Part shown: piece after piece, positions 1-57,600 of the stretch
Position numbering within the stretch: position 1 is the stretch's first letter
How the letters are laid out: every line of letters begins with the position of its first letter
Assembly (NCBI GenBank): GCA_902794075.1
Contig: CADBGE010000001.1
Span: forward strand, 342,477 to 400,076
Origin: an uncultured Erysipelotrichaceae bacterium
GTDB taxonomy: Bacteria; Bacillota_I; Bacilli_A; RF39; UBA660
DNA length: 57,600 bases
Direction: 5' to 3'
Translations under genes and position numbers: made by a program
Notes under the pieces: generated by a model
What the model saw: only the letters and a program-made list of their open reading frames with translations
Databases searched by the model: none
What the model was told of the DNA's origin: nothing

Positions 1-659
1 GAAACATTTGCACCAGTAACTTTAGTAAGATCTTGTTTCTTTTCAATAAATTCTTCAATGTCTGGATGACGACAATCCATACTAATCATAAGTGCTCCAC
101 GACGTCCTTGTTGAGCAACCTCATTAGTAACATCTGAACATACATCCATGAAACTTGCTGCACCTGTGCTTGTGACTGCTGCATTGTTGACCGCAGCACC
201 TCTTGGACGAAGATTGGAGAGATCATAACCAACTCCTCCACGACGTTTCATAAGTTCCGCCTGGTTAAGACGAGTCATCATGATAGAACTGTATGAATCT
301 TCTGGAGAAGGCAGCACAAAACAGTTTGACAATGATACCGGTTTTTCTGCACCTAATCCTGCCATTACAGAACCTGCAGGAATGACATATTTAAACTTAT
401 CGAATAGTTCAAGAATTCTTTCAGCTGTTAAAGGCTTACGTTTATGATAATGATTTGAGAACTTTTCTTGGTCAAATGGTAAAGAATTCTCATCATAGTG
501 TTTCTCAATTCTTGCAAATTCTTTTGCCATTCGTTTATGCATATCTAAAGGTGTCTGTTCAATAATGTTTCCTTCAGAATCTCTCTTAGCGTATTTGTTC
601 AACCATGTTGAAGCGGCGAGTTCATCACCGTTAAAATAATTCAATAATTCTTCTGTCAT
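1..659 (-). CDS. nrdJ: Class II (adenosylcobalamin-dependent) ribonucleotide reductase, N-terminal part (runs off window start)
   Basis: Not in the ORF track; translated by hand from ATG at 659: MTEELLNYFNGDELAASTWLNKYA...SLSNCFV...ELMKRRGGVGYDLSNLRP...VAQQGRRGALM...HPDIEEFI...VTGANVS. These are typical Bacteroidota-type NrdJ motifs; a thioredoxin lies upstream. Confidence 0.9.
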   Translation of the reverse strand, partial: MTEELLNYFNGDELAASTWLNKYAKRDSEGNIIEQTPLDMHKRMAKEFARIEKHYDENSLPFDQEKFSNHYHKRKPLTAERILELFDKFKYVIPAGSVMAGLGAEKPVSLSNCFVLPSPEDSYSSIMMTRLNQAELMKRRGGVGYDLSNLRPRGAAVNNAAVTSTGAASFMDVCSDVTNEVAQQGRRGALMISMDCRHPDIEEFIEKKQDLTKVTGANV

Positions 660-671
660 ATTATTTATAGT

Positions 672-1547
672 TTATTTAAATATGTTATTAAATAATTGAT
701 GTGTAAACGATATTACTTTATCTTTTATTATATGGAGGTTATTAATTCTTGTAATACAAAATGGAGGTATAGATTCAGTTGTCCAATATGCATTACATTG
801 TTCATCAAATGATGGATCCAGAAAAAACTTTGGTTTATGAACTAATTGTTTAATGTTTATCTTAAGAATAATGTTTTTATCATTGCTTAATATATTCTTA
901 ATATTATTTAACATTTCAGATGATGTTTTTGGTGAAATGAAATATATTCTATTAGGATAATCAAATCTTGAATTTTCAGATCTTGGTTCAAGCCCATATC
1001 TTAATATATTATCAACTCTGTTTTTAGAAGTAATATGATATAATATTCCATTGAATTTATTATATATTATGTCAGAACAATCTGGAGTGTCTATATCCTC
1101 AATTCTTATTCTGTTTCTTGTTAATCCTTTGCTAACATTAGAAACAAATACATTATATTTTTTACATAATTTTATAAATTTGTCATCATCATATTCAAAG
1201 TTTTTTCTAACTTTCAATACGCACACATATTTATTGTTGTCTTGAAATATTTCTGAACTCTTTATATCATATTCATTTTTTATGATATTTAAAAATTGAT
1301 TTAGATTTTCATAAACAATATTATCGTATAAATGATGTTGATATTCATCATAATCAATGTATGAATTATTATTTAAATATGTTGAAGACATAAATTTATA
1401 TGTCTCAAAATCTTCATAAGTTTCAATTAATTCATCAGTTGATAAAGAAAATGTATCTATATCATTATCCAAACAAAAATCTTCAAACAAATAATCATTT
1501 GTTCTTATATTATGTGCTCCATATATATATTCAGTTAACGATTTCAT
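672..1547 (-). CDS. Putative ADP-ribosyltransferase/Tpt1(KptA)-like fold protein with CTS-like N-terminus
   Basis: LYHITS...ILRYGLEP...RIYF...ILKINI...DP...YWTTESIPP pattern of ART-fold proteins; starts MKSLTEYI; paralog at 41211. Confidence 0.55.
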   Translation of the reverse strand: MKSLTEYIYGAHNIRTNDYLFEDFCLDNDIDTFSLSTDELIETYEDFETYKFMSSTYLNNNSYIDYDEYQHHLYDNIVYENLNQFLNIIKNEYDIKSSEIFQDNNKYVCVLKVRKNFEYDDDKFIKLCKKYNVFVSNVSKGLTRNRIRIEDIDTPDCSDIIYNKFNGILYHITSKNRVDNILRYGLEPRSENSRFDYPNRIYFISPKTSSEMLNNIKNILSNDKNIILKINIKQLVHKPKFFLDPSFDEQCNAYWTTESIPPFCITRINNLHIIKDKVISFTHQLFNNIFK

Positions 1548-1807
1548 TAAGACAATTCATCAAAAAATTTATTCAAATCTGTTTCAGTCTTTGTTCCAGT
1601 AAATCTTTTAAGTTCATTATCATTGTCATCTATTACTATAACTGTTGGGATATTTCTAATTCCATATTCAATAGCCAAATCTTCCATATCTTCTTCTATA
1701 TTAATCTTCTTTACTTCAATATTTCGTTCAGATGTAACCTTTTCCAATATTGGTGCTAAAGATTTGCATGGATTACACCAATCTGCATAAAAATCATATA
1801 CTGTCAT
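1547..1807 (-). CDS. trxA: Thioredoxin
   Basis: DFYADWCNPCK active site, YGIRNIPT cis-Pro motif, 86 aa. Confidence 0.92.
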   Translation of the reverse strand: MTVYDFYADWCNPCKSLAPILEKVTSERNIEVKKINIEEDMEDLAIEYGIRNIPTVIVIDDNDNELKRFTGTKTETDLNKFFDELS

Positions 1808-1946
1808 AATCTTGTTTCATATAAATTTTTGTATATATAAAAATCAAAATTAGTATGAACTAAATTATAATTATAATATATAAAAATGCCATTTGTCTAT
1901 TTAATATTTCATTTAACATTTTTAAACATTTTCGTTTTTGTAACAA

Positions 1947-1958
1947 TATTTTTAATTA
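1947..1958 (+). promoter_or_regulatory. Candidate late-promoter motif TATTTTTAATTA
   Basis: Exact 12-mer upstream of the leader-bearing gene at 1999; same 12-mer at 3943, 43203 (+) and 22812, 34772 (-). Confidence 0.45.
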
Positions 1959-1998
1959 TATTTTAAATTACAGTAATGAAATACATAGACATATATTT

Positions 1999-2469
1999 AT
2001 GAAGTCATTGAATACATATCTAAATGAAAAGTTATTAGTGAACAAGAACTTTAAAAGTGTTAATGCAAACGATGCGTTTTATAATGATTTCGGTAGCGTT
2101 TTATCAGCAGATTCTGATATTGGATGGTTTAAGACATACGACATCAAAGACCTCTTGTCAATAAAAATAGCAATTGAAGACGGAAATGCAGTAGATAAGC
2201 TCAAAGAGTTCTTTAATATAGGCAAAGTTAAATACTCAAGAAATGCTACAGAAGATTTTCCAAAAGAACGAGCATTATATTATGATATATTAAAATTCAT
2301 TGCTGACAACAAAGATGATATGAAATTCTTTTATATAAATGAACAAACAACAAATGGAGAATATTTCATATATTTATTTGAAACAGGTAAAATAAAAGTT
2401 GCTGTATGGGGTCATGAAAAAATTGTAGGTACACGTAGAGGAACAATAGTATTTCAATATATTAAATAA
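1999..2469 (+). CDS. CTS-leader protein, cargo family X (unknown)
   Basis: MKSLNTYLNE-KLLVNKNF; shares FYxxF...YFIYLFET...GTIVFQY with 37490, 34238, 30748 and the C-half of 28383. Confidence 0.8.
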   Translation: MKSLNTYLNEKLLVNKNFKSVNANDAFYNDFGSVLSADSDIGWFKTYDIKDLLSIKIAIEDGNAVDKLKEFFNIGKVKYSRNATEDFPKERALYYDILKFIADNKDDMKFFYINEQTTNGEYFIYLFETGKIKVAVWGHEKIVGTRRGTIVFQYIK

Positions 2470-2496
2470 TCTATAATGTAATTTATAACAAAGTTT

Positions 2497-2982
2497 ATGA
2501 AAAATTTGAGTGAATATTTTGCAGAAAAGTTACTAATCAACAAAAATTATAAAAATCCTAAAATAAAAGTATCATCTCTTAGGGAATTAAAAAATATCAT
2601 ACAAGACAGATCTACAGACCCAAGGACAAAAAAATTCAATCATAATATAGACTTAAGTGATATTGATGTTTCAGAACTTGATGATTTATCTGAAACATTC
2701 ATTTGGTATAAATTTAAAACAATAGATATAAGTGGTTGGGATACTTCAAATGTTAAGGTGATGACTCAAATGTTTTATGGATGTGATGAACTTGAAGACA
2801 TTATAGGTATAGAAGATATTGATATTAAAAATGTAGTATACATGGCTTATATGTTTGCTGATTGCCCAAAACTTGACATAACGGATAAGATAAAAGATTG
2901 GGAAATAGATCCAAGTGTTGTTTGGGCCACAAACATGTTTAGAGATTGCCCAACTAAATTTAAGTTTAAGATGAAAAAATAA
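2497..2982 (+). CDS. CTS-leader protein with BspA/DUF285-type leucine-rich repeats
   Basis: MKNLSEYFAE-KLLINKNY; IDVS motif, ISGWDTSNVKVMTQMFYGC repeats. Confidence 0.85.
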   Translation: MKNLSEYFAEKLLINKNYKNPKIKVSSLRELKNIIQDRSTDPRTKKFNHNIDLSDIDVSELDDLSETFIWYKFKTIDISGWDTSNVKVMTQMFYGCDELEDIIGIEDIDIKNVVYMAYMFADCPKLDITDKIKDWEIDPSVVWATNMFRDCPTKFKFKMKK

Positions 2983-3002
2983 AAAATAATCATTAGATAA
3001 TT

Positions 3003-3293
3003 ATGAAATCGATGGAAGAAATTGCTTTACAAAGCAATATAGTAGAAGATCTTGATGCACAATATGATAAGGCAATAGAATTACTTAAAGAAGCAAAGGA
3101 AAACAAACAGCCTATTGATGAAGGATTGTTTGGTGCTATATTTGGTGGATTAGTTGGTGCAACTGCTGGTCCGGCTATTGGCAAAGCTCTTTGTAAGACT
3201 CTCGGATTGGATGAACGAGGCATGCTTGGAAACTTACTTACATCTCGTCTGTTCTTGACAGCACTTGGCGGTTATATGGGATGGAAAAACTAA
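3003..3293 (+). CDS. Small glycine-zipper membrane protein, possibly proteolytically matured virion protein
   Basis: Acidic N-half ending PIDE, then GLFGAIFGGLVGATAGPAIG hydrophobic Gly-zipper. Confidence 0.6.
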   Translation: MKSMEEIALQSNIVEDLDAQYDKAIELLKEAKENKQPIDEGLFGAIFGGLVGATAGPAIGKALCKTLGLDERGMLGNLLTSRLFLTALGGYMGWKN

Positions 3294-3319
3294 TTTGATA
3301 ATAAATAGACATTAGTAGA

Positions 3320-3889
3320 ATGAAGTCATTAAAAAACTACATATCAGAAAAATTGTTAATCAATAAAGATTATAAAGATATTAATAACATTGATGATTTT
3401 CTATCCTCTGAAAAATTAGTTTATATTAAATTTTCAAAGCTAACTTCGACGACATTTCCAAAATTAATTATTGACATTAAAAAAATAAAGCATGTGAACG
3501 ATTACGATATTAATGACACTGAAATTACTATTAGTTATGGAGATGGTATATTGTTTGCAGATGAATTTAATAATTGTGCATTTAGTTTACAAAAAAATAA
3601 TTTATCATTATTAAGATATAATAATGGAAAGACGCGCAATAATTTATTATCATCAATTACGTTACTTATAAATCCATCAGCAAATGATAAAGTAAAATCA
3701 ATGATTACAACAATTCATAACAATGGTAATTATGAAAAAGAATCTAAAGATGCATTAATAGATTTTATAAAATATGTTGTAGAGAATGACAATGACCAAA
3801 ATACTATTATTGATTTTATAGGAGAAAAAATTAATACTAATGAAATATTAGATAAATATTGTTATGAGAGATTAATGTCTAACATATGA
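3320..3889 (+). CDS. CTS-leader protein, unknown cargo
   Basis: MKSLKNYISE-KLLINKDY. Confidence 0.8.
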   Translation: MKSLKNYISEKLLINKDYKDINNIDDFLSSEKLVYIKFSKLTSTTFPKLIIDIKKIKHVNDYDINDTEITISYGDGILFADEFNNCAFSLQKNNLSLLRYNNGKTRNNLLSSITLLINPSANDKVKSMITTIHNNGNYEKESKDALIDFIKYVVENDNDQNTIIDFIGEKINTNEILDKYCYERLMSNI

Positions 3890-3942
3890 TTAACGTATAA
3901 CATATGATTAAATGTCTGATTTGTGAAATAAAGAAACTAATA

Positions 3943-3954
3943 TATTTTTAATTA
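3943..3954 (+). promoter_or_regulatory. Candidate late-promoter motif TATTTTTAATTA
   Basis: Exact 12-mer upstream of the gene at 3988. Confidence 0.45.
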
Positions 3955-3987
3955 TAATTAAAATACAAAAACATAAAAAATATAACG

Positions 3988-5346
3988 ATGAGTATAAAAT
4001 TAATGAAAGACCTGCAATTTGCTGAGAAACTTAACTCAACTCAAGCTATATCTGAGGCAGGTAAGGAAATGCTTAACAACTATCGTGCTTATGTTTATTC
4101 TAATGCACCAACTTGCGCGGTTGTTAATGCTTTTGTAAAAGAGGCGCAACAATATAGTTTTGATGCAGGTGTATCAACAATTTTAGAAAGTGTAAATAAT
4201 TTCATTAACGAAAACAAGATTTCTTGGAAATTGGCTACAGCTTGTGAATCAATTAACAATAACGCTTCAACATTTAATTACATCAATAAGATTGGTGTTC
4301 AGCAAGTTGAGAAACTTCTTGAAATGAATGAGAACGATGTTGTTAGCTATATCAAGGCCGGTTCTTTAAAGAGCTTTCAATATATTCCTGAGTTCCGTCA
4401 GATCTGCAAGGAAGTCTACAAGCAGAACATTACTGAGACTAAGGCACCTAATTTTGTTGTTTCTAATCCTATGAGTTTTGTTCTTGTTAATGAGGACTGT
4501 CAATACATTAATGTACTTGGCAAAACATTTAAGATTGCTGACAATAAGATTGAAGAAGCATCATGTGATGATAAGTTGTTCAATGAAGTAAACGCACTTC
4601 TTGAAGGTTTCAAACGTGATGGTGAGAATCTTGTTGCTGCATTCAATTCTGCGCATGGTGATGTTCTTACATTTACTCTTAATGAGAATGGCCTAGAACT
4701 TACAAACAATCGTGAGACTATCAATGAGAAGTTTGATGATGCTACCAAGTTCATGGAATATGCAAATATGGTTAGCCGCACAATGAATGTCAATGAAAAG
4801 ATGCAGTTCATGACATTAAGCAATAATATTGCTAAAGTTCTTGAGAACATGGATAATATCGTTCTTCTTGATTGTGTAAAGGTTCTTGAAAGTAGTGACG
4901 GTACAATTTGCGCAATTAGTGAAGCAGCTGATAATGTAAATCTAACAGTATTCCGTTCATATAAGTATGGTACTTCAACAAAGAACTTTGATTTTGTTGC
5001 AGAGGCACTTAATAATGTAGTTAAGTTAACTGGTATTGATCTTACTTCAATGTACGAAGATCGTATTAACGAAGACTGTAAGAAACGTAATCCAGAAGCT
5101 GAACAGATTCGTGAACAACTTGAAGCAAACAAGGAGGCACAGTTCAATATCCGTCGCAAGAAAATTGCAATGCTTGCTGAACAATATAAGAATGATCCTG
5201 TTCGTTTAGCACTTTTGAATAAAGTAGCAAAGGATCTTAAGATGCTTGAAGGTAAAAAAGATGAAGTTTGCCCAAAATGTGGTAAAAAGAAATGCGAATG
5301 CAAAGACTGTAAAGATTGCAAGGACTGTAAAGATTGCAAAGACTAA
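3988..5346 (+). CDS. Putative prohead core/head-associated protein with Cys-rich C-terminal tail
   Basis: 452 aa with many [ILV]-x-E sites (ISE, ILE, INE, LLE, ITE); ends CPKCGKKKCEC-(KDC)4-KD. Function is inferred. Confidence 0.55.
   Translation: MSIKLMKDLQFAEKLNSTQAISEAGKEMLNNYRAYVYSNAPTCAVVNAFVKEAQQYSFDAGVSTILESVNNFINENKISWKLATACESINNNASTFNYINKIGVQQVEKLLEMNENDVVSYIKAGSLKSFQYIPEFRQICKEVYKQNITETKAPNFVVSNPMSFVLVNEDCQYINVLGKTFKIADNKIEEASCDDKLFNEVNALLEGFKRDGENLVAAFNSAHGDVLTFTLNENGLELTNNRETINEKFDDATKFMEYANMVSRTMNVNEKMQFMTLSNNIAKVLENMDNIVLLDCVKVLESSDGTICAISEAADNVNLTVFRSYKYGTSTKNFDFVAEALNNVVKLTGIDLTSMYEDRINEDCKKRNPEAEQIREQLEANKEAQFNIRRKKIAMLAEQYKNDPVRLALLNKVAKDLKMLEGKKDEVCPKCGKKKCECKDCKDCKDCKDCKD
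5299..5343 (+). repeat. 5 x 9-bp coding tandem repeat (CKD)5
   Basis: tgcaaagac tgtaaagat tgcaaggac tgtaaagat tgcaaagac. Confidence 0.9.
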
Positions 5347-5370
5347 TGAAAAGATTATATATACATATAT

Positions 5371-5397
5371 AAAGAGCAGCCTTAAGGCTGCTCTTTT
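5371..5397. terminator. Bidirectional intrinsic terminator
   Basis: Perfect palindrome aaagagcagcctt/aaggctgctcttt between convergent genes. Confidence 0.85.
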
Positions 5398-5431
5398 GTT
5401 TTGATAATTATACTTTTTTTAGAAATAATAT

Positions 5432-6199
5432 TTAATTTGTCATTTCAAAATCTTTTGCTTTATGCATTATGTCTCTCATTTTTGAAATATATTCTTTTTG
5501 ATGTCTTTCTATGCGGTTGTCAATTTCTTCAATTTTGTTTTTATCTATATTCTTATTTTTATTCTTTTCTATGTCATCATCATTAATATCTTTTGTTTTT
5601 ATATAATTACATATGAACCATGCATCTGCAATATCGTCAATTTTTGGCATATTAGATAATTCAATATATATGTTTTTAAATATGTTTATCATTGCATCCT
5701 TTGAGCAGTTTCCAATTCCTGTAGCAAATTTCTTTACTTCTGTTGGTGGTAAAATGAATATGTTATTCTTATTTGAAAAATTATTTATAAGATGATACCT
5801 TATTAAATAATTCAATCCTGCAAGTTCATATATAGATCTTGTCCTAACTGAAGAACCATAACTAAGTCCTTCCATTGCTACATATATGTTGTTGTGCATA
5901 ACATTATTATGTGACGCAAATGTGTTTATGATATTTATGACTTGTTCACATATATGAATAAGATTTAAAGTTTTCTTTCTTTCAAGTTCATGAGAATCTT
6001 CAGAGTCTGAAATCTTTTCATATATTATATAATTAATTAAATCACTATGATCGTTTTCAAACTTCTGTTCTTTTTTGGTTAACTTATTTGGCTTTATAAT
6101 ATAAAACATTTCTTTTAACAGTTTACTGTCTATATACAATGCCAACGAAATTCCTGTACTATTTATACTTGGATCTATTCCTACATACAATTCATTCAT
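5432..6199 (-). CDS. ruvC: RuvC-like Holliday junction resolvase
   Basis: YVGIDPSINSTG, AMEGLSYG, PTEVKKFATGIGNCSKDAM, DDIADA catalytic motifs. Confidence 0.85.
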   Translation of the reverse strand: MNELYVGIDPSINSTGISLALYIDSKLLKEMFYIIKPNKLTKKEQKFENDHSDLINYIIYEKISDSEDSHELERKKTLNLIHICEQVINIINTFASHNNVMHNNIYVAMEGLSYGSSVRTRSIYELAGLNYLIRYHLINNFSNKNNIFILPPTEVKKFATGIGNCSKDAMINIFKNIYIELSNMPKIDDIADAWFICNYIKTKDINDDDIEKNKNKNIDKNKIEEIDNRIERHQKEYISKMRDIMHKAKDFEMTN

Positions 6200-6222
6200 T
6201 TAAATGTTAAACATACATATAT

Positions 6223-6579
6223 TTATTCTGTAAGAAGATTTTCTCCTTCCACTGTCATACCATATAAAAATGTCCACCATTCTGCAGAATTACGAGATTC
6301 TTCAGGTCCAGTTTGATATATGTTCTTATAAATTTCTGTCAATTCATCAATCCACTTGTCATGCTGCTCTTTTGTCCAGTGATATTCATACATCCACCTT
6401 TCATTTGTTTTGCATTCATTGAGTATTTCGTCAGCAGTCATTTTCTTTTTTGTAAACTTGAACATGTTTACAACAAGTGAATAATTTAAACTTGGAGTAT
6501 CAAAAAGATAATATAGATCATTTTCAGTCAATTCCTTTTCCTTAAGATACTTCATTGTGTAAATCTTATATTCTTTCAT
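6223..6579 (-). CDS. Hypothetical protein
   Basis: 118-aa ORF in operon context. Confidence 0.7.
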   Translation of the reverse strand: MKEYKIYTMKYLKEKELTENDLYYLFDTPSLNYSLVVNMFKFTKKKMTADEILNECKTNERWMYEYHWTKEQHDKWIDELTEIYKNIYQTGPEESRNSAEWWTFLYGMTVEGENLLTE

Positions 6580-6597
6580 AATTGTTATATATAATAA

Positions 6598-8487
6598 TTA
6601 GTTATAAAATTTCATTCTTTCTTTCATTTCATCAGAATACTGTTCTTCTGTTGACATATATAAATCTTTAAATGCACCGTCAAGTATAAATGTAGTACAA
6701 TAATCATTTTCAGATCTATTTCCTCGACCAATTCCTTGAATAATCATATTTGAAGTCTTTGACTTATACCACTCAGGAAATAGTTTCATTTTTTCTTTAA
6801 CAAGAAGATTACCAAGACTTGGATATGGAACTTTTATAATTATTATAAAACGACAACCTTCATCAGGCAAATCAATTCCTTCACTAAGACTTGGACCAAT
6901 TAATATACTATTATTTCTTATTTTATGTTCATTAATAAGTTTTCTTTTTTCTCCACTATCATTATATAATAGCATCCTTTCTTTTAGTGAAGCTGGTGCA
7001 GCATTATATAATATTTTTGCGTTTTCATAACTTCCTGTCTGAATTAGTCCTTTACTATCAGTAAAATTCTTTTCAAGTATCTTATATGTTATATCTATTA
7101 TTTTTGGAAAGACAGCAGATTTTGTCTTATATGACATTTTAAACTTGTTATAAATATATATAGGAGATCTTGAAAAATCAAATGTTGAAGGAACTCGTAC
7201 AAAATTTGATGTACCGTCATTATTCATTCCAGTGTATCTTATACCTATATTTTCCTCAAAACTTGATAGAAGTCCAACTGTCGCAGAAGTCATCACATGA
7301 TATGGCTGATGAGACAATATAAATCTATAGCACATATAATCTTCCTTAATACAATTCATTACAACAGTTACATGCGAATCTTTATTTGAAATATTTATCT
7401 GCTTAATCAAATATTCGGATCCTGCTTCTGTAATTGCAGTCCAAAAATCTCCAAAGAAGCACATATAATTATGCAACCAAGAACATAACTTAAATTTTTC
7501 TACTTCTTCCTTACTTATTGGTAAATTAGATCTTTTCTTTTCTGCAATTTCATCTTCATATGAATCACATATTGATTTAAATAATGTCAATATATTTGTG
7601 TATTCCTGTAATAATTCATAATCAATATCTCTAGAATTTGTCTCAAAATTCATACGAGTCCATATTTCCATTAACTTATCATGGAGAACTATTTTTTCCT
7701 TAAATTTATTATATACATTTTCAGACGGTTCTTCGTCATCATTGTCATTAAAAATGTCAGAAAATAAATTTATTTCCCTATTATACATTTTATCATATAT
7801 TTCCTCAACTCTTTCAATGTCTTTCATTGTTATGCAGGCAGAGTATTGGTTTTGTACAATGTCAGGAATATTATGACATTCATCACAAAAAATAATATGT
7901 CGTGTAGTCCAAGATGATCGTTTACTTTGATTACTATTAACAACATTCATTAAATACATAAACAATTGATATGTCATTAATGTGACTTTTGCTTCAACTG
8001 CTTTTTTACGACGTTCAACATATTCACATGTGCAAGCACATTTATATCCATTTTTTATTGCGGATACTCTATTGAATAATTTTGGCCAATCAATTTTTGC
8101 TATTCTACAATCAGCATTACGAATGTCATTGCCGTTGATGTCACACATATAATTTCCTGTCTGACCTCTAATTGCTCCAAAATTCATTTTTGTATGTTTG
8201 TCAATAAACTTCTCATATTGTTCAAGAAGATATAAATCTGAAACTAATATATATGATTCTTTATTATAATAGTCAGCAAGAACACCCGCAGACACAATAT
8301 TAATTATTGACTTTCCCGAACCTGTTGGTGCTTCTATAATCTGATTATGTTCCTTATCATTTACTATATTATATATAATATCTACTATTCTTTCCTTTTG
8401 AAATATTCTAAACTTAAATTTTTCACTTATTTTTTCCTTAACCCAATTTTCAACATTATTTTCTATTTCGCTTTTACTTATCATCAT
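6598..8487 (-). CDS. DinG/XPD-family superfamily 2 helicase
   Basis: APTGSGKS (Walker A), DECH, TSAT, SEGIDLP, QGIGRGNR, Cys cluster. Start moved from 8526 to ATG 8487 because a promoter occupies 8510-8539. Confidence 0.88.
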   Translation of the reverse strand: MMISKSEIENNVENWVKEKISEKFKFRIFQKERIVDIIYNIVNDKEHNQIIEAPTGSGKSIINIVSAGVLADYYNKESYILVSDLYLLEQYEKFIDKHTKMNFGAIRGQTGNYMCDINGNDIRNADCRIAKIDWPKLFNRVSAIKNGYKCACTCEYVERRKKAVEAKVTLMTYQLFMYLMNVVNSNQSKRSSWTTRHIIFCDECHNIPDIVQNQYSACITMKDIERVEEIYDKMYNREINLFSDIFNDNDDEEPSENVYNKFKEKIVLHDKLMEIWTRMNFETNSRDIDYELLQEYTNILTLFKSICDSYEDEIAEKKRSNLPISKEEVEKFKLCSWLHNYMCFFGDFWTAITEAGSEYLIKQINISNKDSHVTVVMNCIKEDYMCYRFILSHQPYHVMTSATVGLLSSFEENIGIRYTGMNNDGTSNFVRVPSTFDFSRSPIYIYNKFKMSYKTKSAVFPKIIDITYKILEKNFTDSKGLIQTGSYENAKILYNAAPASLKERMLLYNDSGEKRKLINEHKIRNNSILIGPSLSEGIDLPDEGCRFIIIIKVPYPSLGNLLVKEKMKLFPEWYKSKTSNMIIQGIGRGNRSENDYCTTFILDGAFKDLYMSTEEQYSDEMKERMKFYN

Positions 8488-8509
8488 AAAACTTACATTT
8501 ATATTATAT

Positions 8510-8539
8510 AATATATAAAAGTCCATACAAATCTTTCAA
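8510..8539 (-). promoter_or_regulatory. Sigma70-like promoter TTGAAA-N18-TATATT
   Basis: Variant of the recurring TTGAAT-N17/18-TATWTT motif; the -35 box lies in the loop of inverted repeat 8518-8556. Confidence 0.5.
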
Positions 8540-8631
8540 TAATTCATGTGGACTTTATCTTTGTGAAAAATGTTAAAAAGTTTTAAAATATTTTAAAGTA
8601 TAATATGTATCTTAGAACATCTTAGACTATA

Positions 8632-8717
8632 TCTAGATCATCATCTAATGACTTTTTATAATCATTTTAATAAATTATATAGTTGCCATTTTTGAGGATA
8701 ATAGATGATGATCTAGA
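8632..8717. repeat. Perfect 16-bp inverted repeat with 54-bp spacer
   Basis: TCTAGATCATCATCTA (8632-8647) / TAGATGATGATCTAGA (8702-8717), intergenic. Confidence 0.9.
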
Positions 8718-8724
8718 ATGATTT

Positions 8725-9474
8725 TTAGCATTCATCAAGTATGATTTGAGAATCACCATTATAATTGTTTCCAGAATTTTGTTGAGGGATAACTGTTGAT
8801 GATGTATCAGTTTCATTTATTATCTTATTTTTATTTACTGGCATAACATAATCTTCATCCATATATCTATCAGGAAACTCAAAGTCAAAGTTTGAATATT
8901 TAAACTCAATCTTAAATGACGATTGTGTAGTTACTGGTTGTGTATAATCAAAAGATATCATATCCATACCATTTATGATAGGATCATAAACAATTATTTT
9001 ACAGAATATTTCTCCTATTTCATCAAAAAGTTCTACATTAAACTGTCGAACCATATCCTTATAGTACATGTCACGAGCATATATGTACCAAAAATTCTCA
9101 AATAATATTATATAATTTAAGAAACCCAATGTATGGCGAAATTCTACATTAAGTGTCTTATCAACAAGTTCAAGTGGCGATACTTCAGACCTGTATGCAT
9201 AATCTGAATGCGTATGTAAGAAATCGTTTTCCCTAATTCTTTCAGGATTTATGATAGGTTCTCCTCTACCTGTCTGACGCTGCATAAGTGCGGCATTTTG
9301 AAAACCAAGAACATCAACTCGCTGAATAGTTTCATTTATGAAATCTATTGGTCTTGTAAAGAAGCCACGCTTGTTCTTTAAAATCCTTGTGTATTTTTCT
9401 TCTACTTCAGGATGAATAAATTCCTTTGGAAACAGAATTCTTGCACCATTATTTTTACCATTAAGAGCTATCAT
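8725..9474 (-). CDS. Tail-tube-fold protein, T4 gp3 (tail tube terminator)-like
   Basis: LNVEF...NYIILFE...FNVELFD...IIVYDPIINGMDMISFDYTQ...FKIEFKYSNF resembles the T4 gp3/gp19/gp54 pattern; same strand as gp2 and gp4. Confidence 0.55.
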   Translation of the reverse strand: MIALNGKNNGARILFPKEFIHPEVEEKYTRILKNKRGFFTRPIDFINETIQRVDVLGFQNAALMQRQTGRGEPIINPERIRENDFLHTHSDYAYRSEVSPLELVDKTLNVEFRHTLGFLNYIILFENFWYIYARDMYYKDMVRQFNVELFDEIGEIFCKIIVYDPIINGMDMISFDYTQPVTTQSSFKIEFKYSNFDFEFPDRYMDEDYVMPVNKNKIINETDTSSTVIPQQNSGNNYNGDSQIILDEC

Positions 9475-9494
9475 GTTTAATATATATTAATTAT

Positions 9495-9671
9495 TTATAC
9501 TATCGTGCATCTAATGCATTGTACTTTGTTTGTTGGAATAATCAACTTCTTGTTTGTTTCTTTGTCAACTCTATATATATGAGAACGAGACTGAATTTCA
9601 TTGACTTCATCTTCAGAAAGTTCTCGTGTATTTATTCTCTTTCCATTATAATATAAATTATATCCTACCAT
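9495..9671 (-). CDS. Small hypothetical protein (58 aa)
   Basis: Not in the track: MVGYNLYYNGKRINTRELSEDEVNEIQ...VQCIRCTIV*; fills the gap in the operon. Confidence 0.65.
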   Translation of the reverse strand: MVGYNLYYNGKRINTRELSEDEVNEIQSRSHIYRVDKETNKKLIIPTNKVQCIRCTIV

Positions 9672-9681
9672 AATGTTTTAT

Positions 9682-12600
9682 TTATGTTGTTTTTGTTGTA
9701 TCTGTTGAAGATTCTTCAGTTGTTGCAGAACTTGACATTGATTGAATTTCTACAGTCATTGGCTGTTTCATTAGATTAGATACCTCTTCAACAGACTTCT
9801 TGATTAATTCATGACGACGTTCTTGTATCTTATCTGCCTTCATTATTGTTGTTTCAGCATGAATTAGTCTCTTAACTAATTCTTCAAGAACCTTACTTAA
9901 TCTATTTGCTATTGCATCTGTAAGTCTATCAAGATTGCCCATTTTATTTGCAAGTTGGTTTAATGAAGTTATAAATTTATTCATTTGATTTAGATTGAGC
10001 AATTTTATAGAATTTAGTGTTTTGACAAATTTCTCAATTTGAGTGTTCTGTGCCTTGAATCGTTCAAGTGATTTAACATCTATATTATTTAATTCCTTTA
10101 ATATGCCAGTATACGTAGTTATTACAGATGTTATTGAATATATATCGCGTATGTTCATATTTCCAAATGAACTATTTACTGTCTTTACAACATAGAAGAA
10201 TCCTTGCAATGATGTAGCCACATTTGAATAGTCAACAGGAGTTATTTGAACGGCGATAGAATTAATTTTTATTAATTCTAATAAAGTATCACCCATAAAA
10301 TCAGTATATAAATGAATCTTTTTTCGTAATTTATTTAATTCATATTCAGCATCAAGATTGCTTAAGGTGTCTCTATCTGTTTCTGCTGCACCTAATGTAA
10401 ATACTTCTTCAACATCAGACAATATTCTTCTTCCTAAACTTACGTCAGAAATTGTTTTTGTGTTTGTTAAATTTTCGTCTAAGTTATTTAATTTCATTAA
10501 TGTCGCAAATAATTCAGATGTATTAGTAACGACAGTATCTATTGTGGATACATAATTATCTTTAGTGAATGTATTTTTTAATTCATTTATACCTGTTTTT
10601 GTTGCATTGACATATTCATTCAATGATGTAAACGATAATAAAATAGAGAATACTGTATTCATTAAACTTGAAGTACTATTGCCAACACCATCAATTTTAT
10701 CAACATATTTTTTAATTATATCTGAAAATGAATAAGTTATTTTAATTTCTCCAAAAAGTTTAGTATCTATTGTTGCACTCCCATATTTTTCATCACCACC
10801 AAATAATAATTTTAATGTTTCATAAAACGAATTAATTACTGTTGATAAATTTTTATTTGTTGTGGATAATAATTTTATTGTTGTTGGTAATTTTTTTATA
10901 CTTTCATCTTCTAATATACTAGTAATTGCACCAGATATTTCCGTTATTGCTGATGATCCATTGTTTACAAACTCAACAACATCGTTCATATCTGTTGTAT
11001 TGTCAGATGATTTTGAATTTAATGATGAAAATGTAGGATCATTTATTATATCCATCATTGCCTCACCAAGTGATATAACAACTGTTTTAATATGTAATTT
11101 TGCGTCTTGTATTTTTTGGTCGGACAGTGGTTCAGAATATTGCATTATACCATTATTATCTACACCCTTTGGAAAACGCATTGTTGCATACCCATATATA
11201 CACCCAGAAATAATAGATAATGTCTCAGCAAGTGATTTTATAGAATTAATAACTATTGCAATAGTTCCAGATGAATGCATTGTACCTGTTGAATTAGAAT
11301 TAAACATTTGTATTGGACTATCACTTATATATTGAAGCCAACTATTATTAGCGTCATTCATTATTTCATTAAATGCTTTACCTATTGTTCCAACAATTTT
11401 TTTTATGTTAGTTGATGCATCCGTAAAATCTTGCGTTCCCATTTTTGTAAAACTTATTGGTTTACCATTTTTATCCCATGCATTAGGTATCGATAATGCT
11501 GCTATGTTTTGAACTGCAGTTGCAACAGATGAAATAACATTTCCTGCTTGATTTATTGCATTTAATATTATATTTAAATTTTTATCATTAAATAGTGCCT
11601 TTGTAGTAGAATTATTATTAAGTGCAGCAACTGTTGCTACAGTGTTAATCAATACATCAGTTATTGCTGTTTTTGCTAATCCCAATGTATCCTTTGTGAT
11701 CTTAACAGGTTCTTTACTATCTCCAAATTGACCACCAGCAAACATCACAATCCCACGTGCTATTGATTCTATAACAGTTCCCATTTTTGCTGATGCGTCT
11801 ATAACACGTTCTATTGGAGACATTGTGTCAATAGTAACTACCTCATCTGATCCAAAAAAGTTTTTAATTACCTCTGTTCTAATTTGCCATAACTCAGGTT
11901 TATATTTATATATACCAATAAGTGCACCGGCTGTTGTAGATATTACTTCAGTTATTTTTGATGCAGCATTTTTTAAATCGCCTTGCGTTAGTTTAATCCA
12001 TCCTGTAGCCTTGCCATCCTTATCAAATGCAGTTGGTATTTTCATATTTGCATAATCAGCAAGTCCCTTGGCTATATTTCCTATTGATGTGCCAATTTTT
12101 TCTGATGCACTTAATATATTATATAATGGTGATTTTTCAAATTCTTCATCATCATCTAATTTCCACCAATCACTATGCAGTCCATTAGCCTCATCAATTA
12201 ATGCCTGAGCAACAGTTATGATTACTGTTGTTATACACTGTGCAGCTTTACTGAAATCTTCTGTATTTAATTCTTTATATCCTTTTTTAGGATTTCCATT
12301 TTCATCAATTCCTCCTGAATAATCTGGAAACATCATTTTTGAAAAATTAGATATACCAGTTGCAAGAGATGACACAACAGATCCTATCTTTACAGATGAA
12401 TCAAGTACTCTATCAAATGCCTCGTGGGCATCGTCATCATCAGCTAATATATATTTTTTTATTATTTCAAACGCAGGACCTTCTTTATATGAGCCATCTT
12501 TATTTTGAATATATCCCATTAAACCAAGCATCGTTGTTGTGATTACTGTTCCAATGTTTTGTCCGGCCAACTTAAAGTCTTCATGACCCATTTCTTTAAA

Positions 12601-15600
12601 CTCAACAGCCTTTCCGTTTTCCCATCTTGTTGGAATCTTTAAATCTGCATAATCCTTAACTCCAGCTGCAACATCAGAAATCAATTCAGATAATTTCTTA
12701 TTAGTATTTATTACCTTTTCAAAAGGTGATTTGCCAAGACCACCCCAACTTTCTTTAAACCAATTATCTTGATGAGTATTCCACACTGTCATTATACCAG
12801 TTCCAAGAACCTCTAAAACATTAGTTACATTTTTTGCAGCCTTAATAAAGTCACCATCTGTTATTTGTTTAAAATTTTTTGCTTTTCCATCTTTATCCCA
12901 ATCTATTGGAATTTTTAAATCTGCATAATCCTTTATATCATCAGCAACAACAGATATTAATTCAGATAATTTTTTATTAGTATTTATTACCTTTTCAAGA
13001 GGCGATTTACCTAATCCACCACAACTTTCTTCGAACCATCCTTTTTGTTCATTATCCTTATAAACCTTCATTATGCCTTCACATAAAATACTAAGTACCT
13101 TTGTTACGTTTTTACTGGCTTTAGTGAAGTCCATATCAGTTATTGATCTAAACTCTATTCCTTTTCCTTCTTTATCCCATCTTGTTGTAATCTTTAAATC
13201 AGCATAGTCCTTTACGGCTGAAGCAACTTTTGAAATAAGTCGCGGTAACAATTGCGTTTGTGCTAAAACTTTTTGTAGTGGTGATTTTCTTGTCCCTTGT
13301 ACTGTTGCTCCAATTGCTGCGCCAACCATACCAACTGGCCCCAATAATGCCCCAAGCCCCCATAATGCACTAATATCTCCACCAAACCATTCAGAATGAT
13401 CTATATATGTTTGCATTACACCAGCTGTTAACGTTGACAATACTAATGAAACATTTTTTGCTGCATTATCAAAATCGGATGCGCCTAAATGTCTAAATTC
13501 AATAGCATTACCTTCATTATCCCATTTAGTTGCTATCTTTAAATCAGCATATTCTTTAACTGAACGTGCAATACGAGATATTAATGGGGCTAATTCCTTA
13601 GACTGTCTTATAACTCTTTGTAATGGTGATTTACCACCACTCCAGAATGAAGACCATGAAATTGTTGAATACCAATCATCATGCATTTCATATGCAGTCA
13701 TTATGCCTTGTGTTAATGTAGTTACAATCAATGAAATATTGTTTGCTGCAGCATCAAAATCTGACCTTTCAAGTCTTCTATATCCAACATGTTTTGTTCC
13801 ATCGTAAATCTTTATCTTAAGATCTGCATAATCCTTGACAGTCTCAGCCATATCAGACACAACTTTAGTTAACCCCAATATAGCAGCTTCAGCAGCAAAT
13901 AACAATGGTGCAACTAAACCAAGTGGAGCCATTTCTTTCATAACACCAATTATACCTTTAATTATATTAATTAGAGGTGACATATCAAATTCTTTAATCT
14001 TAGATAATTTATCTAATGCATCAGCAAGATTTAATAAACTGTATGAAACAATTCCAAATGCTGCAGACGCAGCAAGAACAACTCCGATTGCCGCAGTCAC
14101 AGCAATTGCTACTGGAGGATTACCAAGAAGAGCACCTAATCCAACAAGCCCTACAGCCATAGCACCAAGAACTTCCATTACAGTCCAAACAAGTGAAGTA
14201 AAAACATCTAAACCGCCAGCTTTATTGATGTTCTTTTGAATTTCACTTAATATAAAGAACGAACCAGAAATTATGGTGACGCATAATGAAATACCTCCTA
14301 ATGCTAAAATTGATTTACCTATATCTTGATTACTAATTTTTCCTAGTATATACATTATACCAGTCATTGCCAAAATAAACGCCCCCAATATTACACCGAA
14401 CTCTAATACTGCCCATGCCATGTTTGGATTCTTAGCAATTAGATATCCTCCTATTAGCAATGTTGCTGCAGATATACCTGTAAGAATCATTATAGCTGTT
14501 GCTGTTGGAATGGCCTTTTGCACTCTTTTTGCGTTACTATAATATGCCTTTGTTATTCCCCAAATGAAACCTGCTAACATTGTAGCAAATAATGGAACTG
14601 TTACTATCATTGCTGGATTTTCCATAAGTATATATCCACCTATTAACATAGTTAATCCAGATAAAACGACTAACCATGCAAATTGTTTCGCCGTATATCC
14701 TGCTTTATTAATTGATTTTTTAAATATTATATATGGACTAAGTACTGCCCACATAAATGCGGCCAATGTTCCGGTGAATAATATTAATGAACCGTAATTT
14801 AATGCAGGCATAATAGCTGCTCCTAAGAATAATATGAATGCAGATCCAACAACTAAGAATAATGCATCCCTCATTCCAGATGGGACATTGTGAGCCTTTT
14901 CACCTTTCTTTAAACTAATTGCTTCACCTTTAGAACTTAAACCAACTAGTTTAAATATACCAAGTATCACAAATAGAAATAGTCCTAATGTTATAGTAAA
15001 TGCAAATAAGTTCTTTATGTTTAATGCAGGCATTACAGCGGCGCCTAAGAACATTATGAATGCAGATCCAACAATCATATATGCTGCATCTTTCATTCCT
15101 TCCATTCCACCACCTTCACCATATAACTTGTGAGCTAATGCAAATACTGAAAGTGTAGTAAATATAAATAAACCAAGTGTAACAGTAAATAAGATTAAGT
15201 TTGCAGGATTTATAAAATTCATCATTAAAGATCCAAAAATTAGAATAAATCCTGACATTGCAATCATTTCAGTTATTTCATGGATTGTTTCTCCTATTTT
15301 TTCATTCTCAAATATATCTTTAAAGTTTTTAAATACACTAACTATACTATGTAAAAACACACTTAATATTGTTGGAAACAACATCATATCAATTGCTGAT
15401 AAGAATTTACCTAATACACCTGCAAACAACAATAACATTCCAGTTGTAACAACAAGTTCAGAAAATTCATGTAGACCAGACATTACTACACCGTTTGGTT
15501 TTAATGCTCTATGCGCAAGAACAAATATTAGCATTAATGCTCCAAGAAATACTGAAAGTATTGTAGTAAATTTGATTATTGATGCATAATTAATTTTATC

Positions 15601-16434
15601 ACCAAGTAAACCTACAACTATAAATAATAATGATACACCTATAACTCCAACCATTAGGGTTTTAATTCCCTCAAATAATTCTGTTGAATTCTTTATATCT
15701 TTTGAATCTACTTTACCGTTTACTGCTGTTGTGACTACAGCTGTATCGTTGATTTCGTTCATTTTACTTTTAAATGACTTGAAATCAACATTCATATTAT
15801 TTAGTTCATCAATATTGTGAAATATTTCGTATATGGATCCACCTTTAGATGTCATATCCTGCAATTCATCAAATGAATCTATTGTTTTTTCACTTAAATT
15901 AAACGTTTTAATAGAATCTAATAAATCTGAAAAATCACTATTTCCTGAAATACTTGTTTCATTTATATTATTTCCCGAATTTGATTTTTCTTGTTGTATT
16001 AATGTATTTAATATTGACTGTACATTACTATTAATTGAATTAACATTCTTAAAAAATTTAGGGATTTCTGATTTAGCATTCTTTAATTCGGACACAACAT
16101 CCTTTAGATTTTTTTGGTTTTCTTCTGCTATTTTTATATATGAATGAAACTCTTTAAAGTTATTCTTACCAAGAACGATATCTGTTGTGTTATTACTAAT
16201 ATTCTTTAATAACCCAAGAATACCACTATTTTTTGCGTCTGGTTTACCCTTACCTTTAACCTTTCCAATAAGATCTTGATGATCTTTTATGTCTACACCA
16301 GTTAATAACATACCAATTGCAACAGAAAGAGGTGTGATAAAATCATTAGAATTTCCTGTTGGCGTATTAGTGCCCTCATGAACTTTATTATCGTTTTTGT
16401 TGCGTCTTTTTAAGATATCACTAAGTAATGCCAT
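9682..16434 (-). CDS. Tape-measure-like / DNA-delivery membrane protein (2250 aa)
   Basis: Long multi-helix hydrophobic region, then about 10 degenerate repeats (VKDYADLKI...WD..G...DF..A..N[IV]); upstream of a tail-tube-fold gene. Confidence 0.6.
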   Translation of the reverse strand: MALLSDILKRRNKNDNKVHEGTNTPTGNSNDFITPLSVAIGMLLTGVDIKDHQDLIGKVKGKGKPDAKNSGILGLLKNISNNTTDIVLGKNNFKEFHSYIKIAEENQKNLKDVVSELKNAKSEIPKFFKNVNSINSNVQSILNTLIQQEKSNSGNNINETSISGNSDFSDLLDSIKTFNLSEKTIDSFDELQDMTSKGGSIYEIFHNIDELNNMNVDFKSFKSKMNEINDTAVVTTAVNGKVDSKDIKNSTELFEGIKTLMVGVIGVSLLFIVVGLLGDKINYASIIKFTTILSVFLGALMLIFVLAHRALKPNGVVMSGLHEFSELVVTTGMLLLFAGVLGKFLSAIDMMLFPTILSVFLHSIVSVFKNFKDIFENEKIGETIHEITEMIAMSGFILIFGSLMMNFINPANLILFTVTLGLFIFTTLSVFALAHKLYGEGGGMEGMKDAAYMIVGSAFIMFLGAAVMPALNIKNLFAFTITLGLFLFVILGIFKLVGLSSKGEAISLKKGEKAHNVPSGMRDALFLVVGSAFILFLGAAIMPALNYGSLILFTGTLAAFMWAVLSPYIIFKKSINKAGYTAKQFAWLVVLSGLTMLIGGYILMENPAMIVTVPLFATMLAGFIWGITKAYYSNAKRVQKAIPTATAIMILTGISAATLLIGGYLIAKNPNMAWAVLEFGVILGAFILAMTGIMYILGKISNQDIGKSILALGGISLCVTIISGSFFILSEIQKNINKAGGLDVFTSLVWTVMEVLGAMAVGLVGLGALLGNPPVAIAVTAAIGVVLAASAAFGIVSYSLLNLADALDKLSKIKEFDMSPLINIIKGIIGVMKEMAPLGLVAPLLFAAEAAILGLTKVVSDMAETVKDYADLKIKIYDGTKHVGYRRLERSDFDAAANNISLIVTTLTQGIMTAYEMHDDWYSTISWSSFWSGGKSPLQRVIRQSKELAPLISRIARSVKEYADLKIATKWDNEGNAIEFRHLGASDFDNAAKNVSLVLSTLTAGVMQTYIDHSEWFGGDISALWGLGALLGPVGMVGAAIGATVQGTRKSPLQKVLAQTQLLPRLISKVASAVKDYADLKITTRWDKEGKGIEFRSITDMDFTKASKNVTKVLSILCEGIMKVYKDNEQKGWFEESCGGLGKSPLEKVINTNKKLSELISVVADDIKDYADLKIPIDWDKDGKAKNFKQITDGDFIKAAKNVTNVLEVLGTGIMTVWNTHQDNWFKESWGGLGKSPFEKVINTNKKLSELISDVAAGVKDYADLKIPTRWENGKAVEFKEMGHEDFKLAGQNIGTVITTTMLGLMGYIQNKDGSYKEGPAFEIIKKYILADDDDAHEAFDRVLDSSVKIGSVVSSLATGISNFSKMMFPDYSGGIDENGNPKKGYKELNTEDFSKAAQCITTVIITVAQALIDEANGLHSDWWKLDDDEEFEKSPLYNILSASEKIGTSIGNIAKGLADYANMKIPTAFDKDGKATGWIKLTQGDLKNAASKITEVISTTAGALIGIYKYKPELWQIRTEVIKNFFGSDEVVTIDTMSPIERVIDASAKMGTVIESIARGIVMFAGGQFGDSKEPVKITKDTLGLAKTAITDVLINTVATVAALNNNSTTKALFNDKNLNIILNAINQAGNVISSVATAVQNIAALSIPNAWDKNGKPISFTKMGTQDFTDASTNIKKIVGTIGKAFNEIMNDANNSWLQYISDSPIQMFNSNSTGTMHSSGTIAIVINSIKSLAETLSIISGCIYGYATMRFPKGVDNNGIMQYSEPLSDQKIQDAKLHIKTVVISLGEAMMDIINDPTFSSLNSKSSDNTTDMNDVVEFVNNGSSAITEISGAITSILEDESIKKLPTTIKLLSTTNKNLSTVINSFYETLKLLFGGDEKYGSATIDTKLFGEIKITYSFSDIIKKYVDKIDGVGNSTSSLMNTVFSILLSFTSLNEYVNATKTGINELKNTFTKDNYVSTIDTVVTNTSELFATLMKLNNLDENLTNTKTISDVSLGRRILSDVEEVFTLGAAETDRDTLSNLDAEYELNKLRKKIHLYTDFMGDTLLELIKINSIAVQITPVDYSNVATSLQGFFYVVKTVNSSFGNMNIRDIYSITSVITTYTGILKELNNIDVKSLERFKAQNTQIEKFVKTLNSIKLLNLNQMNKFITSLNQLANKMGNLDRLTDAIANRLSKVLEELVKRLIHAETTIMKADKIQERRHELIKKSVEEVSNLMKQPMTVEIQSMSSSATTEESSTDTTKTT

Positions 16435-16501
16435 ATATAAATATATAAATAAATAAAAATATGTACAGTTTTGCCTTTATTTAAAAATATTTATAAGACA
16501 C

Positions 16502-16530
16502 AAAAAGAGAGATACTTGAGGTATCTCTCT
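16502..16530 (-). terminator. Intrinsic terminator after ompA
   Basis: Stem agagagatac/gtatctctct with a U-tract on the minus strand. Confidence 0.8.
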
Positions 16531-16563
16531 ATAAGTTATTTTGTAAAAGGTATAATGTGTAGT

Positions 16564-17643
16564 TTACTTAACAACGACCTTTACAATCTGATGTCCTGTT
16601 TCGCCTACACCATTGCAGTTAGCAACCTTTACGCCACGATTTGCAAGATAGCCTGCGACAACATTTGCACGGCGCTCAGAAAGCTTCTGATTGAAATTCT
16701 TTGAGCCTGGATAACTTGCCTCACCTTGAACATCAACTACAACATCGGTAGGAATTGTGTTGAGTACGTCACGACCTGCTTGGTCAAGTTCAGCCTTACC
16801 ATAGTCAAAGGCGACAACATATACAGTCTGTGTACCAACTTCCTTAGTAACAACCTTCTCAACGATCTTCTCAACAACCTCAGGTTGACGAGCACGAAGA
16901 TCATTAATCTCAGCATTCAACTTATCAACATCATTCTGAGTATAACGATATGGACACTCAGTGAACTGATTACCAATCTTATAAGTTACACCAACCTTGA
17001 GACCATACCAAGAATTGCGACTGTCAAAGCGAGGATGTTCATAAGTACCGAAGCTGTAGCCACCAGTAAGGTTATAATTGAACTCAGGAATCAAGTTCAA
17101 TTGCCAACGCTCATCGAAATTGTAGTTAACCTCTGCCTTGAACTTTACACCGAAGTCGTTCTCATAATTCTTGCCAGGGAAACCATGAATCCACATAGGA
17201 CCAGTTGCCATAACGAACTCCCACTTACGATTAGGATTCCAACCTGCAAAAATATTACTCATATTGAACTTAACCAAACCGGTTACATTAATATAATTGA
17301 AGCGTTTTGCCTTCTGATATAGGTCAATACCAGCATCGTCTACGCCAACCCATTCATAGTTGAAATAACCGAACTTGCTGCCGTTGCGAATACCGAAGTC
17401 GCCTTCAAATGCAACACCAAACTTAGGTGTGATCCATTTACCAATCTCAGCACCAATCACTCCCTGGATTGTGTGACCCCAGTCCTCATATCCATTGCAT
17501 CCAGGATGAGTCAATGCAGTTGCACCACCCTCCAAACGGAAGTAAGTGTTGTCAATAAAACGACTACTCTCAAAAGTCTGAGCACTCATGCTCATTGCGA
17601 ACATTGCCACAAGGGCAATCATCAAACTAAAAATTTTCTTCAT
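16564..17643 (-). CDS. ompA: OmpA-family outer membrane protein (Bacteroidota type)
   Basis: Signal peptide MKKIFSLMIALVAMFAMSMSA, beta-barrel strands ending GLKVGVTYKI, coiled linker, OmpA-like peptidoglycan-binding motif FDYGK...NQKLSERRANVVAGYL. Confidence 0.88.
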   Translation of the reverse strand: MKKIFSLMIALVAMFAMSMSAQTFESSRFIDNTYFRLEGGATALTHPGCNGYEDWGHTIQGVIGAEIGKWITPKFGVAFEGDFGIRNGSKFGYFNYEWVGVDDAGIDLYQKAKRFNYINVTGLVKFNMSNIFAGWNPNRKWEFVMATGPMWIHGFPGKNYENDFGVKFKAEVNYNFDERWQLNLIPEFNYNLTGGYSFGTYEHPRFDSRNSWYGLKVGVTYKIGNQFTECPYRYTQNDVDKLNAEINDLRARQPEVVEKIVEKVVTKEVGTQTVYVVAFDYGKAELDQAGRDVLNTIPTDVVVDVQGEASYPGSKNFNQKLSERRANVVAGYLANRGVKVANCNGVGETGHQIVKVVVK

Positions 17644-17716
17644 AATCTTAAAAAATAAAATTAATTAAATGTTTAAAAGTTTTTTGTTAGTAATTTTGTT
17701 TATATTTTGTTTATAT

Positions 17717-17746
17717 AATATAGTATAATTGCTTGAGAAAATTCAA
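17717..17746 (-). promoter_or_regulatory. Promoter TTGAAT-N18-TATATT upstream of ompA
   Basis: Recurring motif. Confidence 0.55.
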
Positions 17747-17767
17747 ACAATCATACTATTATTTTCA

Positions 17768-18493
17768 TTAATGTTTCACATCTGAACTTCCAAAGCCATC
17801 AGCGCCACGTTGTGAATCCTTCATAAGTTCCTCGTATTCATTATCATTAATCTCAACAGGATTCATATGAAGTACAGGCAATATTACCATTTGTGATAAC
17901 TTGTCACCACAATATACAATGTTATTTACTTCTGAATCCTTCGTATATGCAACACTTAAATGAACATAACCTGAATAATCCTCATCAACGACCTGCGCAC
18001 GAACATCAAATCCCGCATTTCCTTTGCCTGACTTATTTAAAAAGATTCCCGCAGTTCCGGGTTCAAGTGCTATCTTAATACCTGAGTTAATAAATAATGT
18101 TGAGTTCAGAGGCATTTTAATTCCAGGAATATTATTGTCATCAAACACAACATATTTCTGCATGAACATATACATTGGTGCCTTCACATAAATGTTTTCC
18201 TTTGCGATACGAGATTCCCAAAGAGGCTTATCATAAAAGGCAAGATATAGATGAAGAATGTTAAGACAATGTGTTTCATATACAGTTGAGATAACACATT
18301 CACGAATATCACGTAGTAGTGCAATCATATCTTCATCTGTTTTCTTATATGATTTCTTAAATCCCTCATATGCAATCTTTGCCTTCTCTTCATCAGTACA
18401 ATCAATCAAAGGAACATAAAAATCCATTCCTGCTGACTGATGTGTATTTGTTGGCTTTATGCCGAATCCATTATAAATTTTCAATTCTTTCAT
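17768..18493 (-). CDS. dut: Trimeric dUTPase with internal insertion
   Basis: SAGMDF, INSGIKI, NKSG, VVDEDYSG, GDKLSQ, RGADGFGSS motifs. Confidence 0.88.
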   Translation of the reverse strand: MKELKIYNGFGIKPTNTHQSAGMDFYVPLIDCTDEEKAKIAYEGFKKSYKKTDEDMIALLRDIRECVISTVYETHCLNILHLYLAFYDKPLWESRIAKENIYVKAPMYMFMQKYVVFDDNNIPGIKMPLNSTLFINSGIKIALEPGTAGIFLNKSGKGNAGFDVRAQVVDEDYSGYVHLSVAYTKDSEVNNIVYCGDKLSQMVILPVLHMNPVEINDNEYEELMKDSQRGADGFGSSDVKH

Positions 18494-18519
18494 AATCTTA
18501 AAAGTTTCGTTACAATAAA

Positions 18520-18548
18520 AATATATTACTTTACAATAAAAAATTCAA
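18520..18548 (-). promoter_or_regulatory. Promoter TTGAAT-N17-TATATT upstream of dut
   Basis: Recurring motif. Confidence 0.55.
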
Positions 18549-18555
18549 TACTTTC

Positions 18556-19563
18556 TTAAGTTTCTTCACGATATGGACTTGCCTTTGGATCATCCTCCAC
18601 ATTATAAGTAATGTCTTTATATGTCTCTGGATATATATATTTTAGCATATAAGTATTAAGTTGAGACATTTCATTAAATCCGGGATTGTTTGAACTATGT
18701 CCATCAAGAAGTGCAGTAAGATCTACCATTGCACGTCCATACATTGCTTTAAGAACTTGCTTATCATTCTTGAACCTCTCAAACAAACTTGCAATGCCTG
18801 ATATAGTACCAAGTCGAGTCTTAAGAACATCATCACGAATAATACTTCCACCAGCTGCACGATAATTGACCTCACATGAAGGCATAATTACAATTTTCTT
18901 AGCAAGACTTACCCACACTGGAATAGTTCTAACATCTTCAAAGATTCGTTCCGTTGAGTATTCAAACTTATCACAAAGTTCTTTCTTATAAATCTTTGTC
19001 CAAACATTGAACTTAATTGCATTATCCTTGAACAGCAATATTTCTGCAATATGAGGATCTTCAACAACCATTCGTTGATTTACACAAGAATTAACTTGTT
19101 GTCCATTTGGCTGATTAAATACCATACCAAATTCTACAATGTCAGCATTTTCCTTGATGATTTCTTTATATGCACGATATACAAAATCAATCTTCATATA
19201 ATAATCATCAGCATCAAGAAACATTAGATAATTTCCTGTTGCATGCTCAATACCGAATTTTCTTGCACCGCCACAGCCTAAGTTCTCATCTGGTTCAAAA
19301 ATCTTAACATTTATATTATTAGGATTAGGATGATTAGCTAAATAATTTTCAAGAAGTTGTCTACTGTCATCCGGAGACTTATCATCAATAATAATATATT
19401 CAATGTCAAAATAATCATCATGAACTTGCTGCATTACAGAATTTACAGCATTTAGAATAAATGTTCTTGCATTATAAAACGTAGTTATAATTGACACAAG
19501 ATCTTTATTATTGTTCATAATTTTACTTGTTGACTTATTTGTGTTTACTTTTTTCTTACTCAT
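18556..19563 (-). CDS. Glycosyltransferase family 2
   Basis: VSIITTFYN, IIIDDKSPD, NLGCGGARKFG, MFLDADD, VWTKIYK, FED motifs. Confidence 0.9.
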   Translation of the reverse strand: MSKKKVNTNKSTSKIMNNNKDLVSIITTFYNARTFILNAVNSVMQQVHDDYFDIEYIIIDDKSPDDSRQLLENYLANHPNPNNINVKIFEPDENLGCGGARKFGIEHATGNYLMFLDADDYYMKIDFVYRAYKEIIKENADIVEFGMVFNQPNGQQVNSCVNQRMVVEDPHIAEILLFKDNAIKFNVWTKIYKKELCDKFEYSTERIFEDVRTIPVWVSLAKKIVIMPSCEVNYRAAGGSIIRDDVLKTRLGTISGIASLFERFKNDKQVLKAMYGRAMVDLTALLDGHSSNNPGFNEMSQLNTYMLKYIYPETYKDITYNVEDDPKASPYREET

Positions 19564-20159
19564 TTCACCAAGATCATTATAGTTGTGTCTGAAATTCTTT
19601 TGATGACATAAAATGAATTATATTCATTTTCCATAGCAGGAATTGCTGTACCAGCTTCATCAGTAATATCTGAAAACTTAGGTTTACAAAAATCGCCTGG
19701 CTTACATAATCCATTGTCCTTAACAATAGCTTTACCAATTAGTACTACAGATACCCATTCAGAACGGTCAGATCTTTTTACATATTTAAGTTCTTTATTA
19801 AATTCCTTGTTCTCAACAGGAATATATTGTTCATAAGGAAATGTATGAATATATGAAAATTCCTCAAGCTGATCATAATCTTTTCTGCCTACAGCAAGAC
19901 GTTCTTTCATCATGTATATGTCTCCATAATCATTTGACATATACTTATTATACCACGTTTCTGGATTGTCTGATTGTGATAAATAATTTATCGAACTTAC
20001 ACCAAATATAGATTTGTTCTCATCATTAGCCAAATTAATTTTTTCATGGTCAATTTTATTGAACTGTACAAATCTACCGAATTTGTTTTCATCTCCTGGA
20101 TATATGGTCCACTCATACATCTCAGAATATCCAAACTTGTTAACTAACTTATTATCCAT
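19560..20159 (-). CDS. Stand-alone peptidase G2 / intramolecular chaperone-like domain protein
   Basis: GYSEMYEW...GRFV...KINLAN...W..KY...RSDRSEWVSVVLIGKAIVKDNGLCKPGDFC...YVIKRI matches the Peptidase_G2 pattern as I recall it. Confidence 0.65.
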   Translation of the reverse strand: MDNKLVNKFGYSEMYEWTIYPGDENKFGRFVQFNKIDHEKINLANDENKSIFGVSSINYLSQSDNPETWYNKYMSNDYGDIYMMKERLAVGRKDYDQLEEFSYIHTFPYEQYIPVENKEFNKELKYVKRSDRSEWVSVVLIGKAIVKDNGLCKPGDFCKPKFSDITDEAGTAIPAMENEYNSFYVIKRISDTTIMILVK

Positions 20160-20631
20160 TCTTCTTCTTGTTTAGATAAAAGTCCCAATCATTTTCAAAC
20201 TCTCTTTTCTCTGCATTCTTAAGCTCATCTCGAGTCATCACAAAGTCAAGATCCATAGTATCGACATATGCATCCATCATTTTCTTAAATGTAAAATTGT
20301 CAAATGAAGATGACACATTATAAAATACCATACAAGGATTTATTAATGCATTGATTCGCGCAGTCTCCATGGCAATCTTCTTATCATTTTTAATGTCCAT
20401 AGGATGCTGCTTACTAACTCCAACAGTTACATAATTAACGGTCTTATTACTATCTTTATTCTGTGCTTCAAACATAAGACCAACAAAAGTCACAATCTGC
20501 GCCTTTCCCCACTTTGTATATTGTCTTCCGTCAATCACAACATTTTTACAAATTACATTATCACGGTAAATAGATGAATACACAAATGAGTTAATTTCAT
20601 TCTTGTTTAAAAAATCTAGATTATTGTTCAT
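20152..20631 (-). CDS. Hypothetical protein
   Basis: 159-aa ORF overlapping the next gene. Confidence 0.7.
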   Translation of the reverse strand: MNNNLDFLNKNEINSFVYSSIYRDNVICKNVVIDGRQYTKWGKAQIVTFVGLMFEAQNKDSNKTVNYVTVGVSKQHPMDIKNDKKIAMETARINALINPCMVFYNVSSSFDNFTFKKMMDAYVDTMDLDFVMTRDELKNAEKREFENDWDFYLNKKKNG

Positions 20632-20743
20632 TTATCTCAAGTTTTAAAAAGTTAAAATAAAAAATTGAGTTATCGTTTATATAATTATAATATTAATATA
20701 AAAACACAAAGTTAAAAAATTAAAAAATTTGTAAAAAAAATTT

Positions 20744-20775
20744 AAAAAGGATAAGTCTTTTTATGAACTTATCCT
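20744..20775 (-). terminator. Intrinsic terminator
   Basis: aggataagt/acttatcct stem with a U-tract on the minus strand. Confidence 0.65.
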
Positions 20776-20809
20776 ATATATCGTGCGAATAGGCATATTT
20801 ATTTCAAAA

Positions 20810-21079
20810 TTAACCAATTCCAATACAAGCAGCAAGACCGCCACCAACAACTGCACCAATAAGACCAGCAATAATATTGACCTTACGATTTGACCAATCA
20901 TTCATACCGAACTCAAAACCAAGATCTGTAGCAATACCTGATGATACACCAGCAAAACCTGCGGCAGCCATTGAACCATTCTCAAGACCCAATGAATCAC
21001 GACCAATCAAATATGTAAGAACACCAATAAAAAATGATACTGCTGCAATTAGCAAGAAATTAAAAAATCCTTCTCTCAT
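20810..21079 (-). CDS. Small multi-pass membrane protein
   Basis: 89 aa with three Gly/Ala-rich hydrophobic segments. Confidence 0.65.
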   Translation of the reverse strand: MREGFFNFLLIAAVSFFIGVLTYLIGRDSLGLENGSMAAAGFAGVSSGIATDLGFEFGMNDWSNRKVNIIAGLIGAVVGGGLAACIGIG

Positions 21080-21108
21080 TTTATTTTCTTAATATTTTTT
21101 TATAATGT

Positions 21109-21306
21109 TTAAATGTTTTCTATTTCACTGCGATTCATCTCCTTAACATGAAACTTAAGGGATGGTGTGTCATTATTCATTTCATCAGCAACTGATTTAG
21201 CATCATCAGACGTATAAAAATAATTAATGAATATATCATTTCTATCGTATACTGCCCATACTTTATCAGCTGCCTTCTCATTAACATGTTGCGTAAATGT
21301 TTTCAT
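21109..21306 (-). CDS. Small CTS-leader protein (internal-protein-like)
   Basis: MKTFTQHVNE, then 55 aa of cargo. Confidence 0.7.
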   Translation of the reverse strand: MKTFTQHVNEKAADKVWAVYDRNDIFINYFYTSDDAKSVADEMNNDTPSLKFHVKEMNRSEIENI

Positions 21307-21359
21307 TATTCTATATATATTAATATATTATCTTTATACATAAAATTTTAATAAAAATT

Positions 21360-21782
21360 TTAAATATTATGTATGTCTATATTTAAAGGATTATTGTTTT
21401 CATCATAAGAATAAATTTGACAATGTGGAGTTATTTCATCAACCTTTTTGTCATTCTTCTTTACATCAATAATCATATTAATAATTGTAGCATTATATCT
21501 ACCAGTACCTGACTTTTGTGCATGAATATCAAAAGATAGACCATTTTCTTTTTTAATGACATGCCAATGAATATTTTCTGATGTTCCAAATTCTAATTCA
21601 TTATACTTAATGTCATACTTATATATTTTATCATTATATTTAAATTCAACATGTATGATATCGTTCTTAGATGTTATTGATTGTTTGTCTACAGGAGGAC
21701 GAACATCAGCAATATCTCTGCACATGTTTGGATCTATCTGTGAATGCAATAATTCGTTTATGTACTGTTTTAATGATTTCAT
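21360..21782 (-). CDS. CTS-leader protein, unknown cargo
   Basis: MKSLKQYINE; ATGA overlap with the upstream gene. Confidence 0.75.
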   Translation of the reverse strand: MKSLKQYINELLHSQIDPNMCRDIADVRPPVDKQSITSKNDIIHVEFKYNDKIYKYDIKYNELEFGTSENIHWHVIKKENGLSFDIHAQKSGTGRYNATIINMIIDVKKNDKKVDEITPHCQIYSYDENNNPLNIDIHNI

Positions 21783-22792
21783 AAGCTTAATACATCGTCT
21801 TCATCTCTTGACTTATCGTCTTCTACATCTTCATCATTATCTTTTGATGAATCATCTTTCTTATCTTCTTCTTTCTTTTCATCTTTATCTTTATTAGTGT
21901 CCTTTTCACCAAGACTATATACGCATTCATCTTTTGTCTTTTCAGCACCAAGAAGGTCAAGAATGTTCTCAATAAGTTTCTTTACCTCCTCAGGAAGTTT
22001 GAACATTGACTTTTCATCAAAGTCACCAACCCATACACCATCCTTGTCATTGCCGTAAATATTTATAAGAGATCTTGTTACTTCAGCAGTCTTTTTATGT
22101 GGACGACGTTTTGTGTATCTCCAACGAAGAGCAATACTTTCTTTACCATCTTTATCCTTTACACCAGCAAAATAGTATTCACGAGGAAGTTCCATTTGTT
22201 GTGAAACAATCTGCATGAACTGTTTTGCTGCCTTAACCTTATCCTTTTCATCAATGAGTTTACTGAGTTCTTTCTTAGTTATATCCTCAAGTTCTTCATC
22301 ATCTTCATCCTCGGTGATTGTTGTTATTTCTGCTTCCTCAATGTTATAGTCAAGCATTTCCTTAACAGGTGCTTCAGCCTGAGGTGATTCTAATCCAGGT
22401 TCAGCAACCTTTATGTCCTTTGGTGAGAAATACACAACATAGAAATCACCAACCTTAATTATCTTAATTTTATCAAGACCTTGAGAAGTAATATATTGTG
22501 CTAAAGGAATTGTTGTTCTATCAAGTGGTGTGTTAAGATATTTTCTAATCTCATCTTCAGAAGTGAACTTACTGCTATTCATCTTAATTGAAAAACCATC
22601 TTCAGCAAGTGAAGCAGCAATACTCATTCTGCATGCATATAAATTCTTTACATTTGTTAATATATTTTGTACAGGTGTATAATGATTAGTTACACCAGTT
22701 GTTGAAAGTGCGTTTCCTGGATTTACGTCTGATGTAACACAATTCTCACTTATGTTGTTTAATGATTTATTAAATTCGCTAAATCTTTTCAT
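21779..22792 (-). CDS. Putative head internal/core protein, acidic
   Basis: MKRFSEFNKSLNNISE leader; acidic linker and Lys/Asp/Glu-rich tail. Confidence 0.65.
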   Translation of the reverse strand: MKRFSEFNKSLNNISENCVTSDVNPGNALSTTGVTNHYTPVQNILTNVKNLYACRMSIAASLAEDGFSIKMNSSKFTSEDEIRKYLNTPLDRTTIPLAQYITSQGLDKIKIIKVGDFYVVYFSPKDIKVAEPGLESPQAEAPVKEMLDYNIEEAEITTITEDEDDEELEDITKKELSKLIDEKDKVKAAKQFMQIVSQQMELPREYYFAGVKDKDGKESIALRWRYTKRRPHKKTAEVTRSLINIYGNDKDGVWVGDFDEKSMFKLPEEVKKLIENILDLLGAEKTKDECVYSLGEKDTNKDKDEKKEEDKKDDSSKDNDEDVEDDKSRDEDDVLSL

Positions 22793-22811
22793 ATTTATTT
22801 AAAAAAATATA

Positions 22812-22823
22812 TAATTAAAAATA
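22812..22823 (-). promoter_or_regulatory. Candidate late-promoter motif TATTTTTAATTA
   Basis: Exact 12-mer upstream of 22792. Confidence 0.45.
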
Positions 22824-22828
22824 TAATT

Positions 22829-23620
22829 TCATTTATACATACTTACGAATTTTTCGTATTCTGTTTTGCACAGTGATAAAATTCTATCATCATTAAGTTC
22901 TTTAATTCTATTTTTCCAATAATTATACAATGCAAATACTCTATGAGCAGCCATTGGGTTTAACTTATTCATATGAATTGGTAATGTATCAATTGAAAAT
23001 TGTTCAGCAATTCTATAGTCGGGAATATTTATATATATGTCATGTGCTAATACATCACATATGAACATGTCTTCATATTTGACATCATTCCATTCATCTT
23101 TATATTTATTATATAAATACCCGTTCTTATCAGTTAGTTTTTTCATTGTAGAAATTTTGCGAAGTGACAAACCACCATTCCCAACTATTGGGCGGGAACA
23201 ATTGTTAAATCCTGGCCAATTAGATCCTGAACTATATATTGGTGCACCAATATAATCATATCCCATTTCACAGAACTTCTTTATTTCATTTCTAAAAATC
23301 CAACAATCAGTCTGATATATCATCATATATTCATACTGACTAAATGAATTATAGAAATAATTATAGAAATCATATTCAAGGCATAATGAAGAATAACTTT
23401 GTTGCGATTCAAAATATTTATTATCGAATTTTTTAAACATTACATAATTATTGCTAAATAATTTTGAATATTCTTCATAATTTATATTGTTTGGGCCAAT
23501 GAGATATATGTCAATATCCAAAACTATTTTATCTAATTGTTTTAAACTTAATTGTTCCAGTTCATCAGGAACATTATGATAAACTGGAACAACAATTATG
23601 CATTTATTATCGGGCTTCAT
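22829..23620 (-). CDS. DUF5672-family glycosyltransferase-like protein
   Basis: IVVPVY, MIYQTDC, YDYIGAP, VGNGGLSLR, EDMF, FS motifs. Confidence 0.8.
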   Translation of the reverse strand: MKPDNKCIIVVPVYHNVPDELEQLSLKQLDKIVLDIDIYLIGPNNINYEEYSKLFSNNYVMFKKFDNKYFESQQSYSSLCLEYDFYNYFYNSFSQYEYMMIYQTDCWIFRNEIKKFCEMGYDYIGAPIYSSGSNWPGFNNCSRPIVGNGGLSLRKISTMKKLTDKNGYLYNKYKDEWNDVKYEDMFICDVLAHDIYINIPDYRIAEQFSIDTLPIHMNKLNPMAAHRVFALYNYWKNRIKELNDDRILSLCKTEYEKFVSMYK

Positions 23621-23775
23621 TCTAAAATATCCGTATTATATTTAATATAATATAAACATTTTGACTGGTACTTTTTAATTTTTTCGTCAAGATTTTTTAG
23701 TTTTAGGTAACACTTCATTGAAACATCCATCATATGAAAAAGACAAAAATATATTTATATTCATCAAGGTTTTCA

Positions 23776-24645
23776 TTAATATCGCCACCAAGATGGTATA
23801 TCTTTTAATTTTTTACATTCTTTAAACATTTCTGTTGTATCTACAATACTATTAATTTTCCATCCTTCAATATTACCAATATGTTCAATGTTTCTGCATC
23901 CTTTGAACATTTTATTAAAACTATATATATTAGTATAATTAATTTTACTAATGTCACCAACATCTATTAGCCTAGTACAATTTTCATAAAGACAACTTAA
24001 TGATTGATGTTTATTTATACTCCAACCTGTTATATCTGCACTTTTTATTTTTCTACAGCCACTAAACATTGAATTAATATTATCTACATCATTTACTGTC
24101 CAATTTTTTACAAAAGAAACATCTAATAATGATTTACAGTCATAAAACATATGACTAAAATTTTTACATTTTTTAACATCCCAATTTGATAAATCAATTT
24201 TTTTTAAAAAACTACATTGCGAAAACGTCCATGACATATCTTTAACATTTGAAACATTTAATTCCTCTATTCCAATGATTTCTTCAACACTACCAAGACC
24301 TTCAAACATTGCAGACATATTTGTTGCTGAAGAAGTATTCCAATCAGAAATTATAAGTTTTCTCATTCTTACATATGATGCATTATCGATACTTGCAAAT
24401 ATGGCACTGAAATCATCTATTTTGGACACATCTATATCTGAAACGTCCAATATATAATTTTTCATATAAATTTCATTATCATAACTACATAACTTACTTA
24501 ATATTTTTATTAGTTCTTCCCGTGTTTGTGGATGATATTTATATGATACACCAACTATATTTGAGTTTTTGCTGATTATTAGTTTTTCATTCACTTGCGA
24601 TGGAAATATTAGTTTTTCATCAACATATTTGGATAGTGATTTCAT
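23776..24645 (-). CDS. CTS-leader BspA/DUF285-type LRR protein
   Basis: MKSLSKYVDE-KLIFPSQVNE-KLIISKN; WDVxxxxxxxxMFxxC repeats; ends IPSWWRY. Confidence 0.85.
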   Translation of the reverse strand: MKSLSKYVDEKLIFPSQVNEKLIISKNSNIVGVSYKYHPQTREELIKILSKLCSYDNEIYMKNYILDVSDIDVSKIDDFSAIFASIDNASYVRMRKLIISDWNTSSATNMSAMFEGLGSVEEIIGIEELNVSNVKDMSWTFSQCSFLKKIDLSNWDVKKCKNFSHMFYDCKSLLDVSFVKNWTVNDVDNINSMFSGCRKIKSADITGWSINKHQSLSCLYENCTRLIDVGDISKINYTNIYSFNKMFKGCRNIEHIGNIEGWKINSIVDTTEMFKECKKLKDIPSWWRY

Positions 24646-24664
24646 TATGTTTCAATAAATATAT

Positions 24665-25309
24665 TTAGAATGTTCTCCAAAATTTAAATATCTGATTCAT
24701 TGTTGCTTTACTAAAATGTCCTTCTGTATAAAATGCAGTTGAAAATAATCTAGGAGGAATTATCCATGCCTGAGACCTAAGTATTGGAACATACATCTTT
24801 ATGCCGAATGCCAACTTATCGGATCTTGAGCATATCTTTTTTATAGCTTTATATGATATATGTGTATTTGGTTTTCCATCATGTTCGTTAAAGTTCTTTT
24901 CCCAGTATGGCATGAATGCTACATAACAAAGTTCAAGAATACGTGCTCTCGTGTATGGTGGAAAATAGTGAAGATTGAAACCAACCTCACGAATAGTATT
25001 GTCTTTTGTACGAGTAATTCCACAGAACAATGTCAAAGGTGTCTTATCATAATATTCAAGTTCCTCCTTAAATTTTGGCTCACTATAATAAAACATACAC
25101 AATTGTCCAGGCAATAAATACTTAGTTGTTTTCTTACTGTTTTTTAATAACTGCTGATATGCAAGACGTGAACGTGTGTTGACAGGACGATGAGCAATAG
25201 GGTGATTTTCTATTGCCTCACGTATGTCAAAATTCTCAATCTCATCAGCCGTATATATATGAGATGTAAGTAACTTTAAGTTCTGTAATGTTCCTAATGT
25301 ACTTGGCAT
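24665..25309 (-). CDS. gp2: T4 gp2-like DNA end protector protein
   Basis: PGQLCMFYY..K.K.ELEYYDKTPL...GFNLHYFPP..R matches T4 gp2 motifs. Confidence 0.8.
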   Translation of the reverse strand: MPSTLGTLQNLKLLTSHIYTADEIENFDIREAIENHPIAHRPVNTRSRLAYQQLLKNSKKTTKYLLPGQLCMFYYSEPKFKEELEYYDKTPLTLFCGITRTKDNTIREVGFNLHYFPPYTRARILELCYVAFMPYWEKNFNEHDGKPNTHISYKAIKKICSRSDKLAFGIKMYVPILRSQAWIIPPRLFSTAFYTEGHFSKATMNQIFKFWRTF

Positions 25310-25312
25310 AAT

Positions 25313-26008
25313 TTATATGAATTCCTCTTTATTTCTATCATACCACTTTGGTATTTTTATAATTCTTGAATCTGCAAACATAAATCTTTTTGAAGCATCT
25401 TCTTTAATCTTCCATTTATTTAAATCACCAACATTAGTTAATGACCTGCATTGTCTAAACATGCGATTAAAATTATCAACATGCGAAACATTCCAGTTTG
25501 ATATGTCTCCTATAAAATTTAATTTATGACAATATGCAAACATTCCTCGTAAGGTATTAAGTTTATCTGTAAAATACCAGTTAGATAAATCTCCTACAGA
25601 TATTAATTCTTCTGCACCACGAAACATTGATGAACAATATTCTGCATTTCCCATATCCCATTCTGAAATGTCAATATATTTTACTTTGCCATAATTGGGA
25701 TTTGCATCAGGATCAAATAAATTATGAAAACGTGCAATTCCAGATACATCTATATAATTAAGATCTAATATTTCTGAAAAATCTGAACATTCATCAGCAA
25801 ATTTATCTATTGCTTTATCTATTATATTGCATAAATCTTCAGTGTTGTTTGCGATAACAGTTTCTGTTTTTTTAGAACTGACACCAATTATTTTTGCATC
25901 TTTATTAATTAATAGTTTTTCATTTAATGAAATCAAAGATGATTTATCAGATTTTATTTCACTTTTGTGAAAATTATTTTCATAAATATGCTGTTTAAGT
26001 GTTTTCAT
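25313..26008 (-). CDS. CTS-leader BspA/DUF285-type LRR protein
   Basis: MKTLKQHIYE-NNFHKSEIKSDKSSLISLNE-KLLINKD; VGDLSNW repeats; IPKWY. Confidence 0.85.
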   Translation of the reverse strand: MKTLKQHIYENNFHKSEIKSDKSSLISLNEKLLINKDAKIIGVSSKKTETVIANNTEDLCNIIDKAIDKFADECSDFSEILDLNYIDVSGIARFHNLFDPDANPNYGKVKYIDISEWDMGNAEYCSSMFRGAEELISVGDLSNWYFTDKLNTLRGMFAYCHKLNFIGDISNWNVSHVDNFNRMFRQCRSLTNVGDLNKWKIKEDASKRFMFADSRIIKIPKWYDRNKEEFI

Positions 26009-26072
26009 TATTTATTAATTATAATATATATAACTTTTCATTAATTTTATAATGATTATATAAAACTTCTCA

Positions 26073-27047
26073 TCAATTCTTTTCAGTTAATGTTATGTAT
26101 GAATAACGAAGTTCTGTAGAGCCTAATGCTACAAATGTATATTGTTCACCTGTTACATAGAATACTTCAAACAATGTTCCGTCTATGTCTTCTTCACTAT
26201 ATATTATCTGTTTATCATCCTCATCTATATTTGATACTAGTTTTTCTATACTTTCAGCATTTGGCATCAATGATTTGACTTTACCTGTTCTTACAAGTTC
26301 ACCAGAATTAAATGTATATCCGTTTTTATCTTCATAAAAATATATGTGTTTCATACACTCGTTTTTCCATTTATTTGTTTCTGATGTATCAAACAGTAAT
26401 GAATGATTTTCTGCAAGAAGCTTTATTTTTATTTCTATATTATATTTAAGATTTATTGTATACTCTGAATGTGCCACGCCTTCCTTAAAATCAACATATT
26501 TCTTTATAAGATAATAAATACTGCTAGACTCATCATTATAATTCTTGTTGATAATTAATCGTTCATTGACTGGAGTCTGCTCCCATTTCTGTAATATGTT
26601 AAACACCTCAGGCATCCATTTTCTATCATCAATCTTTTCATCACTAAAATTTATCCATTCATACTTTGAATGTTCTCGTGAAATCTTTACTTTATCTATT
26701 TTTGTTTCAAGTCTTGTCCAAAATACATGTGAAACATTGCCATCCTTATATTTATAATCAAATAACTGTTTCATATTGTTGACTTCATTAAACGATAATG
26801 ATATTCCTGTTTCTTCAACAGTCTCACGAACAGCAGCATCCTTTAGAGTCTTATCAGCAACATCAACTGCTCCACCAATTACACCCCAGCATGTTCTGAA
26901 GTTCTTCATATAGTTAGCACGACGAAGTATAAGTATCTTTCCTTCAGGATTCTCAAGTATGACATCAACAAAATCTTGATTCTTTCCAGAATATGTCATC
27001 TTTGAACCATCAAGAGCCTCAGCTAAATATTTATTCAATGATTTCAT
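26073..27047 (-). CDS. CTS-leader Nudix hydrolase fused to a second leader-headed domain
   Basis: MKSLNKYLAE; Nudix box GGAVD..DKTLKDAAVRETVEETG, SREHSKYEW; internal PVNE-RLIINKNY. Confidence 0.85.
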   Translation of the reverse strand: MKSLNKYLAEALDGSKMTYSGKNQDFVDVILENPEGKILILRRANYMKNFRTCWGVIGGAVDVADKTLKDAAVRETVEETGISLSFNEVNNMKQLFDYKYKDGNVSHVFWTRLETKIDKVKISREHSKYEWINFSDEKIDDRKWMPEVFNILQKWEQTPVNERLIINKNYNDESSSIYYLIKKYVDFKEGVAHSEYTINLKYNIEIKIKLLAENHSLLFDTSETNKWKNECMKHIYFYEDKNGYTFNSGELVRTGKVKSLMPNAESIEKLVSNIDEDDKQIIYSEEDIDGTLFEVFYVTGEQYTFVALGSTELRYSYITLTEKN

Positions 27048-27820
27048 TTGTTTAAGTCATTAATAAGTTTCTTTATATCCTTCTTTGTATAGTGTTTATA
27101 CTTTTGTGTCTCAGTATCATAAAACATAAATTCGCATTCATTGTCAGGTGATGCAGAATAATAATCATGTATGTTTATTTTTTCAGGTACATTCTTAGAA
27201 ATTTTATTTAAGAATTCAATTGAATCATAGTAATCAAGACCAACAAGATAAATACTTAATGTACTGTTTTCTGTTTTCCAAAAGTAATAATCATCTATTC
27301 TTTTTAATATTGTTGTAGGTCCATCTGTACCTGATAAATTCATTATTATCTTATTATATTCAACCTTACAATTTATGCCAGCAGCAAGCATTACTTGATC
27401 TTCACTATTATTACTCTTATTATTATTACTCTTATCCCATACTAATGTATATATAAATAGACACCTAGTATCCTCAAATTTATAAGTCTTATTAATGACA
27501 AGTTTTTCATCTACTTGTGATGGAATAATGACAAGTTTTTCATTCACTTGTGATGGAATAATGACAAGTTTTTCATCTACCTTTTCTTTCTTCAAAAGTT
27601 GCTTTGCCTTGTTTAGAACATTCTTATTTGATAAGTTATCTCCAGCGCGATTCATATAGAAACATAAGCGCTGCATTGCCTGAGCTTGGTCCTTTGAATT
27701 CTTCATCAGATAATCAACAATCTCCTTAGGATCATCACTAGTGAACAAACCCTTCTTAGGATGCCAACTAGTATTGACATCTGACAACTGTTCTTTTATG
27801 TATATATTAAGTGACTTCAT
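27044..27820 (-). CDS. CTS-leader DUF3175-like domain fused to a second leader-headed domain
   Basis: MKSLNIYIKE; GLFTSDDPKEI...AMQRLCFYMNRAGDNL...LNKAK resembles DUF3175; internal (KLVIIPSQV[N/D]E)2-KLVINK. Confidence 0.7.
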   Translation of the reverse strand: MKSLNIYIKEQLSDVNTSWHPKKGLFTSDDPKEIVDYLMKNSKDQAQAMQRLCFYMNRAGDNLSNKNVLNKAKQLLKKEKVDEKLVIIPSQVNEKLVIIPSQVDEKLVINKTYKFEDTRCLFIYTLVWDKSNNNKSNNSEDQVMLAAGINCKVEYNKIIMNLSGTDGPTTILKRIDDYYFWKTENSTLSIYLVGLDYYDSIEFLNKISKNVPEKINIHDYYSASPDNECEFMFYDTETQKYKHYTKKDIKKLINDLNK

Positions 27821-27854
27821 ATATATTAATATATTAAAATTCTGTTTAAATATT

Positions 27855-28367
27855 TCATTTGCATTCTATTATAAACAATTCAAATATTTCATTTGTTTTT
27901 TCATTTAGAAAAAATGATAGCACATACGTTTCATTCATTATCATTGAAAACAGATGACCCTCACCAAGTTCACAATTCTTTATTGAATACTTATCTTTGT
28001 TGTCAATAAGATATTCATATAATTCATTTATTTCATCTGAATAGTTTGATTCTGTGTCAATATATGGTTTTATTAATGCTCGCTTATAATTTTGTGTACT
28101 TATTTTATTTGGCATAAAATTACATGTCTTTCGTATCTTATCATACATATTCTGTTTAGCTTTCATACCGTATGCGCCGTATGTTGTCTTAATCATACCA
28201 GCAATGACTCGAAAGTAGAATATTTCATATGACCCGTCAAACGTCGTGTCATCATCTTCAGGATTGTCAAAAAGTTCTTTTATGATGTTAATTATTCCGT
28301 CATTTGGTCCTTTATAATTCTTATTGATGATTAATCGTTCTTCTATGTATTCTTTAAGAGTTCTCAT
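27855..28367 (-). CDS. CTS-leader protein, unknown cargo
   Basis: MRTLKEYIEE-RLIINKNY. Confidence 0.8.
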   Translation of the reverse strand: MRTLKEYIEERLIINKNYKGPNDGIINIIKELFDNPEDDDTTFDGSYEIFYFRVIAGMIKTTYGAYGMKAKQNMYDKIRKTCNFMPNKISTQNYKRALIKPYIDTESNYSDEINELYEYLIDNKDKYSIKNCELGEGHLFSMIMNETYVLSFFLNEKTNEIFELFIIECK

Positions 28368-28382
28368 CTATTTACATAATGT

Positions 28383-29426
28383 TTATTTATATGTTACTAT
28401 GATGTCTCCATATGAACTTATTGGTGATACCTTCTTAGGGCCAATAAGCGCGCATAATATCTCTGAAGTCTCAATTACTTTTACAATAAATTCAAAACCA
28501 GTAAAACCACTATATGTCTTATCATACGTTATCTCAAGTTCATTCTGGTGTTCATCAATATATTCAATCATATCATTATATATTTTCATTGAATTACTTG
28601 TTGTAGCAAGGCAATGCATAATCTCACCTGATGAACTCTTTGCTTTCTCAAATATGTCATTTATTTCATTATGCACTCTTTTAGTCAACGGAATATTTTT
28701 TATGTCTTTAAAATGTCTGTAATATGTGAAAAAACGACATTCAATAAGGTCACTAATTGATTCCTTGAATGTTTCATAGAACTCATCATTTCCAATAACT
28801 TTGAAGTTCTTATTGATTACAAGTTTTTCATTCACTTGTGATGGAATAATTACAAGTTTTTCATTCACTTGTGATGGAATAATTACAAGTTTTTCATCTA
28901 CATTTTCTTTAAACGGTTCTACATCATCAAGATCTTTTTGATTAAAACCAATGTACACCCATCCTGCAGAACTCTTTAAAGATATAATTATTATTAGATC
29001 ATCCGTTCTGAATATATTAACCCCCTTATTACGAATGTCATCATTATTGGCCCACACATTTTTACCGTTGTCCTTTATCTTTTCAGAAATTTTTATGACA
29101 ACATCACTTACGCCATTATCAACAATATCATATCCATGTAATCTATATAATGTATCAAGCTCATCAAACTGATTACATATGTTAACAAGTTTCTTATAAT
29201 CCGTTAAATCTAATGAAGATCCAAGCAAATTATCAATATCATTAAGAACATTTTTGCTAAACTTTCCTACTCGTGAAATATCTTTTTTTGTATAAACACG
29301 AGTCTGATTAAGATCTATATATTTTTTTATAATACTTAATGCAATATTAGTATCATTAGAACTGACATTCTTGAAGTTCTTATTGATTACAAGTTTTTCG
29401 CTTAAAAAGTCTGCTAATTTCTTCAT
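28383..29426 (-). CDS. Two-cargo CTS-leader polyprotein (C-half is family X)
   Basis: Start reassigned to MKKLADFLSE-KLVINKNF at 29426 (TAATG overlap); internal NVDE-(KLVIIPSQVNE)2-KLVINKNF. Confidence 0.8.
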   Translation of the reverse strand: MKKLADFLSEKLVINKNFKNVSSNDTNIALSIIKKYIDLNQTRVYTKKDISRVGKFSKNVLNDIDNLLGSSLDLTDYKKLVNICNQFDELDTLYRLHGYDIVDNGVSDVVIKISEKIKDNGKNVWANNDDIRNKGVNIFRTDDLIIIISLKSSAGWVYIGFNQKDLDDVEPFKENVDEKLVIIPSQVNEKLVIIPSQVNEKLVINKNFKVIGNDEFYETFKESISDLIECRFFTYYRHFKDIKNIPLTKRVHNEINDIFEKAKSSSGEIMHCLATTSNSMKIYNDMIEYIDEHQNELEITYDKTYSGFTGFEFIVKVIETSEILCALIGPKKVSPISSYGDIIVTYK

Positions 29427-30091
29427 TATAGTATTCCTTGAATTTTTAATTTTTGTAACACAACAAGTGAAACATTCCATGCAGACAAATGGCCGACGTT
29501 GCCTCTAAGTTTATGACACCCTACGAACATATCATTAACGCCATAGTCTCTAATACTTTCAGGATCCCATTTACTTATATTGCCTACATATTCTAACTTT
29601 GCGCAACGTTGAAACATTCCTTCAGCATCTTCTAATTTCCTGACATCCCAATTAGACAGATCACCAACACTGACTAATTCTTTACAATCACAAAACATCC
29701 ATTTCATTCGTTCAACATTGCTTACATCCCATTCAGATATGTCAATGTATCTAATTGTAACCTCATCGTTGACAGCATCAAATAGACAGCTCATTTCGGT
29801 GACTTCACTTACATCAATATGATTAAGATTTATTGGATGCAGTCTTGACTGACCGTTACCTGATTGCTTATGCACTTCGGTAATTACTATATCGTAGAGA
29901 TTATCATTAGTAGCCTTTATTTCTTCAAGTTCTGTATCAACAAAATCTTTATTTATGACAAGTTTTTCATTCACTTGTGATGGACATATGACAAGTTTTT
30001 CATTCACTTGTGATGGAAATATGATAAGTTTTTCATCAAATCGTTGATTGATGATTAGTTTTTCAGATATGTGCTGTGTTAATGATTTCAT
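29426..30091 (-). CDS. CTS-leader BspA/DUF285-type LRR protein
   Basis: MKSLTQHISE plus three different inserted modules; IDISEWDVSNV, VGDLSNW repeats. Confidence 0.85.
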   Translation of the reverse strand: MKSLTQHISEKLIINQRFDEKLIIFPSQVNEKLVICPSQVNEKLVINKDFVDTELEEIKATNDNLYDIVITEVHKQSGNGQSRLHPINLNHIDVSEVTEMSCLFDAVNDEVTIRYIDISEWDVSNVERMKWMFCDCKELVSVGDLSNWDVRKLEDAEGMFQRCAKLEYVGNISKWDPESIRDYGVNDMFVGCHKLRGNVGHLSAWNVSLVVLQKLKIQGIL

Positions 30092-30131
30092 TACGTTTTT
30101 CTAAATATTGTTTTTTTTTCTAATCTTAACA

Positions 30132-30746
30132 TCAAGATGAATACCAATATGGTAATTTTTTTAACTTTTTACACCCACTAAACATATTAGTTATGTCAAC
30201 TGGTCCATAATAAGTATTTTCTATATCCCATTGTGAAAGATCACCTATATATTCTAATTTTTCACAGCCTTCAAACATTTTCTCAGCCCATCCAAGATTA
30301 TTTATCTTCCAATTTGATAAATCTCCTACACTTACAAGATCATTACATCCAGAAAACATCCAACGCATTGAACTTACCTTTCTTACATCCCATTCAGATA
30401 TATCTATATATCTAAGCGTATCAATATTTTGTTTTTCGACATCTGACTGTACGGCATCAAATAGACAATCAAAATCCGTTGCTTCACTTACATCAATGTG
30501 ATTAAGATCTATTGGAAAATTTTTATTGTTTGCTGTTTCCAATTGTTTTATTGTTTCATCTCTAACCGTTTCATATAAATTGTCATTATTCACTTTAATG
30601 ATATCTCTTTTAAATTCCTTAAAATTTTTATTTATTACAAGTTTTTCATTCACTTGTGATGGAATAATGACAAGTTTTTCATTTATAAATTCATTCAAAG
30701 AATGAAGTGTTTTCATTTGTGAAATATGTTGTGATAATGTTTTCAT
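30132..30746 (-). CDS. CTS-leader BspA/DUF285-type LRR protein
   Basis: Start reassigned to MKTLSQHISQ at 30746; close paralog of 29426; ends LPYWYSS. Confidence 0.85.
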   Translation of the reverse strand: MKTLSQHISQMKTLHSLNEFINEKLVIIPSQVNEKLVINKNFKEFKRDIIKVNNDNLYETVRDETIKQLETANNKNFPIDLNHIDVSEATDFDCLFDAVQSDVEKQNIDTLRYIDISEWDVRKVSSMRWMFSGCNDLVSVGDLSNWKINNLGWAEKMFEGCEKLEYIGDLSQWDIENTYYGPVDITNMFSGCKKLKKLPYWYSS

Positions 30747-30747
30747 A

Positions 30748-31305
30748 TCATTTATATTCAAATTTATAAGCAAATATGATTATAGTGTTTAAAGATGTTG
30801 AATCTGACTTATTCTCTGGACCTACGAGGCCTATTACATGTTCATCTGTTTCAAATACTTTAATTATTACTTTACTTTTTGACATACTATTTGCATATTT
30901 TGTTTCAGCATCATTACATAAAAAATCAATGTCATCGTGCTTTCTATTCAACAAATCTAACATATTATAAAATATGTTTGTCGCCTTCTTGAGAGTCACA
31001 TAATGAACAAATATTCTTTTATCTTTTGGAATGCGAGGCCTTATTATGTCATTAAGCTTCTTCAGTATAACTTTATCAATTGCAATTACATCATTAAGAT
31101 CTTCATACATACCCCACATATTGTTGCGTGATATCCATTGAAAATCTTTCTTGAATGCATCATAAATAGTATTGTTAATTCCGGGTGACTTGTAGTTCTT
31201 ATTGATGATAAGTTTTTCATCCACTTGTGAAATATGTTCAGCAATAAATTCATTCAAAGAATGAAGTGTTTTCATTTGTGAAATATGTTGTTGTAATGAT
31301 TTCAT
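30748..31305 (-). CDS. CTS-leader protein, cargo family X
   Basis: MKSLQQHISQMKTLHSLNEFIAE-HISQVDE-KLIINKNY; VFET..VIGLVGP...IIFAYK. Confidence 0.8.
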   Translation of the reverse strand: MKSLQQHISQMKTLHSLNEFIAEHISQVDEKLIINKNYKSPGINNTIYDAFKKDFQWISRNNMWGMYEDLNDVIAIDKVILKKLNDIIRPRIPKDKRIFVHYVTLKKATNIFYNMLDLLNRKHDDIDFLCNDAETKYANSMSKSKVIIKVFETDEHVIGLVGPENKSDSTSLNTIIIFAYKFEYK

Positions 31306-31991
31306 TATTGTTTACATAAATTTTTATATAATGTTTCTATTTCATTCCACGTGTCCTCCGATTCCAAATAATATTCAGGAGTTGAATCGTCTTTTGAAAA
31401 ATGTGAATTTTTAGATAATGAATATACCTCTTTCTTTGGTACATAGTCGTTATATTCTATTCTCATTCCATTATGAACTGGAATAAATACAAATTTACTA
31501 TATAAAAGATTTGCGTTATTGAGTGTCTTTTTCCAATTTAGATGAAACAAATACATTAAATGACTTCCATTCATTAATTCCTTTAAAGCACATAAATAAT
31601 ATCCATGATTTGCATATCTGCATTGTTGAGCAAATGATATTTTCTTTGTGGCTGAATTTACAAAATATTCATAAAATGTATTACTTGCTACATTGTCCGT
31701 ATCTTTACAATATAATCCATATCGATTTAAATTCCACTCAAGATCATATATGTCATCTAAACCACTATAATTATAATCTTTATTTATAACAAGTTTTTCA
31801 TTCACTTGCGATGGAAATATGATAAGTTTTTCATCAACGGGTTGATGACGTATGACAAGTTTTTCATTCACTTGTGATGGAAATATGATAAGTTTTTCAT
31901 CAACGGGTTGATGACGTATGACAAGTTTTTCATTCACTTGTGATGGAAATATGACAAGTTTTTCAGTTATGTAATTTGTTAATGATTTCAT
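31305..31991 (-). CDS. CTS-leader protein with five inserted leader modules, cargo family Y
   Basis: Start MKSLTNYITE at 31991 (ATGA overlap); C-terminus EYYLESEDTWNEIETLYKNL resembles 33281. Confidence 0.8.
   Translation of the reverse strand: MKSLTNYITEKLVIFPSQVNEKLVIRHQPVDEKLIIFPSQVNEKLVIRHQPVDEKLIIFPSQVNEKLVINKDYNYSGLDDIYDLEWNLNRYGLYCKDTDNVASNTFYEYFVNSATKKISFAQQCRYANHGYYLCALKELMNGSHLMYLFHLNWKKTLNNANLLYSKFVFIPVHNGMRIEYNDYVPKKEVYSLSKNSHFSKDDSTPEYYLESEDTWNEIETLYKNLCKQ
31797..31961 (-). repeat. Alternating 33-bp leader modules (A-C-A-C-A; 66-bp higher-order repeat)
   Basis: Encodes KLVIFPSQVNE / KLVIRHQPVDE alternation. Confidence 0.9.
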
Positions 31992-32629
31992 TCTTTGTAC
32001 CAATTCGGTATATTTGTTATTCCTGAACCTTCAAACATAAGATTCATATATTTAACATTTGAAACGTCCCAATTAGATAGGTCTCCTACTGATGTTAATT
32101 GTTCACATCCATAAAACATACCCTTCATAATTTTACATTTTGAAACTTTCCAATTTGATAAATCACCAACTGATTTTAATTGTTTGCATTTATAAAACAT
32201 AAAATACATATCTTTAACATTTGAAACATTCCAATTTGATAAATCACCAACTGATTTTAAATTGTAACATTCAAAAAACATAATATACATATCTTCAGCA
32301 TTTGAAACATCCCAGCCCGATACATCAATGTATTCAAATTTTGTTTTTTCAAATATTCCTTTATTTTTTTCATCCCAAAAAGAATTAATATTGCTAACAT
32401 CAATATCATTAAAGCCGATAGGGTTCTGTTCTGTACCAGGTCCTAACTTATCATATCTATCTTCTATTATCTTTTTTAATTCTTTAAATGATTTTGGAGC
32501 ATAAGTATACTGCTTATAATTTTTATTGATGATTAGTTTCTCATCAAGTCGTTGATTGATGATTAGCTTCTCGTTTAATGAAATTAAAGATGATTTATTA
32601 TCTTTTAAATATTCTGTTAACTTTTTCAT
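31988..32629 (-). CDS. CTS-leader BspA/DUF285-type LRR protein
   Basis: MKKLTEYLKDNKSSLISLNE-KLIINQRLDE-KLIINKNY; LKSVGDLSNW repeats; close paralog of 37960 and 47052. Confidence 0.88.
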   Translation of the reverse strand: MKKLTEYLKDNKSSLISLNEKLIINQRLDEKLIINKNYKQYTYAPKSFKELKKIIEDRYDKLGPGTEQNPIGFNDIDVSNINSFWDEKNKGIFEKTKFEYIDVSGWDVSNAEDMYIMFFECYNLKSVGDLSNWNVSNVKDMYFMFYKCKQLKSVGDLSNWKVSKCKIMKGMFYGCEQLTSVGDLSNWDVSNVKYMNLMFEGSGITNIPNWYKE

Positions 32630-32630
32630 A

Positions 32631-33284
32631 TCATCGAAGAAATTCCTTTAATGTAGATGAACTACAATCACCACCTTTATTTAATAAATATTCAAGTAAT
32701 AATTTAAAATCTTTAGATTCAATTTTATACCAATTATTACATTCTGATATTAATTCATATGTTCCATATATAGTATCTATGTCTGCATTTACATATTTCA
32801 TTTTGTTACTTATTCGTATTATTGCTGCTCCAGACAGTTCCTTACAGGATGTTTTATCAGATGTCATTGCGAAAACAAATGAATCATATTTTGGTACATC
32901 GCCATTATATAAATTATTATATCCTACAACTGCTCCAAATTTTTTTAGTTTATTTAAAATATTATTAGATGAGGATATCTTTGTACCTATTTTTGTAATA
33001 ACATCAACTATTATATTATAATTTTCTAATCCATTTTCATTATTTATAGTAAACCCCGGACGTTTAAATTTAAGAACTGTATCTGTTTGAAGTGGTTTTT
33101 GTTTAATATAATTATCATCAAATATATTGATAATACGTGTAACTTCTATAAATTTAAAATCTTTATTTATGATTAATTTTTCAGCAATATTTACATTTTG
33201 ATGTAAAGTTTTACTTTCAGCAATAAATTCATTCAAAGAATGAAGTGTTTTCATTTGTGAAATATACTGTGTTAATGTTTTCAT
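32631..33284 (-). CDS. CTS-leader protein, unknown cargo
   Basis: MKTLTQYISQMKTLHSLNEFIAE-SKTLHQNVNIAE-KLIINKDF. Confidence 0.8.
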   Translation of the reverse strand: MKTLTQYISQMKTLHSLNEFIAESKTLHQNVNIAEKLIINKDFKFIEVTRIINIFDDNYIKQKPLQTDTVLKFKRPGFTINNENGLENYNIIVDVITKIGTKISSSNNILNKLKKFGAVVGYNNLYNGDVPKYDSFVFAMTSDKTSCKELSGAAIIRISNKMKYVNADIDTIYGTYELISECNNWYKIESKDFKLLLEYLLNKGGDCSSSTLKEFLR

Positions 33285-33778
33285 TTTTTAATCAGTTTAT
33301 TATATAATTCTGATACATCATCAAACGTTTCTTTTGAAATTTCATAATATTCAACATCATTTGCATTATTCCATGTATTAGATTTGTTAAATACATGCAT
33401 TGATGTTACACTCAGTTCTTCTTTTCTAAATTGATAATCTGAATATTTTTTAAATATTATAAAAACTTTATAAGTGGCATTGGATATTTTTTGAAATATG
33501 TCAATTTCTTTTATACGCTTATTGAATACTACTATATATGGGTGACGATCTTCTCTACTTGTGTTTCTATATGAATCAAAATCTGAAAAACTTCTAATGT
33601 TATGATCACGTATATAATCAATCATTATGCTAAATATATCGTCACTTGTCTCAAGTTGTTCATAATCATTAACATATTTAAAATCAATATTATCAAACAG
33701 TTCTTCAAGCCCAACAATATTTGTGTAGTTTTTGTTGATGATTAGTTTTTCAGATATGTGCTGTGTTAATGATTTCAT
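33281..33778 (-). CDS. CTS-leader protein, cargo family Y
   Basis: MKSLTQHISE-KLIINKNY; ATGA-coupled to gp4. Confidence 0.8.
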   Translation of the reverse strand: MKSLTQHISEKLIINKNYTNIVGLEELFDNIDFKYVNDYEQLETSDDIFSIMIDYIRDHNIRSFSDFDSYRNTSREDRHPYIVVFNKRIKEIDIFQKISNATYKVFIIFKKYSDYQFRKEELSVTSMHVFNKSNTWNNANDVEYYEISKETFDDVSELYNKLIKK

Positions 33779-34230
33779 TGAAAAAATTTCTCTGTTATAA
33801 TTATAAATTTAAGTCCATGAGCTTCAGCAAATGCTTTAGCAGCAACCCATTTATCAACATTATTAACCCAGGCCTCTTTAAGCCATCGTGAATCCAATGC
33901 AGACGGTTTCACAGTCTGATTATATGGTTTTATTTCTACTATGGTTCTTTCTCCTTTATAGTTCTCTATAACATAGTCGGGATAATAGTTCTGTTCTTTC
34001 TGTAATAATCTATTATAATATCTAATAGCTATTGGTTCTGATGCCCATTTAATGATCTTAGGATTAGATTCGCAATAATTTATGAAATTCAATTCAAGTC
34101 CACTTCTATATATCACAGGCTGATCCTTGCACTCACTGAAGTATTTCTTGAGTGTAGAACGGTCCACATATCCTTGATGATATCTTGAATTCTTACGTGG
34201 CTTTAAATGTTTTATGAATGAATCTTTCAT
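33775..34230 (-). CDS. gp4: T4 gp4-like head completion nuclease (TnsA-like PD-(D/E)xK)
   Basis: VIYRSGLE..F...C..NP.I..WASEP..I.Y...YYPDY...VEIKP..QT...KW.AA..F......F.I.TE. Confidence 0.88.
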   Translation of the reverse strand: MKDSFIKHLKPRKNSRYHQGYVDRSTLKKYFSECKDQPVIYRSGLELNFINYCESNPKIIKWASEPIAIRYYNRLLQKEQNYYPDYVIENYKGERTIVEIKPYNQTVKPSALDSRWLKEAWVNNVDKWVAAKAFAEAHGLKFIIITEKFFQ

Positions 34231-34237
34231 TTATATG

Positions 34238-34750
34238 TTATTTGTATGTAAATAGTATTACTGAATCTACAATAGATAATGGAAACTTTCTAGATCCTAT
34301 TAATCCTATGATATAATCCGTTGTTTCAAATATTAAAGCTGTATAATCTCCGCCGGAAAATGATTTATCTATAAAAAATGACATAGATTCATAATTATCA
34401 TTTATATATTCAATCATTTTCTTATATATGTTCTCTTGATGACTATCAACAATTACACTATAAAATATAGAATTATTTTTAGGAACACGTTTACGTATTT
34501 CATTATCAATGGATGATTTGTATGAGAATGGAATATTTATTGCATATATTTTATTGACTGAGTCCGTTGTTTTAAATTTGCCATCTGTTGATAAATCAAC
34601 AAAGTCATCCTCAAACTTATCATAAAACATATCATTATAATTAACACCAGAAAATTCTTTATTAATGATTAGTTTTTCATCTAATGAAATCAAAGATGAT
34701 TTATTATCTTTTGATTTATTATCTTTTATGTATTGTAATAATGATATCAT
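34238..34750 (-). CDS. CTS-leader protein, cargo family X
   Basis: MISLLQYIKDNKSKDNKSSLISLDE-KLIINKEF; FYDKF...IFETT.YIIGLIG...ILFTYK. Confidence 0.8.
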   Translation of the reverse strand: MISLLQYIKDNKSKDNKSSLISLDEKLIINKEFSGVNYNDMFYDKFEDDFVDLSTDGKFKTTDSVNKIYAINIPFSYKSSIDNEIRKRVPKNNSIFYSVIVDSHQENIYKKMIEYINDNYESMSFFIDKSFSGGDYTALIFETTDYIIGLIGSRKFPLSIVDSVILFTYK

Positions 34751-34771
34751 TATTTCACATTAATAATTTTA

Positions 34772-34783
34772 TAATTAAAAATA
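34772..34783 (-). promoter_or_regulatory. Candidate late-promoter motif TATTTTTAATTA
   Basis: Exact 12-mer heading the 34750 to 23776 gene run. Confidence 0.45.
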
Positions 34784-34840
34784 TTTCATTGTTAACAACG
34801 AAAAACTTTTTGCTTAGCAAAAATATTTTTTATACATACT

Positions 34841-34875
34841 AAAAGTTCCACATATATTCATTAATACATGTGGAA
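34841..34875 (-). terminator. Probable intrinsic terminator
   Basis: ttccacat/atgtggaa stem, U-run on the minus strand. Confidence 0.5.
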
Positions 34876-34935
34876 AAACAATCTATTTTTATATATTAAA
34901 TCTTATGTATACATTAAACTTATGTATACATTAAA

Positions 34936-35295
34936 TCATACGAAATTCCTTAGACATATGTCAAGAACTTTGTCCTCATCATAATCAATGCCTGTCATAT
35001 CGAGATATGTTAAGATCTTAGAATGAAGTTCATAAGGATCATTTAGTCCTTTAGCTTGTAATGACTTAAGTGCTGAATATACATCCATTCCGTGCTTAAG
35101 TTTTGCAGATAGAGCATATATCACAATTATACCAGAATCAGCATGATCGTCGTGCATATTCATTCCAAAGTTTGTACATCCATTATTTGTCATCTCTTTC
35201 ACAAATTCGTCAAAATGCTTTGGAAAGTCCGGTGTTATCTCTTCTGAGGAAATGTCTAATTTCTTATCAATATTTTCTAGGTCTAAATCTTTCAT
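34936..35295 (-). CDS. Hypothetical protein
   Basis: 119-aa acidic ORF. Confidence 0.7.
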   Translation of the reverse strand: MKDLDLENIDKKLDISSEEITPDFPKHFDEFVKEMTNNGCTNFGMNMHDDHADSGIIVIYALSAKLKHGMDVYSALKSLQAKGLNDPYELHSKILTYLDMTGIDYDEDKVLDICLRNFV

Positions 35296-35376
35296 AATTC
35301 ATAAAGTAATTAAATTTTTGTGTTTATTCTTCAAACAGCTTCAGTTGTATTGGTTTTGGAATTTTAATACATATTT

Positions 35377-35694
35377 TTATTCATTGATTTTAACCATAGA
35401 TTTACCATCAAACATTCTAATTTCATTCGCACCCATAATAAAATATTTTTCTCCTTTTATAGGTATAAATTCATTATCGTTTTCATCTATATATACTGTA
35501 ATGCCATCTTTAATAATTCCATCTTTCGTTGGAATTTCTCTAATTGTTTTTATTCTTCCACCTTTAATTTTAATCATGTTATCAATACTTTTATTTATTT
35601 TTGGTAATTGTTTTTTTGCTATTATTGCGCATACAATTGTACCTATAGCAGATATACCGCAAAATATACAATTTAATATATTTATAGTATTCAT
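35377..35694 (-). CDS. Small membrane-anchored hypothetical protein
   Basis: N-terminal hydrophobic helix; has its own promoter. Confidence 0.65.
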   Translation of the reverse strand: MNTINILNCIFCGISAIGTIVCAIIAKKQLPKINKSIDNMIKIKGGRIKTIREIPTKDGIIKDGITVYIDENDNEFIPIKGEKYFIMGANEIRMFDGKSMVKINE

Positions 35695-35736
35695 TTAATA
35701 ATTTTTAAATATAATTTTATAATATATTAATATATT

Positions 35737-35775
35737 AATATATAAAAACTCCCGAAAAATATTCAATTCTCGGGA
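35737..35775 (-). promoter_or_regulatory. Promoter TTGAAT-N18-TATATT nested in a terminator-like hairpin
   Basis: -35 at 35761-35766 inside the tcccga/tcggga inverted repeat. Confidence 0.55.
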
Positions 35776-35807
35776 ATATAATATTTAATGAATTATGTTA
35801 TTAATAA

Positions 35808-36215
35808 TTATTTAATTGTTTGTTTAAAGTCTCTAAGATATTCAACAACTAAAACATTTTTATTTGCAATATAATAAATAATTCCGTATTTTGTCTCAAT
35901 ATCTGCAACAGTGAAACTACCTGTCTCAATATCATATAAAACACATACATTTTTATATTCTGCAGTCATTGTATAATTGTCGTAAGTGAATGTAATCTTT
36001 ACATCACCAACACTGTTTGCTTTATGATTAAATTCTACCCACAAATGAGTTGAACCTTCATTCAATGGTTTAACCATTTTAGACAAATCAGTGCATTTTG
36101 AGAAATAAGTAAAGTCGCAAGTTTTGTTCCAGTCAGTGTAAATGTAAGAACCAGTAAAAGCATTCATTACAAATGAAATTATTGCCATTACTACAGTCAG
36201 AATAATTTTTTTCAT
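35808..36215 (-). CDS. Secreted/periplasmic hypothetical protein
   Basis: Signal peptide MKKIILTVVMAIISFVMNA; paralog of 36341 (VLYD.E.G). Confidence 0.75.
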   Translation of the reverse strand: MKKIILTVVMAIISFVMNAFTGSYIYTDWNKTCDFTYFSKCTDLSKMVKPLNEGSTHLWVEFNHKANSVGDVKITFTYDNYTMTAEYKNVCVLYDIETGSFTVADIETKYGIIYYIANKNVLVVEYLRDFKQTIK

Positions 36216-36240
36216 TGTTATTTTATTTGATTACGAATAT

Positions 36241-36269
36241 AAAATAGAAATGTTCCCATAAAAATTCAA
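36241..36269 (-). promoter_or_regulatory. Promoter TTGAAT-N17-TATTTT
   Basis: Recurring motif. Confidence 0.6.
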
Positions 36270-36292
36270 TTCTTTAATATATGTTAACATAC

Positions 36293-36320
36293 AAAAAAGA
36301 CCCACATTTCTGCAGGTCTT
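36293..36320 (-). terminator. Intrinsic terminator
   Basis: aagacc/ggtctt stem with a U-tract on the minus strand. Confidence 0.6.
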
Positions 36321-36340
36321 GATGAGTTCTTAACTAATGT

Positions 36341-36754
36341 TTAAACAATAAATGGAACAATATCATAAAATAAAAGTAATTTTAAATCAGTTCCAAACAC
36401 CCACAATAAATTTTCTTTAAGTTTATTTGTAATAACTAAAGTTCCTTCATCTGGGTCATACAATACAATGACATCTTCAAGTGTTACAACTTTTGAACCA
36501 TCAAACGATGTATTTTTCATTCCTGCATCAATTGATACCTTACAAATTGATCCAGCTGAACCATAATCCGTATATTGTATATAAATTTTTCCATTTTCAA
36601 TTTTTCCTACCTTTCCTTCGTTAATCGCATCTTTATTAAGAGCAATTGCGTTAAAGGAAATAATTTTTGACCATTTAAAATCAATTTTTGTAAGTTTTGC
36701 ATTTGCACTTAATGTAATAATAGCTAATAACAAAATTGATAAAATCTTTTTCAT
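36341..36754 (-). CDS. Secreted/periplasmic hypothetical protein
   Basis: Signal peptide MKKILSILLLAIITLSANA. Confidence 0.75.
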   Translation of the reverse strand: MKKILSILLLAIITLSANAKLTKIDFKWSKIISFNAIALNKDAINEGKVGKIENGKIYIQYTDYGSAGSICKVSIDAGMKNTSFDGSKVVTLEDVIVLYDPDEGTLVITNKLKENLLWVFGTDLKLLLFYDIVPFIV

Positions 36755-36796
36755 CTTTCTTAAATTTTATATATTAAACATTAAATTATTCTTAAA

Positions 36797-37183
36797 TCAC
36801 TCTCCCTCAATCACCTTACGCATTCGCTTGAAATACTCCATGTCATATTCATCTTCACCAGGAATTCCTTCATCATCAAACTCCGCATCAAGTTCATCAG
36901 CAATATCATCAAACCAGAGCAAGAACTGAACATACCAACCATCAATTTCTGTGCAAAATGCATAGCAGCAATCAGTCATGTCATATTCATAAGTCCACTC
37001 AAATTCATCGTCCGAGTGCTTGATGATTAGTTCCGCAAGGTCTTCCTCACTCTTGAAATCGGAATTCATGCACAGATAATCTTGAGCCTCAAGACTGTCA
37101 ATGAGTTGCTTCATAGTGAACTCATCAAGACCAAGAGCGTTAATAACAATGTTTCCGAGTTTCCCGATGTTTACAGTATTCAT
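36797..37183 (-). CDS. Highly acidic hypothetical protein
   Basis: 128 aa, Asp/Glu-rich. Confidence 0.7.
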   Translation of the reverse strand: MNTVNIGKLGNIVINALGLDEFTMKQLIDSLEAQDYLCMNSDFKSEEDLAELIIKHSDDEFEWTYEYDMTDCCYAFCTEIDGWYVQFLLWFDDIADELDAEFDDEGIPGEDEYDMEYFKRMRKVIEGE

Positions 37184-37225
37184 CTTTATTAAATTTTATA
37201 TATTAGTTAAACATTCATTAAATTC

Positions 37226-37378
37226 TCAATCTTCAATCTCATCAGCTACTTCTCTAAGTACTTGTGCCCATTCATAACCAGATATATCTTCCAAGTTTTC
37301 TAGCCACATGCTTGAGCTTGATCCATCAATGGCATTAAGTATATATTCTTTAAGTACTTTGTGAATGTATTCGTTCAT
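37226..37378 (-). CDS. Small acidic hypothetical protein (50 aa)
   Basis: Not in the track: MNEYIHKVLKEYILNAIDG...VLREVADEIED*; directly downstream of a promoter. Confidence 0.6.
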   Translation of the reverse strand: MNEYIHKVLKEYILNAIDGSSSSMWLENLEDISGYEWAQVLREVADEIED

Positions 37379-37406
37379 AATGTTTTAATTTTTAATTTGT
37401 ATAGAT

Positions 37407-37440
37407 AAAATAGAAAAGTTCCTCGAAAAATTCAAGGAAC
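37407..37440 (-). promoter_or_regulatory. Promoter TTGAAT-N17-TATTTT nested in a terminator-like hairpin
   Basis: -35 at 37430-37435 within the gttcct/aggaac inverted repeat; TATTTTATCTATACAAA shared with 49541-49557. Confidence 0.6.
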
Positions 37441-37489
37441 ACAGTGTTAAAGAATATTAAAAATAAATTATTTTACTATAAATTCTTCA

Positions 37490-37963
37490 TTACTTGTATT
37501 GAAATATCATCGTGCCTATATGGTTTTCAACATCAACCTCAGGCCATCCATATATGCATACTTTTAATTTTTTTGTTTCAAGTAAATATATAAAATAATC
37601 ATTCCCTTTAAATTTGTTATTAGTATCGTAGGCTTTATATGTAAGTTCAATATTATTATCATTGATGAATTCAATCATATCCTTATATAGCTTTGTCACT
37701 TCATCATAATGTTTAAAATCATTTGCATATTTTATATACACTGAGCGTTTAGCAAAAAAATTTGTCGTCGCATCTATCCAAGCAGGTTTCATTAATGTTG
37801 GCAATACCCACGTAACATCAGCTGAATGATACCAATCTATATTGCGATTTCTTATATTCAAGTGGTTCTTGAATTCTTCATAGAATTCTTCATTGTCTGA
37901 AACAAGCTTTGTGTTTTTGTTTATTACAAGTTTTTCATTCAAATACGTCGTTAATCTTTTCAT
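37490..37963 (-). CDS. CTS-leader protein, cargo family X
   Basis: Start MKRLTTYLNE at 37963 (ATGA overlap); closest to 1999. Confidence 0.8.
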   Translation of the reverse strand: MKRLTTYLNEKLVINKNTKLVSDNEEFYEEFKNHLNIRNRNIDWYHSADVTWVLPTLMKPAWIDATTNFFAKRSVYIKYANDFKHYDEVTKLYKDMIEFINDNNIELTYKAYDTNNKFKGNDYFIYLLETKKLKVCIYGWPEVDVENHIGTMIFQYK

Positions 37964-38706
37964 TCTTTGTACCAATTCGGTATATTTGTTATTCCTGAAC
38001 TATCAAACATACAACTCATGTATTTAACTTTTGAGACATCCCATTTTGATAAGTCTCCTACTGATTTTAACTGTTCGCAACCTTCAAACATAAAACTCAT
38101 ATTTTCAACTTTTGATACATTCCATTTTGATAAATTTCCAACTGATTTTAAGTTTATACATTTATCAAACATGGAACTAATGTCTTCAACATTTGAAACA
38201 TCCCAATTAGATAAATCACCGACAGATTTTAAATTGTAGCATTCATTAAACATTTCATACATATCTTTAACCTTTGACACGTTCCAATCTGTTATGTCAA
38301 TGTATTCAAATTTTGTTGCATCAAATATTCCTTCATTTATATTTGCATTATAAAATGAATCAATATTACTTACATCGACATCATTAAAGTCAATAGGTTT
38401 ATGTTCTGTTCCAGGTCCAACGTTGTAAAGTCTATCAATAATGATATTTTTTAACTCTTTAAATGATTTTGGAGCATATGTATACTGATTGTAATTTTTA
38501 TTGATGATTAGTTTCTCATCAAATTGCTGATTGATGATTAGTTTCTCATCAAATTGCTGATTGATGATTAGTTTCTCATCAAATTGCTGATTGATGACAA
38601 GCCTTTCAGATATATTTACATTTTGATGTAAAGTTTTACTTTCAGCAATATTTACATTTTGATGTAAAGTTTTACTTTCAGCAATATAATTTACTAATGA
38701 TTTCAT
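37960..38706 (-). CDS. CTS-leader BspA/DUF285-type LRR protein with amplified leader modules
   Basis: (SKTLHQNVNI[A/S]E)2 then ([R/K]L[V/I]INQQFDE)3; LKSVG[D/N]LS[N/K]W repeats. Confidence 0.88.
   Translation of the reverse strand: MKSLVNYIAESKTLHQNVNIAESKTLHQNVNISERLVINQQFDEKLIINQQFDEKLIINQQFDEKLIINKNYNQYTYAPKSFKELKNIIIDRLYNVGPGTEHKPIDFNDVDVSNIDSFYNANINEGIFDATKFEYIDITDWNVSKVKDMYEMFNECYNLKSVGDLSNWDVSNVEDISSMFDKCINLKSVGNLSKWNVSKVENMSFMFEGCEQLKSVGDLSKWDVSKVKYMSCMFDSSGITNIPNWYKE
38515..38676 (-). repeat. Tandem 36-bp (x2) and 30-bp (x3) leader modules
   Basis: Direct in-frame repeats with no spacers. Confidence 0.9.
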
Positions 38707-39350
38707 TCTACTCCTTTAGGCTTATATTTATCTTCTATACCGCAATTATTAAACATTGCATAAGTATTAGAGTTATCTGTAATATTCCAATTAGATAAAT
38801 CCGAATTAAAGTTCTTACAATCTTTAAACATCATATAAAAATCCTCTCCTTCACTAACTTTCCAATCACTTAAATCTGAATTAAATTTATAGCACCTAGC
38901 AAACATAGTAGAAAAATTTTCACATTTACTAACGTTCCAATTACTTAAATCAGAATTAAATTCATTACAATTATAAAACATAGATAAAAAAATCGTACTG
39001 TTTCTAACGTCCCACTTACTAAGATCACAATTGAACTTTTTACAACCAGCAAACATTTGGGTAAAATTCTCTCCTTTACCAACATTCCATTTGCTAACAT
39101 CAAAATTTTTATTTCCGGTGTTTTCGTCACCAACAAACAATTCACTAAAGTTAGTTACTTCAGATGTGTCAATGTCATTTAAGTCATATATACCTTTATT
39201 ATAATGTTCTTCTATTGAAGCCTTTAATTCAACTATGTCTTTTGGATGATAATTATAACCGTCATCATAGTTCTTATTGATTAACAGTTTTTCAGATAAT
39301 GAAATTAAATATGATTTATCTGATTTTATGTAGTTCGTTAACGATTTCAT
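38703..39350 (-). CDS. CTS-leader DUF285-type LRR protein
   Basis: MKSLTNYIKSDKSYLISLSE-KLLINKNY; FNSDLSNWNVS repeats; ends KPKGVE. Confidence 0.88.
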   Translation of the reverse strand: MKSLTNYIKSDKSYLISLSEKLLINKNYDDGYNYHPKDIVELKASIEEHYNKGIYDLNDIDTSEVTNFSELFVGDENTGNKNFDVSKWNVGKGENFTQMFAGCKKFNCDLSKWDVRNSTIFLSMFYNCNEFNSDLSNWNVSKCENFSTMFARCYKFNSDLSDWKVSEGEDFYMMFKDCKNFNSDLSNWNITDNSNTYAMFNNCGIEDKYKPKGVE

Positions 39351-39997
39351 TGTACTCCTTTTGGTTTAAATTTATCATCTATGTCGCACTCGTTAAACAT
39401 TCCATCAGTGTCAGATTTAACTACAATATTCCAATTAGATAAATCAGAATTATAATTCGTACAATGAGCAAACATTTCTACAAAATCTTTACATTTGCTA
39501 ACATTCCACTTACTTAAATTAGAATTAAAGTTTTCACATCCAAAAAACATATGGTTAAAATGTCTGCTCTTACTTACATTCCAATCATTTAGATCACAAT
39601 TAAATTTATTACAATTATAAAACATGTAACGAAAATCTACGCCTTTACTAACATCCCAATTACTTAAGTCACAATTGAATTTTTCGCATCCTCCAAACAT
39701 CCATGAAAAATCTTTACCATTACTTACGTTCCATTCACTAATATCAAAATTGTTTGGTGTATTTTCATTCATAAAAATAGAACTAAAGTTAGTTATTTCA
39801 GATACGTCTATGTCATTTAAGTCATATATGTCATTATCATAATGTTCTTGTATTGCAGCTTCTAATTCTTCTCTCGTTGTTGGATGATAATTATAACCGT
39901 CTTTATAATTCTTATTTATGATTAATTTTTCATTCAAATATTTATTCAAAGAATGAAGGTCTTTCATATATGAAATATATGTCGTTAGTCTTTTCAT
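39347..39997 (-). CDS. CTS-leader DUF285-type LRR protein
   Basis: MKRLTTYISYMKDLHSLNKYLNE-KLIINKNY; FNCDLSNWDVS repeats; ends KPKGVQ. Confidence 0.88.
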   Translation of the reverse strand: MKRLTTYISYMKDLHSLNKYLNEKLIINKNYKDGYNYHPTTREELEAAIQEHYDNDIYDLNDIDVSEITNFSSIFMNENTPNNFDISEWNVSNGKDFSWMFGGCEKFNCDLSNWDVSKGVDFRYMFYNCNKFNCDLNDWNVSKSRHFNHMFFGCENFNSNLSKWNVSKCKDFVEMFAHCTNYNSDLSNWNIVVKSDTDGMFNECDIDDKFKPKGVQ

Positions 39998-40056
39998 TGA
40001 ATAGTGTTGATTAATTTTTATATATTAATATATAAGATAACATTTATTTAATATAT

Positions 40057-40072
40057 ATAAAAATATTTTTAT
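40057..40072. promoter_or_regulatory. Palindrome ATAAAAATATTTTTAT between divergent genes
   Basis: Presents TATTTTTAT on both strands, towards 39997(-) and 40074(+). Confidence 0.35.
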
Positions 40073-40073
40073 T

Positions 40074-41195
40074 ATGATTAAAAAGGAAATAGGATATGCG
40101 TACAATGATTTGACAATTGTACCAAGTATCATTAGTAATGTAAAGTCAAGAAGCGAGACAAACTGCATGGATGCTAATGGAAGACTCCCCATATTTGTTG
40201 CCCCAATGTCTTCAGTAATCAATCATAAAAATTATGAAATCTTTGAAAAAAATAACTTATATACTGTTATTCCTCGTAGTGTCAATTATGAAGATAGAAT
40301 GAAATTATTTGGAAACAATGGAACATTATTTAATGACATTCATTATAGATTTATTGCATTGTCACTGAATGAATTTAAGGATTGTTTCTGTAGTGAGGAA
40401 AACGTAAAGAATAATGCAAATAAGCATTTCAATGTATGTGTAGACATTGCTAATGGTCATATGCAGTATTTATATGATTTATGCAAAAAGGCAAAAGAAT
40501 TGTCATTTAAATATAATTATAAACTTGTCATTATGACAGGCAATATCGCAAATCCTGAGACATATCGTGAGATATGTATGATGACAATAAATTATGAACC
40601 AATTATAGATTATATTAGAGTGGGAATTGGGGGAGGTTCAGGCTGCATAACCAGTAGTAACACAAGTATACATTATCCAATGGCAAGTCTTATTGATAGT
40701 TGCAATAATATTAGAAAAGAGCTCCAGCTTAAGAATTGTACTAAGATCATTGCTGACGGTGGTGTACGTAATTATTCTGATGTCATTAAAGCATTAGCAT
40801 TAGGAGCAGATTATGTAATGATTGGTGGAGTATTCGCAAAGTGTCTTGAGTCTTGTGGAGCAAAAATGTTCACAAACTATAAAGGAGAAAAGGAGATGTG
40901 CACTGCAGATGCTGCTTATGAGCTTTATGAAAAGGGGGCGCAGTTATACACAAGGTTCTACGGCATGGCAAGTGCAGAAGGACAGATCGCAATCAATCAC
41001 AAGAAGACAAAGACCGCAGAGGGAATTACTAAGATGCTACCCGTTGAATATAAGTTACATAAGTGGGTAGAGAATATGCAGGACTATCTAAGATCTGCAA
41101 TGAGCTATTGCGGAGCATTCAGGCTTGATGAGTTCATCGGTAAGCAGACATTGATTGTGAACAGTCCTGGAGAGATTGCTGCAGTTAATAAATAA
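40074..41195 (+). CDS. IMP dehydrogenase / GMP reductase family protein
   Basis: VDIANGH, TGNIA, RVGIGGGSGCITS, IIADGG, ALGADYVMIG, FYGMAS, TAEG, LRSAMSYCG; no CBS domains. Confidence 0.9.
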   Translation: MIKKEIGYAYNDLTIVPSIISNVKSRSETNCMDANGRLPIFVAPMSSVINHKNYEIFEKNNLYTVIPRSVNYEDRMKLFGNNGTLFNDIHYRFIALSLNEFKDCFCSEENVKNNANKHFNVCVDIANGHMQYLYDLCKKAKELSFKYNYKLVIMTGNIANPETYREICMMTINYEPIIDYIRVGIGGGSGCITSSNTSIHYPMASLIDSCNNIRKELQLKNCTKIIADGGVRNYSDVIKALALGADYVMIGGVFAKCLESCGAKMFTNYKGEKEMCTADAAYELYEKGAQLYTRFYGMASAEGQIAINHKKTKTAEGITKMLPVEYKLHKWVENMQDYLRSAMSYCGAFRLDEFIGKQTLIVNSPGEIAAVNK

Positions 41196-41210
41196 ACACA
41201 TAATAAGATT

Positions 41211-42074
41211 ATGCAAACATTAAAAGAATATATATTAAATAAAGGATTGCCACATGAATTTGATGAAGACTTAAATACATTTTGGAACATTAAAGATACT
41301 GATACATGGCTATTTGAGACTTATGATAAATCAATGAATATATCTGAAGATGATTTTTATAATAAAAAATATTCATCTAATTATATTGATTTACCAAAGT
41401 ATTGGTATTGGCAAAGAAAGTTATATGAAACACTTAGTCATTCATTAAAGACAGCGGACCCAATTTTATTAAGATTATTAAAAAAATTAAAAAATGTTAT
41501 ACGATATGACACAACAGGAGATTTAATAAACATACAAGTAAATGATAAATTTGATATAAAATCAAAAGAGTTTAAAACATTTTTAAATTTCATAAATTAT
41601 CATATAAGTAATAAATACATTGACAATAATATTATCACAATAGAACCAAGTATAACAGATGAGATTGATTATGATAATGAATACGCATATCATGTAACAT
41701 CAAAATGGAATTATGAAAAGATAAAGAAAAATGGATTAATACCAAAATCAAAATCATCGTTAGCAAATTATGATTTAAGAATATATTTATGGTTACCACA
41801 TAATGATAAGATTGATGATAATCTAAAATATTCAATCAAATCATATGGAAGAATGATGTTGAGATTATATAAAATGTATAATGTAAATGATAAGCATGAT
41901 TATTATGATAATATAGATATTAATGATGCAGTCATATTAAGAATTAATTTAAAAGAATTTGAAAAAGATCATAGAAAAAAAATGAAGCTATTTGGTGATC
42001 CACAAACATCAAATAATGCAGTATATACATTTGAGCCAATACCGACAAAGTACATAGAAAAAATTGAATTATAA
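41211..42074 (+). CDS. Putative ADP-ribosyltransferase/Tpt1-like protein with CTS-like N-terminus
   Basis: MQTLKEYI; AYHVTS...IKKNGLIP...RIYL...VILRINL...DP...VYTFEPIP; paralog of 672. Confidence 0.55.
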   Translation: MQTLKEYILNKGLPHEFDEDLNTFWNIKDTDTWLFETYDKSMNISEDDFYNKKYSSNYIDLPKYWYWQRKLYETLSHSLKTADPILLRLLKKLKNVIRYDTTGDLINIQVNDKFDIKSKEFKTFLNFINYHISNKYIDNNIITIEPSITDEIDYDNEYAYHVTSKWNYEKIKKNGLIPKSKSSLANYDLRIYLWLPHNDKIDDNLKYSIKSYGRMMLRLYKMYNVNDKHDYYDNIDINDAVILRINLKEFEKDHRKKMKLFGDPQTSNNAVYTFEPIPTKYIEKIEL

Positions 42075-42088
42075 ACATATATAAGATT

Positions 42089-42580
42089 ATGAATTACAAG
42101 AAAATAATAGAGTCAATTGGAAACAGTCTATCAAATCTTCATGAAAAGTCTGTAAACGAATACATTGATGCAATATGGGAAGATGAAAACTCATTTCCAA
42201 TAGAGTTCCAACGAATATGCGAGAGTGCTGCAGAAGTAGTAAAAGACGTTGAGTTTAAAGAAGGACATAATGTTCATCCTTTCCTTGAACTTAATGAAGA
42301 GCTTGCAAATAGCATAGGATTAGAAAAGATCACAATTGTTGCATATCCTGAATATGAGTTAAGCATCAAAGAATCAAACTTTATGTATGACAATGAAATG
42401 AATGAATTAATGATAGATGTGTATGATTGCGTTGACAAAGAACCGAAGACAATATATGAAGATGTTATGCAAGAACTATATAATTTCTTCAGAGATGCTT
42501 CATGGGTAATGGAAGGAGTTGATGTATATAATGATAAGATTAGGTCAATGAAAAATTTTATAGATTTATTTAGATTATGA
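42089..42580 (+). CDS. Acidic hypothetical protein
   Basis: 163 aa, ATGA-coupled to the methyltransferase. Confidence 0.7.
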   Translation: MNYKKIIESIGNSLSNLHEKSVNEYIDAIWEDENSFPIEFQRICESAAEVVKDVEFKEGHNVHPFLELNEELANSIGLEKITIVAYPEYELSIKESNFMYDNEMNELMIDVYDCVDKEPKTIYEDVMQELYNFFRDASWVMEGVDVYNDKIRSMKNFIDLFRL

Positions 42581-43176
42581 GTAAAGATTGGACAGGAAAT
42601 AGTGTATCACTATACAAGATTAACGGATGTAGTTCGCATAGTAAAGAAGAAAGAGCTGAGTATGACTTTTACGCAACGCATCCACGAGCAGTTGAGATGC
42701 TTCTTGAGCTTGAGCAATTCTCGGAGAATGTGTGGGAGCCATGCGCAGGAAATAATATGATAACCAACGTTCTTATAGAGCATGGTCATAATGTAAGAAA
42801 TTCGGATATAGTTGACAGAACTGGTGACATTGAGATCTTTGACTTTCTTCAAGAACCTCAAGATGATACTCAAGACTGCGATATCATTACTAATCCTCCA
42901 TACAAGTATGCAAAGGAATTTGTTGAGAACAGTATGCGATGGGTGAAGAACGGACATAAGGTTGCGATGTTACTTAAGCTGACATTCTTAGAGGGTAAGA
43001 AACGCAGGGAATTGTTTAAGAAGTATCCACCTAAATATATTTATGTCTCAACAAGTAGAATGAACTGTCTTAAGAACGGGAAAACGATGCCAATGGAAGG
43101 TGGTGCAGTTTGTTTTTGTTGGTTTGTATGGGAAAAGGGATTCGCGGGTGAACCAACTATCAGATGGTTTAACTAA
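42577..43176 (+). CDS. DNA amino-methyltransferase (m6A/m4C)
   Basis: DFYAT.P, WEPCAG (SAM-binding), IITNPPY (catalytic), WFVWEKG. Confidence 0.85.
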   Translation: MSKDWTGNSVSLYKINGCSSHSKEERAEYDFYATHPRAVEMLLELEQFSENVWEPCAGNNMITNVLIEHGHNVRNSDIVDRTGDIEIFDFLQEPQDDTQDCDIITNPPYKYAKEFVENSMRWVKNGHKVAMLLKLTFLEGKKRRELFKKYPPKYIYVSTSRMNCLKNGKTMPMEGGAVCFCWFVWEKGFAGEPTIRWFN

Positions 43177-43202
43177 TTAAAATGCATAATATGAATCATT
43201 TG

Positions 43203-43214
43203 TATTTTTAATTA
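43203..43214 (+). promoter_or_regulatory. Candidate late-promoter motif TATTTTTAATTA
   Basis: Exact 12-mer upstream of 43241. Confidence 0.45.
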
Positions 43215-43240
43215 AATTGTTCATGTGAAACATTTATAGA

Positions 43241-44116
43241 ATGAAATCATTAAAACATTACATAGAAGAAAAACTTATCATATTTCCATCACAAGTAGAT
43301 GAAAAACTTGTTATATTTCCATCACAAGTAGATGAAAAACTTGTCATATTTCCATCACAAGTAGATGAAAAGCTTGTAATAAATAAGAATTATAGTAGTG
43401 GACATTCATGTAAGCCAAAAACAATAGAAGAACTTCGGACTATTATTGGTCAACGTATAAAAGATCAAGGATATGGGACAGAACACGATCCAATTAGTTT
43501 TAATGATATTGATACAAGTGAAATAACTACGTTTGAATCACTATTTTGGAACTCTAAATATGATAATGACATAAGTAAATTAAAATATATAGATGTATCT
43601 GACTGGGATGTTTCAAATGTAAATAACTTTAGAAATACGTTTTATGATTGTGAGGAACTTGTAAGTGTTGGTGATTTATCAGATTGGGATATGACTAATG
43701 CTGAAAATATTAGCGGTATGTTTTATTTCTGTAAAAGTTTAACTAATATAGGTGATCTTTCTAATTGGAACATAACTAATAAGTTGACTAATACATCTAC
43801 AATGTTTTGTATGTGTAAATCAATAAAAGACATTGGAAATATTGGAAAATGGGATATGTCAAATGTTAAAAGTACGGTACAAATGTTCATGGCATGTTCT
43901 AATTTAAAAAATGTTGGTGATTTATCTAATTGGGATTTTACAAATGTTTTGGCAATGTCAAATATGTTTTGGAGTTGTTCATCGTTAAAATCTATTGGTA
44001 ATATATCTAAATGGAAAGAACCAAAGGCGTATAAAAGTGACACAACGTTATATTGGCATGAAATTTTTACCGGTTCTGCCATAGATGCTATTCCTGATTG
44101 GTATATGTTTAATTAA
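43241..44116 (+). CDS. CTS-leader BspA/DUF285-type LRR protein
   Basis: MKSLKHYIEE-(KL[I/V]IFPSQVDE)3-KLVINKNY; about six LRRs; ends IPDWYMFN. Confidence 0.88.
   Translation: MKSLKHYIEEKLIIFPSQVDEKLVIFPSQVDEKLVIFPSQVDEKLVINKNYSSGHSCKPKTIEELRTIIGQRIKDQGYGTEHDPISFNDIDTSEITTFESLFWNSKYDNDISKLKYIDVSDWDVSNVNNFRNTFYDCEELVSVGDLSDWDMTNAENISGMFYFCKSLTNIGDLSNWNITNKLTNTSTMFCMCKSIKDIGNIGKWDMSNVKSTVQMFMACSNLKNVGDLSNWDFTNVLAMSNMFWSCSSLKSIGNISKWKEPKAYKSDTTLYWHEIFTGSAIDAIPDWYMFN
43268..43366 (+). repeat. 3 x 33-bp tandem leader module A
   Basis: gaaaaactt[a/g]t[c/t]atatttccatcacaagtagat x3. Confidence 0.92.
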
Positions 44117-44320
44117 ATATTTTTAACACAAAGTTATATATTAATATATATATAACCATTTTTGTAAAAAGCGATCTTTGAAATAAATATAAGCAACTAG
44201 ATTTCCAAAAGTTGAATGAAATTTGTTCTGCACAGAAAATTGTGTTAAGCATTTTTATTCAGACGAAATTCACATTTTATGTGGACTAATCAAAAATAAT
44301 AAATGGAATAAACAATCGTT

Positions 44321-44968
44321 ATGAAAGAAAAGAAAGTAAAGAGATTTTTGGCAATCACAATGTTTGTGCTATTATCAATTATGTTTTATAGCGGAACATT
44401 TACAGCCAATTCCTCAGTGGCGACAGTACCGCTAGAAATAAATAGTACATTATTATCTAATAATATAGACACAAACAAGACCGAGTCATATGATTCAATA
44501 ATCACAATAATGAATAAAAAAGATTCATTGAGAAATAAATTAATTGATGATGTTAATAATCATATTCAAAAGAATTTTAAAATTTATGACATTAACATTC
44601 CAATGTATCTTGTTAATCATTCATTAAAATATAATATTGACATATGCTTTATGATGGCTCAAACAACAATTGAGACAGGGTTTGGAACTGCCGGTGCAGG
44701 TCGTCCCTCATCTCGTCATTCGTTGTTTGGTGTATGCAAACGGTACAGTAATTATAATAACGCAATAGAAGATTACTGTAAATTACTTAGAAGATCATAT
44801 CTTGGAAATACAAAAACAGAATATGATCTTATGAAAAACTACGTAACCTTGAGCGGTGCAAGATACGCAGGCAATAGAGGTTATGAAAGAGAACTGAAAG
44901 CAGAATATAAGCGTATTCGTAACAGAACTCAAATTTATGAACTCTGGACAGAATTAAAGAATTCATAA
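44321..44968 (+). CDS. Glucosaminidase (GH73-like) lysin with N-terminal signal/anchor
   Basis: MAQTTIETGFG, SLFGV, YA...Y motif; N-terminal hydrophobic helix. Confidence 0.7.
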   Translation: MKEKKVKRFLAITMFVLLSIMFYSGTFTANSSVATVPLEINSTLLSNNIDTNKTESYDSIITIMNKKDSLRNKLIDDVNNHIQKNFKIYDINIPMYLVNHSLKYNIDICFMMAQTTIETGFGTAGAGRPSSRHSLFGVCKRYSNYNNAIEDYCKLLRRSYLGNTKTEYDLMKNYVTLSGARYAGNRGYERELKAEYKRIRNRTQIYELWTELKNS

Positions 44969-45003
44969 ATGACAGCAAGCAAAAATATATCTTATCATCA
45001 AAG

Positions 45004-45711
45004 ATGAAAAAATGGTTCTTAAACTTATTAAGATCTCTGACAATTAGAGATCTAATTTATGCAGTCGTAATATTGTTGTTGGTTGGTGTATGCAGTACAG
45101 CAATCAATAAGTGCACTGACAATGATGCAGCGTATAGAAACAATATTGAGGCCTTGACTGATAGTATTCATTACTATAAGGCTAAGGACGGAAATTTAGT
45201 TGCTATTAAGACGGCATTCACTGCACAGGCCGAAGAGCTTAAACTTTTAAATAAAGATCTTTATGATAAGATAAAGTCACTTGATGTCAAACCAAAAACT
45301 ATTACAAACACGGTGTACCTGAAGGGAGAGACTGAATTTCTTCCTCAGGATACCGCGTATGTAATTAAACATGACACAATAACACGAGGTATCTACAAAG
45401 AATTCAACTTCAATAATGATTGGAGAGTACTTGAAGGAAATGTAAAGTATAAAAACGATACTATGGGGGTAAACATCACAAAGGATATCGTCAAGTTTGA
45501 TTATACTGTAGCAATGGATAAGAATAACAAGATCTATATAAAATCTTCCAATCCGTATGTAAAGTATGAGGAGATAAGTGGTTTTCAAGTACCAAAACCA
45601 CGAGCAAAGAGATGGGGAATTGGACCTCAGATTGGTGCAGGAGTAACAACTGACGGTAAGTTTAGACCATATATAGGAATAGGTATTCAATGGAGCCCAA
45701 TTCAGTTCTAA
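45004..45711 (+). CDS. Membrane-anchored lysis-associated (spanin-like) protein
   Basis: N-terminal TM, coiled coil, C-terminal amphipathic beta hairpin KRWGIGPQIGAG...PYIGIGIQW; directly after the lysin. Confidence 0.5.
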   Translation: MKKWFLNLLRSLTIRDLIYAVVILLLVGVCSTAINKCTDNDAAYRNNIEALTDSIHYYKAKDGNLVAIKTAFTAQAEELKLLNKDLYDKIKSLDVKPKTITNTVYLKGETEFLPQDTAYVIKHDTITRGIYKEFNFNNDWRVLEGNVKYKNDTMGVNITKDIVKFDYTVAMDKNNKIYIKSSNPYVKYEEISGFQVPKPRAKRWGIGPQIGAGVTTDGKFRPYIGIGIQWSPIQF

Positions 45712-45728
45712 AATTATAAAAACAGACT

Positions 45729-45947
45729 ATGAAAACATTGAAACAACACATAGAAGAAATAAACGAACGAATTGCTTCACCCATTCTTAATGATTCACAG
45801 TTGAATAGAGTGTGGAACAATATGACAAGCGAGATGGATACTGAAGAACTTCTTGATGCAATATATTCATGTATGGATTCATGAACAAAGAATGAGGTGT
45901 TTTGGAAAATAGACCAAAAATATCATATGCATGTATTTCCAAAATGA
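45729..45947 (+). pseudogene. CTS-leader gene interrupted by an in-frame TGA
   Basis: MKTLKQHIEE...CMDS*(45882-45884)TKNEVFWKIDQKYHMHVFPK*; the second stop forms an ATGA overlap with the next gene. Confidence 0.6.
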
Positions 45948-46438
45948 AACAGTTAACTGACTATATAGAGGAAAAACTATTAATCAACAAGAACTTCAAG
46001 GAGTTTGAACCTGATGAAAAAGAATATGATCCTGAAGAACTTACAACATATGTTCTGGAACACTTCGAAATATTGCCTGACAATCAAACAACAAAACTTT
46101 CACGAATGAATAAGATATCGTCTGATGACTATAATGATTTATATAAAAAGCTTCATAACTTGTTTGTTGATAAGTTTGACGTTGTGTGCTGTAGGAACAT
46201 AACATTTTTAGCAGAAGCAAGATGCATCAGTTGGCTTGATGATAATCTTCAGAATTCATATAAAGAATCATACATAGCCCAAAGAATATGGACAGATGAT
46301 AAAAAGTTGTTAAAGAGAATTTCGGATAAGTTTATCATATTTTATGTATATAATGAATCTGCTAAAATTTTAAAAGTAGTATATAGTAGAACATTAAATA
46401 ACATAACTTTAATCTGTAATATTAATTTTAACCCATGA
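45944..46438 (+). CDS. CTS-leader protein, cargo family Z
   Basis: Start reassigned to MKQLTDYIEE-KLLINKNF; Y..EELT.Y.L..F.I shared with 47771. Confidence 0.8.
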   Translation: MKQLTDYIEEKLLINKNFKEFEPDEKEYDPEELTTYVLEHFEILPDNQTTKLSRMNKISSDDYNDLYKKLHNLFVDKFDVVCCRNITFLAEARCISWLDDNLQNSYKESYIAQRIWTDDKKLLKRISDKFIIFYVYNESAKILKVVYSRTLNNITLICNINFNP

Positions 46439-47055
46439 GAACATTAGCACAACACATAGAAGAACGATTAATCATTAACAAGAACTATAATGACATTTAT
46501 AAGTATTGGCCAAAAGATAAACAAGACCTAGAAAGGATTATTATAGAAGAACATTATAATAAAGGTATATATGATTTAACTGATATAGATGTATCTAATA
46601 TAACTGACTTTAGTTATATTTTTTATGAGGATAAAAATACAGAAAACAAAGATTTTAATATTAGTAGTTGGGATGTAAGTAATGGGATAAACTTTACTTC
46701 AATGTTTTACGGTTGTATAAAATTTAATTGCAACTTGAGTAATTGGAATGTAAGTAATTGTAAAGTTTTTTCTTGGATGTTTGCATATTGTAGGAATTTT
46801 AATTTAAATTTAAGTAATTGGAAAGTAAATAATGGAAGATATTTTGACGCAATGTTTTATGGTTGTACGAAATTCAATTCAAATTTAAGTAATTGGAAAG
46901 TAAATAGTGGAAAAGATTTTTCAGGAATGTTTTATGAATGCATAAATTTCAATTCAGACTTAAGTCAATGGACTATTCAAAATACTGCCAATGTAAGTGA
47001 TATGTTTTATAAATGTAATATAGATGATAAAAATAAACCAAAAGGAGTACGATGA
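46435..47055 (+). CDS. CTS-leader DUF285-type LRR protein
   Basis: MRTLAQHIEE-RLIINKNY; FNxNLSNW repeats; ends KPKGVR; paralog of 38703. Confidence 0.88.
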   Translation: MRTLAQHIEERLIINKNYNDIYKYWPKDKQDLERIIIEEHYNKGIYDLTDIDVSNITDFSYIFYEDKNTENKDFNISSWDVSNGINFTSMFYGCIKFNCNLSNWNVSNCKVFSWMFAYCRNFNLNLSNWKVNNGRYFDAMFYGCTKFNSNLSNWKVNSGKDFSGMFYECINFNSDLSQWTIQNTANVSDMFYKCNIDDKNKPKGVR

Positions 47056-47774
47056 AGTCGTTAAATAATTACATAGCTGAGAAACTAATCATCAATCAGC
47101 GATTTGATGAGAAACTAATCATCAATCAACGATTTAATGAAAAACTAGTCATCAATAAAAATTACAACTCATATACTTGTGCTCCAACAACATTTAAAGA
47201 GTTAGTAAAGATCATAGAACAACGATATAAAGAACAAGGTCCTGGAACAGAGAAGAATCCTATTGACTTTAATGATGTAGATGTTAGCAATATTGATTCA
47301 TTTTATAATGCAAATACAAATGAAGGAATATTTGATGCAACAAAATTTGAATACATTGACATATCTGATTGGGATGTTTCAAATGTTAAGATTATGAATT
47401 ACATGTTTTATAATTGTGAAAAATTAAAATTTGTTGGTGACTTATCTAATTGGGATGTTTCAAATGTTGAAGATATGAATTATATGTTTTCCAATTGTGG
47501 AATAGAATCAGTTGGAAATTTATCTAAATGGGATGTTTCAGGTGTTAATCGTATGCACGGTATGTTTAAAGGGTGTTGTAACTTAAAATCAGTCGGTGAC
47601 TTATCAAATTGGAATATTTTAAAACTTAGAGATGTTGGCTGGATGTTTACATGGTGTTCTAATTTAACATCAGTGGGAGACTTATCAAAATGGAATATTT
47701 CAGGTCTTAGAGATGTAAGTTATATGTTTGAAGGCTCAGGAATAAAAAATACACCAAATTGGTATAAAAAATGA
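47052..47774 (+). CDS. CTS-leader BspA/DUF285-type LRR protein
   Basis: MKSLNNYIAE-(KLIINQRF[D/N]E)2-KLVINKNY; paralog of 37960. Confidence 0.88.
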   Translation: MKSLNNYIAEKLIINQRFDEKLIINQRFNEKLVINKNYNSYTCAPTTFKELVKIIEQRYKEQGPGTEKNPIDFNDVDVSNIDSFYNANTNEGIFDATKFEYIDISDWDVSNVKIMNYMFYNCEKLKFVGDLSNWDVSNVEDMNYMFSNCGIESVGNLSKWDVSGVNRMHGMFKGCCNLKSVGDLSNWNILKLRDVGWMFTWCSNLTSVGDLSKWNISGLRDVSYMFEGSGIKNTPNWYKK

Positions 47775-48253
47775 AGTCATTAAAAAACTACATAGATGAA
47801 AAACTTGTCATCAATAAAGATTTTAATAATGTAAAAGATACATACACTATTGATGAATTAACATATATTATATTAAGCAATTTCCAAATTAAAAGATCAG
47901 ATAAAGCAAGTCCATCTGTTAAACATAAATTAAATTCTTTTAAGTATTCATCTATATACAATTCATTGAAATATTTAATTAAGGATATTGCTGGTGACCA
48001 TGACATTGATACAAATGATGTTTCGTTTTATGTAAGTAAGAAACATGTTTCAGAAATTACTGATGATGAAATTGTAAAACAGTACAATATAGAAGATAAA
48101 AGCAATATATTCTTTGATGAGAACCTATTATGTTTTTCATATGATGATGACTGCAAATTTAGTTTATCATATTGGACAGATAAAAACACATTATACATTT
48201 TTTATTTTGGATATGAAAAATACATAATCTTAACATGTGAAATAAAATTATGA
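47771..48253 (+). CDS. CTS-leader protein, cargo family Z
   Basis: MKSLKNYIDE-KLVINKDF. Confidence 0.8.
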   Translation: MKSLKNYIDEKLVINKDFNNVKDTYTIDELTYIILSNFQIKRSDKASPSVKHKLNSFKYSSIYNSLKYLIKDIAGDHDIDTNDVSFYVSKKHVSEITDDEIVKQYNIEDKSNIFFDENLLCFSYDDDCKFSLSYWTDKNTLYIFYFGYEKYIILTCEIKL

Positions 48254-48972
48254 AATCATTAACAAACTATATTTATGAAAATAATTTTCACAAAAGTGAA
48301 ATAAAATCTGATAAATCATCTTTTATTTCATTATCTGAAAAACTTGTCATCAATAAAGATTTTAAAGAAGCTGTCGTAAAGCCTAAAAACATAGATGAAT
48401 TAAAAGAGTTCATTAATGAACGAATTGAAATGATGATTGATAGTAACACTGATGTATTAGACGTCGCAGGTATTGAATTTTCTTTATTTTCAAATAGAGA
48501 GAAACCATTATATATGTTATTTAATGATTCTTTAGAAAATGTTAAAAAAGATAATATAATTGTAGATGTTTCTAATTGGGATTTATGTAAATTGTCGCGT
48601 ATTGATTGTTTGTTTTATGACTGTAAATCTATTAAAAAGATTGTTGGGTTAGAAACATGGGATGTTTCAAATATAAGAGATTTTGCTGGTATGTTTTCAC
48701 AATGCAATAATTTAGAAGAAGTTGACTTATCTAATTGGAAATTAACCAACGCTATTACAACACTTGCCATGTTCTATGAATGTTTTAGTCTCAAAACGAT
48801 AAAAGGATTAGATACATGGACATTAAATAATAATAAAATTGATATGGACAATATGTTTATTGGATGTATAAATTTAAAAAATATCGGAAATATTGATTAT
48901 TGGTCTCCTGGATCACATAATAAAATGTTTGATAGCTGCAATAAGCAAATAATACCAAAATGGTATAATTAA
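48250..48972 (+). CDS. CTS-leader BspA-type LRR protein
   Basis: MKSLTNYIYE-NNFHKSEIKSDKSSFISLSE-KLVINKDF; LETWDVSNI..FAGMF repeats; IPKWYN. Confidence 0.85.
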   Translation: MKSLTNYIYENNFHKSEIKSDKSSFISLSEKLVINKDFKEAVVKPKNIDELKEFINERIEMMIDSNTDVLDVAGIEFSLFSNREKPLYMLFNDSLENVKKDNIIVDVSNWDLCKLSRIDCLFYDCKSIKKIVGLETWDVSNIRDFAGMFSQCNNLEEVDLSNWKLTNAITTLAMFYECFSLKTIKGLDTWTLNNNKIDMDNMFIGCINLKNIGNIDYWSPGSHNKMFDSCNKQIIPKWYN

Positions 48973-49019
48973 GCATAATACCAAAATGGTATAATTAAGC
49001 ATAATACCAAAATGGTATA
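48949..49019 (+). repeat. 26-bp tandem repeat (about 2.7 copies) duplicating a gene end
   Basis: ataataccaaaatggtataattaagc x2 + ataataccaaaatggtata. Confidence 0.92.
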
Positions 49020-49023
49020 GAAT

Positions 49024-49218
49024 TTAAACAAAATCAATTAAACAGATGTTTCTTTTCTTGTTATATTTAACTTTTTTAATTGGTACAATTTGTTCTGCAA
49101 CATATTGAAGATTTCCTTCTTTAGTTATGGAATATATTCCTTGTAGTTGATTGATTTCTATGTCGCCATGACGGGTTTCCATAGAATCAAGCAACATTCT
49201 TAAATCACTTATTTTCAT
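49024..49218 (-). CDS. Hypothetical protein
   Basis: 64 aa, ATGA-coupled. Confidence 0.6.
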   Translation of the reverse strand: MKISDLRMLLDSMETRHGDIEINQLQGIYSITKEGNLQYVAEQIVPIKKVKYNKKRNICLIDFV

Positions 49219-49526
49219 CCGACATATTTTTTAAATCCAATTGAATCAACAAAGTATTTAACACCATCAATCTCAACAATGTCACTTACAGAAAGTGAAC
49301 TACCATTAAATCCGTCAATAGTTGCAATATTAAACAAAGTGTAGACATATTCCAAAATGTGATCAACACCGTCATCAATATGACTTTCCCACGAAGTATT
49401 CTTAAAGGCGTTCTCAATAGTTGAATCATAAACTTCTGTATAATCCTTCATGGGAGCAAAGAATTTAACTCGACCTTTGAATTTAAAAGGATGGTCAATT
49501 GGCAATTGATAAATTTTTAGTGTCAT
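49215..49526 (-). CDS. YodL-like domain protein
   Basis: IYQL...Y..VY...LEYVYTLFN...GFNGSSLSVSDIV...YFVDSIGF. Confidence 0.75.
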   Translation of the reverse strand: MTLKIYQLPIDHPFKFKGRVKFFAPMKDYTEVYDSTIENAFKNTSWESHIDDGVDHILEYVYTLFNIATIDGFNGSSLSVSDIVEIDGVKYFVDSIGFKKYVG

Positions 49527-49551
49527 AGTTATATTGATTTTTTGTATAGAT

Positions 49552-49580
49552 AAAATATAAAAGTATCCTTAAAAATTCAA
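49552..49580 (-). promoter_or_regulatory. Promoter TTGAAT-N17-TATTTT
   Basis: Recurring motif; the -35 box overlaps the U-tract of the adjacent terminator. Confidence 0.6.
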
Positions 49581-49607
49581 AAGAGGTTAGAAAAAAATTC
49601 CAACCTC
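49579..49607 (-). terminator. Intrinsic terminator after the S1-domain gene
   Basis: Minus strand gaggttggaa...ttctaacctc followed by TTTT. Confidence 0.6.
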
Positions 49608-49647
49608 CAAACAAAAAACTATGGCAAAATATATTGTTTGTTTTTAA

Positions 49648-50724
49648 TCAACCAACAAGTCCAAACACAACTCGTGTATTACATCTAATTATATCACCCT
49701 TCTTGTTGGTAACAAACGGTTCCTGTCCTTCTTTAATTTCAAAGTCCATTGGATATACTGTTACAGCATCACCTGGCTTAAAATTCATAAGATCCATCTT
49801 ATCAACAGGCATAAGTCCAGTAATATACATTCCATCAAGCTCAACAAATACACCTGTTTTCTTACCACTATTTATAATACCAGTGACATGGCCTTGTAGA
49901 CTTTCAGGTTCAGCTTTAAAGTTCTCACTCTTTGTAAGCAAATATCTATTATAAATCTCAAACAAATGAATATTGCCTTTCATCTGAAGTAATAGCTTAC
50001 GAGATCCTACCAATGAATTCTCAACAACACCTTCACGATAATTAGTTCTAAACTCAACAAACTTCTGCGGAATGATAAGTACGTCTTCATCGATCCAACG
50101 CTCAAAATCATTTTCAATATTTAGTACAATAGCAGAACCAGGAATGAATACAGAATGCGTATAATCCTTTCCAGTTAATTCCTTAAGTGTTGAAATACTA
50201 GTATGGCACAGATATCCTCCCTTTGTTAATGAATCAATGTGTACTTCAATTGCATTCTTCTTATAAATGGATTCCTCAATAGCATGTTTCCATAGCTTAT
50301 ACATACCATTAATTACAGAAACAATATACTTACCTTTTTCATGTGAACGAACCTCAAACAGAAGACGATTATCATGATTAAGTAAATAATTCTGTACATG
50401 ATCCATGCATCCATTGAAATTTTCCTTACAAATGATTTCATCCTTAATTCCAGGCATATCAAATGTAATTCCATGCTTGTCAATCTCTTTTACCTCTGCA
50501 ATGTAGCAATTACCAAGTTCAAAATCAGGAACATCTACTACATTAACATTTACGTTTTCAAGATCTTCATCAAGCTCATAAAACTTCTTAAATGATTCTC
50601 CGATACTCATCTGTCCATAATTATTGGACATATAACGAATACGATCTCTTTCTTTTGTGAATACGGCTGCATCGTCCAAATCTTTTGCAACCAATAACTT
50701 CTTTGTATTTTTCTTATTTCCCAT
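49648..50724 (-). CDS. Multi-S1-domain RNA-binding protein (ribosomal protein S1-like)
   Basis: Three OB/S1-like segments: AEVKEIDKHGITF, HIDSLTKGGYL...VFIPGS, GHVTGI...GVFVEL...GLMP. Confidence 0.7.
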   Translation of the reverse strand: MGNKKNTKKLLVAKDLDDAAVFTKERDRIRYMSNNYGQMSIGESFKKFYELDEDLENVNVNVVDVPDFELGNCYIAEVKEIDKHGITFDMPGIKDEIICKENFNGCMDHVQNYLLNHDNRLLFEVRSHEKGKYIVSVINGMYKLWKHAIEESIYKKNAIEVHIDSLTKGGYLCHTSISTLKELTGKDYTHSVFIPGSAIVLNIENDFERWIDEDVLIIPQKFVEFRTNYREGVVENSLVGSRKLLLQMKGNIHLFEIYNRYLLTKSENFKAEPESLQGHVTGIINSGKKTGVFVELDGMYITGLMPVDKMDLMNFKPGDAVTVYPMDFEIKEGQEPFVTNKKGDIIRCNTRVVFGLVG

Positions 50725-50803
50725 AATGTGTATTTATGATCCCTATATGCAATGGGTGAGGGATCTTTTTAAAAGTATATTTATGATTTTATTTATGTAT
50801 TTA

Positions 50804-51097
50804 TTAAATAGCTTTTACTAAATTATCTGATGCATCAGGCTTCTTAGGATTACCGAAATTATCTATAGCCTTAAGACATACCCCAATGTCATTCCATTGA
50901 TATTCCTGAAGCTTTTCATCCTTCATCTTAACTTTTCCATATATAATATTTGGAACTTCACTAATGTCAACCTTTGTCACAATAACTTGACGACCATCCT
51001 TAGTCATAACCGGCTTTTCATCATTAATCCATTGCATATCTATATGGTTGCCACGCATTTCATTTATGTCTTTAATTTTTTCTGTATATGTTTTCAT
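50804..51097 (-). CDS. Small protein with T4-internal-protein-like N-terminus
   Basis: MKTYTEKIKDINE; KPVMTKDGRQV. Confidence 0.65.
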   Translation of the reverse strand: MKTYTEKIKDINEMRGNHIDMQWINDEKPVMTKDGRQVIVTKVDISEVPNIIYGKVKMKDEKLQEYQWNDIGVCLKAIDNFGNPKKPDASDNLVKAI

Positions 51098-51840
51098 ATA
51101 TTTTCTAAATAACTTTCAATAAATTTCTTAGTATCATTATCCAATCCACTTTTTTGACTTAATGCCCATTTAATGTAGTTCTTATCAATTTGACAAACCA
51201 TTTTTACTGGTAATGATCTATATTTACCGTATGAAAAACATGGCATTTCTTTATTCTCAAAAATCATATCCTTAATCATTCCAGAATCACCATATATCTT
51301 CACTGGATTAACATTTTCAGATTCATTTTGCCTTTTAAAGATTTCAATTGTAGCAGCAACATCAGCTAAAGAATTATGAGCAGTTAATTCGTCATCATTC
51401 ATTGAACGCCCAACATATCTTTCATAAACAGCTTCTAGGTTATTTGGATTACGTTTTCTTTCTTCTAAGCATGAATCATAACATTTACGATTAGTAAAAT
51501 CTATATGTTTTCCAATATCTCCAAGTTCTTTGTTAAGAAATGGCAAATCAAATACAGTACCATTAAATGTCAAAATGTCACAATCATCAAAAAACTTAAT
51601 GATGTCATCAGCTATATCTTTTAATGTTGGCTTATCAACTAAATGTTCTGGACGAATCTTATGTTTAATATATGCAGGAACGGATATTGCATAATTACCA
51701 ATAGGTCTAACATAACTATCGTATGTATCTAAAACTTCAAAAGTTTCTGGATTGAACTTGACCATACTAATTTGTATAATATGATCCCTAGTCTTATCAA
51801 CACCAGTAGTTTCTATGTCAAACGCAACAATATTTTTCAT
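51094..51840 (-). CDS. DEDDh 3'-5' exonuclease (DnaQ/epsilon-like)
   Basis: AFDIETTG, FNG..FDLPFL, AHNSLADV; C-terminal MPxFxYGKY module. Confidence 0.9.
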   Translation of the reverse strand: MKNIVAFDIETTGVDKTRDHIIQISMVKFNPETFEVLDTYDSYVRPIGNYAISVPAYIKHKIRPEHLVDKPTLKDIADDIIKFFDDCDILTFNGTVFDLPFLNKELGDIGKHIDFTNRKCYDSCLEERKRNPNNLEAVYERYVGRSMNDDELTAHNSLADVAATIEIFKRQNESENVNPVKIYGDSGMIKDMIFENKEMPCFSYGKYRSLPVKMVCQIDKNYIKWALSQKSGLDNDTKKFIESYLENI

Positions 51841-51863
51841 CTTAAATTATATAAAAAATTAAA

Positions 51864-52325
51864 TTAATATCCACCAAGTTCCTTTGCATGTTTCCAACAC
51901 TTATTTGCTGCTACATAATTGTTGTCAATAATTCGTGTTATATCATTAAAGGACTTATCCAACTCAAACTGAATAATGTCATAAAACTTACATGTTCTTT
52001 CAAATGCCTTTGCTTGCGCGCGACTAAGAGCAATATGCTGTCCCTTCAGCTTGTCAAAACTGTCAATATTGTCGCAAGTAGCACATGCTGAAACTTCAAA
52101 GCCAATCTTAATTGGATAATTAGTCTTTTTGTCAGTTGCATAATATTTGGCATTTGACTTATTAGCTGCTCTAAAAATAATGTCGGAATTAATCTTAAAA
52201 TCATTTAGAGGCCACTTACGTAAATCAATTTCATATGTCAGAGAACATTCTGTCTTATTACCATTTACGGCATAGCCAATCTTTACATAATCTACATTTG
52301 TTTTGTTTCTCATAATTTTATACAT
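51864..52325 (-). CDS. Hypothetical protein
   Basis: 153 aa; ATC...D.FD...G..IA..RA pattern, which I recall from other phage proteins. Confidence 0.7.
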   Translation of the reverse strand: MYKIMRNKTNVDYVKIGYAVNGNKTECSLTYEIDLRKWPLNDFKINSDIIFRAANKSNAKYYATDKKTNYPIKIGFEVSACATCDNIDSFDKLKGQHIALSRAQAKAFERTCKFYDIIQFELDKSFNDITRIIDNNYVAANKCWKHAKELGGY

Positions 52326-52406
52326 TAATTAGTTCAATATTCTATAATATATTTTTAATATATAATTTTCTTTTCAAGAAATTTAAAAAAAACATACACA
52401 AAAATC

Positions 52407-52892
52407 ATGAGTTCAATTATTATAAACACATCAAAGAATGCAACATCTACAACAGAACTTAACGAAGCTGAAATTGCAAAAAAGAACTTCAATAAAATGA
52501 GTGCTACTGATAGAATAAATGCGTTATATGACAAGTTAATGGATCATGAAGCACGTATTAGTGCTCTTGAACCAACTCCTGAACAACAAATAGAAGCAGG
52601 TGAAACTTATAACTTTACATCATATAGTGATGAAAACAGAACAACTCAATACGCAACAGGAACAGTTGAAACAACAGGTAATACAAAAACACTAGATGGA
52701 GAGAATTATACTGAAGTAGTAGTAACAAATAACACTGTTGCTGAATTTATTGATAAAAAGTATTATATAATATCAGACGCTCAGCTTTCTCTACCACCAG
52801 CAAATAAATATTCTGTATATCAATTATATGAATATAATGAAGATAATGATGCACTTCAGCCTGTAGAGATTTGGGTTACTATCACACAATAA
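52407..52892 (+). CDS. Hypothetical protein, possibly virion-associated
   Basis: 161 aa; short coiled coil plus a Thr-rich domain. Confidence 0.7.
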   Translation: MSSIIINTSKNATSTTELNEAEIAKKNFNKMSATDRINALYDKLMDHEARISALEPTPEQQIEAGETYNFTSYSDENRTTQYATGTVETTGNTKTLDGENYTEVVVTNNTVAEFIDKKYYIISDAQLSLPPANKYSVYQLYEYNEDNDALQPVEIWVTITQ

Positions 52893-52947
52893 AAAATATG
52901 AACGATATAAACAATTAAATACAAGAACTTAATAATTTAATAAATAT

Positions 52948-52980
52948 AAGAGTGTCGATTAGCTAATTGATACTCTTTTT
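52948..52980 (+). terminator. Intrinsic terminator
   Basis: aagagtgtcgatt/aattgatactctt stem (G-U pairs) plus a T-run. Confidence 0.75.
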
Positions 52981-53058
52981 CATTTATGTAATTACACTCT
53001 AAAAAGTTTTAGAAAAATATTTTTATATATAATTATTTATAATGAAATATTTACATAA

Positions 53059-54753
53059 ATGAAAAGAAAGACTAATTTGTTTTATACAACAGGACCAGAT
53101 AGTAAATTCATAACATTTAGTAATTATACTGAATCATTGACTGGAAATTTTTTAAGTACTGACACGAAGATATTTCCATCAAGATTTATAGCATTGTATA
53201 TAAAAGGACTTAATAAGGATACTAAGGCAGCATTAATCAAATATCTTGCTGATTATTATGAGAGCAAGCTTGCAGTGCTTCGTGATTACTTTGACTATAA
53301 TAAAAGTGACATTGAAAAAAGTGTTTCGCCACTTAACTATCTTCTTGAATCATTATTAAGAATTAAAGAAATAAAGTTAAATGAAGTAGTTGCTACACAT
53401 TCAATAGCAAATAATTCATATGTAAATTTCATTGAGAATGAAAATGAAACATCTAACTTAATATCTTATTCTGACGTCGTTAAATTCAAATATATATCTG
53501 ACATTACTGAGCAAGACTATAACGGAACATTTACTGACACTATATGTAATATAGATCTTCGTAAATTTGCATATATTTCATCAGTAGAATTAACAAATGA
53601 TTTTAATGATAACGTTGCACAGTTTGATGCTCAGACCTATCTTTATGGGTGGGATTCGTCAATTCCATCAGAATATGCAAATGAAAAAACTTTAGTTGAT
53701 AGTATACAAGGAATAAATCTTGATGTATATTATAAAGAAGAAACAACATATTATGGAGTAGAACAAGATCATTCTAGCTCATACACTACTTATGGAGGAA
53801 CGACTTATGTAGAATATTCATTGAACACTTATTTAGACAATGTGTTTGAACTAAAAGAATTATCAACAACTTATAATATAAATATAAATGATAATTCAGA
53901 AAATAATACTAATATTATATCATATGCTCTTCATTCAACTGATGAAGGACTTGAAGCCTTTAATCAACTCATAAATTCAAAGTTAAGTAACAATAATGAT
54001 AAGGTTATATTTTATGATGTAAATAACCAAGACATGATATATGTTTATGATGGTGCAAATGTTGAAGCACTTGATATGACTAAGAATAATGAATATAACA
54101 TTGACCCAGAAATAATTAAATTGAACATATCAACTTCATCAGATACTGAACTTGAATTTAACTGTATAATACCTTTATATGATATAGTTAATATAAATTA
54201 TAGATCTAATTTCAATACAATAGAAAGAATGATCTCATCATCAGGAACTGGTGAAATAGATCTTAATCCATCTGATAGTAATAAACTATATTGCGTCAAC
54301 GTTCCACTTGGCATGTGGATGTATACTGATGGTAAGATAAATGATGAGAACACTACATCTATTAAATTATATAAAGATACTGAAAGTGGTTTTTCACAGT
54401 CCTGGTCATTGACTATTGCTTCACAATTTAAACCATTCCCGTACTCAAGCAAGATGCCATCAGAATTGACTACAAATTCTAATACAAATGCATATGCAAC
54501 ATTTGCACAAGTATTGGCAAGTCAGTCAGCAATGATAGATAATTTTAATAAGATGACAAGAACAATTGCTTATATGAATGATCATATTCGTAATATGGAA
54601 AGTCAGCTCGCTAATTTAGGAACATCTTATAATATAGATAACATTCATAGAGAATTTAATAACTTTGAAATTGAAATGAACAACAAGTTCAATGATCTTA
54701 AAGATGATGTGATTAGTAAGTTAAGTTACCTAAGATGGCATACTACAATTTAA
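53059..54753 (+). CDS. Putative virion structural protein
   Basis: 564 aa with a C-terminal coiled coil; TATTTTTA motif upstream. Function is inferred. Confidence 0.6.
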   Translation: MKRKTNLFYTTGPDSKFITFSNYTESLTGNFLSTDTKIFPSRFIALYIKGLNKDTKAALIKYLADYYESKLAVLRDYFDYNKSDIEKSVSPLNYLLESLLRIKEIKLNEVVATHSIANNSYVNFIENENETSNLISYSDVVKFKYISDITEQDYNGTFTDTICNIDLRKFAYISSVELTNDFNDNVAQFDAQTYLYGWDSSIPSEYANEKTLVDSIQGINLDVYYKEETTYYGVEQDHSSSYTTYGGTTYVEYSLNTYLDNVFELKELSTTYNININDNSENNTNIISYALHSTDEGLEAFNQLINSKLSNNNDKVIFYDVNNQDMIYVYDGANVEALDMTKNNEYNIDPEIIKLNISTSSDTELEFNCIIPLYDIVNINYRSNFNTIERMISSSGTGEIDLNPSDSNKLYCVNVPLGMWMYTDGKINDENTTSIKLYKDTESGFSQSWSLTIASQFKPFPYSSKMPSELTTNSNTNAYATFAQVLASQSAMIDNFNKMTRTIAYMNDHIRNMESQLANLGTSYNIDNIHREFNNFEIEMNNKFNDLKDDVISKLSYLRWHTTI

Positions 54754-54818
54754 ATGAATTTCTAAAAAAGTTTAATTTTTAATATATACATATAATACAT
54801 ATTCATAATAGTAAGCGC

Positions 54819-57600
54819 ATGAATATAGATGAAACATTAAAGAAGGACACATTGAAAGAATATTATGTAAATCTACAGTCAATGTATAATAATGCTGTAA
54901 ATATGCTAACAGCAATAAACCAAAGTCTGCAGACTACATCAACAGATGTTCTTGTCAACATAATGGATACTGATGACACTTACACCGCAGTAAGAATACC
55001 GTCATTCCTATATCTTGAAAATAAATTAGAACAACTTGAATCAAATTTTAATAGTTTGTTTAATATACCTACTTCTGGAGAAGCATGGTTTAGTCTTAAC
55101 GATAGTATGCAAAAACTTCAACTTGTTAAGGCAACAACATCACCTCTTAAACCAGAGATAGGAAATAGAACTGATTTATATGTACAAAGTACAGTAAATA
55201 ATTTTTTAAAGGATCTTGTGAATCCTAAGACATTCATAAGACTACAAATAAGCAATCTTCCTAATAATATTAATGATATATTTGTAAAGAAGATTAGTAT
55301 AACAGACGGTACTATATTCTCAAGCTTACGAAGTCAGCATACTGCAGCAGTTCCACTTACATATGAACGATTTAAACAGAATATGATAGGACGATTTGTT
55401 CCAGGTAATGATTATTATGAATATGACATGGAGTTAAAAACTCCTATAAAGAGAGATAGATTTAATAGTTATTTTGAAATACTTGAAATTCCTGAACTAT
55501 CCGGTGGAAACCCATGGATAGAATATACTGATGGCACTCATAATCATACAAGATATCGTATAAGAATCTCAACAATGTCTTATTATGACAAAGATGATTC
55601 TGCCTTTAGATTTACTTTAAAGAATGGAGATCTTCTATGTTTAGATAATGAGAATGTTATATATAAGATAATAAACACATCATCCACCGTAAATGATCTT
55701 GGTGAGAATGAATGCTTGATAACTATTGAAGAACAGATTGGTCATCAAGTTCTACAGACAACTGCTGAGAACAGTGCAATGATATTGAGATTATATAATG
55801 AAGATTTTTCTGAATATCATTATGTTGATGTTCCACTCGAAGAAGACCCTTATTTAATTCTTTATGTAGGAACAATGTATAACAATGTTCGTAGTATATT
55901 GTCAGAACCATTATTTATAAATCTTAATACTATTGAGGTTCATGATGCTGACGGAAATCCAATAATGGAAAATGGTGGCATTATGAATTACATATCTTAT
56001 TATAATAAATACTGTAATAATATTGGTGATCTTATTGCTGGATTATCCGAAACAATATATCCTCAATTAACTAATTATTCATCAACAGAAATGTTTGGAA
56101 TGACTGATAGTGAAGCAATGTCATCACTTGTTACAAATTCTGTTGAATTAAATGGTGGACTTCAAGTAGTAAAGATAAATTCTCATTTAACTGATGATGA
56201 TGCTGTAAGTGATTTGAAAAAATGGCATGAAGAAAAAAATCGTATCACAAATGATTTAGTTAATGTACAAAATAGTATTGACCAAATATATAATCAGTTA
56301 ATGACAACAGACTTTAAGTCTGATACAACAGTTACACAATTTGAATTACAGGAAAAGTTAACAAAGTACTACACTGAAAGAACATTGCTTACATCTCAAA
56401 AAATAAACATTGTTGAGAATATTAATATATATAGAAACGATGTAAAGAACTATGCTAAGTCAAAATTCCGTATTCGTGGAGTAACAAATCCTACTGAGAT
56501 AATAGCATATCTAAAAAGATCATACGGACAAAAGACAGATATAATTGGAATTGATGTAAGATATAAATATGTTACTGCTACAAAAGAAACATCAAACAAT
56601 GTAAATATAAATTCTACAGTATTTACGGATTGGGTAAAACAGCCATCTATAGAAAGACAAAGAAGATTGGTATATAATAACAATACTTCATCTTATTATA
56701 TAGATTATGTAAACTATAATGACACAACAAACCCAATAAAATGGAATCAGATTGATATTCCAATTATGCAAGGTGAGGATGTAATATTGCAAGTACGATA
56801 TAAATTAAATGTTGGACAACCATTTATTGATTTATATACACCATGGAGTAATGAAATAACTCAAGAATTTCCAAGTGAGATGAAGGAAATAACTGAGTTA
56901 TCATCAATCATTCAGAATAATGAAAATGACACAATATCTGCAATCTTCAATAAGACATTGATTAATGACGGCTATACAAAGCATATATCTGATACATTGA
57001 TTGATAATGCTAAAGAATATTTCCATAGTGCAGATAAGATTAATTCAGGATTTCTAAATTCATCAAACAACATTATGTCATTACGAGAAAAACTGGATAT
57101 GATTGATTCAGAGGTTCTCAAATATAAAACTTTGATTGATTCGGAAATTAATACAAAATTTGAAGTATATGTTACATATGAAGGTCAAACTATGGACTTA
57201 TTGACAAATGTAGTTAACGAAGTACCTGCATTCACAAAAACAAGTTCAAACAATTCATTCATTAAAAAGAAACTTAATATTGTTATTCGTAATGCAAGTG
57301 ATACTACACCAATGACATTGATGACAATGTTCCCAGGAACTCGTGACATAAACATTCGTAACTATAATAATGATATTGCATTCTGTGGAGATAATCACGA
57401 ACATTATGATAATGTATTATTGACACATGGAACATCTAATATACCTGAAAATAGTATATTTGAGCAGACATTAGGACAATGGATATATTTTAGAAATGAC
57501 AATCCTTATACATATGAAAAATTATATTCAGACAAGTTATATAAATACTATACTACAGGTAGAGCTGAAAAACAGTTAATGTTTAATGAAGGTTCATTGA
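54819..57600 (+). CDS. Large putative virion structural protein, incomplete (>927 aa)
   Basis: Not in the track: ATG 54819, MNIDETLKKDTLKEYYVNLQ...VRIPSFLYLENKLEQLE...; the same frame is open at the window end (...MFNEGSL). Confidence 0.75.
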   Translation, partial: MNIDETLKKDTLKEYYVNLQSMYNNAVNMLTAINQSLQTTSTDVLVNIMDTDDTYTAVRIPSFLYLENKLEQLESNFNSLFNIPTSGEAWFSLNDSMQKLQLVKATTSPLKPEIGNRTDLYVQSTVNNFLKDLVNPKTFIRLQISNLPNNINDIFVKKISITDGTIFSSLRSQHTAAVPLTYERFKQNMIGRFVPGNDYYEYDMELKTPIKRDRFNSYFEILEIPELSGGNPWIEYTDGTHNHTRYRIRISTMSYYDKDDSAFRFTLKNGDLLCLDNENVIYKIINTSSTVNDLGENECLITIEEQIGHQVLQTTAENSAMILRLYNEDFSEYHYVDVPLEEDPYLILYVGTMYNNVRSILSEPLFINLNTIEVHDADGNPIMENGGIMNYISYYNKYCNNIGDLIAGLSETIYPQLTNYSSTEMFGMTDSEAMSSLVTNSVELNGGLQVVKINSHLTDDDAVSDLKKWHEEKNRITNDLVNVQNSIDQIYNQLMTTDFKSDTTVTQFELQEKLTKYYTERTLLTSQKINIVENINIYRNDVKNYAKSKFRIRGVTNPTEIIAYLKRSYGQKTDIIGIDVRYKYVTATKETSNNVNINSTVFTDWVKQPSIERQRRLVYNNNTSSYYIDYVNYNDTTNPIKWNQIDIPIMQGEDVILQVRYKLNVGQPFIDLYTPWSNEITQEFPSEMKEITELSSIIQNNENDTISAIFNKTLINDGYTKHISDTLIDNAKEYFHSADKINSGFLNSSNNIMSLREKLDMIDSEVLKYKTLIDSEINTKFEVYVTYEGQTMDLLTNVVNEVPAFTKTSSNNSFIKKKLNIVIRNASDTTPMTLMTMFPGTRDINIRNYNNDIAFCGDNHEHYDNVLLTHGTSNIPENSIFEQTLGQWIYFRNDNPYTYEKLYSDKLYKYYTTGRAEKQLMFNEGSL

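Follow-up and report, generated by a model that had tools for sequence, protein, structure and literature searches.

A short N-terminal leader resembling the capsid-targeting sequence of phage T4 recurs on 76 of the 473 open reading frames (ORFs) in the complete genome, about 400 kb long, of a T4-superfamily phage – 16%, or about one gene in six – and, on balance, it probably marks a much enlarged capsid-targeting propeptide system of the T4 type, with some 76 genes. The T4 sequence is MKTYQEFIAE (10.1101/2021.01.19.427310); residues 4 and 7 are important to its targeting, residues 8 and 10 to its processing, and the prohead protease cleaves at the motif L/I-X-E (available sections of PMC9026906). 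The statements about T4 internal proteins, targeting sequence and gp21 on which a first-pass annotation had drawn are all found in print. The conserved positions of the leader described here – 4, 7, 8 and 10 – are those mapped as functional in the T4 sequence. The window analysed is a stretch of 57,600 nucleotides at the end of the circular, ~400-kb phage contig (C1). The phage is known from metagenomes only, and by analogy with its relatives a Bacteroidota host is plausible.

Recurrence of the leader

A regular-expression count over the ORFs of the window finds 30 with the leader start MKSLxxYIxE, grouped at 1999-3889 (3 ORFs), 21109-21782 (2), 23776-34750 (14), 37490-39997 (4) and 43241-48972 (7). 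The earlier figure of about 35 is approached when four or five looser look-alikes (672-1547, 21779-22792, 41211-42074, 50804-51097 and, doubtfully, 3003-3293) are included, and the clustering holds, although the family is genome-wide rather than confined to the window. The terminal unit E[KR]L[IVL][IV][NS]K, previously counted 25 times, is present in 26 of the 30, and neighbouring leader genes overlap by 1 or 4 nt in 12 of 27 consecutive same-strand pairs, in line with the overlaps first described.

The recurrence of the leader is far beyond chance. A strict protein pattern matches 55 times on C1 (400 kb) and once on the other 128 contigs of the bin (1.42 Mb), where the single match is fortuitous; the back-translated DNA pattern gives 50 matches on C1 and one elsewhere, with a stop codon inside it, and the reversed control gives none. 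When only MK[ST]L starts are counted, without presupposing the motif, they begin 58 of the 473 ORFs of C1 and 6 of 1620 on the other contigs. In all 58, position 7 is Y, H or F and position 8 is I, L, M or V; positions 5, 6 and 9 are unconstrained. Position 10 is glutamate in 40; its lack in the other 18 speaks against the capsid-targeting reading, although most of these contain an inserted, E-terminated unit.

The family proteins are small (median 196 residues, none longer than 349; 20% of other ORFs exceed 365). None of the 76 has a hydrophobic run of at least 10 residues within its first 40, so classical signal peptides are absent, as had been claimed.

Unit structure of the leader

The leader is built of units of 10-13 residues, each with a hydrophobic-x-E end. 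Five orthologs with an overall identity of 54-72% differ in how many units they have. An earlier suggestion that KLxINK forms a second sorting signal is not supported as such: the element seems to be the final, non-cleavable repeat of a 10-11-residue unit, and K-L-[IV]-I is the sole part of the terminal unit conserved in related phages, where the remainder is GKNIIHKK, NRNSE or KRDNG.

Selection acts on the leader at the amino-acid level. Ser3 is encoded by TCA (38), AGT (7), TCG (3) and TCT (1), Leu4 by five different codons, and 45% of the identical residues of the terminal unit are differently encoded between genes. The leader is also, as far as sequence and modelling indicate, an add-on to the cargo. 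Recognizable domains begin at residue 17 (NDK), 22 (HAD) and 27 (Nudix), and in an AlphaFold2 model of the 46435-47055 product residues 1-18 have pLDDT below 50 and no secondary structure, with the DUF285 cargo above 90.

Leader genes in the window

Three leader genes lie on the forward strand at 1999-2469 (MKSLNTYLNE-KLLVNKNFK, with a cargo of a six-member family), 2497-2982 (DUF285 cargo; PF03382, 5e-16) and 3320-3889 (singleton cargo). Two leader-only genes lacking the KLxINK unit (21109-21306 and 21360-21782, reverse strand) follow the loose look-alike at 21779-22792, which is upstream of both.

The long array on the reverse strand begins at 34238-34750 with the leader variant MISLLQYIKDNKS…SLISLDE-KLIINKEF. 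Inside it are two head genes without leader: a T4 gp4-like head completion gene (33775-34230; PF08722, 1.7e-14), whose product has a TnsA-like nuclease fold and matches PAU gp134 'head completion protein' (36% identity, E 2e-28), and a T4 gp2-like DNA end protector gene (24665-25309; phrog_429, 2.7e-18), whose product is 34% identical to the PTm1 'DNA end protector'. Seven closely spaced leader genes (29426-30091, 30132-30746, 30748-31305, 31305-31991, 31988-32629, 32631-33284 and 33281-33778, together spanning 29426-33778) have one to six leader units, and DUF285 cargos in three of the seven. Two genes of the array encode two cargos each, joined by leader units as internal linkers: at 28383-29426, a leader and first domain are followed by a three-unit linker and a domain of the six-member family, and at 27044-27820 a leader and DUF3175 domain are followed by the linker VDE-KLVIIPSQVNE-KLVIIPSQVDE-KLVINKTYK and a second domain. 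Between these two is a leader gene with a singleton cargo (27855-28367). The remaining members are a leader-only gene with a Nudix hydrolase cargo (26073-27047; residues 27-146, PF00293, 1.8e-16), a gene with an inserted unit (…SLISLNE) and DUF285 cargo (25313-26008) and, last in the array, one with a single extra unit and DUF285 cargo (23776-24645; 1.6e-38).

Four overlapping leader genes occupy 37490-39997 on the reverse strand (37490-37963, 37960-38706, 38703-39350 and 39347-39997), three with DUF285 cargos and one with a cargo of the six-member family. On the forward strand, the gene at 43241-44116 has three KL[IV]IFPSQVDE units and a DUF285 cargo, and six leader genes span 45729-48972 (45729-45884, 45944-46438, 46435-47055, 47052-47774, 47771-48253 and 48250-48972), the last five overlapping by 4 nt each.

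Cargo domains

Clustering the 76 members by blastp gives cargo groups of 23, 6 and 2, plus 45 singletons. The description of the cargos as unrelated is thus mostly right, with 45 of 76 being singletons, but overstated for the 23 paralogs, which are DUF285 repeat proteins. Singletons include Nudix, NDK, HAD and SprT-like domains. Some cargos are ordinary enzymes of nucleotide metabolism (NDK, a HAD hydrolase and a weak PRTase match below the Pfam cut-off), which argues against packaging, since such enzymes would not be expected in the head by analogy with T4. A further argument against it is that room in the head is limited and 76 protein species would have to compete for it. Also against it, the cargos are acidic, with a median pI of 5.3 that does not differ from that of the rest of the proteome, whereas T4 internal proteins are highly basic (10.1101/2021.01.19.427310). 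Roles of the cargos in host takeover or counter-defence are conjecture.

Head assembly genes and a promoter-like motif

A gp21-like protease, which the first-pass annotation had proposed to look for, is encoded on C1: an S77-type prohead protease (42.9 bits; 1.5e-10) that matches phrog_207 'head maturation protease' (2e-37) and the T4 gp21 structure 5JBL (E 0.002), with H76, S130 and S131 invariant across 63 aligned relatives. It is fused to the scaffold, which forms the C-terminal half of the protein; a Gp23-type capsid gene (1e-31) is directly downstream and one leader gene directly upstream. In the scaffold part, residues 296-420 contain seven [WYFH][ILV]xE motifs in 125 residues, where the remaining proteome has 0.20 per 100 residues (Poisson 1e-8). 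This local count ranks first among the 473 ORFs, and the W..E periodicity is maintained across the 63-sequence alignment. Leader positions 7-10 (aromatic-[ILV]-x-E) are the same 4-mer that is repeated in this scaffold.

C1 has 31 copies of a promoter-like 13-mer, ATTTTTAATWATA (7.7 per 100 kb, versus 1.2 on the other contigs), and 29 of these copies are 29-61 nt upstream of a start. The window has four, where 0.24 are expected, including those at 1948-1960 (forward), 51 nt upstream of the leader gene 1999-2469; 22810-22822 (reverse), 30 nt upstream of 21779-22792 and heading a small operon with two leader genes at its end; and 34770-34782 (reverse; ATTTTTAATTATA), 32 nt before the gene that opens the long array. 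Altogether, 27 of the 76 family genes are in tight operons with the 13-mer at their head. The 13-mer or its 9-mer core also lies ahead of the portal, tail tube, tail fibre and head closure genes and the protease operon. It is found as well before genes that are not obviously structural (an Hsp70-like gene, an ATPase), which makes its timing presumptive and counts against the capsid-targeting reading. The capsid-targeting reading put forward earlier is in part borne out by the protease, scaffold and capsid genes, by positions 4, 7, 8 and 10, and by the sharing of this motif with structural genes.

Comparison with other phages

Like T4 IPI, IPII, IPIII and Alt, the proteins described here start with a tag of about 10 residues that begins MK[TS], is hydrophobic or aromatic in positions 4 and 7 and reads [I/L]-x-E in positions 8-10, and have only the tag in common, their cargos being unrelated; a scaffold core, a Gp23-type capsid and an S77 protease are common to the two phages. 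The view of T-even internal proteins as a varied set of defence proteins united by this tag alone is already published (available sections of PMC3012670 and PMC9026906). T4 has three internal proteins plus Alt (PMC9026906, same sections), compared with 76 genes here, known from sequence alone. Unlike in T4, the tag is extended by zero to five cleavage-type units, K-L-[IV]-I is conserved after the glutamate, and two proteins have two cargos joined by units.

Sphingomonas phage PAU is a cultured relative with a capsid protein 33% identical to that of C1. It has a cognate leader, MK[TS][LI]xxL[YF]E, often followed by KLNE, in 16 genes by DNA pattern (control 0) and in at least 16-18 genes around the head module, including those for the annotated scaffolding protein gp152 and the annotated 'internal capsid proteins' gp142 and gp154. 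PAU differs in having fewer leader genes (about 6% of 302), no KLxINK-type unit, no tandem unit arrays that we could see, and separate protease and scaffold genes. The literature searched, including available portions of PMC7824862, contained no description of the PAU leader. The leader pattern of C1 has no matches in PTm1, LR756500, PAU or Lak-A2, and no shared leader was seen in the head modules of PTm1, LR756500 and Lak-A2, which counts against the preferred reading.

The giant phages of the phiKZ/SPN3US type also sort many head-internal proteins by N-terminal propeptides, among them a 20-member paralog family, and have a gp21-related protease that cuts after glutamate; extra propeptide sites are thought to yield smaller, easily cleared fragments. 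Their propeptides differ in being mostly longer than 100 residues with the motif S/A/G-x-E, and their paralogs have entire domains in common rather than a tag alone (all from the sections of PMC5694885 available); among 74 family members scanned, none matched PF12699. The same concept of conflict-related domains delivered with DNA and freed by proteolysis applies to polyvalent proteins (Iyer et al. 2017; PMC5512222, in part), and PRTase and metallopeptidase domains occur in both. Each polyvalent protein is one giant multidomain chain with a metallopeptidase of its own that processes it (PMC5512222, same part), whereas the cargos here are mostly separate small tagged genes, presumably cut by the head protease.

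Alternative explanations

The leader could be a docking peptide for an assembly other than the prohead core, placing for instance many alternative DUF285/LRR modules on the virion exterior (head fibres, whiskers, tail hub) or proteins on a hub in the infected cell, much as conserved N-terminal anchors do in phages with multiple receptor-binding proteins. We regard this as unlikely. The 23 DUF285/BspA-like cargos have a fold characteristic of surface-binding proteins, two relatives, PTm1 and PAU, have unusual head or tail fibres (available portions of PMC7824862), the leader is flexible and detached from the cargo in the predicted structure, and the promoter-like motif is common to arrays and tail genes; but Nudix, NDK, HAD, SprT-like and DUF3175 cargos are not binding modules, no fibre or trimer features were seen in these small proteins, and the hydrophobic-x-E ends of the units, the 4-mer repeats of the scaffold and the use of units as internal linkers would be left unexplained. 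Rather unlikely, too, is that the tagged proteins go to the prohead as core or filler, degraded or inert; the tag reading would then be right and the notion of an injected arsenal wrong. Most T4 core proteins are indeed cut to fragments and expelled (PMC9026906, available sections), the PAU scaffolding protein itself bears the leader, and multi-unit leaders resemble scaffold repeats. Folded enzymes and 45 unrelated singleton domains are nevertheless hard to justify as filler, and [ILV]xE sites cluster in the leader whereas the scaffold has them throughout.

Quite improbable is a shared 5′ end with no sorting role, whether a recombination module for swapping or duplicating cassettes or an optimised translation start. 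Recombination at the units is suggested by the nearly identical DNA of the KL[IV]IFPSQV[DN]E units (15% of identical residues have another codon), by assemblies from other samples that break exactly at leader repeats, by one contig with an in-frame fusion at a leader unit, and by unit copy numbers that differ between orthologs. Residues 1-10 and the terminal unit have, however, kept their amino acids despite many synonymous changes, including TCA versus AGT serine; diverged relatives retain the core motif with different following residues; and some units lie well away from any start codon. Recombination would account for the spread of the tag but not for its match to the functional positions of T4.

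Proposed role of the leader

Under the preferred capsid-targeting reading, leader genes would be transcribed together with structural genes, and the N-terminal MK[ST]Lxx[YHF][ILV]xE would bind the putative scaffold core of the protease-scaffold protein, with its seven [WY][IV]xE repeats, so that leader proteins become enclosed as the Gp23-type shell forms. The S77 protease would cut after each hydrophobic-x-Glu, removing the leader as 10-13-residue peptides and separating the domains of the two di-cargo proteins, and mature cargos starting with K-L-[IV]-I would remain in the head until delivered to the host along with the DNA. Recombination may add or remove extra leader units. We infer this cleavage, packaging and injection. 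The tag is on about one gene in six and close to the head-loading signal of T4, and dozens of proteins may therefore be packed; if so, the phage head carries dozens of different proteins alongside its DNA.

Genome and gene content

The phage contig C1 is 400,076 bp long with 29% GC, and because its first 50 bases recur at C1:399977 (the ends being window 57501-57600 and C1:1-100), we consider it a circularly closed, complete genome of approximately 399,977 bp. Here the prefix C1 marks whole-contig positions, and all other coordinates are those of the window, which corresponds to C1:342477-400076 in a bin of 129 contigs. An open ORF at 54819-57599 runs on into the start of C1. The genome encodes a Gp23-type major capsid protein (C1:155519-157375; Pfam 1e-31), a protease-scaffold protein of 557 aa directly upstream of the capsid gene (C1:157553-159226, minus strand), and tail sheath, tail tube, portal and head-closure proteins. 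Window genes lacking the leader described below code for a helicase, a RuvC-like nuclease, a dUTPase, glycosyltransferases, a GMP-reductase-like enzyme, an exonuclease and a DNA methyltransferase. They also include a 2250-aa ORF (9682-16434, minus strand), unmatched in Pfam and PHROG and with zero megablast matches to GenBank phages, and an OmpA-like outer-membrane protein (16564-17643, minus strand) with a signal-peptide-like N-terminus, a beta-barrel and an OmpA domain; its presence in the phage implies a diderm host.

DNA of this phage is present in several sequencing runs labelled as bovine gut metagenomes. The other 1.42 Mb of the bin (contigs C2-C129; GC about 25%) resembles a small bacterial genome that was placed in the same bin as the phage, and P-type ATPase genes lie on C12 and C80. 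Short exact matches between C1 and these contigs are only 21-35 nt long and patternless, and none is CRISPR-like or otherwise informative.

A leader shared by 76 genes

Thirty window ORFs begin with an MKSLxxYIxE-type leader, 26 of them also carrying E[KR]L[IVL][IV][NS]K, and four or five more carry looser look-alikes, bearing out the first-pass annotation, which had described one leader common to many ORFs of the region. It had also described overlapping neighbours and an absence of signal peptides, and both hold: 12 of 27 neighbouring same-strand pairs of leader genes overlap by 1 or 4 nt, and none of the 76 family members has the hydrophobic core of a Sec, Tat or lipoprotein signal peptide (a run of at least 10 hydrophobic residues within the first 40 aa). 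These 76 members are drawn from 473 greedily called ORFs across C1. A strict protein expression matches 55 times on C1 versus once in the remaining 1.42 Mb, and the back-translated DNA pattern occurs 50 times on C1, once elsewhere (with a stop inside) and never in the reversed control.

To avoid circularity, ORFs were also picked by their first four residues, MK[ST]L, alone. Such starts are found in 58 of the 473 C1 ORFs as opposed to 6 of 1620 on the other contigs. All 58 have Y, H or F at position 7 and I, L, M or V at position 8, and 40 have Glu at position 10, with positions 5, 6 and 9 free.

Modular leaders and their recombination

The leader is modular. Its first unit, MKSLxxYIxE, is followed by zero to five further units, of which the types are KL[IV]IFPSQV[DN]E (11 aa), KLIINQ[RQ]F[DN]E (10 aa) and SK[TA]LHQNVNI[AS]E (12 aa), and there are also insertions such as …MKTLHSLNEFI[AN]E and …DKSSLISL[SND]E. 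Every unit ends in hydrophobic-x-Glu, and most leader genes close with KL[IV]INK[ND][YF]K, without the final Glu. A KLxINK sequence had been put forward as the conserved continuation of the tag. Related metagenomic phages keep MKxLxxYIxE-KL[IV]I, but what follows differs (GKNIIHKK, NRNSE, KRDNG, KKS…), so that the conserved core is the ten-residue tag plus K-L-[IV]-I rather than KLxINK as such.

Units also occur inside proteins. The product of 27044-27820 consists of a tag, a DUF3175 domain, the linker VDE-KLVIIPSQVNE-KLVIIPSQVDE-KLVINKTYK and a second domain, and that of 28383-29426 has a tag, a domain, three units and a second domain. Five database orthologs of the former, 54-72% identical to it, vary from one to four N-terminal units and from one to three linker units. 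AlphaFold2 predicts residues 1-18 of one DUF285 member to be unstructured (pLDDT <50) ahead of a solenoid cargo with pLDDT >90 (mean 90.4); for 27044-27820 the prediction, from a 6-row alignment, is poor (mean pLDDT 45.9) and shows no secondary structure in the linker region (79-118).

In their DNA the FPSQV units are near-identical between genes, with a different codon at 15% of identical residues, in contrast to 45% for the terminal unit, and the Ser and Leu codons of the tag are two mutations apart. From this contrast in codon differences we conclude that units have spread by recent recombination and that the tag and terminal unit are under selection as peptides. A related strain, about 3% different, lacks 25931-26573 (junction 25930/26574; one contig only, at a depth of 7); the deletion fuses residues 1-158 of a Nudix gene in frame to the next DUF285 gene from residue 27, at a leader unit, and would create a new di-cargo protein. 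Nearly all leader or linker repeats within 24000-33900 interrupt the short-read assemblies of other samples (for example near 25964, 27518-27547, 28845-28868, 29977-30063, 30663-30703, 31266, 31818, 32518 and 33207), and such arrays can be expected to be mostly fragmented and under-counted in metagenomes. Assembly joints (contigs of four DNA runs) were considered as real variants and are indistinguishable from repeat-induced paths, save for the one long bridging contig with the deletion just described.

Cargos behind the leader

Once the leader is removed, the 76 proteins fall into clusters of 23 (DUF285/BspA-like repeats), six and two, plus 45 singletons. Pfam covered 74 members, two genes that span locus boundaries being left out, and gave DUF285 in 22, one match each to Nudix, DUF3175, NDK, SprT-like and HAD domains and a sub-threshold PRTase, and no family in the remainder; the phiKZ-type inner-body domain PF12699 is absent from all 74. 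Look-alikes of the six-member cargo family in the ESM Atlas score at most 0.81, below a meaningful level. In enzyme cargos the domain begins right behind the leader (NDK at residue 17, HAD at 22, Nudix at 27), and the tag is an N-terminal extension of a nucleoside diphosphate kinase (C1:186320-186724), a HAD hydrolase (C1:170495-171142) and a SprT-like metalloprotease (C1:118080-119129), all on the minus strand. The HAD protein's ortholog on a metagenome contig, 63% identical, retains the tag. Family members reach at most 349 aa, and 20% of the other ORFs are longer than 365 aa. Cargo pI has a median of 5.3, equal to that of the proteome, and does not separate cargos from other proteins.

Prohead protease, scaffold and neighbouring genes

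The T4-type prohead protease on which the capsid-targeting idea of the first-pass annotation depended is present. The N-terminal 170 residues of the protease-scaffold protein form an S77 (T4 gp21-type) domain with H76, S130 and S131 invariant in 63 sequences, its match to the T4 gp21 structure is weak, and the PTm1 homolog is annotated as 'prohead core scaffolding protein and protease'. The remainder is scaffold-like. Residues 296-420 contain seven [WY][IV]xE motifs within 125 residues at a spacing of about 12, in a repeat of the form [WY]-[IV]-x-E-E-[FY]…, and the W..E periodicity is kept across the 63 relatives. Their local density is 28 times the proteome background and exceeds that of every other ORF. 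The four-residue pattern of these motifs is that of leader positions 7-10. Over the C-terminal 350 aa of the ORF there are 5.9 [ILV]xE motifs per 100 aa, versus 1.75 in the proteome. The N-terminal region of the capsid protein has [IL]-x-E near residues 17-19 and 37-42, and four or five relatives have such a motif at those columns. Modelling the protease-scaffold protein (63-row alignment) in complex with the N-terminal 40 residues of a leader protein (19-row alignment) gave no answer (score 0.00), which speaks neither for nor against binding.

Leader genes also keep company with head genes. One lies immediately upstream of the protease gene, and the long minus-strand array running from 34750 down to 23776 includes a gp2-like DNA end protector and a gp4-like head completion gene, which adjoin the portal gene in relatives.

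A candidate late promoter

The promoter-like 13-mer ATTTTTAATWATA occurs at 31 sites on C1 versus 17 in 3.5-fold more DNA elsewhere, its reversed form has none, and 29 of the 31 sites lie 29-61 nt upstream of a start codon. Four sites fall in the window where 0.24 are expected, at 1948-1960 and 3944-3956 on the plus strand and 22810-22822 and 34770-34782 on the minus strand. Either the full 13-mer or its 9-mer core, ATTTTTAAT, lies ahead of the genes for portal, tail tube, tail fibre and head closure, of the protease operon, and of 17 or more family genes or operon heads. We propose ATTTTTAATWATA as a candidate late promoter in this phage lineage. The motif also stands before some genes of different or unknown kind, and so we take it as a hint, not proof, that leader genes are co-expressed with structural genes.

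Relatives and distribution of the leader

The nearest GenBank relatives by capsid protein, all 30-34% identical, are the uncultured 462-kb phage LR756500, Tenacibaculum phages PTm1, PTm5 and pT24, 'Sphingomonas' phage PAU and the Prevotella Lak megaphages. None of PTm1, LR756500, PAU and Lak-A2 contains the present phage's leader pattern. The cultured phage PAU has a cognate leader, MK[TS][LI]xxL[YF]E, often continued (A/S)(KLNE), in at least 16 genes (16 by DNA pattern, none in the control) plus MKSL variants. These gather around the head module (PAU 100-121 kb) and include genes whose annotation labels read scaffolding protein (gp152) and 'internal capsid proteins' (gp142 and gp154).

The exact leader was recovered from four IMG/VR and 18 metagenome stretches, and 70 leader ORFs were counted in 23 loci that include duplicates of one contig. 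Searching an 80-residue leader array against 5.8 billion proteins returned 48 at E <=0.01, all unnamed. Assignment to the Jug phages, gut phages of 360-402 kb with three terD genes per genome in three Jug genomes according to PMC12880540, was considered for the similar size and GC and set aside, since TerD (PF02342) has no match in the whole bin.

Discussion

In T4, gp21 cuts after L/I-X-E, scaffold proteins being cut many times and virion proteins once near the N-terminus, and in the tag MKTYQEFIAE targeting depends on residues 4 and 7 and processing on residues 8 and 10 (PMC9026906). These four positions are the ones conserved in the leader described here. That diverse proteins may share only a capsid-targeting tag is an established principle in T-even phages (PMC3012670, PMC9026906), and likewise the cargos here are largely unrelated apart from it; in giant phiKZ-like phages many head proteins are sorted by long propeptides (PMC5694885). 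New in comparison are the 76-gene scale, the tandem, copy-number-variable units of cleavage type, the di-cargo proteins and the enzyme cargos. We found no description of the leader expansion or of the PAU leader in the literature searched, which included PMC7824862 and PMC12880540 (main text) and lay outside supplements and subscription journals; the main text of PMC12880540 has no occurrence of 'N-terminal', 'paralog' or 'DUF285'.

The most economical reading, and one we think somewhat probable, is that the leader is a T4-type capsid-targeting propeptide multiplied over approximately 16% of genes. It alone jointly explains the residue pattern, the -x-E unit ends, the scaffold motif, the internal linkers, the flexible add-on character of the leader and its genomic company. 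A tag by which the proteins dock to some other assembly, for instance surface fibres, would leave these features without a joint explanation, and we consider it unlikely. That the leader directs proteins to the prohead as material that is not injected we judge quite unlikely. Recombination is clearly the route by which the tag spreads but leaves the residue-level match unexplained, and a recombination or translation module with no sorting role seems to us improbable. Our confidence in capsid targeting is held back because the cargos are acidic, several of them are enzymes of a housekeeping type, and head space for 76 protein species is uncertain. Of the proposal that the leader is of T4 type and its cargos packaged, the residue pattern, scaffold motif and protease are observed, and cleavage and packaging are inferred.

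A more far-reaching version of capsid targeting, which we offer tentatively and think doubtful as a whole, is that each virion is loaded through a programmable propeptide with a mixed sample of more than 70 differently armed proteins, among them enzymes, LRR-type binders and unknowns. A cargo's success in competing for the scaffold would be set by its count of cleavable 10-13-residue units, and a pair of cargos joined by internal units could travel under a single tag as a mini-polyprotein. Tags and cargos would be continually reshuffled through recombination at the near-identical unit DNA, and the N-terminal Lys left by cleavage could time decay of the payload in the host. On this view, a large share of the 'dark' genes of a huge phage would be injected payload made in advance, not genes expressed after entry.

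Huge phages have hundreds of genes without an assigned role, and should one in six of the genes here code for head-packaged cargo, a large block of such genes would gain a concrete and testable function, with the cultured relative PAU offering a route to a bench test of the principle. The T4 tag principle would then scale more than tenfold, in a natural multi-cargo packaging system comparable with engineered T4 protein-delivery vectors, and candidate injected proteins, possibly including counter-defence factors, could be listed directly from the metagenomes of related phages with the tag as a simple sequence handle.

What the first reader, a model, noticed from the sequence alone, without database searches (positions are those of the whole stretch)
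23776..48340. Leaders are built from a small kit of in-frame modules that are mixed and tandemly amplified
Seen: at least six module types are inserted between the MKSL decapeptide and KLxINK. A = KL[V/I]IxPSQV[N/D]E (33 bp); B = KLIINQ[R/Q][F/L]DE (30 bp); C = KLVIRHQPVDE (33 bp); D = SKTLHQNVNIAE (36 bp); E = SQMKTLHSLNEFI[A/N]E; F = (NNFHKSEIKS)D(N)KSSLISL[N/S/D]E. Combinations differ by gene: 30091 B-A-A; 30746 E-A; 31991 A-C-A-C-A; 33284 E-D; 38706 D-D-B-B-B; 43241 A-A-A; 32629 F-B; 47052 B-B. Near-identical module DNA occurs on unrelated cargos. All modules keep frame and end in hydrophobic-x-E. Inference: each module adds a protease site and possibly a packaging determinant, so copy number could tune how many molecules are packaged. 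The modules also provide dispersed homology for cassette exchange.
Basis: partly seen in the sequence, partly recalled or inferred. Interest (0 to 1): 0.78.

Follow-up and report, generated by a model that had tools for sequence, protein, structure and literature searches.

The report
Hypervariable cut-site modules in phage leaders
A 400-kb cattle-gut phage starts dozens of unrelated genes with a short tag resembling phage T4's "load into the capsid, then cut off" signal. Between tag and protein sit 10-13-residue units, each ending in a likely protease cut site, whose number and order differ between strains even when the protein is identical.

Summary
The 400,076-bp phage contig holding the window has 53 genes with a decapeptide (MKSLxxYIxE type) followed by a KLxINK box.

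On that contig, 91 of 92 KL-type junctions follow [V/I/L/F]-x-Glu. The phage encodes one T4 gp21-type (S77) prohead protease and a gp23-type capsid protein. Its decapeptide resembles the T4 capsid targeting sequence read from the T4 record.

Public relatives show that the arrays evolve much faster than the cargo. One cargo, 100% identical over 155 residues, carries A-C-A-C-A, A-C-A, B-A-C-A or A. Another carries D-D-B-B-B or D-B.

The same junctions join cargo domains into polyproteins whose internal arrays also vary.

Best reading: these are capsid-targeting propeptides made of duplicated, recombining cut-site units. Cleavage and packaging are inferred, not shown. Tuning of packaged copy number is untested.

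Modules E and F are better read as long-leader variants. Earlier notes of this scan report T4-like leaders and protease-jointed polyproteins in other phages. None of the eight notes listed mentions tandem module arrays.

The parts
23776..24645 (-). DUF285 gene. Leader 24562-24645: decapeptide, short A module (KLIFPSQVNE), box KLIISKNS.
25313..26008 (-). DUF285 gene. Leader 25895-26008: decapeptide, 10-residue leader-like piece, F, box.
26073..27047 (-). Two-domain gene. Decapeptide then NUDIX domain; internal junction PVNE followed by RLIINKNY (box at 26538-26561); second domain follows.
27044..27820 (-). Two-domain gene. Decapeptide then DUF3175 domain; internal array KVDE, A, A, box at 27482-27571; second domain follows.
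27855..28367 (-). Leader+box gene without modules (leader 28314-28367).
28383..29426 (-). Two-cargo polyprotein. N-terminal leader+box at 29373-29426 with no module. Internal array NVDE, A, A, box at 28803-28892. The second cargo exists as a stand-alone gene in a relative (P0011).
29426..30091 (-). DUF285 gene. Leader 29942-30091: B-A-A. A relative with 88% identical cargo (P0063) has no module.
30132..30746 (-). DUF285 gene. Leader 30621-30746: decapeptide ending in Gln, E, A.
30748..31305 (-). Leader 31192-31305: decapeptide ending in Gln, E, and a 7-residue remnant of A (HISQVDE). The ortholog in the viral contig G001 has decapeptide plus one A.
31305..31991 (-). Leader 31773-31991: A-C-A-C-A (66-bp unit, 2.7 copies). 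Relatives with identical cargo carry A-C-A, B-A-C-A or A.
31988..32629 (-). DUF285 gene. Leader 32516-32629: decapeptide ending in Asp, F, B.
32631..33284 (-). Leader 33156-33284: decapeptide ending in Gln, E, D.
33281..33778 (-). Leader+box gene without modules. Its 30-nt decapeptide DNA is identical to that of gene 29426-30091.
34238..34750 (-). Leader 34652-34750: decapeptide ending in Asp, then F preceded by a duplicated NKSKD piece.
37490..37963 (-). Leader+box gene without modules.
37960..38706 (-). DUF285 gene. Leader 38491-38706: D-D-B-B-B (30-bp unit at 100% matches, 36-bp unit at 95%). A relative with 100% identical cargo (P0066, contig 399,786 bp) has D-B.
38703..39350 (-). DUF285 gene. 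Leader 39267-39350: decapeptide ending in Ser, then F (20-residue long leader).
39347..39997 (-). DUF285 gene. Leader 39905-39997: decapeptide ending in Tyr, then an E-type unit.
43241..44116 (+). DUF285 gene. Leader 43241-43393: A-A-A. Relatives with 97% identical cargo (P0059-P0061) have one C-type module instead.
45944..46438 (+). Leader+box gene without modules.
46435..47055 (+). DUF285 gene, leader+box without modules.
47052..47774 (+). DUF285 gene. Leader 47052-47165: B-B.
47771..48253 (+). Leader+box gene without modules.
48250..48972 (+). DUF285 gene. Leader 48250-48363: decapeptide, 10-residue leader-like piece, F.
1999..3889 (+). Three more leader+box genes outside the finding's span (1999-2469, 2497-2982, 3320-3889), all without modules.

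Best explanation
The decapeptide is this phage lineage's version of the T4 capsid targeting sequence. It would dock a protein onto the scaffolding core of the assembling head. The phage's single gp21-type (S77) prohead protease would then cut after Glu in hydrophobic-x-Glu. The modules are in-frame duplicates of pieces of the leader itself. D and E derive from the decapeptide, B derives from the KLxINK box, and A and C form one further family. Each duplicate ends in a new cut site, so any number or order of them is trimmed away and the cargo is released starting at K-L-x-I-N-K. Every unit begins and ends with the same DNA (the Glu codon followed by the Lys-Leu-Val/Ile codons). The arrays can therefore expand, shrink and swap by slippage and homologous misalignment, within a gene and between genes. 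The same joints let whole cargo cassettes be exchanged or fused into polyproteins that the protease can separate again. On this reading the rapid change in module number is mostly tolerated variation in a discarded propeptide plus a by-product of cassette shuffling, not a tuned dial. Shown here: the anatomy, the protease and capsid genes, and the hypervariability. Inferred: capsid targeting, cleavage, and the recombination mechanism. The role of the conserved KLxINK box left on the mature protein is not explained. The protease probably does not require it, because leader-only genes have varied residues after Glu10.
For: 1. Protease and head. There is one Peptidase_S77 match in the genome (42.9 bits, over the cut-off). 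It aligns to the solved T4 gp21 structure 5jbl (E 0.002). It is fused to an acidic scaffold-like tail rich in [VI]-x-E. The capsid protein is gp23-type (103.6 bits).
2. Leader. T4 IPII and IPIII start MKTYQEFIAE. A leader on the contig at 266169-266909, MKTLKEFINE, shares 7 of 10 residues. In 66 leaders the near-fixed positions are 1-4, 7, 8 and 10; positions 5, 6 and 9 vary. T4 mutagenesis maps targeting to positions 4 and 7 and processing to 8 and 10 (passages of PMC9026906).
3. Cut sites. 91 of 92 KL-type junctions on the contig follow [VILF]-x-E.
4. Long leaders. E and short F follow decapeptides lacking Glu10 (8 of 8 and 9 of 9) and supply the next h-x-E. This parallels T4 IPI's 19-residue leader and the T4 report that Asp10 blocks processing but not targeting.
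5. Polyproteins. The same junctions join unrelated domains. Internal A copies number 0, 1, 2 or 3 among orthologs. P0086 is a three-domain fusion keeping a leader remnant. P0011 is a stand-alone version of a domain fused in the window.
6. Hypervariability. Of 13 cargo clusters (at least 85% identity), 11 have more than one leader architecture. One of the 11 is a start-call artefact and one is a within-genome paralog pair. Cargo 100% identical over 155 residues carries A-C-A-C-A, A-C-A, B-A-C-A or A. Cargo 100% identical over 176 residues carries D-D-B-B-B or D-B.
7. Selection acts on the peptide. Synonymous codons of the box and decapeptide vary freely.
8. Recent spread. Tandem copies show 91-100% matches.
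Against: No proteomic, structural or biochemical data exist for this uncultured phage, so cleavage and packaging are inferred by analogy. Some tagged cargos are housekeeping-type enzymes (nucleoside diphosphate kinase, ferritin-like, HAD hydrolase, NUDIX, SprT-like), which are unexpected capsid contents. Roughly 75 tagged genes in one genome far exceeds T4's handful. The strongly conserved KLxINK box is not explained by T4-type cleavage rules. The exact decapeptide pattern is absent from four distantly related huge phages with similar capsid proteins: 0 hits in three and 1 in the fourth. The link to T4 therefore rests on resemblance, not traceable descent. Within-population array variation could not be seen, because the available run contigs break at the arrays. 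Some array-length differences between short-read assemblies could be assembly collapse.
Confidence: 0.6

Rival explanations
1. Adaptive dial. Each module adds a binding or cleavage determinant, so module number sets how many copies of a cargo are loaded or how fast it is released. Selection would drive the copy-number changes.
For: Arrays differ between genomes with identical cargo. Modules are kept in frame and keep their terminal Glu. Modules A, B and C repeat the first four residues of the conserved box, so they could be multivalent copies of a docking motif.
Against: There are no data on copies per virion. Module number shows no pattern with cargo type. Zero-module genes are the commonest class (30 of 140 distinct proteins). 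On the cargo tree, architectures are no more clustered than shuffled labels (14 changes against a shuffled mean of 14.8). That is what neutral turnover predicts.
Confidence: 0.15
2. The modules are not removed. They stay on the mature protein as flexible spacers or repeat arms between an N-terminal anchor and the cargo.
For: The structure model gives the leader region (residues 1-73) pLDDT below 50, compatible with a flexible linker. The model is poor overall (mean pLDDT 48.8). The KLxINK box is conserved beyond what a cut site needs.
Against: Every unit ends in the motif of the phage's own protease family. The same units join unrelated domains in polyproteins. Identical cargos tolerate 0 to 5 units, which is hard to reconcile with a structural role.
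Confidence: 0.1
3. The modules act at the nucleic-acid level. Each carries a 6-7-bp inverted repeat, so the arrays could be hairpins in mRNA or DNA that set translation of the 5' end, or that trigger slippage or recombination. The peptide would be secondary.
For: All six module types have a perfect 6-7-bp stem with a 3-14-nt loop. The frequency of an equal or longer stem in random coding windows of the same contig is 0.015-0.07 per type. With codons resampled for the same peptide it is 0.011-0.16. The 3' half of a module is roughly the reverse complement of its 5' half.
Against: The minimum-free-energy tests are weak (0.02-0.20). The types are not independent. In the relatives G001 and L017 the 5' arm of module A is changed while the peptide is kept. 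Frame and the terminal Glu are always preserved, which points to selection on the peptide.
Confidence: 0.1
4. The leader is a sorting or stability tag for something other than the capsid, such as another phage-made compartment or regulated degradation. The Glu sites would be cut by another protease or not at all.
For: Tagged cargos include metabolic enzymes. The number of tagged genes is very large.
Against: The leader resembles the T4 signal at exactly the functionally mapped positions. Only one candidate protease family was sought, and that search found a match. One leader gene sits directly upstream of the protease-scaffold gene.
Confidence: 0.08

Closest known systems
Phage T4 capsid targeting sequence on internal proteins IPI, IPII, IPIII and Alt, removed by prohead protease gp21
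   Same: A 10-19-residue N-terminal leader is shared by otherwise unrelated proteins. Positions 4, 7, 8 and 10 are conserved. The leader ends in hydrophobic-x-Glu. The genome holds a gp21-family protease and a gp23-family capsid protein.
   Different: About 53 leader+box genes plus about 20 leader-only genes lie in one genome, against a handful in T4. A second conserved box (KLxINK) follows the cut site. Tandem, mixed 10-13-residue modules sit between leader and box. Polyproteins are common. The protease is fused to a scaffold-like domain.
Polymorphic internal-protein loci of T-even phages (Repoila et al. 1994)
   Same: These are variable sets of injected proteins that share only the leader, in genomic hot spots. 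Ip1-3 are specific inhibitors of host GmrSD restriction enzymes (passages of PMC12373910 and PMC9026906).
   Different: The 1994 paper is not held. That it proposes recombination at the leader is my recollection only. No tandem leader modules are mentioned in the passages I saw.
Long propeptides with several cut sites in giant phages phiKZ, 201phi2-1 and SPN3US
   Same: These phages have gp21-related proteases cutting after Glu. Several sites lie in one propeptide, which the authors argue ensures clearance. N-termini are conserved on diverged paralogs (passages of PMC5694885 and PMC9026906).
   Different: The motif there is A/S/G-x-E and the propeptides are 100 or more unique residues. They are not arrays of a shared repeat unit, and no strain-to-strain copy-number variation is described in the passages read.
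PeSL promoter/stem-loop cassettes that mediate modular shuffling in T4-type genomes (PMC2839356, PMC4122927; seen as search listing and start of abstract only)
   Same: Short conserved repeats flank variable genes and are proposed as homology for gene shuffling in hyperplastic regions.
   Different: PeSLs are intergenic regulatory DNA. Here the repeats are translated, kept in frame, and double as predicted protease sites.
CTS-like leaders and protease-jointed cargo polyproteins noted by this scan in other uncultured T4-like phages
   Same: One leader is shared by many unrelated proteins. Modules are joined at hydrophobic-x-Glu. Ferritin-type cargo appears among them.
   Different: These are unchecked AI notes, and one is marked as partly fallen. 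None of the eight listed describes tandem amplification or strain-level turnover of leader modules.

Membership tests
T4-type capsid-targeted, gp21-processed head proteins | Short N-terminal leader shared by otherwise unrelated proteins | tested here: met
   53 leader+box genes and about 24 leader-only hits lie on the contig. Cargos include DUF285, NUDIX, DUF3175, ferritin-like, NDK, HAD, SprT-like and many without a family.
T4-type capsid-targeted, gp21-processed head proteins | Leader conserved at the positions mapped in T4 (4 and 7 for targeting, 8 and 10 for processing), ending in hydrophobic-x-Glu | tested here: met
   Of 66 leaders, 62 have L4, 64 have Y/H/F7, 65 have I/L/V8 and 57 have E10. 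The search pattern partly forced positions 4, 8 and 10. T4 sequences come and the T4 mapping from passages of PMC9026906.
T4-type capsid-targeted, gp21-processed head proteins | Genome encodes a gp21-family (Peptidase_S77) prohead protease and a gp23-family capsid protein | tested here: met
   PF03420 scores 42.9 bits and PF07068 scores 103.6 bits, both over their cut-offs. The protease aligns to 5jbl.
T4-type capsid-targeted, gp21-processed head proteins | Leader is removed by the protease and the mature protein is found inside the head | not testable with these tools
   The phage is uncultured and no proteome is available. No RNA run holder was listed either.
Giant-phage (phiKZ/SPN3US) processed propeptides | Cut motif A/S/G-x-Glu in long unique propeptides | tested here: not met
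   P3 is V, I, L or F at 91 of 92 junctions. The propeptide is built from repeat units.
PeSL-type mobile regulatory cassettes | Intergenic promoter plus terminator stem-loop between genes | tested here: not met
   The repeats lie inside reading frames. In the window many cassette genes abut or overlap the next gene by 4 nt.
In-frame palindromic selfish insertions (Rickettsia palindromic elements; recalled, no call) | Palindromic element inserted in frame at many unrelated positions of many genes | tested here: not met
   On this contig every module found lies between a leader or domain end and a KLxINK box. The stems are only 6-7 bp.

The most novel reading that the evidence does not exclude
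The leader joints work as a protein-level cassette system. The DNA homology that lets cargo genes be swapped, duplicated, fused and split also encodes the protease site that makes every recombinant product functional. New joints would arise by palindromic (snap-back) duplication of the box, because the 3' half of a module is roughly the reverse complement of its 5' half. The conserved K-L-x-I-N-K N-terminus left on all released cargos would be a second signal, for example for ejection order or for timed degradation in the newly infected cell.
Probability: 0.25. Interest if true: 0.85.

Novelty: new variant of a known kind. Interest (0 to 1): 0.66.

Why it matters
If the reading holds, this phage lineage has turned T4's capsid-loading tag into a large, fast-evolving delivery platform. 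Roughly 13-15% of its genes (my estimate, assuming about 500 genes on a 400-kb contig) would be loaded into the head and injected. About twenty of these are diversified leucine-rich-repeat (DUF285) binder proteins that could be anti-defence effectors, as T4's Ip1-3 are. The repeat joints would show how a virus keeps such an arsenal modular: any recombinant stays in frame and cleavable. It also gives a simple sequence rule for predicting virion cargo in uncultured huge phages. A 30-position leader+box profile finds 347 protein clusters (50% identity) in public data. Finally, it offers ready-made self-removing linkers for packaging foreign proteins in phage capsids.

Tried and rejected
1. Reads. 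One search for sequencing runs listed 16 DNA holders from 6 studies, cattle, sheep and goat gut among them, and no RNA holder. Laying four runs gave only contigs that stop at the module arrays (for example at 27547, 28845, 28868, 29981, 43309 and 43351). The joints listed between paralogous leaders have short sides. Nothing can be said about within-population copy number or expression.
2. Complex prediction, protease-scaffold protein against the first 40 residues of gene 33281-33778: no answer (score 0.00). This is not evidence either way.
3. Structure prediction of the A-C-A-C-A protein with 11 aligned sequences: mean pLDDT 48.8, too poor to interpret beyond low confidence in residues 1-73.
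4. Near-identity DNA search of window 28000-40000 against GenBank phages: no match.
5. A module-A DNA pattern in IMG/VR: no match. A box pattern found one 44.6-kb contig.
6. My early idea that E modules never repeat in tandem was wrong. Relatives carry 2 or 3 copies (P0005, P0028, P0025).
7. Hairpins were considered as the primary function and demoted.
8. Whether the phage belongs to the published 'Jug' gut phages: passages of PMC12363816 mention neither leaders nor cattle, so I make no claim.
9. The Repoila 1994 paper is not held.
10. Literature searches for tandem or modular cut-site propeptides in phages found none. This covers the held open-access library only.

Full report
WHAT THE WINDOW IS. 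The window is the last 57.6 kb of a 400,076-bp contig with 29% G+C, inside a 129-contig genome bin. Every leader gene found lies on that one contig and none on the other 128. The contig encodes a T4 gp23-type major capsid protein (PF07068, 103.6 bits). It also encodes one T4 gp21-type prohead protease (PF03420, 42.9 bits).

Residues 28-168 of the protease align to the solved T4 gp21 structure 5jbl (E 0.002). The 557-residue protein continues into an acidic, repeat-rich tail with many [V/I]-x-Glu motifs. The same protease-scaffold fusion is annotated in Tenacibaculum phage PTm1.

By capsid protein, the nearest GenBank phages are only 30-34% identical. They are an uncultured 462-kb phage, Tenacibaculum PTm1, Sphingomonas PAU and the Prevotella Lak phages. 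Runs holding near-identical DNA are labelled cattle gut. Earlier notes of this scan call the contig a roughly 400-kb gut or rumen megaphage.

Tandem Repeats Finder reports the arrays as 30-, 33-, 36- and 66-bp repeats with 91-100% matches. A module-A DNA pattern occurs 14 times in the window against 0.00 expected. A Glu+KLxxNK pattern occurs 24 times against 0.01 expected.

On the whole contig I count 57 KLxINK-type boxes:
- 53 sit behind an N-terminal leader.
- 3 are internal to longer proteins.
- 1 is the start of a B-type module.

The strict patterns find these module copies: A 24 plus one short copy, B 9, C 2, D 5, E 3 and F 7. Looser reading of the contexts raises E to 8 and short F to 9. 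A further 24 reading frames have the decapeptide but no box directly after it. A few of these are probably chance hits.

A DNA pattern for the decapeptide hits the contig 48 times and its reversed control never. One further hit, on contig C3, contains a stop codon and looks like chance.

THE LEADER LOOKS LIKE T4's CAPSID TARGETING SEQUENCE. Read from the T4 record, IPII and IPIII begin MKTYQEFIAE and IPI begins with a 19-residue leader ending I-T-E. One leader on the contig, MKTLKEFINE, shares 7 of 10 residues with IPIII.

In 66 leaders the near-fixed positions are M1, K2, S/T3, L4, Y/H/F7, I/L/V8 and E10. Positions 5, 6 and 9 vary freely. My search pattern constrained positions 1, 2, 4, 8 and 10 to small residue sets, so only the dominance of single residues and position 7 are unforced.

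A review of the T4 work states that targeting depends mainly on residues 4 and 7 and processing on residues 8 and 10. It also states that Asp at position 10 blocks processing but not targeting (passages of PMC9026906). Codon choice in the decapeptide and in the box varies widely. The conservation is therefore on the peptide, not the DNA.

THE JUNCTIONS LOOK LIKE CUT SITES. Of 92 places on the contig where a K/R-L-x-x unit (box or module A, B or C) begins, 91 are preceded by [V/I/L/F]-x-Glu. The capsid protein has A-I-H-E-I-H-E about 40 residues from its N-terminus. That fits such a site, but I did not test it further.

THE MODULE KIT NEEDS REORDERING.
- E always follows a decapeptide whose tenth residue is Gln, His or Tyr (8 of 8).
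- Short F always follows Asp, Ser, Asn or Tyr (9 of 9).
- The two long F forms contain an extra leader-like 10-mer that again ends in Ser.

E and F therefore act as extensions that supply the missing Glu site, like the long leader of T4 IPI.

By sequence, E and D resemble the decapeptide itself. B resembles the box, with an intermediate (RLIINKRFDE) at contig position 255335-255364. A and C are linked by intermediates such as KLVICPSQVNE in the window and KLIICHQQVDE in relatives. These kinships are my reading of the sequences, not a formal test.

THE ARRAYS TURN OVER FAR FASTER THAN THE CARGO. This is the main new result. Searching public proteins with only the leader part of two window genes returned 44 and 19 hits. 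Looking up the 90%-identity clusters of the window's proteins gave the clearest cases.

For the cargo of gene 31305-31991:
- The window has A-C-A-C-A.
- P0004, from a 399,950-bp contig, has A-C-A.
- P0054 has B-A-C-A.
- P0053 and P0057 have a single A, P0057 behind a different decapeptide.
- All five share cargo 100% identical over 155 residues.
- Members at 86-92% identity have one A or no module.

For other genes:
- Gene 37960-38706 has D-D-B-B-B, while P0066 (399,786-bp contig) has D-B with cargo 100% identical over 176 residues.
- Gene 43241-44116 has A-A-A, while three relatives at 97% identity have one C-type module.
- Gene 29426-30091 has B-A-A, while a relative at 88% identity has no module.

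In a pooled set of 140 distinct leader+box proteins, 13 cargo clusters (at least 85% identity, at least 80% cover) had two or more members. Eleven of these showed more than one leader architecture. One of the eleven is only a different start call (P0080). One pairs two paralogs of the same genome.

On a tree of 25 DUF285 cargos, the 13 architecture labels need 14 changes, where 12 is the minimum possible. The shuffled mean is 14.8, and 35 of 200 shuffles are as low. Architecture therefore does not track cargo phylogeny. That set was gathered through leader searches and includes fragments.

DNA-level relatives agree. A 44.6-kb viral contig is syntenic with window 3940-45637 at 68-91% identity. 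It has 5 cassette genes where the window has 11. One DUF285 cargo has 0, 1 or 3 A modules in three metagenome contigs.

POLYPROTEINS. Three window genes carry the same junction internally, between two domains. Among orthologs of the DUF3175 gene, the internal A copies number 0 (G001), 1 (P0037), 2 (window, P0025, P0028) or 3 (P0005). The N-terminal E units number 0, 1, 2 or 3.

P0086 fuses a third cargo in front and keeps the tail of the lost decapeptide at the joint. P0011 is the second domain of window gene 28383-29426 as a free-standing gene with its own leader. P0106 and P0169 have whole leader remnants inside. Fusion and fission of cassettes at these joints is what one expects if the joints are cut after assembly.

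BREADTH. A 30-position profile of decapeptide plus box finds 347 cluster representatives (50% identity) at E 0.001 or better among 1.84 billion. In 137 of the 150 listed, the best match starts at residue 1 (my count from its table). The exact decapeptide pattern is absent from LR756500, PTm1 and Lak-A1 and occurs once in PAU. The system is therefore specific to this lineage.

CARGOS. Thirteen of the first 26 window proteins scanned, and one more at 2497-2982, are DUF285 (BspA-like leucine-rich repeats). Others are NUDIX and DUF3175. Leader-only cargos elsewhere on the contig include SprT-like, HAD hydrolase, ferritin-like and nucleoside diphosphate kinase. By analogy with T4 Ip1-3, which block specific GmrSD restriction enzymes (passages of PMC12373910), the diversified binders could be injected anti-defence proteins. 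This is inference only.

WHAT REMAINS OPEN. Nothing here shows cleavage or packaging. The KLxINK box is unexplained, since leader-only genes have varied residues after Glu10 and the protease probably does not need it. Dosage tuning is untested. Run contigs break at the arrays, so population-level variation is unseen. Some length differences between short-read assemblies may be collapse. The differences in module type and in decapeptide cannot be.

Each module also holds a 6-7-bp inverted repeat. This is unusual against random coding windows (0.015-0.07 per type) and against codon resampling (0.011-0.16). The energy-based tests are weak, and one arm is not conserved in relatives. I keep it as a lead on how modules arise or slip.

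PRIOR KNOWLEDGE. The T4 signal, the polymorphic T-even internal-protein loci and multi-site propeptides of giant phages are published. Six searches of the held library found no description of tandem, mix-and-match cut-site modules in phage leaders. This scan has noted T4-like leaders and protease-jointed polyproteins in other uncultured phages. I rate this a new variant of a known kind.

Noticed in passing
window 27493-27580, 28816-28897, 31785-31965, 38500-38687, 43263-43381, 47078-47156: Each module type contains a perfect 6-7-bp inverted repeat. The 3' half of a module is roughly the reverse complement of its 5' half: the Lys-Leu-Val codons against Ser-Gln-Val, and Ile-Ile-Asn against Phe-Asp-Glu. 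This could reflect snap-back duplication or favour slippage.
   Followed up: partly
window 33775-34230 (-): A 151-residue TnsA-like endonuclease (PF08722, E 1.7e-14) without a leader sits in the middle of the cassette array. It is conserved in the relatives G001 (81% nt identity) and L017. It might supply breaks that drive cassette recombination.
   Followed up: no
own genome, contig C1 157553-159226 (-), held as L001:247-1920: The S77 prohead protease is fused to a roughly 380-residue acidic tail with repeated W-[IV]-x-E-E-[FY] motifs, which looks like a scaffold. A leader+box gene lies directly upstream.
   Followed up: partly
own genome, contig C1 184687-185331, 186320-186724, 170495-171142 and 118080-119129: Ferritin-like, nucleoside diphosphate kinase, HAD hydrolase and SprT-like proteins each start with the decapeptide but lack the KLxINK box. 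The ferritin case recalls encapsulin cargo (recalled, and noted by this scan in other phages).
   Followed up: partly
window 672-1547 (-), 41211-42074 (+); own genome contig C1 266169-266909: These three proteins have leader-like N-termini. The two window proteins share a Y-H-[IV]-T-S ... G-L-x-P motif. The contig protein has a weak Tpt1/KptA match (E 0.0057, under the cut-off). They are possibly packaged ADP-ribosyltransferase-like enzymes, as Alt is in T4. I did not verify this.
   Followed up: no
window 48949-49019: A perfect 26-bp tandem repeat (2.7 copies, 100% matches) spans the stop codon of the last DUF285 gene. It is unexplained.
   Followed up: no
window 5299-5344 (+): The 452-residue protein 3988-5346 ends in a Cys-Lys-Asp repeat encoded by an 18-bp tandem repeat (2.6 copies).
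   Followed up: no
window 9682-16434 (-): A 2250-residue protein has many membrane-like segments and repeated K-S-P-L-x-K-V-I ... D-Y-A-D-L-K-I units. It is probably the tape measure or an ejected wall-spanning protein. G001 has a 2290-residue counterpart.
   Followed up: no
window 26073-48972: Many cassette genes overlap the next gene by 4 nt, with ATGA serving as start and stop (for example 27044/27047, 31988/31991, 33281/33284, 37960/37963, 47052/47055). Cassettes are joined seamlessly, and no Shine-Dalgarno-like sequence is visible upstream of the starts.
   Followed up: partly
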